A stretch of DNA of 31,579 nucleotides from Alphaproteobacteria bacterium (GTDB lineage: Bacteria; Pseudomonadota; Alphaproteobacteria; JALRGP01). The translations under genes were made by a program, and so were the position numbers. This document shows positions 1 to 31,579 of the stretch, one piece after another. A model generated the notes under the pieces. That model made no database searches and was not told the origin of the DNA. It saw nothing but the letters and a program-made list of their open reading frames with translations. The DNA is taken from assembly GCA_044355315.1 (NCBI GenBank), contig JBIKYJ010000001.1, positions 1-31,579 on the forward strand, read 5' to 3'. Each line of letters starts with the position of its first letter. Position 1 is the first letter of the stretch.

Positions 1-50
1 GTAATATTTTAAATGGTAAAAAACTTTCTGTTTGCGCAAATCTCTCGTAT

Positions 51-1220
51 ATGACTACGATGGAGCGCATTGATAATGATGTATTCTTAAGTGTAGGAAT
101 GAACGACACAAAATCTTATATTTTTAAAATTCCTATTCAAAAAATCATGAATCTTTTAAACAAAGAGCAATTTGAAGTAAAAGAATCTATGGCGTTATCT
201 CAAAAAATTGCTATAGGTAATGTTGGTTTTTTTGGAAAAGGAAACATTGGAGATGAGATGTTTTTTGAAATTTATCAAAAAATGTTTCCTTCTTTATCTT
301 GGAGCGCCGTTGGAAATGATTTAGGCCCATTAGACAGTCATTTTTCTTTAAAAGATGTGATAGTGATTGGTGGAGGGGATTTAATTTGTTCTGGCAAAAA
401 CTACAGAGGTTTTTTACATAGTGATTATCCTCAATCTAAACCTACATTTTTATTCTCAATCGGAGGAGGAGATCATCTTATAGATATAAAATTTGAAAAA
501 AAAGATGAGTTAGTGGATTACTATAGATCATTTTTTTTTAATAAAAACATTAAATTTTTAAGTGTACGTGGATTTAAAACTGAACAAACACTTAAAAAAG
601 TTTTTCCTGATCTTCAATTGTCAGGCGTTTATCCTGATATGGTTGCATCTATAGATCTTCCTTATTTCCCTTTAAAAAATAGATTGAAACCTCAAAAACT
701 GGGTTTTATATGGAGAGAGGAAATAAATAAATTTTATGCTGAAAAAACAAGTAATCTTTTGAAATTATTATCAGAATATGGATACCAAACTGATATTTTA
801 TTACTAGGATATAAAAATAGTGAAGCAGAGCGTGCAGAAAAAGAAACCATTCAAAAATTTATAAATAATCAAAAGCCAATTTTTAAAAACGTAAAAAATT
901 TTGAAAATTCTGACAGTGCTATATCTGGAATAGGCCATTATGACATCATTTTGTCATCTCGTTTACATGGAAGTATTTTAGCAACTATGATGGGCATCCC
1001 TTGTTTATCATTTTTAAGAGGTTATAAATTTCAAGACTTCTATTCATTTTTTAGTCAATCGTATATTATTCCTCATGATGAGTGGCAACCAGATGAAGCA
1101 CTTTTGTTGTTGAACAATACGAAACCTTTCACAAAAGAAGAAATTTTAACCGTTAAGAAAAAAGCAAGAAATGGTTTATATCATTTGATGTCTGAGATTT
1201 ATGCTTGTGTCAGTTCATAA
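51..1220 (+). CDS. Polysaccharide pyruvyl transferase family protein
   Basis: Family-type motifs GNIGDE, VIVIGGGDL, SVRG, PDMVA and ILSSRLHGSILATMMGIP. Start codon uncertain; the ~50-aa N-terminal extension is not recognised. Confidence 0.75.
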   Translation: MTTMERIDNDVFLSVGMNDTKSYIFKIPIQKIMNLLNKEQFEVKESMALSQKIAIGNVGFFGKGNIGDEMFFEIYQKMFPSLSWSAVGNDLGPLDSHFSLKDVIVIGGGDLICSGKNYRGFLHSDYPQSKPTFLFSIGGGDHLIDIKFEKKDELVDYYRSFFFNKNIKFLSVRGFKTEQTLKKVFPDLQLSGVYPDMVASIDLPYFPLKNRLKPQKLGFIWREEINKFYAEKTSNLLKLLSEYGYQTDILLLGYKNSEAERAEKETIQKFINNQKPIFKNVKNFENSDSAISGIGHYDIILSSRLHGSILATMMGIPCLSFLRGYKFQDFYSFFSQSYIIPHDEWQPDEALLLLNNTKPFTKEEILTVKKKARNGLYHLMSEIYACVSS

Positions 1221-1245
1221 CATTTAAGACCACTCTCAAAACAAT

Positions 1246-1281
1246 AACCCCTTAAATATGGTGATCGTAAGGGTTTTTTTT
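1246..1281 (+). terminator. Weak intrinsic terminator after the pyruvyl transferase
   Basis: CCCTTA (1249-54) pairs with TAAGGG (1268-73), 13-nt loop, followed by T8. Confidence 0.4.
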
Positions 1282-1327
1282 AGGATACACGCAAACATTA
1301 GATTATCTTAGATTTTTATAAGTGGCC

Positions 1328-1359
1328 TGCATTCATGTTATTTCATGGATGCATTTTTT
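1328..1359 (+). terminator. Second intrinsic terminator-like hairpin
   Basis: TGCATTCATG-ttattt-CATGGATGCA (10-bp stem, one G-U pair) followed by T6. Confidence 0.5.
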
Positions 1360-1380
1360 AAGGTCGGCAAGGACCAATGC

Positions 1381-2484
1381 TATACCCAATTAACTTGAAG
1401 ATTCGGTTTTAACCACGCTAAAGTTATCGTTGATACGGCTATTCATATGTGAAGAAATTTCCGGCCAAGTTTGATTTAAAAATGCCATAATTTTTTCGTC
1501 TCAAATATTTGAGCAGATTCGAAAAAAACATTGTTTCGCACATGTTCATTCATGACTTTCCAAAGTCTCTCTATTGGATTCAAGTTTGGACTGTAAGCAG
1601 GTAAAAAATGAATCTTAATATTCAATTCCTCTGCTGTGTGTCTTGTTTTTTCCGATTTGTGATAGGGACCTTGGTCTAAAATCAAGTGAATTTTTCTATG
1701 TCCTGGATATTTTGTTCTTAGAGCCTCGAAATACTCACAAATTGCGTCAGAATCAATTGTTTTGTACTCCCGAACCATCAAACTCATCGTTTTTAAATTA
1801 ATAGAACCAAACACATTGATGCGTGTTCTTGAAGCTGTTGTTGAAATTGGTTTGTCTTTTCCAGTTCGAATCCATCCATAAGCAATCTTTGTTGCCACCC
1901 TGGGTAAACGCCATCTCCAAATTCCATAGGTTCATCTGAAGGGGTTTCTTCTAAGAGATTTTTATAAAACTTTATGAATGCTTCTTGCTGCTTTGGATCT
2001 GCTTTTGATGGAATTCCTGCTGGTTTCTTATAGGAAAAATTATTCGCGTGTAACCATTTTGTCATGCCTGCTACGCTATATGTCACTTTAAATGTTTCTA
2101 AAACATACGCACAAATATCTGAAACTTTTACGTAAGTTTTTTCTTCCAAATGTTGAATTAAAATAGTCGTTTGTTCTTCATTTAAGTGGCTTTTTGATCC
2201 GCCATTTTCTGGTTTAAGCTTGTTTTCCTCAGAATAATCTACAAGGTGAGCGCGAATTGTATCAACATGAACCCTTAAAGCCTGGGCAATGCTATCCAGA
2301 TGATCCAGTTTTTGACCCTTAAAAGAACCGCTTTTATAAGGGGCTCTTCGCTCTGTCCGATGCCGCTTTTCTAAAACACCCTTCTGCTGCGGTGATAAAT
2401 GAATATCAGTCATACTTATTTTTACCAAATTTTCTTAAATTTGTCTCTATTATCTATGTGGAATTTTCAATGATTTTCAGTATA
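1381..2484 (-). mobile_element. IS630-family insertion sequence, degenerate
   Basis: About 1.1 kb, TA at both ends. Imperfect terminal IRs TATACCCAATTAACTTGAAGA and TATACTGAAAATCATTGAAAA (13/21 identical). Contains IS630 transposase fragments. Confidence 0.85.
1390..2428 (-). pseudogene. IS630 transposase pseudogene (multiple frameshifts)
   Basis: HTH region and DDE motifs (FGDGVYP, ILDQGPYH, SPNLNPIERLW) are split over frames. IKAVLL sits off-frame at 2337-2317, there is a shift at ~1899, and the true C-terminus (KIMAFLNQTWPEISSHMNSRINDNFSVVKTESSS*) continues in another frame to 1390. Confidence 0.85.
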
Positions 2485-2632
2485 GACAATAAGATCAATC
2501 TTATTCTTAGAGTTTTTTATGAAATATCATTTAAATCAAATTAGTACAAAATATTATTATGAAAACATACACTTTTACAGATTCTTTGGTCAATATGTTA
2601 GAATCGTATTATTGATAAAAATAATAAAAAAT

Positions 2633-2851
2633 ATGGGATTATCTTCTATCATCCGTGATTCTGTCAATGATTATTTAAACCATTGTGAAATCCATGATGA
2701 TTTATACAATTTGGTCATTGAAGAGGTTGAAAAGGGGTTGTTTGAAGAAGTTTTAAAACATTGTGATGGCACCCAAGTGCGTGCTGCTAAAATCTTAGGA
2801 ATGAGTCTGTCGACATTTCGAAAAAGATTAAAAAAATACAAAATTATTTGA
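2633..2851 (+). CDS. Stand-alone Fis-family HTH protein (72 aa)
   Basis: DLYNLVIEEVEKGLFEEVLKHCDGTQVRAAKILGMSLSTFRKRLKKY matches the Fis / NtrC C-terminal domain pattern. ATG 2633 is preferred over the track start at 2519, whose upstream extension shows no Fis similarity. Confidence 0.8.
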   Translation: MGLSSIIRDSVNDYLNHCEIHDDLYNLVIEEVEKGLFEEVLKHCDGTQVRAAKILGMSLSTFRKRLKKYKII

Positions 2852-2855
2852 TCTG

Positions 2856-2864
2856 TGCTATAAT
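2856..2864 (+). promoter_or_regulatory. Extended -10 promoter element for rpmG-mscS
   Basis: TGcTATAAT ending 30 nt upstream of the rpmG ATG. Confidence 0.5.
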
Positions 2865-2893
2865 AAGCTAAGGTTTAAAATAATTGAAAGACA

Positions 2894-3064
2894 ATGGCTA
2901 AAAAAAATGTCGCGATGTCTATAAAACTTTTAAGCAGTGCTGGGACCGGCTATTTTTACGTGACTAAGAAAAATGCACGTAAAAAACCTGAGAAATTACT
3001 TTTAAAAAAATATGACCCTATTGCACGCAAGCATGTTGATTTTAAAGAAGCAAAAATAAAATAA
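2894..3064 (+). CDS. rpmG: 50S ribosomal protein L33 (zinc-free form); not in the ORF track
   Basis: Manual translation [56 protein letters not shown] (56 aa) is a typical alphaproteobacterial L33. Confidence 0.97.
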
Positions 3065-3066
3065 AC

Positions 3067-4086
3067 ATGGTCAGGATCTTCTTGGTATTTTGGGTAGGGT
3101 TATTCATTAATCAAGTAGATCCTGCTGAATTTGGAGCCGCGGCACTCATTAATAAAGTAGTGTCTCAAAATAATCATGGCCAGATCAATATGGACACTCA
3201 AAATGCTAGAAAAGTTTTGGGAGATTCCTTGTATGATCTTATTAAAGATCATAAACTGTCGGATTTTTTTTCTTTTGAGTACTTAATGTCCAGCATCATG
3301 GTTATGATACGCATCATGATTATTGTTGCTGTGTCTCTGTTTTTATGGAAATGGATCAATAAAATATTAAATTTTTATTTTGATTATTTTATAAAAAAAA
3401 GAATTAAAGAAAATAATAATTTCGATAAAAATCCTCTTGTTAAAACTGTCATGCCCATCATCCGAGGAATCGTGCGGTGGTTTTTACTCATTGTAGGATT
3501 ATTACTGATTTTAGGAGAGTGTCATGTGGATGCGACATCCATCATGTACAGCCTTGGTATGTTTTCTCTTGCCCTCAGCATTGGAGCACAAACATTGGTT
3601 AAAGATTTAATCAATGGCATGTTAACACTGTTCGAGGGCTCCATGTCCGTTGGTGATGTTGTTAAAATTAAGGATAGCATAGGTACAGTTGAAACCATTT
3701 CATTGCGTTGTATCCATTTGCGTCATTCCAATGGTGAATTAGAGATCATTCCTTTCTCACAAGTGTCCCCCCTCAGTAATTTATCAAAAGATTTTCGTTT
3801 AGCATGTGTGACGATTCCAGTATCTTTGCCCCAAGATATGAACACAGTTCGAAAAATTGTTTCCGAAACATTTCAAAATTTTAAAGATAACATTGAGATG
3901 AAATCGCTAATCAGAGATGAAAAAGAAGATGTATTTATTAAAAATATTACCGAAGCAGCCGTCTATATTTGCATTACATTTAAAACATTCCCAGATCCGT
4001 TTGATAAAATTTCGGCTGCTTTTTATGAAAATATGTATAACGTATTAATTGCTAAAAATATTTTTCCCTCTCATGATAAAACATAA
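3067..4086 (+). CDS. mscS: Small-conductance mechanosensitive channel
   Basis: TM helices followed by LALSIGAQTLVKDLINGMLTLFEGSMSVGDVVKI, GTVETISLR and IIPFSQV. Confidence 0.9.
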   Translation: MVRIFLVFWVGLFINQVDPAEFGAAALINKVVSQNNHGQINMDTQNARKVLGDSLYDLIKDHKLSDFFSFEYLMSSIMVMIRIMIIVAVSLFLWKWINKILNFYFDYFIKKRIKENNNFDKNPLVKTVMPIIRGIVRWFLLIVGLLLILGECHVDATSIMYSLGMFSLALSIGAQTLVKDLINGMLTLFEGSMSVGDVVKIKDSIGTVETISLRCIHLRHSNGELEIIPFSQVSPLSNLSKDFRLACVTIPVSLPQDMNTVRKIVSETFQNFKDNIEMKSLIRDEKEDVFIKNITEAAVYICITFKTFPDPFDKISAAFYENMYNVLIAKNIFPSHDKT

Positions 4087-4098
4087 AAGATATTCTTT

Positions 4099-5586
4099 TT
4101 ATGGGGCTTTGAAAAAATGAGATGTCTTACGTAACACATATTCACCTGGGGCGGTATTGAGTGTTGGTAATAAATCATAATGATGCTTGGACTTGGATGA
4201 ATCATAATGGGTAAGCCAATCACGTAATTCCAACCACCATGTTTTATGACAGCCAATGCGGTTATTGATGGTGTAACCGTATTTTCCTGGGGGTGGATGG
4301 ATAACGCCAGCCGAGTGACCACCTCCAGCCAAAACTAAATTTGCCTGGCTACATAAGTCTTTAATTGAAAAAGCTGATGCAGGGGGGACAATATGGTCAT
4401 TTTCTGCAGATAATATAAATAATGGATGCGACAAGTCCTGTACATGAGGAATTAATGCATTTTTTAAAAAAATATTTTCTAAATAATCCAGGTGTAATGA
4501 CGCGGGGATATCGGCTGTATCACAATTCCAATATAAAATATCAAAAAATTTTTTCTCTTTATTTAAGTAATACATATCAACAAAATTTGACCAAATCATA
4601 TCGTTTGACCTGAGAATACTAAATATGTTAGCCATCAAATCACCTGGAAAGAAACCACTTGTCTCGTGCATCTTTTTCAAATCTTCAATGATTTTCGGAG
4701 TGACAAATATGCGCATATCCCCCATTTTATCAAAATCAATAGGAACGGCAAGTAGTGTGATAGTCTCGATGAGCTGTCTTGATTCTTTTGATAATAACAA
4801 TCCAACGCCACCTGTACAATAACCAATCGCATGAACTCTACGGTTGCAATTGTTCTGTACGAACAACAATGAATCATAAATCGACATTGAATAATCTTTA
4901 ATTTGTTTTCCTTTTAATTCATCATGACCATTTGCCCAAGATATTATCCATACACTAAACCCTTGATCAATTAAAAATTTAACAAATGAATTATGAGGTT
5001 GTAGGTCACAAATATAAAATTTATTAATCCAAGGTGGAATGACTAAAATTGGAATTGAGTAAGTATTAGAAGACGTTGGCTCATAACAGATTAATTCAAA
5101 AATATCTGTTTTAAACACAACTTTTCCTTTTGTCACTGCCAGGTTTTTCCCTACCTCAAATGATTCAAGATTGACAAAACTAGCTAAGGATAAAAAATGA
5201 TCTTTTTGACAATCTTGATATAATTTTTGACATCCTTTCCATAATGATTCACCATTTGTTTTCATCATTTCATCTAACACGATTGGATTTGTCCATGGAA
5301 AATTTGATGGGGATAAGCTGTCTAACCAATTTTTCATCATTAACATTGTCATATCTTGATTTTTAGGAGGGTTTTTTTCTAAAAAATCTGTAACAGTTTG
5401 TTGATGAAGTAAAAAAAATTGTTTTAAGAAATCAAAAATTGGAATGTCATTCCAACGTTTGTCTTGAAAACGCCGATCTTTGGGATCATGACAAACAACA
5501 GGAGCCGCCTCATTTCCATGTATTTTTTTTATAAAATACGAAGATAACTCACATAGACGCTGACTGTATGTAGCGAAATCAAACAA
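4099..5586 (-). CDS. phaC: Class I poly(3-hydroxyalkanoate) synthase
   Basis: DRRF, LSPSNFPWTNP, VIPPWINKFYICDL, lipase box GYCTGG (catalytic Cys), DHIVP (Asp) and GGHSAGV (His). TTG start; N-terminus is short. Confidence 0.92.
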   Translation of the reverse strand: MFDFATYSQRLCELSSYFIKKIHGNEAAPVVCHDPKDRRFQDKRWNDIPIFDFLKQFFLLHQQTVTDFLEKNPPKNQDMTMLMMKNWLDSLSPSNFPWTNPIVLDEMMKTNGESLWKGCQKLYQDCQKDHFLSLASFVNLESFEVGKNLAVTKGKVVFKTDIFELICYEPTSSNTYSIPILVIPPWINKFYICDLQPHNSFVKFLIDQGFSVWIISWANGHDELKGKQIKDYSMSIYDSLLFVQNNCNRRVHAIGYCTGGVGLLLSKESRQLIETITLLAVPIDFDKMGDMRIFVTPKIIEDLKKMHETSGFFPGDLMANIFSILRSNDMIWSNFVDMYYLNKEKKFFDILYWNCDTADIPASLHLDYLENIFLKNALIPHVQDLSHPLFILSAENDHIVPPASAFSIKDLCSQANLVLAGGGHSAGVIHPPPGKYGYTINNRIGCHKTWWLELRDWLTHYDSSKSKHHYDLLPTLNTAPGEYVLRKTSHFFKAP

Positions 5587-5632
5587 ATGTGGATGTGTAT
5601 TTGAAATTTTAATTACGATAACAGGTTAAAAG

Positions 5633-5647
5633 TTAATAAATAATTAA
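5633..5647. promoter_or_regulatory. CtrA-type box upstream of phaC
   Basis: TTAA-taaataa-TTAA preceded by G, which gives the full TTAA-N7-TTAAC on the minus strand; 47 nt upstream of the phaC start. Confidence 0.5.
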
Positions 5648-5714
5648 AAAATAGAGTTATTGGGGTCAAATGCGCCATTGCAGCAAATACTAAGACATTT
5701 GATCATGGTAAATA

Positions 5715-5762
5715 TTTTTTTTAATAGAAATACCATAAAAATTAACTTTTTTTTAATAGAAA
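5715..5762 (+). repeat. 16-bp direct repeat x2
   Basis: TTTTTTTTAATAGAAA at 5715-5730 and 5747-5762 (32-bp period). Confidence 0.7.
5742..5756. promoter_or_regulatory. CtrA-type box upstream of rpoN
   Basis: TTAA-ctttttt-TTAA, upstream of TATAAT (5785-90) and the rpoN ATG (5804). Confidence 0.45.
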
Positions 5763-5803
5763 CATACAAATAATGCATAAAAAATATAATACATATCATC
5801 ACT

Positions 5804-7087
5804 ATGGTAATGAATTTAAATTTGAGCTTGTCTCAAAAGCTTGTTATGACCCAAAGTATGCAACAATCTATTGAAATTTTACAAATGTCTCATGATGAAT
5901 TGGTTGACTTCTTAAATGATTTTTCTAACAATCATCCTTTATTAGACATACAATTCTCAAGTCCTTACCAAGGAGGAAAAAATGCCTGTGGAACCGAAGA
6001 CGCACTATTAAATTATCCAGATCATCATTATTGTGGATTATCATCCTATTTAAAGGATCAATTGGTCTTTTTAAATTTACCCAAACATCTTCATGATACT
6101 GCTGTCAGTATTCTTTCCTATATTAATGATATTGGGTATATAGATTATTCTATGGAAGAATTAGCAAATTTGGTTAAAAAAAGCCCTCAAAAAGTTGAAA
6201 AAGCTTTGAAAGTTATTCAATGTTTTGACCCCACTGGTGTGGGAGCTCGAAACCTTCAAGAATGTGTTTTGATTCAATTAAAAAAACTTAACATGCTATC
6301 ACCACTTATGGAAACATTTGTAAAAAATTTGCATCATTTAGAAAATTATGATCTGCACTATGTATCAAAGCATATAGGGTTGAGTTATGAATTTTGTAAA
6401 AAAGCTTTGCATGATATCAGAATATATTGTTGTCCAAAACCCGGGTTAAGTTTTAGTGGATTTAACCCCTTATTATTTCAAATGCCAGACCTTATCATGC
6501 TCAAACAGGATAACATTTATACTGTCTCCCTTAATGCAGATGCGATTCCATCCATTGTTTTAAAATCAATTTCTCTAGAAGACCACTACGCCCAATCCTA
6601 TATGAAACAGCAAAACGCAGCAGGTCAATGGTTGATTCAATCGCTCAAACACCGTTACGAAAAAATATTAAAGGTTGGTAAAAAAATTATTGATATTCAA
6701 AAATCATTTTTTGATCATGGCCCACAAGCATTAAAACCTATGTCTATTAAAATATTAGCCCAAGATTTAGATATGCATCCCAGTACCATCAGTCGCATCA
6801 CGTCACAAAAATTTATTAAAACACCAAAAGGGACTTTTCCTTTAAAGTTTTTCTTTACCCATACCCTGAGTAATGATGATGATTTACATATTTCCAACAA
6901 AGGTATTATGGACATTATGAAAAAAATTATTGACGGTGAACCATCAGAGCGACCTTATTCTGATGAGCAAATTATGAGAATGTTAGAAAATAGAGGTATA
7001 AAAATTGCAAGACGAACTGTGACAAAATATAGAAAAAATTTAAATATTGATTCATCTCAGCAACGTAGGTTGGATGATTTAGCCTGA
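5804..7087 (+). CDS. rpoN: RNA polymerase sigma-54 factor
   Basis: Region I SQKLVMTQSMQQSIEILQM, DPTGVGARNLQECVLIQL, HTH DMHPSTISR and RpoN box ARRTVTKYR. Confidence 0.97.
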   Translation: MVMNLNLSLSQKLVMTQSMQQSIEILQMSHDELVDFLNDFSNNHPLLDIQFSSPYQGGKNACGTEDALLNYPDHHYCGLSSYLKDQLVFLNLPKHLHDTAVSILSYINDIGYIDYSMEELANLVKKSPQKVEKALKVIQCFDPTGVGARNLQECVLIQLKKLNMLSPLMETFVKNLHHLENYDLHYVSKHIGLSYEFCKKALHDIRIYCCPKPGLSFSGFNPLLFQMPDLIMLKQDNIYTVSLNADAIPSIVLKSISLEDHYAQSYMKQQNAAGQWLIQSLKHRYEKILKVGKKIIDIQKSFFDHGPQALKPMSIKILAQDLDMHPSTISRITSQKFIKTPKGTFPLKFFFTHTLSNDDDLHISNKGIMDIMKKIIDGEPSERPYSDEQIMRMLENRGIKIARRTVTKYRKNLNIDSSQQRRLDDLA

Positions 7088-7431
7088 CTTTTTCCCATAT
7101 TGCCAATTCTAAAATATCTGTTTTCAAACAAATTTAGAGAAATTTATGTCATAGTATTTCCATTGCCACGGGTGTGACAAGATAAGTAAAAAATAAAAAC
7201 TCGGTAATTTTAATGAAGTTGACCAAGGAATAAAAATATTGTATATTTTAATTCCTAACTTTTAATCGTACTCTAAATTTTAATAAAAAAATGTATTTTT
7301 TGTTAAAATAATGTAAAGTTAATTTAAAGTGAGAAACAATTTTTATCATGAGGGCTGATTAGTGATTTTAAGCTTATCGTATTTTTTGTATATCGCTTGC
7401 TTTTTAATAACCTTAAAGACAAAGGAGAATT

Positions 7432-9699
7432 ATGTCTATTTATCCTAAAAAATGATTTTTGATGCTGACTGCAGCACATATCACAGCATTTCATGGCTTT
7501 ACAATGGATCCTAATCCTAATGATAATAAAAGTAAATCATTAGGAAAACGTTTCCGCAATAATGACCAAGAAGAGAGTGAGGAGAGTAAGAAAGAACCCC
7601 CTTCAAAGAAAAGAAAGCGCTTCTCCATTACTGAAACATTAGTCAACTGTATCAAAAATAATAATAGTATTCCTAAAAAAATTGATGATACTAACAAAAA
7701 ACTAATTGATTGTAGTATTATTACGGATACATTGAATAAATACGATACAGGAAATAACGAATTTTTATTTAGACGAATGAATAGTGCTTTGACGATATCA
7801 TCTTTTTTTGAAGAAGATCGAAGTAATATTTTTTTAGAAAACATTAAAAAAGGAGTTTTTTGTGACAATAATGATGCTTGGAATATACATGAACAACAAC
7901 TAGATCTAACAGAAAACACAGAAAACATTTATATGGTGAGAGCTGAAGGTTACTATGGCTTGCTCAAAGATGTTTGTAAACATTTGGGAATCAATCAAAA
8001 TTCATATAATGTTGTTTCAGGTCATATTAAAAGATATGAACAAAATAACTATGATAATTTGACAAAAAAAATTAAACAAATACAGATGAAAGATCTGAAC
8101 ATCATTGTTTCCGTTATAGAGTACGACTTGTCTCAATCTGATATGAAACGTTTTGATGAGAAGACAATCGAAGAAAGATGGAACGCTTGGATTGAGTCAT
8201 TTAAAAGCGTCCTTGAGTCAAATCCAAACAATTCTGATAAAACCTCTTGTAATCCTGAGGCTTTTGCTGTTCATGCTTTGTCTGGGGACGACAAAGGCAA
8301 AAATCCTTTAAATGCTTTAGCAGTTATATATACCGATTTGGCAAAATTTTCCATCCTACTTAGTCATTGTTATCTGACATTTAAAAAATATAATGAAAAT
8401 TCAACTTTCAAAGAAATGGAGGATACATTAAGTTCGGAAGAGATTTACACAAAAGATCCTCATCTTCAAACCTCGTACAAAGAGTTGAAAAAATTCAATA
8501 GTGTATTAAAGATGACACAAAAGCTTATGACATTAACAGACAAAGATCGAAAAAAAATCGAAGTAGCTTGGGATAATGAATATAAAAAAAAATTTAATTC
8601 AACACCAACAGATGTTGAACAGATCCGACGTGAAGCTCTTGTTCAATATCTCTCGTTTAAGCGTCAAGATAATAGGAAAGATCTAATGCAGTCTGTTACT
8701 GAATTTGCAGAATCAATTCCATTAGATTCAGACTCTGAAAAAATTCATCAAAAATTTTTTCAAAAAATACACGATTTCATAAAAATAGATCCATCATGTA
8801 GATACTCTGATAGTCAAATTTTCAAATTATTCTTAAAAAGTTTAAAAGAGAAAAAAACCTCTTTGTCTTTTTCTGCAGAAGTGTCTGAGGCAGAATATGG
8901 GGAAGAAGAATATGGGGAAGAAGAATATGGGGAAGAAGAATATGGGGAGGAAGAATATGGGGAGGAAGAATATGGGAAGGAAGAATATTTAGAAAAAAAA
9001 ATAGATTTTTTAAAGACTTTTCCTTCACGTAAGCATTATGCTGATTTTTATACAAAAATTTCTCCTAATATCAATGCACAAAATATTGCATTCGAAATTA
9101 TTGAAAAAATGAGAAAACAATGGGGCTTTCCTTATAAAATATATAAAAATGGTTTAGAAACAAATGGTATAAAGTCAATTAAAAATGATTCATTCTATAA
9201 ACATTTCGATGCAATGTGGAACTCAGAGCTTGCTAAACACATAAGAATAGAGGGACATATTATGAAAGAAGATACGCTTTCTGAATGGATTACGGATCCC
9301 GAATGGCAGCCAGCAGCACAAGAATGTCTTGAGTATGTGAAAAACTATGTGAATATGAGAAATAAGAGTTCAAAAAATAAAAAAAGTCATCAGGTTTCAA
9401 ATGATCCCTATATTCAATTTATATACGATTCAATTAGAGATCACCCCCAAAATCATCCTACAGTTATAAGAGATATGGCTAAACATGAACAATGGGATGA
9501 GGCATGTCCAGGTAATAACTATATTGAAATCTCAGACAAGATGGGATCGTTTTTAGAGGAAGTTGACAAAATCGTCAACAATGGTGCAGATTTTAAAATC
9601 AAATTGCAACATCTTATAAACAACGACAAATTCTCAAATATCGATAAAGATCTTTTTGAAAAGATTGCAAATGATTACTACAAATTTAAAAAAAAATAA
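7432..9699 (+). CDS. Hypothetical protein, candidate secreted effector (in-frame TGA at codon 8; open from 7459/7462)
   Basis: AAGGAG RBS precedes ATG 7432, which is in frame with the 746-codon ORF but separated from it by TGA at 7453-55. Carries a PPSKKRKR motif and an EYGEE tandem repeat. No recognised family. Confidence 0.7.
8893..8988 (+). repeat. 15-bp coding tandem repeat, ~6.4 copies, (EYGEE)n
   Basis: GAATATGGGGAAGAA x3, GAATATGGGGAGGAA x2, GAATATGGGAAGGAA, then GAATAT. Confidence 0.97.
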
Positions 9700-9732
9700 A
9701 AACACTTTATCATAATTTTTGAATAAACTTTC

Positions 9733-9756
9733 ATGGCAGGAGCACTATCCTGCCAT
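9733..9756 (+). terminator. Hairpin after the hypothetical gene
   Basis: ATGGCAGGA-gcacta-TCCTGCCAT, 9-bp stem; no long U tract. Confidence 0.5.
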
Positions 9757-9819
9757 TCAGTATCGGCAAAATGATTACATTCGTTTAGAATAATTTTATA
9801 GAGATGCTCGGACATAGTC

Positions 9820-10812
9820 ATGAAATTTTTAGATCAGGTTAAAATTTTTTTAAAATCGGGGGACGGTGGTGCCGGATGCCTGAGTTTTCGTAGAGAAAAA
9901 TATATTGAATTTGGGGGGCCCAATGGTGGAAATGGTGGCAAAGGGGGCAATATTTACGTCCAAGGTGTCCACAATTTGAACACATTAATTGATTACCGTT
10001 ATCAACAACATTTCAAAGCTGAAAAGGGGCACCAAGGCAAAGGGCAAGAACGGACTGGCCGCCACGGTCATGATATTGTCTTAAAAGTTCCGGTAGGCAC
10101 CCAAATTTTTGATGAACACAAGGAAACCTTATTGTTAGACGTCACAACAGAAGAGGAAAAAGTTTTATTGTTAAAAGGTGGTGACGGAGGATTTGGTAAC
10201 AGCCATTACAAAAGCTCTACCCACCAAGCACCAAGGCGTGCAGATCCTGGTTGGCCTGGGCAAGAAATGTGGGTTTGGATGCAATTAAAGTTAATTGCTG
10301 ATGTGGGGTTGTTGGGATTACCTAATGCCGGAAAATCAACCTTTTTATCAGTTGTTTCTCGAGCAAAACCTAAAATTGCTGATTATCCATTTACAACATT
10401 GCATCCACAGTTGGGGGTCGTTTTTCACCATGACAAAGAGTTTGTTATATCGGATTTACCAGGTTTGATTAAAAATGCTCACCAAAGCGCCGGGCTTGGA
10501 CATCGCTTTTTAGGGCATGTAGAGCGCTGCAAAGTTTTATTGCACTTAATTGATGGGACTCAAGATGATGTCTGTCAGGCCTATCATACGATTCATCAAG
10601 AGCTTGTTTTATACGGAAGCGATTTAGACAATAAGCCAGAGCTTATTATTCTCAATAAAATTGATGCATTAACCGACGATATGATTGTACAAAAAAAACA
10701 AGAACTGGAAGCATGCACAGGTCAAACTGTTTATGCGTTGTCAAGTATATCAAAAAAAGGACTCACGGACATTTTAAATCAAACATTGACCATTCTTGAT
10801 GATATAATTTAA
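9820..10812 (+). CDS. obgE: GTPase Obg/CgtA
   Basis: MKFLDQVKI, Gly-rich Obg fold ([12 protein letters not shown]), [19 protein letters not shown] and NKID. Confidence 0.98.
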
Positions 10813-10820
10813 TTAGTGAA

Positions 10821-10845
10821 GGCTCTGAATCACTGATTCAGAGCC
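10821..10845. terminator. Perfect 25-bp palindrome between convergent genes
   Basis: GGCTCTGAATCA-c-TGATTCAGAGCC, located between the obgE stop and the stop of the 893-aa ORF. Confidence 0.5.
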
Positions 10846-10852
10846 CATATGA

Positions 10853-13534
10853 TTAATTTGAAATTTCTCCTTCTTCTTTTTCTGCAATTTTTTGTTTCTT
10901 ATATCCAATATCTTGACTTACATGTTGTCTATAGGCTAATTTTTTTTTATAAAAGTGATAGTCAACCTCACCAAGATTAGCTATTAAACCCTTTTTTTCA
11001 TTAGCTTTTTCTTTTCTTTTTTTGACAAATTCTGATCGATAATTTTTAAGAAAATTATCGTAAAATTCTTTAATTTTTTCATCCTCTTGACATTGTGGGT
11101 GCTTTTTTAACAAATCTAGTTTTTCCTTAATATTTGTTTGGAATTCTTTCATAGACATGAATTTTTCACCAATCAATAATCCGTTTGTATAAACGTAGTA
11201 ATTCTTATAAATAGTTATTAATAAATTTGCTTGTACTAAAGGATCTTTACAATCTAATGCATAAGCGGACACAATATCTTTTTTCCTCTTTAAAACATCT
11301 TCAGAATCATTTTGACCTTGTATATTCCGTTCTAACGGCACATTTAAAATACTTGTCCATGCCTGGATACGTTTTTTGATATCTGTTTTTGTATCTTGTC
11401 CATAAGAATGCAAAATTTTAAATAGATATTCCATGAATTGTTTTTTTTCTGCTTTAAAATCTTTTCCGTAAGACTTAATAATCGTTATTAATGCCGTCAT
11501 ACGTTTTTCTCTATCGTTTAGGTTTTTTTCTGTATATGAAGCTACGAATGGGATGAGATGCTGCGTAATGGCTCTTCTTACTAGAGAAGGATTGTTTTGA
11601 GAAAAATTAATAATTGTCGTCCAACCTTGAATATATTTATCTATATAAGAACGATCACGAATAGTACGATATTTGGAAAGTAAATCAACTAGTTTATTTA
11701 GATACATTGATTGTTCATTGGTGTTTCTAAAAGCATTGATCACGGCTATTAATCCCGCAATAACTATATCCGCCCTAACATCTTTACTAGTACGCAATAG
11801 ATCAAATAATTTTTTTGCATTTTCTAGCTGAAATTCGGAGTTTAAATTTTGATTTTTAGAATCAATAATAGTATTTACAACTGCTGAGCGTCCCTGAATC
11901 AACACAGATCGTTTAACGTCAAGATCAAGTGGATTATTCAAAATTTTTAATAAAGATTCAACGTCTTTTAGATCACCCTCTTCATGTAGTAAAGCAACGT
12001 ATCCCAAAATAGCATTGTTGGATGCTATTGATTTACATGATAAAGATTTTCTAAGTTTTTCTGTATATGGTTTACCGTAATTAACAAGAATACGTAAGGC
12101 TCTTGCAGATTGTTCTGGAGATAATTGTTTAGAACTTATCAACGTCTCGAGTTTTTTAATATCCTTTTTATTATCGTCCGTAGGCTTCTTTAATTTCTGA
12201 ATAATTTCGTTAAAATCTTTATCTAAACTATCTTTTGATAAAACATTTTGTGCATCATGTTGACGTTGGTTCTGCTCTTTATGCGGGCCGTGTATTGTTT
12301 TGTAAGAAAAATGTTTTTCAGAAATTTTATTGATTGTATTGATCATTTTATTACAGATTCCTTCAGCTGGACCATCGTGGTATTGAGGGTGAATAAACAA
12401 TCGATTACTCATATGAATATGAAATTGTTGTCTTTTGTTATTACTAACTATACATCTAGCTTCAACTTGGTCTTGATTACTATTTTTGCGTCTTTTACCT
12501 TTGTTAATACAGATAGTTGAGCAGAGTGGATTAAAATGAACACACAATTTTCCATGTTGGTTCTGGTCCTCTAGCATCACAAAATCATTAAACCCCCATT
12601 TGCCTATATCTTGGGGCATGGTTATGGAAGTATCCTCCGCCCTTTTAAATAACTCAATATTACTATGGTATTTTTTTTTAAGTATATCTATATGATGCTT
12701 TATTTTATCATGCTTCTTTTGGTTATTTTTAGGATCATGATCTAAGGTAACATCTGAACGACTAGAAAAATGACCATCATTATTTTTTTTATAAAAAAGA
12801 TCGTTCAAAACCAAGTGAGGTTTTCCTTCTCTCCAATAAAATGCAGACAATGGTTGTAGCGTAAATCTTTGAACAGTATTCCATTTTTTGAGAAAATTAT
12901 TAAAACATTTGAAGTTATTGAAACGAAATTTACATCCCTCTTCAAATGTAATATCAATATCAATATCAAAATTATAGAAAGAAGTTTTTTTTAATGCATC
13001 AATATCATGTGTATTAAAGTGAACATAATGAATGGGTTCTCCTTGATTTAAAAAAAATCGTGCACTTCTAATTTTTCGAATAATTTCTTTGTTTATGGGA
13101 ACAGAATATTCATATAAACCAAAATCATTTTTTTTTGATTGCGAAAATTGCATTTTTTCCCATGGTTCTTCTCTCTTATGTTTCTCTTGAATAAATGTGA
13201 TTTGATCTATCTTCATGGTGCTCTGAATAATACTGTTTCTAGGATCATTTGGATCTTCTTTTATATTGATACCTGCCCCATGTGCCGGTGACCAAGCTAA
13301 ACATGCAACGACACTGTAAGATATCCACAGATGATTAAAATTCTGTTTTTTATACAATATAGTTAACGAGAAATAAATCTTTATTTTTGACATCAATCTT
13401 AGAATGCTATGGGTGAGTAGTGATCTCAATTGGCTGATTAATAATAAAAGGATCATGATATACTTCATAAGTGTATGATCGGAATTTACAATTTCTATCT
13501 CCATTATTGTGGCAGAAAAATGGTTTAGATTCAT
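10853..13534 (-). CDS. Large hypothetical protein with C-terminal helical repeats, candidate secreted effector
   Basis: 893-codon ORF with a hydrophobic N-terminal segment ending ...ACLAWSPAHG-A and degenerate ~44-aa repeats in the C-terminal half. Start codon uncertain. Confidence 0.75.
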   Translation of the reverse strand: MNLNHFSATIMEIEIVNSDHTLMKYIMILLLLISQLRSLLTHSILRLMSKIKIYFSLTILYKKQNFNHLWISYSVVACLAWSPAHGAGINIKEDPNDPRNSIIQSTMKIDQITFIQEKHKREEPWEKMQFSQSKKNDFGLYEYSVPINKEIIRKIRSARFFLNQGEPIHYVHFNTHDIDALKKTSFYNFDIDIDITFEEGCKFRFNNFKCFNNFLKKWNTVQRFTLQPLSAFYWREGKPHLVLNDLFYKKNNDGHFSSRSDVTLDHDPKNNQKKHDKIKHHIDILKKKYHSNIELFKRAEDTSITMPQDIGKWGFNDFVMLEDQNQHGKLCVHFNPLCSTICINKGKRRKNSNQDQVEARCIVSNNKRQQFHIHMSNRLFIHPQYHDGPAEGICNKMINTINKISEKHFSYKTIHGPHKEQNQRQHDAQNVLSKDSLDKDFNEIIQKLKKPTDDNKKDIKKLETLISSKQLSPEQSARALRILVNYGKPYTEKLRKSLSCKSIASNNAILGYVALLHEEGDLKDVESLLKILNNPLDLDVKRSVLIQGRSAVVNTIIDSKNQNLNSEFQLENAKKLFDLLRTSKDVRADIVIAGLIAVINAFRNTNEQSMYLNKLVDLLSKYRTIRDRSYIDKYIQGWTTIINFSQNNPSLVRRAITQHLIPFVASYTEKNLNDREKRMTALITIIKSYGKDFKAEKKQFMEYLFKILHSYGQDTKTDIKKRIQAWTSILNVPLERNIQGQNDSEDVLKRKKDIVSAYALDCKDPLVQANLLITIYKNYYVYTNGLLIGEKFMSMKEFQTNIKEKLDLLKKHPQCQEDEKIKEFYDNFLKNYRSEFVKKRKEKANEKKGLIANLGEVDYHFYKKKLAYRQHVSQDIGYKKQKIAEKEEGEISN

Positions 13535-13581
13535 AATTAATATAAAAAATGTACCAATAGAATTAATATAAAAAATAAAAG

Positions 13582-13596
13582 TTAATAAATTATTAA
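13582..13596. promoter_or_regulatory. CtrA-type box upstream of the 893-aa ORF
   Basis: G-TTAA-taaatta-TTAA; the 24-bp context differs from the phaC box context at one position. Confidence 0.5.
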
Positions 13597-13630
13597 AAAA
13601 ACTTCATATATGAAGTTGGCTTGAGAACTT

Positions 13631-14620
13631 TTAAAAAACGAGAGTTGGTAAGGTCTTTCTTTTAAAAATGATCAAAAAAATGATTATACACATTACAGTA
13701 TAGCTCAGATAAAATGCTTGATAGTGGGTTAGTGTAAAAAAAGCCCCCTGCAAGATAATAATGCTTAAGAAGTAAGATATTTTAAAACACGAATGGCTTT
13801 GAAGGGGCCGAAGTAAGAAAGAACAACCAAGCAAGCCAGTTAATAAACAACACAGACTCATGATGATACGTTGGTGCCCTTCACTTTGGTAAGTTATATC
13901 TTTTGATTTTAAGAGTTGTTTTAAAGATATTTCGCAAGGACGTTTGATTTTTTTTTCAATCAAAGACACGTATGAAGTAAGATCAAAATGAAATGACTCA
14001 AACGATAATACATGGCGTTGAACGTCTTGATATTGACCTTTAAACAAATGAATCAGAATGCGTTTATCTTTGATATCAATAAATCCCTCTTCTGCTGTGA
14101 TGCATGATGAATTTGGATCTTGGATAAAAATTCCAATTAATTTTTGGTCTTTCGTGACATCTTTTACGTAAATTATGGTTGAATTTAAAAAATGAAATTC
14201 ACCTTTTTTAATTAATAATTTTGAAAAGTTTTCTTTAAGTTGATGCTCCTTATCCTTGAATTTTTGATACCCCCATGGAACAGCATACATATTGCAAAAA
14301 AAAGAGAATCCTGTTGTGATAATTCCCAATATATACATGGGTTTTTTTAAAATTTTTAATGAAAAAAAATGATGATGACCAAATTTTTGATAACTCATAA
14401 TCATGCCTAAACACATACAAGATGGCAGCATATATACAATTAAATCCGGAATAATAAATGCAGAAAAACCCAAATATTCCCATAGTGATATATGATAATT
14501 GATAATAATATCTAATAATCTTAACGATTGAAACAGCCAAATGAGTCCAACAAATATTAATAAAAAAGATAACGTATTTTGAATACTGTGGCGCAGTAAA
14601 TAACGATGAACAAGTAACAC
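13631..14620 (-). CDS. lptF: LptF/LptG-family LPS export permease
   Basis: HRYLLR start, IWLFQSLRLLDIIIN, IIPDLIVYMLP, periplasmic beta-jellyroll (KGEFHF, IYVKD, ITAEEG) and EGHQRI before the final TMs. lptF versus lptG is not certain. Confidence 0.8.
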   Translation of the reverse strand: MLLVHRYLLRHSIQNTLSFLLIFVGLIWLFQSLRLLDIIINYHISLWEYLGFSAFIIPDLIVYMLPSCMCLGMIMSYQKFGHHHFFSLKILKKPMYILGIITTGFSFFCNMYAVPWGYQKFKDKEHQLKENFSKLLIKKGEFHFLNSTIIYVKDVTKDQKLIGIFIQDPNSSCITAEEGFIDIKDKRILIHLFKGQYQDVQRHVLSFESFHFDLTSYVSLIEKKIKRPCEISLKQLLKSKDITYQSEGHQRIIMSLCCLLTGLLGCSFLLRPLQSHSCFKISYFLSIIILQGAFFTLTHYQAFYLSYTVMCIIIFLIIFKRKTLPTLVF

Positions 14621-14622
14621 GC

Positions 14623-15801
14623 TTACCCCAGTAATTTTTGAAAAAATATAGATGCATCTGGTGGTGTGTATACATCAAAGGATACCTTCATTTTTTGAAT
14701 GGAACGATAAGGAGGTTTAAAAAAATCCAAAACATCATCAATAGATAAGTCTGCTTGGTGGCGAATCATTGCAACACCTATGGATTGTAAATAATTAGCA
14801 TTGTAAGATTGATCTCCCTCCGCGGATGATGGTAACGGAATTAAAAGAGATGGCTTTTTAAAAAATAGTAATTCACTGATGGTTGTGGCTCCTGCTCGAC
14901 AAATGACAAAATCGCTCCATAAGAATGCTTTTCCCATATGATCGATGAAATGAGTCACCGTTGCATTAATATCGTATTGTTTATAAATATTTTTTAAATT
15001 GTCCACATCTGAGGATGGACATTGGTGATAGATTTCTATGGTATTCTTGTTAAGATGTGGAACTATATCTGCCATGAATTCTGTTAAAAAATGAGCTCCT
15101 AAACTACCCCCTGTGATCAGCACACGCAGATTATCTGATACGATGTTTGTTTCAAAGTCGCCAATAGACTTTCTGCACAACTCATTTTCTGATGAGATTT
15201 CCGTCGTTTCTTCAATACTCGAATCCTCATGTACCATATGTACGCTGCGTTTTTGCGCTTCGTGGCTGCCTTGTATTTCTTTAGGATAAAAAGGTTCTGC
15301 AGAAAATCTAACATTTTGCCGATTTTTTAATAAAAAATTCCCACACCAAATGGCGTTGGGAGGTGCTTTGAGCGTGTTTTTGAAAGACACACCAACAACA
15401 GTTGCTTTTTTTGATAAAAATCGATTGGCTTTCCCAAGCAGAGCATTTTGCTCATGAATAGCTGTTTTTATACGCAAAATTTGTGCGCACCAAACAGTTG
15501 GAACCGAAAAATATCCTCCAAATCCGACAACTATATCAGGTTGAATTGATCTTAAAACAAATAATGATTTCAGCGTTGCCTTTAAAAAAGATATAATATA
15601 TTGAATTTTTTGACGTGGTCTTTTGATAGAAAGATAATGAATGGTTTCAAATAAATTTTCGTAAGATTTTAAAAAATGGGAGCCCCTTTCATCCACAATC
15701 ATATGAAAAGTAGCTTGATTCTTTAATTTTTCAGCTAATGCAATAGCAGGAAATACATGCCCAGCCGTACCACCAGTGACCAATACAATGTGTTTGCGCA
15801 T
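14623..15801 (-). CDS. murG: MurG glycosyltransferase with a 48-aa in-frame insertion
   Basis: GGTAGHVFPA, VVGFGGYFS, HEQNALLGKANR, GGSLGA, ICRAGATTISE and DQSYNA. Confidence 0.96.
   Translation of the reverse strand: MRKHIVLVTGGTAGHVFPAIALAEKLKNQATFHMIVDERGSHFLKSYENLFETIHYLSIKRPRQKIQYIISFLKATLKSLFVLRSIQPDIVVGFGGYFSVPTVWCAQILRIKTAIHEQNALLGKANRFLSKKATVVGVSFKNTLKAPPNAIWCGNFLLKNRQNVRFSAEPFYPKEIQGSHEAQKRSVHMVHEDSSIEETTEISSENELCRKSIGDFETNIVSDNLRVLITGGSLGAHFLTEFMADIVPHLNKNTIEIYHQCPSSDVDNLKNIYKQYDINATVTHFIDHMGKAFLWSDFVICRAGATTISELLFFKKPSLLIPLPSSAEGDQSYNANYLQSIGVAMIRHQADLSIDDVLDFFKPPYRSIQKMKVSFDVYTPPDASIFFQKLLG
15165..15310. mobile_element. RPE-like palindromic MITE inserted in-frame in murG
   Basis: Terminal IRs TAGACTTTCTGCACAAC and TAGATTTTCTGCAGAAC (15/17 identical), TA at both ends; 146 minus 2 = 144 nt = 48 codons. 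Confidence 0.85.
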
Positions 15802-15818
15802 TTAATACATCTCGTCTT

Positions 15819-15836
15819 TGATAAAATATTTTATCA
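15819..15836. promoter_or_regulatory. Perfect 18-bp palindrome upstream of murG
   Basis: TGATAAAATATTTTATCA is its own reverse complement; it lies 17 nt upstream of the murG ATG and downstream of tRNA-Ser. Confidence 0.4.
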
Positions 15837-15866
15837 TTTTTTAAAAACCTAAGGACGCGACCTAAT

Positions 15867-15957
<91 letters not shown>

Positions 15958-15987
15958 ATAATTCAGATTAGCATTGTTACGTATTTT

Positions 15988-16002
15988 TTAAAAAAATGTT
16001 AA
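15988..16002. promoter_or_regulatory. CtrA-type box upstream of tRNA-Ser/murG/lptF
   Basis: TTAA-aaaaatg-TTAA, 31 nt upstream of the tRNA 5' end. Confidence 0.4.
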
Positions 16003-16036
16003 TGTAAGTTTGTGTTGTTCTACCAAAAACTTATTA

Positions 16037-16846
16037 TTAACAATGAATTTTTGAAAACACAACGCAACGTTGATATCCTTGTAAATCCTCATGCACCTCA
16101 ACCACCTTAAATCCATAAGAATAAGCAATAGCGATAACATTTTTCATTTGCTTATATCCAACTTCGAACACAACAATACCATTAGCGGTCAAATAAGTCC
16201 CTAATGATTCAAAGATTATTTCATAAACCCTAATTCCACCATATAAAGCCAAAGGTGGGTCAAAAGAGGCACCCACATCAATTATTTCATTTTTTTCAAT
16301 ATAGGGAGGGTTTGAAACGATAACATCAAAATGTTGAAGCGCAATATTGGATAGCCAATCGCTGTGAATTAATGTCAGTCGATTATTGACGCCATGATGA
16401 ATAGAATTATGTTCGCATATCTGAAGTGCTTCTTGTGACACGTCAACGGCGCACCCTGTAGCATCAGGAATTATTTTAAGCAATGTAACGATTAAACACC
16501 CAGTTCCGGTTCCCAAATCTAATACACGCGGGGAGGGCAGAGAATATTTTAAAACAGCATCAATTATCAGCTCGCTTTCTGGCCGTGGGTCAAGGGTGTG
16601 TTGATTGGTTAAAAAATGTAAACTGTAAAATTCTTTAAAGCCAATGATTTTTGATAAAGGTTCTCCATTTTTGTAGCGATCTAACCATCCGTTTAAAAGT
16701 ATCTCTTCTTTTTTTGACAATTGAATGGGCCACCTTAAAAAAACTTCTTCTTTTGTTATTTTTTTAAGGTGGGAGAGAAAGAGTGATACAACGTTAAATG
16801 GTATCGACCTGTCCATGACAATTTTTATAACGTTTTCTAGACCCAC
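16037..16846 (-). CDS. prmC: Release factor glutamine methyltransferase PrmC/HemK
   Basis: GEPLSKIIGFKEFY, LDPRPESE, VLDLGTGTGC and SNPPY. 5' end overlaps the secA stop; start uncertain. Confidence 0.93.
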   Translation of the reverse strand: MGLENVIKIVMDRSIPFNVVSLFLSHLKKITKEEVFLRWPIQLSKKEEILLNGWLDRYKNGEPLSKIIGFKEFYSLHFLTNQHTLDPRPESELIIDAVLKYSLPSPRVLDLGTGTGCLIVTLLKIIPDATGCAVDVSQEALQICEHNSIHHGVNNRLTLIHSDWLSNIALQHFDVIVSNPPYIEKNEIIDVGASFDPPLALYGGIRVYEIIFESLGTYLTANGIVVFEVGYKQMKNVIAIAYSYGFKVVEVHEDLQGYQRCVVFSKIHC

Positions 16847-19538
16847 AAGGGCACAAGGAATTACGTGTTTTTGGGGGAGTGATAATCTCTTCGATTGGTG
16901 TCTGATCCTCTTTTTCGGGAATTAAATCTTTGAAATTTTTGGATGACCTGAGATCATCCGATAACATTTTTAAAAAATTTGGATCTTTCATCAATTTATC
17001 CATATCTAAGTTTTTTAAAAAATCAAGTTGTTGAGATTCATCGTCCTCCTCCTCATCATCATCCGATGAAATATGTTGTCCTTCATAATGGCAAAATGCC
17101 GATGCAAAATCAGTTTTCACCTGTTCCATCATCGATTGAAATAAATGGAATGCCTCTTTTTTATATTCATTCAGAGGGTTTCCTTGAGCATAAGACCGTA
17201 AATTAATCCCTTGTCTTAGGTGATCAAGGGTAAGTAAATGATTTTTCCAAGAGTGATCTAAAACACGCAGCAACATATTTTTTTCAGAAGTGATACTGTC
17301 AAAAGTTTTTGACACATTTTCCACAAAGTTATCCACAAGCTTTTTTGTTTCTAAACGTAGCAAAACCGGTGTCAAATGGGGCTGTGATTTCCAGTCATCC
17401 ACCGGAAAGTCCAGCGAAAACAGGCGTTTCCCATCTTGGTAAATTTGATCAAAGTCCCATTCGCCCTCGCTAGCCTTAGCATTTTCAAACTTATCCACAA
17501 ATTGATCCACAACATCGTTGAATAACTCTTGGCGAAGATCACTTAAGTTTGTTGAATCCATGATCTCCAAGCGTTGATTATAAACCACTTTACGTTGATC
17601 GTTCATTACATCATCAAAACGCAATAAATTTTTACGAATATCAAAGTTATGGGCCTCGATGCGTTGTTGGGCTTTTTCAATGGAGCGGTTTAACCATTTA
17701 TGGGCCAAGACTTCGTCTTCTTTTGTACCAAAGCGACGTAGCATCGTATCCATACGTTGTGTAGCGCCAAATACACGAATAAGCTCGTCCTGAATGGAAA
17801 TGAAAAATTGAGAAGCTCCTGGGTCTCCTTGGCGTCCTGCTCGTCCGCGCAATTGGTTGTCGACGCGTCTGCTTTCATGCCTCTCTGTTCCAATAATAAA
17901 TAACCCCCCCGCAGCTTTGACTTTTTCTTTATTGTCAAAAATATCATCTTTTACTCGTTGGGTGATACGCTCAATCTCATTCGGGTCATCAATACCTTCT
18001 AATTCTTTTTCAAGACGCATATCTAAATTTCCGCCCAATTGAATGTCTGTTCCGCGTCCTGCCATGTTGGTGGCAACAGTAACGGCACCAAAGCGACCTG
18101 CTTCTGCAATAATATAAGCTTCCTTTTCATGGTGGCGGGCATTCAAGACCTGATGAGGAATCTGTTCTTTGTTTAACAAATTTGAAATGAGCTCAGACTT
18201 TTCAATGCTGGTGGTTCCAACCAAAACCGGTTGCCCACGTTCACGGCATTCCTTAATTAAAGCAACCACAGCAGTATATTTTCCTTGGGTAGTTAAATAG
18301 ATATGATCATCTAAATCACGACGTTGAACAGGAACGTTGGGGGGGATTTCTATAACGCGCAGTTTGTAAATCTCCTCAAATTCTGCTTCTTCTGTCATAG
18401 CCGTTCCAGCCATTCCGGATAATTTGGGGTATTGTCTAAAGAAGTTTTGATAGGTGATGGAAGCAAGGGTTTGATTTTCCGTTTGTATATGAACTTTTTC
18501 TTTGGCTTCCAAAGCTTGATGAAGGCCATCAGAATAACGGCGCCCTTCCATCATACGACCCGTAAATTCATCGATGATAATGACTTGTTGATCTTTGACA
18601 ATATAATCCACATCACGACTAAACAATTTGTGCGCTTTAAGGGCAGCATGGACGTGATGGACGAGTGCAATATTATTGACATCATAAAGGGACCCGCCTT
18701 TTAATAAATCATGCTCTCTTAAAAGACTTTCCATTTTTTCAATGCCTGCTTCGGATAAGATGACTGTGTGCTGTTTTTCATCCTTTTCATAATCACTCTC
18801 AATCAAATGAGGAATTAAAACATTAATCGCTTTATACAACTCCGACGAATCTTCAGCAGGACCAGAAATAATTAAAGGAGTACGGGCTTCGTCAATGAGA
18901 ATACTATCCACCTCATCTACAATCGCAAAATTAAAAGGACGCATGACCATGTCTTCTTTTTTGAATTTCATATTGTCTTTTAAATAATCAAAGCCAAATT
19001 CAGAGTTTGTGCCATAGGTTACATCACATCCATAAGCTTCGCGCCTTTGGTAATCACTGAGGCCATGATAAATGCACCCAACGCTGAGTCCTAAAAAATT
19101 ATAGAGTTTTCCCATCGTTTTTGCGTCACGTTTTACCAAATAATCATTGACTGTGACGATATGGACACCTTTTCCGGTTAAAGTATTTAAATACACCGGT
19201 AGTGTTGCCATTAATGTTTTTCCTTCCCCAGTTTTCATTTCGGCAATCATTCCTTCGTGCAAAGTCATGCCGCCAATTAACTGAACATCATAGGGACGCA
19301 TACCTAAAACGCGCCATGCGGCTTCGCGTACGGTTGCAAAAGCTTCTGGCAATAGTTCAGATAAATGGACACCACTTTCAACTTTTTCTTTTAAAAATGC
19401 CGTTTTTCCTTGCAATTCTTCATCCGTTAATGCTTTAAATGACTCTTGATATTGATTGATTTTCTTGACAGATGCATTAAATGTTTTTAAAGCCCGGTCA
19501 TTGGCACTGCCTAAAAATAATCTTAATATTTTTTTCAT
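16794..19538 (-). CDS. secA: Preprotein translocase ATPase SecA
   Basis: MKTGEGKT, VDEVDSILIDEARTPLIISG, TNMAGRGTDI, GRAGRQGDPG and C-terminal SEC-C CPCGSRKRYKNCHG. Confidence 0.99.
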   Translation of the reverse strand: MKKILRLFLGSANDRALKTFNASVKKINQYQESFKALTDEELQGKTAFLKEKVESGVHLSELLPEAFATVREAAWRVLGMRPYDVQLIGGMTLHEGMIAEMKTGEGKTLMATLPVYLNTLTGKGVHIVTVNDYLVKRDAKTMGKLYNFLGLSVGCIYHGLSDYQRREAYGCDVTYGTNSEFGFDYLKDNMKFKKEDMVMRPFNFAIVDEVDSILIDEARTPLIISGPAEDSSELYKAINVLIPHLIESDYEKDEKQHTVILSEAGIEKMESLLREHDLLKGGSLYDVNNIALVHHVHAALKAHKLFSRDVDYIVKDQQVIIIDEFTGRMMEGRRYSDGLHQALEAKEKVHIQTENQTLASITYQNFFRQYPKLSGMAGTAMTEEAEFEEIYKLRVIEIPPNVPVQRRDLDDHIYLTTQGKYTAVVALIKECRERGQPVLVGTTSIEKSELISNLLNKEQIPHQVLNARHHEKEAYIIAEAGRFGAVTVATNMAGRGTDIQLGGNLDMRLEKELEGIDDPNEIERITQRVKDDIFDNKEKVKAAGGLFIIGTERHESRRVDNQLRGRAGRQGDPGASQFFISIQDELIRVFGATQRMDTMLRRFGTKEDEVLAHKWLNRSIEKAQQRIEAHNFDIRKNLLRFDDVMNDQRKVVYNQRLEIMDSTNLSDLRQELFNDVVDQFVDKFENAKASEGEWDFDQIYQDGKRLFSLDFPVDDWKSQPHLTPVLLRLETKKLVDNFVENVSKTFDSITSEKNMLLRVLDHSWKNHLLTLDHLRQGINLRSYAQGNPLNEYKKEAFHLFQSMMEQVKTDFASAFCHYEGQHISSDDDEEEDDESQQLDFLKNLDMDKLMKDPNFLKMLSDDLRSSKNFKDLIPEKEDQTPIEEIITPPKTRNSLCPCGSRKRYKNCHGQVDTI

Positions 19539-19651
19539 ACTCGTTGATTAGGTGACATAAACCCCTTATATTAAATCATACATGAATTTAGGAATTATGC
19601 AGAATATTCTTAATATAGGAGGACATAAAAACTGGGAAATATTGCAATGCT

Positions 19652-21415
19652 TTATCCTCCTCCTGCTTCAAAGCGTACAAAGTTTTGATAAAAATCCGAG
19701 GATGTCATCAGCTCACCATGGGTGCCAATCGTTTCGATTTTTCCTTTAGACATCACAATGATTTTATCCGCGGATAAAATGGTTTGAAGACGGTGTGCAA
19801 TAATTAAGGTTGTTCCGTCATAAAAATTATTTTTAAAAATATCTTGACCAGAACTGTCCAAAAAATTGGTTGGCTCATCCAATAATAATATTTTTGATGG
19901 TCGAAGCAAGGCTCGGGCCAAAGAGAGTCGTTGTTTTTGTCCTCCTGACAAAGAGAATCCCTTTGATCCTAATGGTGTAAAAATACCCTTGGGAAGAGTC
20001 TGAATCACCCGGTCAAGTCCTGTTTTTTCCACGATTTCATCAACATGATGCTTTAAGACATTGGGGCACCCGTATAATAAATTATCCAAAAATGTTCCAC
20101 AAAAAATTGCTGGTTCCTGTTGGGCATATGAAATGTGTTGTCTGATATCAAACGGGTGAATATGATCACTGTCAATTCCTTCAATATAAATATGACCGCT
20201 GGCGGGGGTATAAAATTTTAATAATAATGAGAAGATTGTGGATTTTCCAGCACCATTAGGCCCCACAATCGCCACGACTTCTTTCGGGTGAGCTGAAAAA
20301 CTAATGTGGTCTAATACTTTTTTAAGAGGTTGAGTGGGGTAAGAAAAACTAACGTTATGAAACGCGAGAATACCCTTTGGATTTTTAATTGGTTTATAGG
20401 ATATCAACGAAGTCTGTGGAATTTTTTTAATAATGTCAAGGATTCGTAATGATGCACCGCAAGCCTTGTGAAAATCCCCCGCAATATTGCCAAAAGATGC
20501 AATGCTGCCGCAAAATGCAGCAAAAAAAACTAAAAAAGATGTGAGATTTTCAACAGAAATACGCTCATGTGCTAACTCATATTTTCCAAAAAATAATAAA
20601 ATGATCGCCCCCAAAAATGCACAAAAAAACATCCACGTTGATAGCCATGCTCTAGCATGGGCGGTCTTCATGGCTGCAGCATGGCAGGTCATACCCAATT
20701 CATGGCTGCGTACATCCTCAATAGGCTCACGGGTAAATGTTTGAACGGTTTTGATATTAGATAAATTATCTTCAATGTAATGGTGATAATCACCAATAAT
20801 CTCTTGGGCTTGGTATGAGTAGCAGCGCACTTTTTTTCCATATAAAAATAATGGATATAAAATAATGGGTAAAAAAATGATACTATATCCGCTCATGAAC
20901 ATGGAGCTGGTCAACATCATATAAAGCGATCCAAAAAAAATAAGAGTATTACGCATAAAAATAGATAAGCCTGAACATAATGTTCCTTGAATTAAAAATA
21001 AATCTAAATTAAGTGCAGACAAAATATGACCAATTTTTATGTTTTCAAAAAAAGATAAAGGAGCACGTATTAATTTTTGATATAAATCAACACGGATATC
21101 ATTTGTGATTTTTTCTCCTAGCCATAAAACATGATAAATTCTTGAATAAGTTGTAAATCCTAATAAAAATAATCCCATACCTAAAAATGTAACTATTGGG
21201 ATAATGGGAATATCTGACGATAATAAAAAATGAGAAATGCCTTTTTTAACCCCTTGGCTAAGAACAATAAAGGCAATGGTTGCAATAAACAAGGTTACTA
21301 ATGTTAAAAAAAGACGTTTTTTGTAAAATTTTGCATAAACCCAAAATAATTGAATAAAAGCGGACATGTCATCATATGTTGCTAAGATTAACACATTGTA
21401 TCTCGTTAGAGACAT
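19652..21415 (-). CDS. MsbA-like ABC exporter (fused TMD-NBD)
   Basis: N-terminal TM domain, Walker A GPNGAGKST, signature LSGGQKQR, Walker B LLLDEPT and H-loop IIAHRL. Confidence 0.92.
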   Translation of the reverse strand: MSLTRYNVLILATYDDMSAFIQLFWVYAKFYKKRLFLTLVTLFIATIAFIVLSQGVKKGISHFLLSSDIPIIPIVTFLGMGLFLLGFTTYSRIYHVLWLGEKITNDIRVDLYQKLIRAPLSFFENIKIGHILSALNLDLFLIQGTLCSGLSIFMRNTLIFFGSLYMMLTSSMFMSGYSIIFLPIILYPLFLYGKKVRCYSYQAQEIIGDYHHYIEDNLSNIKTVQTFTREPIEDVRSHELGMTCHAAAMKTAHARAWLSTWMFFCAFLGAIILLFFGKYELAHERISVENLTSFLVFFAAFCGSIASFGNIAGDFHKACGASLRILDIIKKIPQTSLISYKPIKNPKGILAFHNVSFSYPTQPLKKVLDHISFSAHPKEVVAIVGPNGAGKSTIFSLLLKFYTPASGHIYIEGIDSDHIHPFDIRQHISYAQQEPAIFCGTFLDNLLYGCPNVLKHHVDEIVEKTGLDRVIQTLPKGIFTPLGSKGFSLSGGQKQRLSLARALLRPSKILLLDEPTNFLDSSGQDIFKNNFYDGTTLIIAHRLQTILSADKIIVMSKGKIETIGTHGELMTSSDFYQNFVRFEAGGG

Positions 21416-21624
21416 AGGCTACAAACCATAGAGAACGCATCTTAGTAAATTTTATGTCATGAAATCCTGAGTTAAATTGGTGGCAATAAACTTCAAGAAT
21501 TCTTTACCATTTTAAAAAAAATGATAGGACTGATTGTGTTTTTGATAATTTAATAAACTTAATTTTGTAAACAATATCTTTTTTTTGCTACAATTTTGTT
21601 ATTGGTCGGTAATATGTCTTCATT

Positions 21625-23064
21625 TTGTTACGTTTTTTTTTATCTTTCACCTTAGGTTTTTCTTTTTTTAGTTACAGTTTGCCTAAAGTTTCAAAAAGCC
21701 AATCTTGTCGAGATTTAAAAACAGCGTTAGAGGCCGCCTATAAAAACAACGGTACCATCTTAGAAGCTCGTCAAAACGTTTTATCTAATCACGACAAAAT
21801 CACACAATATTTAGCAGGATTCAAACCAACCGTCACATTTAATGCTGGTCTTCAAAAAAGTTATAATTCTATTTCTAATAATCAAGCTGGAAATGTCCTT
21901 GATCCGACCACTCAATCAACCGGTGGTGAACAAACACAGAGAACCTATGGTGTCCGAGGCGAATACAACATTTTTGAAGGGGGGCGTACGATCCATGGAT
22001 TCAAAGCACAAGATACTCAAATCAGAGCCCTTTGGGCAGATTTACAAAGCAAAGAACAAAATGTACTGCTTGAGGTTGTTAAATCTTATTTAGATATTTT
22101 GTATTACCAAGGGGTATGTAAATCTTACAGGGCTGCATTAGATCAGTACAAGCGCGCCTATGACAGTGCCTTTGAAAAAAATAAAGTTGGAGATGAGGCT
22201 TTAACACAGGTTAAAAATGCCGAAGCAGAATATAATAATGCTTTGTCTATTCTTCAGCAAAACGAACAACAACTCATTCAATCTCAAAATAATTTTCATC
22301 AATTAACGGGTGTGGAGGCCCAAGATCTGCGTTCAGTGGATTTTCCAGATGTCAAAAATATGCAAAATATTGAACGTCTTTTTGATAAGGCTAAGGATAA
22401 AAATCCAAATATTTTAACTATAATTCTTCAACACAAAAGTGCACAATACGAAAAGAGAACAGCAGAAGGATCTATGTTGCCACGTGCAGATTTATTTGTT
22501 CAGGTCAATCGATCGGAATCACCATCACGTCAAGATGGAAATCCACTCGTAAATGGAGGGTTATCTTTTCCTGGAGGTCAGTTATTTACTAATCAGTTCC
22601 AAACGCAAACACAATTTGGTATTAATGTGAGATGGACATTGTACGACGGTGGTGTTGCCAGGTCTCAAAGACGTTTAGCTCATGAAAAATCCATGTTGTC
22701 TCGTGTTACTTTAAACAAAATTTTTCAACAACTTCGTCAAAGTATTCGTGATGGCGTCAGTGCAATTAAGATTTTTAAAGATAATATTGATATTCAAAAA
22801 GCACAAATCAATGCACGCAAAATTGCTTTAGAAGCTACTATCCAAGAGCAAAACGCAGGAACGAAGGTTGTTTTAGACGTTTTGTTTGCTCAAAAATTTT
22901 TATTGGACGCTGAGCGAGGACACCAAGAGGCTCTGCGCTCCTATTTCGTGGCTTATTATACGTTGTTGTCAATTGTAGGAGATCTCAACCCCAGCTATTT
23001 AAAATTAAAAATTGATGAGTTCAATCCAATTGCACACTACGATCAAGCAAAAAAACGTATGTAA
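21625..23064 (+). CDS. tolC: TolC-family outer membrane channel
   Basis: Signal peptide, duplicated OEP pattern (ALEAAYKNN...FKPTV; YNIFEGG; MLPRADL; WTLYDGG) and AGTKVVLDVLFAQ. TTG start. Confidence 0.88.
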   Translation: MLRFFLSFTLGFSFFSYSLPKVSKSQSCRDLKTALEAAYKNNGTILEARQNVLSNHDKITQYLAGFKPTVTFNAGLQKSYNSISNNQAGNVLDPTTQSTGGEQTQRTYGVRGEYNIFEGGRTIHGFKAQDTQIRALWADLQSKEQNVLLEVVKSYLDILYYQGVCKSYRAALDQYKRAYDSAFEKNKVGDEALTQVKNAEAEYNNALSILQQNEQQLIQSQNNFHQLTGVEAQDLRSVDFPDVKNMQNIERLFDKAKDKNPNILTIILQHKSAQYEKRTAEGSMLPRADLFVQVNRSESPSRQDGNPLVNGGLSFPGGQLFTNQFQTQTQFGINVRWTLYDGGVARSQRRLAHEKSMLSRVTLNKIFQQLRQSIRDGVSAIKIFKDNIDIQKAQINARKIALEATIQEQNAGTKVVLDVLFAQKFLLDAERGHQEALRSYFVAYYTLLSIVGDLNPSYLKLKIDEFNPIAHYDQAKKRM

Positions 23065-23076
23065 CACAGGCTATAT

Positions 23077-23103
23077 CCCCCCTAATGTGTATTTATAGGG
23101 GGG
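23077..23103 (+). terminator. GC hairpin after tolC
   Basis: CCCCCCTA-N11-TAGGGGGG; no U tract. Confidence 0.35.
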
Positions 23104-23293
23104 GTACGCACATGTTAGTAATCAGAATGTTTGTATTTAAATGAATGATTCTGCTCAAATCATTACCAAATTTTCAAAAACCATATTTTTTTCAAATTTA
23201 CCCCCATCTTTTTATCCCACCTCATGAGTTTATGAGTTGAGCTCGTACAAAATTTGTAATTTATAAGAAGAATAAGTATAATAAAAGTATGGA

Positions 23294-23369
23294 TGGGGCA
23301 TAGCCAAGTTGGTAAGGCAACGGTTTTTGGTACCGTCATCCCTAGGTTCGAGTCCTAGTGCCCCAGCCA
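23294..23369 (+). tRNA. tRNA-Gln(UUG)
   Basis: TGGGGCA/TGCCCCA acceptor stem, anticodon arm ACGGT-TTTTGGT-ACCGT, GGTTCGAGTCC T-loop and encoded CCA. Confidence 0.97.
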
Positions 23370-23399
23370 GTTGTATATATACTTAATATAAAAGTTATC

Positions 23400-24434
23400 A
23401 TGACAGACTGCGTTCTTCTTCCTGTCGCTGGCGTTGAAATTTATACTTATTTTGTTTTTATCATTGGTGTTGCTGGTGGTTTTATATCATCGGTGTTTGG
23501 TGTTGGTAGTGGTTTAATCATTACTCCTTGTTTAATGATGATGGGAATCCCCCCGTTAGTCAGTGTATCCTCTCAATTAAATAATGCTGCAAGCACAGGC
23601 TTTGTATCATTTTTGGCTTATTTTAAAAAGCGTGACGTTGATATTGCTTTAGGCATGTATTTATTTTTTGGAGGATTATGTGGCGCCATCTTAGAATTTT
23701 TCTTTTTAGATCATTTTAGGGGACGCATTAAAATATTTGCTGTCATATTTTTAAGTTTTTTAGCAATAATTATGTTCCTTCAAAACGTTGTTTTTAAAAA
23801 TTCTCATCAATCCAGACCTTCAGGAGTCAGCATGCGACATTGGATGATTTACATTCCATTTCACCGCATATTTATTCGATCACGGGTAGAAATGAGTATT
23901 TTGGTTCCTTTCTTTATTGGTATTATAACTGGTTTATTAACATCGTCGTTGGGAGGTGCCACAAGCATTTTAACTATCCCCATGTTAACCTATATTATTG
24001 GTCGTGTCAGTGCCGCGGTAACAGGAACATCATTTTTAGCTGGTTTTGGTATTAATACAGTCATTATCATTTTACATTCTTTAAATGGGGCTCCCTGTGA
24101 TTTTGTTTTAGTTTTTTTACTCATATCGGGGGGAATTCTTGGTGTTATGTTAGGTATTTTTTTTCTTAATTATCTGCCTAAAGATTGCGTAGGGATTTTG
24201 GGATCACTTATTATTATTGGAGTGTGCATCAAATTTTGGATTGATGTACTTTTGTCAAAAGAACATAGTATTGATGATTCCTCTACTTTGCTTATTGCTG
24301 ATTGGCTGAAACCTTTTATGGACCATTATGCCTTTGAATATTCAATGACTTGTTTATTTGCTTTTATTTTGTTTGCGTGGGTTTTACAAAGTACCTTATT
24401 AAAAATCACTGATCTTATACGTAAAAATTCGTAA
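23400..24434 (+). CDS. TauE/SafE (TSUP) family membrane protein
   Basis: GFISSVFGVGSGLIITPCLMMMGIPP and a second repeat GGATSILTIPMLTYIIG; multi-TM. Start moved to ATG 23400 because the track start (23358) lies inside the tRNA. Confidence 0.85.
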   Translation: MTDCVLLPVAGVEIYTYFVFIIGVAGGFISSVFGVGSGLIITPCLMMMGIPPLVSVSSQLNNAASTGFVSFLAYFKKRDVDIALGMYLFFGGLCGAILEFFFLDHFRGRIKIFAVIFLSFLAIIMFLQNVVFKNSHQSRPSGVSMRHWMIYIPFHRIFIRSRVEMSILVPFFIGIITGLLTSSLGGATSILTIPMLTYIIGRVSAAVTGTSFLAGFGINTVIIILHSLNGAPCDFVLVFLLISGGILGVMLGIFFLNYLPKDCVGILGSLIIIGVCIKFWIDVLLSKEHSIDDSSTLLIADWLKPFMDHYAFEYSMTCLFAFILFAWVLQSTLLKITDLIRKNS

Positions 24435-24530
24435 CGTCTTTTTATTTAATCCTTTAAAATTGAGAGAATCTTAAAGCGGTTACATATTATGCCTTTGTCT
24501 TTATTCATTCATAAATTTTAAAATGTTTTA

Positions 24531-24557
24531 AAAAGGCAGAAATATCTTCTGCCTTTT
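24531..24557. terminator. Bidirectional intrinsic terminator
   Basis: AAAAGGCAGAA-atatc-TTCTGCCTTTT between convergent genes. Confidence 0.8.
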
Positions 24558-24585
24558 GTTAAAAATTATCACCCCTAGTTATTAC

Positions 24586-25638
24586 CTAAAGACTCTCAAT
24601 TTCATCCATGATAGAAACCATTTCTCTAGATAAATTTTGCATCTCTTCTTGAGCTTTTGCGTAGTTTTCAAGAGCATCTTTTAAAAAATTTCTAGCCCCT
24701 GGAATCTGCTCATTTGCACCCTTCTTAAGTTCTGGAGTTCCATGCGTGTTGATGACAGATAAAAGTTTATCTAGGTACTCTTGAGAGAATTCTTTGCCTG
24801 ACACAGTATTTTTAATTTCCTTATTTAAATGACCCATACCATCAATATCTTCAGATAATACTGAAATAATCATTTGTGCAGTGTCAAGATTATTATTTCC
24901 AGCAGTAATCTTTTTTTCAGAGTCACTCAATTGCTGTTTACATGTTTCAAATTTTTTATTTAGATCTTGAATTTGTTTTTTTTTCTTATCGTCTTGTTTG
25001 AATTCTTCTAACATTTTTTTTAAAAAATCATTTACTTTATTTAAAAAAACTGGATCTTTTAAGTCATTCAAATCTTTTTGAATACTGATTTTGACTGTGT
25101 TCGCATCTAATGATGGCTGCTGATCTGCTCTAGATGATACAGAGATTTGTTCTTGTGGACCAAAAGATTGATGAGAAGATAGTCTTCTTAATTCAGACTT
25201 TTCAGATATTTTTTTAAAACATTCTGGAATTTCTAATTTTTCCACTTTTACATTTGATCTCTCAACAGTTTTTTTCTGAAGAGGGGCCCATTCTTTAATT
25301 CTACCTACAGGAGCCGCAGATGGCTTGTAATTTGATATATATTGATGTATAGCTGCAATTTCAGTGAAAGATGGTTTGGGTTCTACTTGTCCATATAGTT
25401 GCTTGTTTTTTTCAACAAAACTCAATTCATCTTTACTTAATTTTTCAAAAATTTTTCCCAAAAATTCTTTTGAACTATCAATATTTTTAAATTCGGCTGC
25501 TTTTTTAAAAATATTTTTTACATTTTCTTGCGACATGTTCGTTCTAAACTTATTAATCAAATGTTGTTCTTCATTTGATTCCATTGAATGAATTGCTGCC
25601 GTGCTGACCAACAATCCAATTAGTATTTTTCTATACAT
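24586..25638 (-). CDS. Hypothetical secreted coiled-coil protein
   Basis: GGAG RBS 6 nt before ATG 25638; signal-peptide-like MYRKILIGLLVSTAAIHS; K/E/Q-rich heptad-like C-terminal half. Confidence 0.75.
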   Translation of the reverse strand: MYRKILIGLLVSTAAIHSMESNEEQHLINKFRTNMSQENVKNIFKKAAEFKNIDSSKEFLGKIFEKLSKDELSFVEKNKQLYGQVEPKPSFTEIAAIHQYISNYKPSAAPVGRIKEWAPLQKKTVERSNVKVEKLEIPECFKKISEKSELRRLSSHQSFGPQEQISVSSRADQQPSLDANTVKISIQKDLNDLKDPVFLNKVNDFLKKMLEEFKQDDKKKKQIQDLNKKFETCKQQLSDSEKKITAGNNNLDTAQMIISVLSEDIDGMGHLNKEIKNTVSGKEFSQEYLDKLLSVINTHGTPELKKGANEQIPGARNFLKDALENYAKAQEEMQNLSREMVSIMDEIESL

Positions 25639-25764
25639 AGTTAACTCCATTAGTATTTGATTATTTTCCAAAGACTCCATTGTCTGTGAAAGGGATGATT
25701 AAGGCTTATATCCAAAATATATATAAATCTATCTCATCCTATTTAATAAAATCATATATAAATA

Positions 25765-25779
25765 TTAATAAATGGTTAA
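25765..25779. promoter_or_regulatory. CtrA-type box upstream of the coiled-coil gene
   Basis: TTAA-taaatgg-TTAA; the minus strand reads TTAACCATTTATTAA and contains the TTAACCAT half-site. Confidence 0.5.
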
Positions 25780-25869
25780 TTTTTTACTCTTTTAAAAAAA
25801 TCTTGGCAGATAATCTCATCTATCCTACAAAGTATTTTTTTATAGGATGAATTTTAATGTTCATCACAA

Positions 25870-27051
25870 CTATGCAAATCTAGATAAAGATTGGTTATTT
25901 AAAATTTCACGAACGACTTGTTGATCTGAAAATGGCAATATTTTATCCTTTACAATTTGTCCTTCCTCGTGTCCTTTTCCTGCAATCAAAAGAATATCCT
26001 GAGGTTCCATATATGATATTGCGTATAAAATCGCCTCATAACGATTGGCAATATCCATACCTTTTAAGGCTCCTTGTAAAATTTGTTGGCGTATAGAAGA
26101 TGGATCTTCAAATCTTGGGTTGTCGTCGGTTATGATGACGTAATCAGATAAATGTTGGGCAATACTTCCCATTATGGGGCGTTTATGGGGATCACGGTTT
26201 CCACCACACCCCAAAATGACCCATAATTTTTTCGGATTGTATTCTTTCAACGACAATAGTGCTTTTTCCAATGCGTCTGGTGTATGGGCATAATCCACAA
26301 CCACCATTTTTTGTTGATGAGAAAAACACTCCATACGTCCTTTGATAGGAGTCATCATAGGAATGAACGGTAAAATCTCTTTGATTTTTGACAAGTTATT
26401 TTTAAAAACAATGGCCAAGGCAATTAAAACATTATCCACCTGAAAACGCCCCAAATAAGGTAAATTAACATGCCCAACAAAAGTACCCTCAACTGTTAAA
26501 TCGAAACGTGTTTGTCCATTGTCAAAAATAATATGATTGGCTTGGATATCTGCGTCCAATTGGCGTGATGAGGTCGTGAGAATCTGGTGTTTTTTTTTCT
26601 TGCAAACCATTAAAAAATCATCAAAGTTCTCATCGTCATGGTTTAAAACAGCCGTTTGTCCTTGTGACAAATAATCATTAAACAATTTAATTTTTGCATT
26701 CTTATAATTCTCAAACGTTTTATGATAATCTAAATGATCATGGGTTAGATTAGTAAATGCGGCGACGGTAAGTGATGATTTAGAAATTCTGTTTTGATGT
26801 AACCCATGGCTAGACGCTTCAAATACAAGATGTTGAATGGATTCTTGTGACATAAAGTCTAGTACTTTTAAAAATCTTTTTTCTTCGTAAGTGGTTAAAT
26901 GAGGTCCATCTAAATTAATTCTTTTATCATTAAAAAAAATTCCAAGGGTTCCCATTGATACATGTGGACAATTTAAAAATTTCCACAGTTCTTTAACCAT
27001 ATGAACCGTTGAAGATTTTCCATTTGTCCCTGTTATTGCAGCTTGTTCCAT
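25870..27051 (-). CDS. murE: UDP-MurNAc-tripeptide ligase MurE, lacking the N-terminal domain
   Basis: GTNGKSS, FEASSHGL, FTNLTHDHLDYH, DYAHTPDA, GCGGNRD, DNPR (meso-DAP type) and AGKGHE. Only 393 aa; the P-loop starts at residue 8. Confidence 0.9.
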   Translation of the reverse strand: MEQAAITGTNGKSSTVHMVKELWKFLNCPHVSMGTLGIFFNDKRINLDGPHLTTYEEKRFLKVLDFMSQESIQHLVFEASSHGLHQNRISKSSLTVAAFTNLTHDHLDYHKTFENYKNAKIKLFNDYLSQGQTAVLNHDDENFDDFLMVCKKKKHQILTTSSRQLDADIQANHIIFDNGQTRFDLTVEGTFVGHVNLPYLGRFQVDNVLIALAIVFKNNLSKIKEILPFIPMMTPIKGRMECFSHQQKMVVVDYAHTPDALEKALLSLKEYNPKKLWVILGCGGNRDPHKRPIMGSIAQHLSDYVIITDDNPRFEDPSSIRQQILQGALKGMDIANRYEAILYAISYMEPQDILLIAGKGHEEGQIVKDKILPFSDQQVVREILNNQSLSRFA

Positions 27052-27094
27052 TACAACATTTTATGAAATTTTCTCAACCTTATCCTACCATGAT

Positions 27095-28240
27095 TTAAGA
27101 ATTTTTCTTAGAATCAAACAAATCTTTAAATTTTTTTAAAAAACCTGTTGATTCTGGATGATGATTCTTAGAATCACTGATTTTAACAAATTCCTCTAAT
27201 AAATCTTTTTGTTGTTTTGTTAAATTAACAGGAACCTCGACAGATACCTCAACTAACATATCTCCCCGTGATGAAGAGCGCAAGATTTTCATCCCCTTTC
27301 CTTTCAGTTTGAAAATTTGACCATTTTGTGTGCCTGGAATGATTTTTAAAACCGCAACAGACCCATCAATGGTTGGGACTTCAACTTCTCCGCCCAAGGC
27401 CGCCTTTGCAAATGGAATCGGGATTTTGCAAAAAATATCATGTTCTTTTCGTTTAAATAATTTATGAGAACGAATAGAAATGAACACATACAAATCACCA
27501 CTGGGCCCGCCTCGAAGTCCTGCTTCACCTTCTTTGTTTAAACGTATTCTTGTGCCTTCGTCAACGCCTGCTGGAACTTTGACTTCCAATGTACGATTTT
27601 TTTTCACACGCCCACTGCCATGGCAGCCGCGACAAGGATTTGAAATAATTTGTCCTACACCAGAACATCCATGACAAGTTCTTTCAATGGTAAAAAATCC
27701 TTGTTCCATGCGGACTTTTCCGCGTCCATGGCACACTTGACACGGTGTTGGATGAGCGCCACCTTTGGCACCACTTCCTTTACAATCATCACATGAAACG
27801 GGTGTAGATACATGAAAGGAAGATGATGTTCCTTGAAAAGCTTCCTCTAAAGTGATTTCAAGATTGACGCGAATATCTGATCCAGCTTGTTGGAAATGAG
27901 ATCCTCTGTCCCTATGATCTCCACCGCCACCAAACAAGTTGTCCATGATATCTGAAAATGTTTGACCAAAATCACCTTGAAAGTCAAAACCAGAACTAGA
28001 AAATCCTCCGCTTTGCCCATTCACGCCATCCGCACCATAACGATCATACGCAGCACGTTTTTGTGGGTCTTTTAATATTTCGTAGGCGGCAGTGATCTCT
28101 TTGAATTTTTTCTCAGCCTCTTGATCTCCTGGGTTTTTATCCGGATGATACTTCACAGCAAATTTTCTATAAGCTTTTTTGATGTCGTCATCACTGGCCG
28201 TGCGCGATACTCCTAACAATTCATAATAATCAGAAGACAT
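27095..28240 (-). CDS. dnaJ: Chaperone DnaJ
   Basis: J domain DYYELLGV...HPD, G/F-rich region and four CxxCxGxG motifs. ATG 28240 is preferred as start. Confidence 0.98.
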
Positions 28241-28291
28241 CTTGATATGTTTAATAACACTTAACACTTATTATATTGCAAATTACGAAGA

Positions 28292-29359
28292 TCAACAAAT
28301 CTTGCACATGAATTGTTGGTAGGGGCAACTGCTTCTATGAGAAGCTAAATTTGAATTCGACTCCTCGTGCAATACCTTGCCAACAGGCACACCATCAAGA
28401 TCAAATTCATAAGGATCAGGATCGTCAAATGGCATATTGGCGTAGCCATTTTTGACATAAAATCTTAAACTGCTTGGCCTGGATGTCACTTGAATATTTT
28501 TGATGCCTAAACGTTGAAGCCATATTTCTATAAGCACCAAAAACCTGCTTCCAAAATTTTGATTTTGCTGATCTTGATGAATCAACATCATTCGAATTAC
28601 GCTTCGTTGATTGGGAAAAAAATGAACATGAGCGTAACCAATAATCTCCATACCTTGATACAAAATTAAATGAGCATGGTCTTTATGATTAAATGTCCAT
28701 GCGTAAGGATCATCTGTATCGTAATGACTAAAAAAATAGGTATCACGAAAATACTTTACAGCAGCCCATTCTGCAGTATGAGCACACAACACAAAGCGAG
28801 ACCGATTGAAATCCGATTGTTTTAAGTGAGATCTGATAAATTCATCTTTACGCAGTGTATAGTTTTTTAAAAAAGGATGCTGTTTATCATGGGCAGTCTC
28901 GTCATTCAAGATTGAACGCTTTAAACGTTCATAGTCATCTCGAATATGATAGTTGTTTCTTAAAAGATCTCGAAATAATACATTAAGCTCAATATCAGGG
29001 TGTCCCTCTTCAAAAACGTGGAGGTTGATATGATTTCCTTGTCGTTTTGTGAAACCAAATTTAAATGGAATATTCCATTCTCCTTTGTAGGTAAAACCTT
29101 CTTTCTCAAGACATGAGACTGATAAATGACCATTTTTAACAACAGCAATCATATCGATTTTAGGTTTTGCTGCAAGGCCCGGTACTGACGTTGATCCAAT
29201 GTGATGAATTGCTAAACAGTTATGACTTAATGCCTGTTTAATAAACATTGCCTCTTTTTCAAAAATATCTGACCAATTGGGGTCATAGGGAAGAATGTCA
29301 ATACGATTTATTTTTTTGACAGTGATTTGATCCAAATCTTTGTAAATAATAGATGTCAT
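28292..29359 (-). CDS. GrpB-like domain fused to a GNAT acetyltransferase
   Basis: PYDPNW, HHIGSTSVPGLAAKPKIDM and HLHV-like NLHVF in the N-half; IIGYAHV, QNQNFGSRFL and LRFYVKNGY in the C-half. GGAG RBS present. Confidence 0.85.
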   Translation of the reverse strand: MTSIIYKDLDQITVKKINRIDILPYDPNWSDIFEKEAMFIKQALSHNCLAIHHIGSTSVPGLAAKPKIDMIAVVKNGHLSVSCLEKEGFTYKGEWNIPFKFGFTKRQGNHINLHVFEEGHPDIELNVLFRDLLRNNYHIRDDYERLKRSILNDETAHDKQHPFLKNYTLRKDEFIRSHLKQSDFNRSRFVLCAHTAEWAAVKYFRDTYFFSHYDTDDPYAWTFNHKDHAHLILYQGMEIIGYAHVHFFPNQRSVIRMMLIHQDQQNQNFGSRFLVLIEIWLQRLGIKNIQVTSRPSSLRFYVKNGYANMPFDDPDPYEFDLDGVPVGKVLHEESNSNLASHRSSCPYQQFMCKIC

Positions 29360-29440
29360 TTTTCTCCGTCACATTGATTAATCATTGTGATTAATCTTAT
29401 TGTAGCCTATTCTTTCGCCCGGGCCCCTGCCTGCATGCTG

Positions 29441-29460
29441 TTTTTCGTGCGTAGGCCCTG
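29441..29460 (-). mobile_element. ISAs1-type terminal inverted repeat (probable left end, no transposase behind it)
   Basis: Minus strand CAGGGCCTACGCACGAAAAA is 16/19 identical to the end of the transposase remnant at 31442-31460 and has the CAGGG terminus typical of ISAs1. Confidence 0.6.
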
Positions 29461-29543
29461 TGGAGAAAGGGGTGTACCGTTTTGTCTGTCTCTGGTTAAA
29501 ATGTTATTATTTTCTAACTTTAATGCAACGCATTAGATATAGT

Positions 29544-29577
29544 TGCTATCCCCTTATACATGCATGTGGGGATAGCA
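29544..29577 (-). terminator. Hairpin downstream of typA
   Basis: TGCTATCCCC-N14-GGGGATAGCA, 10-bp stem, 13 nt after the typA stop; no clear U tract. Confidence 0.5.
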
Positions 29578-29589
29578 TGCTCTTAAAAG

Positions 29590-31422
29590 CTAACGTGATC
29601 CCATCTTTTTTCTCTCATTCGGATCCAAGTATCGTTTTCTCAGACGAATGGATTTTGGCGTCACCTCCACCAATTCATCATCTTGGATGTACGATAGAGC
29701 TTGTTCCAATGTCATGATCCGTGGTGGGGTGAGACGAATTGCTTCATCTTTTCCAGCTGCGCGTACGTTACTGAGTTGCTTGGCCTTTGTGGGATTAACT
29801 TCTAAATCATTATCACGGCTGTTTTCACCAATGATCATTCCTTGGTACAAGGGGGCGCCAGCACCAATAAATAATGTGCCACGATCTTCCAAATTAAATA
29901 AGGCATATGCTACCGAATCGCCGTCGCTGTTGGAAATTAAAACACCATTAATACGTCCTTCTATAGCACCTTTATACAGGTCGTACCCATGGAACACACG
30001 GTTCATAACGCCGGTTCCACGAGTCATGGTCAAAAATGGGTTATGAAACCCAATGAGACCTCGGGACGGCCCATGAAAAATGAGTCGTGTTTTACCGCCG
30101 CCTGATGGGAACATATTGACCATATCGCATTTACGAAAATTAAGGTTTTCAATAACTGACCCAGTATATTCATCGTCTACATCAACAACAATTTCTTCAA
30201 TAGGTTCTAATTTTTGCCCTTGCTCATTGGTTTTAAATAAAACGCGAGGACGGCTGATGGATAATTCAAATCCCTCCCGTCGCATAGTTTCAATCAAAAC
30301 ACCCAATTGCAGTTCTCCACGTCCGGCAACCTCAAAGGCATCGCGATCTTCGGTCATCCGAATGTGCAGGGCGACGTTTCCTTCAGCCTCTTTCATCAAA
30401 CGATCGTGGATCATGCGTGATGTCAGCTTGGTTCCTTCTTTCCCAGCAAGGGGAGAGTTGTTAACGGAAAATGTCATGGCAAGGGTTGGGGGATCGATGG
30501 GTTGGGCTGGCAATGGCACCGTCATATCAGGGGCACCAATCGTATTGGAAACTGTTGCCTTTTCAAGGCCGGCAATCACAACGATATCTCCGGCAACCGC
30601 CTCATCAACGGGGATACGTTCCAATCCCTTAAAGGATAATATTTTTGAAATACGCCCCTGTTCCACCAATTGTCCATCAACACTTAACACCTTGACGGCC
30701 ATATTGACCTTTGCAATACCCTGTTGAATACGACCAGTTAAAACGCGTCCCAAATATGAATCATACTCACGGGTGGTAACCAGCATTTGAAATGATCCAT
30801 CTTTTTGAACACGAGGAGCCGGAATATGATGGATAATGGTCTCAAATAAGGGAGTTAAATCAACGCGCTCGTCCGACACATCTTTGATGGCCCAACCAGA
30901 TCTGCCCGATGCATATAAAACCGGAAAATCTAATTGTTCATCATTGGCGTCCAAAGCCACAAATAAATCAAAAACTTCATTAAGAACTTCTTGAGCGCGT
31001 TCATCAGGGCGGTCCAATTTATTGATGACAACAATAGGTTTTAAACCTAATTTTAAGGCCTTTCCAACAACGAATTTTGTTTGCGGCATGGGGCCTTCGG
31101 CGGCGTCAACCAAGACAACCACTCCATCTACCATGGATAAAATGCGTTCCACCTCTCCACCAAAGTCAGCGTGCCCTGGTGTGTCAACGATGTTGAGACG
31201 GGTCTCTTTATACATAAGCGAGGTGCATTTTGCCAAAATCGTAATGCCACGCTCTTTTTCTAAATCATTCGAATCCATTGCGCGCTCTTCCACATGTTGG
31301 TGCGCTTTAAACGTACCACTTTGTTTCAGCAGTTGATCAACCAGGGTTGTTTTACCGTGATCAACGTGCGCAATAATAGCAAGATTTCTCATAATTATTT
31401 CATTCTTAAACATTAAGTCCAT
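29590..31422 (-). CDS. typA: Translational GTPase TypA/BipA
   Basis: [39 protein letters not shown] and [11 protein letters not shown]. Start may be ATG 31392. Confidence 0.99.
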
Positions 31423-31440
31423 TGTATCATATGGTCATGC

Positions 31441-31579
31441 AAGGTCCTACGTACGAAGAATTTTATTGACACAATTCAATAAATGCTTTAATGAGATAGA
31501 ATTTCGCCTCATGATACTTTTCAGAGATTGCTCAGGTTTAGTTTTTGCTTTTTGAAGAATACCCAATGCCCATTTTCTT
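31441..31579 (-). mobile_element. 3' end of an ISAs1-family transposase plus right IR (truncated by the window edge)
   Basis: Frame 31578-31447 reads RKWALGILQKAKTKPEQSLKSIMRRNSISLKHLLNCVNKILRT*, which I recognise as an ISAs1-type C-terminus. The stop lies inside the IR-like TTCTTCGTACGTAGGACCTT. Confidence 0.65.

Follow-up and report, generated by a model that had tools for sequence, protein, structure and literature searches.

Do five exact matches to TTAA-N7-TTAA in one 31,579-nt stretch of alphaproteobacterial DNA (the window) mark promoters under the control of CtrA, and if so, which functions would CtrA govern through them? The CtrA consensus is known in two forms, TTAA-N7-TTAA(C) and the 8-mer TTAACCAT (PMC9791040). 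CtrA sites lie near -35, a single site can serve divergent promoters, and RpoN and FlbD are encoded by CtrA-dependent class II genes (PMC6180460). The initial annotation of the window had proposed a cascade in which CtrA acts through sigma-54 on PHB, cell-wall and effector genes.

Sites in the window and the genes that they precede

All five annotated matches were found to be present, exact and intergenic. The sites and the genes next to them are as follows.

4099–5586, minus strand: phaC (PHB synthase), with Pfam PhaC_N and an alpha/beta hydrolase fold
5632–5647, minus strand: CtrA-type box, gene strand TTAATTATTTATTAAC, 46 nt before the TTG start of phaC
5742–5756, plus strand: CtrA-type box TTAACTTTTTTTTAA, exact match, 47 nt before the rpoN start codon, in the positional peak (see below)
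5804–7087, plus strand: rpoN (sigma-54), with Pfam Sigma54_AID, Sigma54_CBD and Sigma54_DBD
10853–13534, minus strand: 893-aa orphan ORF, no Pfam match
13581–13596, minus strand: CtrA-type box, gene strand TTAATAATTTATTAAC, 47 nt before the 893-aa orphan ORF
15867–15957, minus strand: tRNA-Ser(CGA), with murG (14623–15801) and lptF/G (13631–14620) downstream on that strand
15988–16002, minus strand: TTAA-N7-TTAA match, gene strand TTAACATTTTTTTAA, 30 nt before the 5' end of tRNA-Ser(CGA)
24586–25680, minus strand: 364-aa ORF, no Pfam match
25765–25779, minus strand: CtrA-type box, gene strand TTAACCATTTATTAA, which includes the 8-mer TTAACCAT, 84 nt before the 364-aa ORF

The layout of the sites was also as described before. 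The 24-nt stretches at 5633 and 13582 are identical at 23 of 24 positions, and their boxes end 46 nt (phaC) and 47 nt (893-aa ORF) from the start, equal to 47 and 48 in the earlier counting. Read on the plus strand, the spacers at 5633, 13582 and 25765 all begin with TAAAT, and each of these sites faces a gene on the minus strand. The sites at phaC and the 893-aa ORF, read on the gene strand, match the full CtrA consensus, TTAA-N7-TTAAC.

Over the whole window eight matches were counted, where 4.4 are expected; eight or more were reached in 7 of 100 shuffles, so the excess is weak. The intergenic DNA of the window (3,381 bases) holds five sites, with 0.97 expected (Poisson P = 0.003). The three other exact matches (9839, 29227 and 29937) are in or at coding DNA, and their spacers and flanks look like those of chance matches.

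A promoter class at a fixed distance from gene starts

The genome of the source organism (G000; 904 kb, 89% complete) was scanned for the same pattern, with gene starts taken from a simple longest-ORF caller. TTAA-N7-TTAA was counted 78 times in intergenic DNA, where a Markov background predicts about 31 matches (z about 8); models of order 1, 3 and 5 gave 27–31 expected matches and z = 8–9. The initial annotation had cautioned that AT-rich DNA yields some such matches by chance; about 31 of the 78 are expected on that account. Other spacers from N0 to N20 gave 22–50 intergenic matches each and none was enriched, and coding DNA is without an N7 peak. Thirty-three boxes end 44–51 nt upstream of a start codon, a distance at which N6 and N8 gave none, and 35 exact cores fall in this positional peak where 2–6 are expected. 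One-mismatch core variants showed no enrichment, and a PWM trained on the exact sites gained few extra ones; for these two reasons the regulon was not widened to degenerate sites. Boxes 80–84 nt upstream were considered as a subclass, which was dropped as the cluster proved heterogeneous.

The oriented consensus is aaaaaTTAA[C/T][T/A]ATTT[A/T]TTAA[T/C]. A peak of TANNNT follows 10–11 nt past TTAAC, and the -10 element is weak. The 8-mer TTAACCAT was only counted; it occurs 56 times genome-wide, 10 of them intergenic.

The N7 excess is replicated in G001 (62 N7 boxes against 11–32), which is the only close relative, was compared over 68% of its genome and, being a relative, is not an independent sample. 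Conservation in orthologous promoters had been named as a check on the annotation: the box is kept at 13 of 16 full-length targets and at 6 of 450 non-target controls. Compared between the two genomes, the footprints agree at 92% of core, 83% of spacer and 65% of flank positions, and a further conserved patch lies at +25 to +29. In G000 the box at C82:3877 is flanked by divergent genes, one of them FolB-like and the other an orphan ORF of 128 aa; the distances to the two starts are 48 nt and 46 nt, and this arrangement is kept in G001. These results support the view that the predicted boxes are a real, enriched and conserved promoter element.

As judged from sequence, the class comprises about 35–45 promoters genome-wide, in which a fixed interval separates the CtrA-type box from the gene start. 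Its members include ctrA, rpoN, phaC, the tssB-tssC T6SS sheath operon and a patatin phospholipase gene, together with genes for LRR, Big-domain, papain-like and transglutaminase-like proteins, a glycogen-synthase-like gene, channels, dprA and many large orphan ORFs. Annotation is lacking for half of the targets. The predicted rpoN, phaC and 893-aa ORF sites fit this class exactly.

Taken singly, the five sites differ in strength. The rpoN box, whose non-core score is low (-1.6), is very probably a real CtrA-type site: G001 carries an identical box 45 nt before the aligned rpoN start, and a -10-like stretch after it is conserved as well. The box of the 893-aa ORF (non-core score 6.4) is very probably real too; a paralogue of the ORF at G000:C98:5209-6411 has a near-identical promoter, and in G001 the gene is found only as broken fragments with stop codons. 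A structure-atlas look-up of the 893-aa protein returned TPR/HEAT-like neighbours only, at low confidence, and the product is possibly an alpha-helical repeat protein. At phaC the box, with a non-core score of 8.0 that equals the class median, is probably genuine. The homologous site in G001 also lies 46 nt from the start, with TTCA as its upstream half-site, and a second exact box is found 20 nt further upstream. It is credible that phaC and the 893-aa orphan gene would be direct targets of CtrA. The box of the 364-aa ORF is rather likely to be real. It falls outside the 44–51 nt peak and is strong by sequence, with the top non-core score of the five (13.8; 90th percentile of coding controls, -2.0); the G001 orthologue of the ORF begins 63 nt from a contig edge.

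The site before tRNA-Ser is ambiguous, and it is somewhat doubtful that it is a real CtrA-type site. Its non-core score is -2.6 and its spacer and flanks resemble chance matches. A box lies within 120 nt of 2 of 36 tRNA genes, where about one is expected by chance. In the G001 assembly tRNA-Ser(CGA) was not found, and murG has no upstream tRNA. Of the envelope link drawn in the initial annotation, the exact match at 15988 stands; the link itself is weak, as the match sits before tRNA-Ser and looks chance-like in spacer and flanks.

CtrA, sigma-54 and the alternatives

Among the regulators expected for such a system, ctrA and a CckA-like kinase gene were found and chpT was not. Against NF045991 the CtrA orthologue reaches 328 bits (next family 171), below the curated cut-off of 350 bits of this Rhodobacterales-trained model. 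Proteins named CtrA share 60–64% identity with it, and there is no variation at D51, at K101 or in the recognition helix KIIDVFICKLRKK. A box lies 48 nt upstream of ctrA in G000 and 46 nt upstream in G001, and in 9 of 19 class-level relatives an exact box stands no more than 300 nt before the gene. On this sequence evidence, CtrA is predicted to regulate its own promoter through the box. The CckA-like hybrid kinase on contig C95 has as best matches two CckA equivalogs, at 523 and 463 bits with cut-offs of 1000 bits. ChpT (PF10090) was not found in a profile search of the 89% complete genome; it is hard to find in reduced intracellular genomes of the Ehrlichia type (PMC2877005).

The step from CtrA to sigma-54 is credible, the rpoN box being exactly conserved and correctly positioned. 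The sigma-54 motif TGGCAC-N5-TTGCA was found 30–40 nt before flgF/G, flgE, flgD, flgI, an SLT transglycosylase gene and a flagellin-like gene, and two more strong promoter candidates precede genes without Pfam match. The same genome scan gave no sigma-54 promoter before phaC, murG, tssB or the orphan ORFs. The genome encodes at least one true activator of sigma-54; the FlbD-like activator scores 599 bits (cut-off 750 bits). No box was found within 160 nt upstream of flbD, which is apparently operon-internal, or of flhA, a class II export-apparatus gene in Caulobacter. By sequence, the predicted sigma-54 promoter set and the FlbD-like activator form the classical Caulobacter class III/IV tier.

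Chance matching in AT-rich intergenic DNA would account for the weak excess over the whole window and for the chance-expected share of the intergenic boxes, and it agrees with the low non-core scores at tRNA-Ser and rpoN and with tRNA genes as a group having no excess of boxes. For the class as a whole it is refuted by the N7-specific enrichment, the sharp positional peak, the replication in G001 and the conservation in orthologous promoters; with the excess in the intergenic DNA of the window as well, it is highly improbable for the five sites. Instead, recombination could have spread the shared sequence as a small mobile element or a duplicated promoter cassette, as a few paralogue promoters are near-identical over at least 60 nt (C62/C87/C94; the 893-aa ORF and its C98 paralogue). 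Yet across 37 aligned sites the information content is at background beyond positions -5 to +22, most targets are unrelated genes, and what is conserved between the two species lies mainly in the core, which makes such an origin extremely improbable.

A real box might also be read by another protein; examples are an unusual sigma factor, a protein of the MarR type and the second OmpR-family regulator (contig C53). Cores that are strictly exact and a geometry this rigid would fit a sigma-like promoter element as well, and a MarR-type gene is itself a target of the box. However, the motif is the CtrA consensus, including its TTAAC and 8-mer forms, the CtrA recognition helix is invariant, the box recurs before ctrA in both species and in distant relatives, and the C53 regulator is PhoB/OmpR-like; another reader is thus unlikely. 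The model of the initial annotation, with CtrA acting mainly via sigma-54 on PHB, cell-wall and effector genes, has the conserved rpoN box and the sigma-54 activator in its favour. Its second half was not supported: wherever a strong sigma-54 promoter could be assigned a function, the gene behind it is flagellar or is the SLT transglycosylase gene, whereas phaC, tssB and the orphan ORFs, though not murG, carry the CtrA box directly. This model is very unlikely.

The TTAA-N7-TTAA sites are thus, with good probability, CtrA operator boxes. Against this reading weigh the negative searches for ChpT and for boxes at flbD and flhA, the weak -10 element and the core mismatch at G001 phaC. The two TTAA half-sites are spaced by one helical turn and would be occupied by a dimer of phosphorylated CtrA. 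The box would most likely overlap the -35 region and aid recruitment of RNA polymerase to the weak -10 about 10–11 nt downstream. The resulting leader would be about 22–26 nt and would account for the constant spacing of about 47 nt between box and start codon. Indirectly, by way of rpoN and the FlbD-like activator, CtrA would also turn on the flagellar genes for rod, hook, ring and filament. We infer CtrA binding, activation rather than repression, the transcription start and the link to a dispersal or infective stage; the transmissive form of the initial annotation is a suggestion by analogy. Lake-water metatranscriptome contigs (three RNA runs, window positions 4000–23999) were short low-depth fragments with no usable 5' ends, and DNA carry-over is possible.

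Known CtrA systems and the biology of the symbiont

The system resembles that of Caulobacter crescentus in the TTAA-N7-TTAA(C) motif and, as predicted here, in a box near -35, ctrA autoregulation and the place of rpoN below CtrA (PMC6180460, PMC11264516, PMC9791040); promoters of the sigma-54/FlbD type likewise precede the genes for rod, hook, P-ring and flagellin. Unlike in C. crescentus, there is next to no variation in the eight core bases, the start-codon distance is rigid (44–51 nt), boxes at flbD and flhA and ChpT were not found in our searches, and the targets are mostly T6SS, storage, phospholipase and orphan genes rather than cell-cycle or class II flagellar genes. In Rhodobacter sphaeroides fla2 a single CtrA site activates divergent promoters (PMC6180460); the box at C82:3877 likewise lies between divergent genes, but these are not flagellar and their activation is predicted. 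Ehrlichia chaffeensis is also a reduced, probably intracellular alphaproteobacterium with CckA and CtrA, and has CtrA boxes before stress and host-interaction genes (PMC9791040, PMC4251998). Its sites differ in lying at variable, often larger distances, e.g. -181 to -166 at gst. Neither rpoN nor flagella nor a T6SS are known from Ehrlichia. Named SecA relatives of the source organism are Holosporales.

The regulon is a solid further example of the well-known CtrA control system and no new kind of system; knowledge of how CtrA works is unchanged. An uncultured, reduced alphaproteobacterium without genetics gains a statistically solid regulon that is replicated in a second species. The ancestral circuit from CtrA to sigma-54/FlbD to the flagellum would have outlasted genome reduction, with the direct CtrA targets rewired. 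Co-regulation with tssBC, the patatin phospholipase gene and rpoN would place the orphan genes in a testable context of host interaction or a dispersal stage. Tentatively, the CtrA box in this Holosporales-like lake symbiont may mark a single dispersal or infective-stage programme that jointly turns on the T6SS sheath, the flagellar tier via rpoN, the storage polymers PHB and glycogen, the patatin phospholipase and some 20 orphan proteins of large size. If true, effector genes of uncultured protist symbionts could be predicted from sequence alone, by an exact box 44–51 nt from a gene start.

A discrete class of TTAA-N7-TTAA boxes

Exact TTAA-N7-TTAA sites (boxes) were counted throughout the source genome (G000; 904 kb in 105 contigs, 35% G+C, 89% completeness), in which the window is contig C85. 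Gene calling relied on a simple longest-ORF rule; the resulting 830 genes have approximate start codons, 88% of the DNA is coding and 107 kb is intergenic. The intergenic DNA holds 78 boxes, against 22-50 matches for each other spacer from N0 to N20; in coding DNA the spacer counts show codon-phase periodicity only. The initial annotation, which proposed a CtrA regulon, had asked for comparison with a Markov background, and the boxes stand well above it (orders 1, 3 and 5, fitted to intergenic DNA, give 27-31 expected; z 8-9).

The boxes are also fixed in position. In 33 of them the distance from box end to the downstream start codon is 44-51 nt, and N6 and N8 spacers give no matches in this peak. 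Since exact cores are enriched within the peak (35 versus 2-6 expected) and one-mismatch cores are not (27 versus 19-35), the class is discrete. The consensus of 37 sites aligned in gene orientation is aaaaaTTAA[C/T][T/A]ATTT[A/T]TTAA[T/C]aaTT, and the information content falls to background level beyond positions -5 and +22. Of the 464 genes whose upstream gap reaches 70 nt or more, only about 8% carry such a box, and it is therefore not the general promoter. In 18 of 54 box promoters a TANNNT hexamer follows TTAAC at a preferred distance of 10-11 nt. With this spacing the box would overlap the -35 region, the arrangement described for CtrA-activated promoters (PMC6180460, PMC11264516), and the leader is probably about 22-26 nt long. 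Across the 54 box promoters of G000 and its relative G001, a Shine-Dalgarno-like tetramer was seen 20 nt or less from the start codon in only 10.

G001, the MAG 'Alphaproteobacteria bacterium MDM.26', belongs to the same genus (RpoN 77% identical) and was compared over 677 kb, part of its genome; it is a single close relative, and relatives are not independent samples. Both the N7-specific excess (62 boxes versus 11-32 for other spacers) and the positional peak were replicated. Orthologues were taken as reciprocal best hits, full-length when the start offset was within 30 nt. The motif conservation at orthologous promoters that the regulon would predict was found: where a full-length orthologue exists, 13 of 16 targets keep the box in place, compared with 6 of 450 non-target genes (13 of 22 targets once six fragment-only matches are included). 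For sites picked in G000 only, identity to G001 drops from 92% across the eight core positions to 83% for the spacer and 65% for the flanks; positions +25 to +29 form another conserved patch.

Boxes of the window and their genes

All five sites named in the initial annotation are present, each between ORFs or RNA genes. As a reference for the non-core score (spacer plus flanks), boxes within coding DNA have their median at -11 and their 90th percentile at -2.

Box sites of the window
5633, phaC (4099-5586, minus strand): within the peak; spacer and flanks typical of the class
5742, rpoN (5804-7087, plus strand): within the peak; identical box in G001, 45 nt from the aligned start
13582, 893-aa ORF (10853-13534, minus strand): within the peak; promoter common to the paralogue on contig C98
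15988, tRNA-Ser: 30 nt upstream of the tRNA; non-core score -2.6
25765, 364-aa ORF (24586-25680, minus strand): outside the peak, at 84 nt; non-core score 13.8, the highest of the five

Taken over its full length, the window shows only a weak excess (8 matches versus 4.4 expected; at least 8 in 7 of 100 shuffles), whereas its 3,381 intergenic bases hold five boxes versus 0.97 expected (P = 0.003). With scores of -12 to -16, the three remaining exact matches resemble chance occurrences. From box end to start codon the distance is 46 nt at phaC and 47 nt at the 893-aa ORF, and the 24-nt stretches at 5633 and 13582 differ, as was claimed, by one base. On the gene strand both boxes read TTAA-N7-TTAAC, and site 25765 reads TTAACCATTTATTAA, with the CtrA 8-mer inside; both forms of the consensus are given in PMC9791040. 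In G001 the homologous phaC site is unchanged in position with TTCA as its upstream half-site, and 20 nt farther upstream there is another exact box; phaC control may be weaker or shifted there.

The paralogue of the 893-aa ORF (401 aa, G000:C98:5209-6411) has a near-identical promoter. The 677 kb of G001 compared gave no intact orthologue, only fragments interrupted by stop codons (G001:C97), so the family turns over quickly.

The proposed envelope link is weak. The match at 15988 exists and its 30-nt distance would suit a promoter, but its score is low and boxes are not in excess at tRNA genes overall. MurG (14623-15801) carries at residues ~160-215 a segment that matches at least six unrelated places in G001. 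The G001 murG is without it and aligns in two blocks (residues 2-167 and 224-392), which fits an in-frame mobile palindromic element.

Elsewhere in the genome, the peak contains ctrA, the tssB-tssC T6SS sheath operon (box also in G001), a patatin phospholipase, and LRR, Big-domain, papain-like and transglutaminase-like proteins. It also includes a 1155-aa glycogen-synthase-like protein, LicD/cytidylyltransferase, MIP, ion-transport and MscS channels, a MarR-type regulator, KdsA, FolB, DprA and about 19 ORFs without Pfam match, several of 600-1050 aa. One box (G000:C82:3877-3891) serves a divergent pair, 48 nt from the FolB-like gene and 46 nt from a 128-aa ORF; the arrangement is conserved in G001 (L123 locus; 49 and 46 nt) and resembles the single-site divergent CtrA promoters of Rhodobacter (PMC6180460). 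A paralogous orphan family has a box and near-identical promoter and 5' regions in each copy (C62:2025, C87:9015, C94:2532); two copies lie at contig ends, where the repeated gene may have broken the assembly.

CtrA and the sigma-54 branch

G000 encodes two OmpR-family regulators. The one on C39 matches the CtrA equivalog NF045991 at 328 bits (171 for the next family) and thousands of proteins named CtrA at 60-64% full-length identity, with D51, K101, recognition helix and wing invariant. Its promoter carries TTAATATTTATTTAA 48 nt before the ATG, and the identical box lies 46 nt before ctrA in G001. An exact box occurs within 300 nt upstream of ctrA in 9 of 19 class-level relatives, some in GC-rich DNA. 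Of the phosphorelay, ctrA and a CckA-like kinase (753-aa hybrid, C95; best matches two CckA equivalogs) are present. ChpT was not detected in this 89% complete assembly, as reported for reduced Rickettsiales, where CckA and CtrA are retained and best-hit searches miss ChpT (Brilli et al., PMC2877005). Enrichment, position, conservation and a ctrA gene with its own box thus all point to a CtrA regulon. The best named SecA matches (Paracaedibacteraceae, Ca. Finniella, Ca. Odyssella and other Holosporales; 56-58% identity) are a lead to placement rather than a phylogeny, and DNA of the genome was detected in lake-water metagenomes.

The CtrA-to-rpoN step agrees with the rpoN box and its G001 counterpart. 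The further proposal, sigma-54 control of PHB, wall and effector genes, did not hold. At a distance of 30-40 nt, strong TGGCAC-N5-TTGCA promoters (C8:3761, C78:6415, C73:3857, C57:17578, C54:8051, C100:8274 and C2:19779) precede flgF/G (two genes), flgE, flgD, flgI, an SLT transglycosylase and a flagellin-like gene, the Caulobacter class III/IV set (PMC6180460); none precedes phaC, murG, tssB or the orphan ORFs. The genome encodes flagellar genes and an FlbD-like activator (C89:681-1985, 599 bits), and no box lies within 160 nt upstream of flbD or flhA. Thus the cascade exists and would lead to the flagellum, with direct box control predicted for storage and effector-like genes. An exact match at C100:8259-8273 lies past the sigma-54 promoter of the flagellin-like gene and just before the start of that gene; it may have arisen by chance or act as a site of CtrA repression.

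Whether CtrA would activate or repress at these boxes is judged by analogy with Caulobacter and Ehrlichia, as is the suggested link of the box genes to an infective stage. On their sequences, the box promoters are best regarded as a further case of the known CtrA control system.
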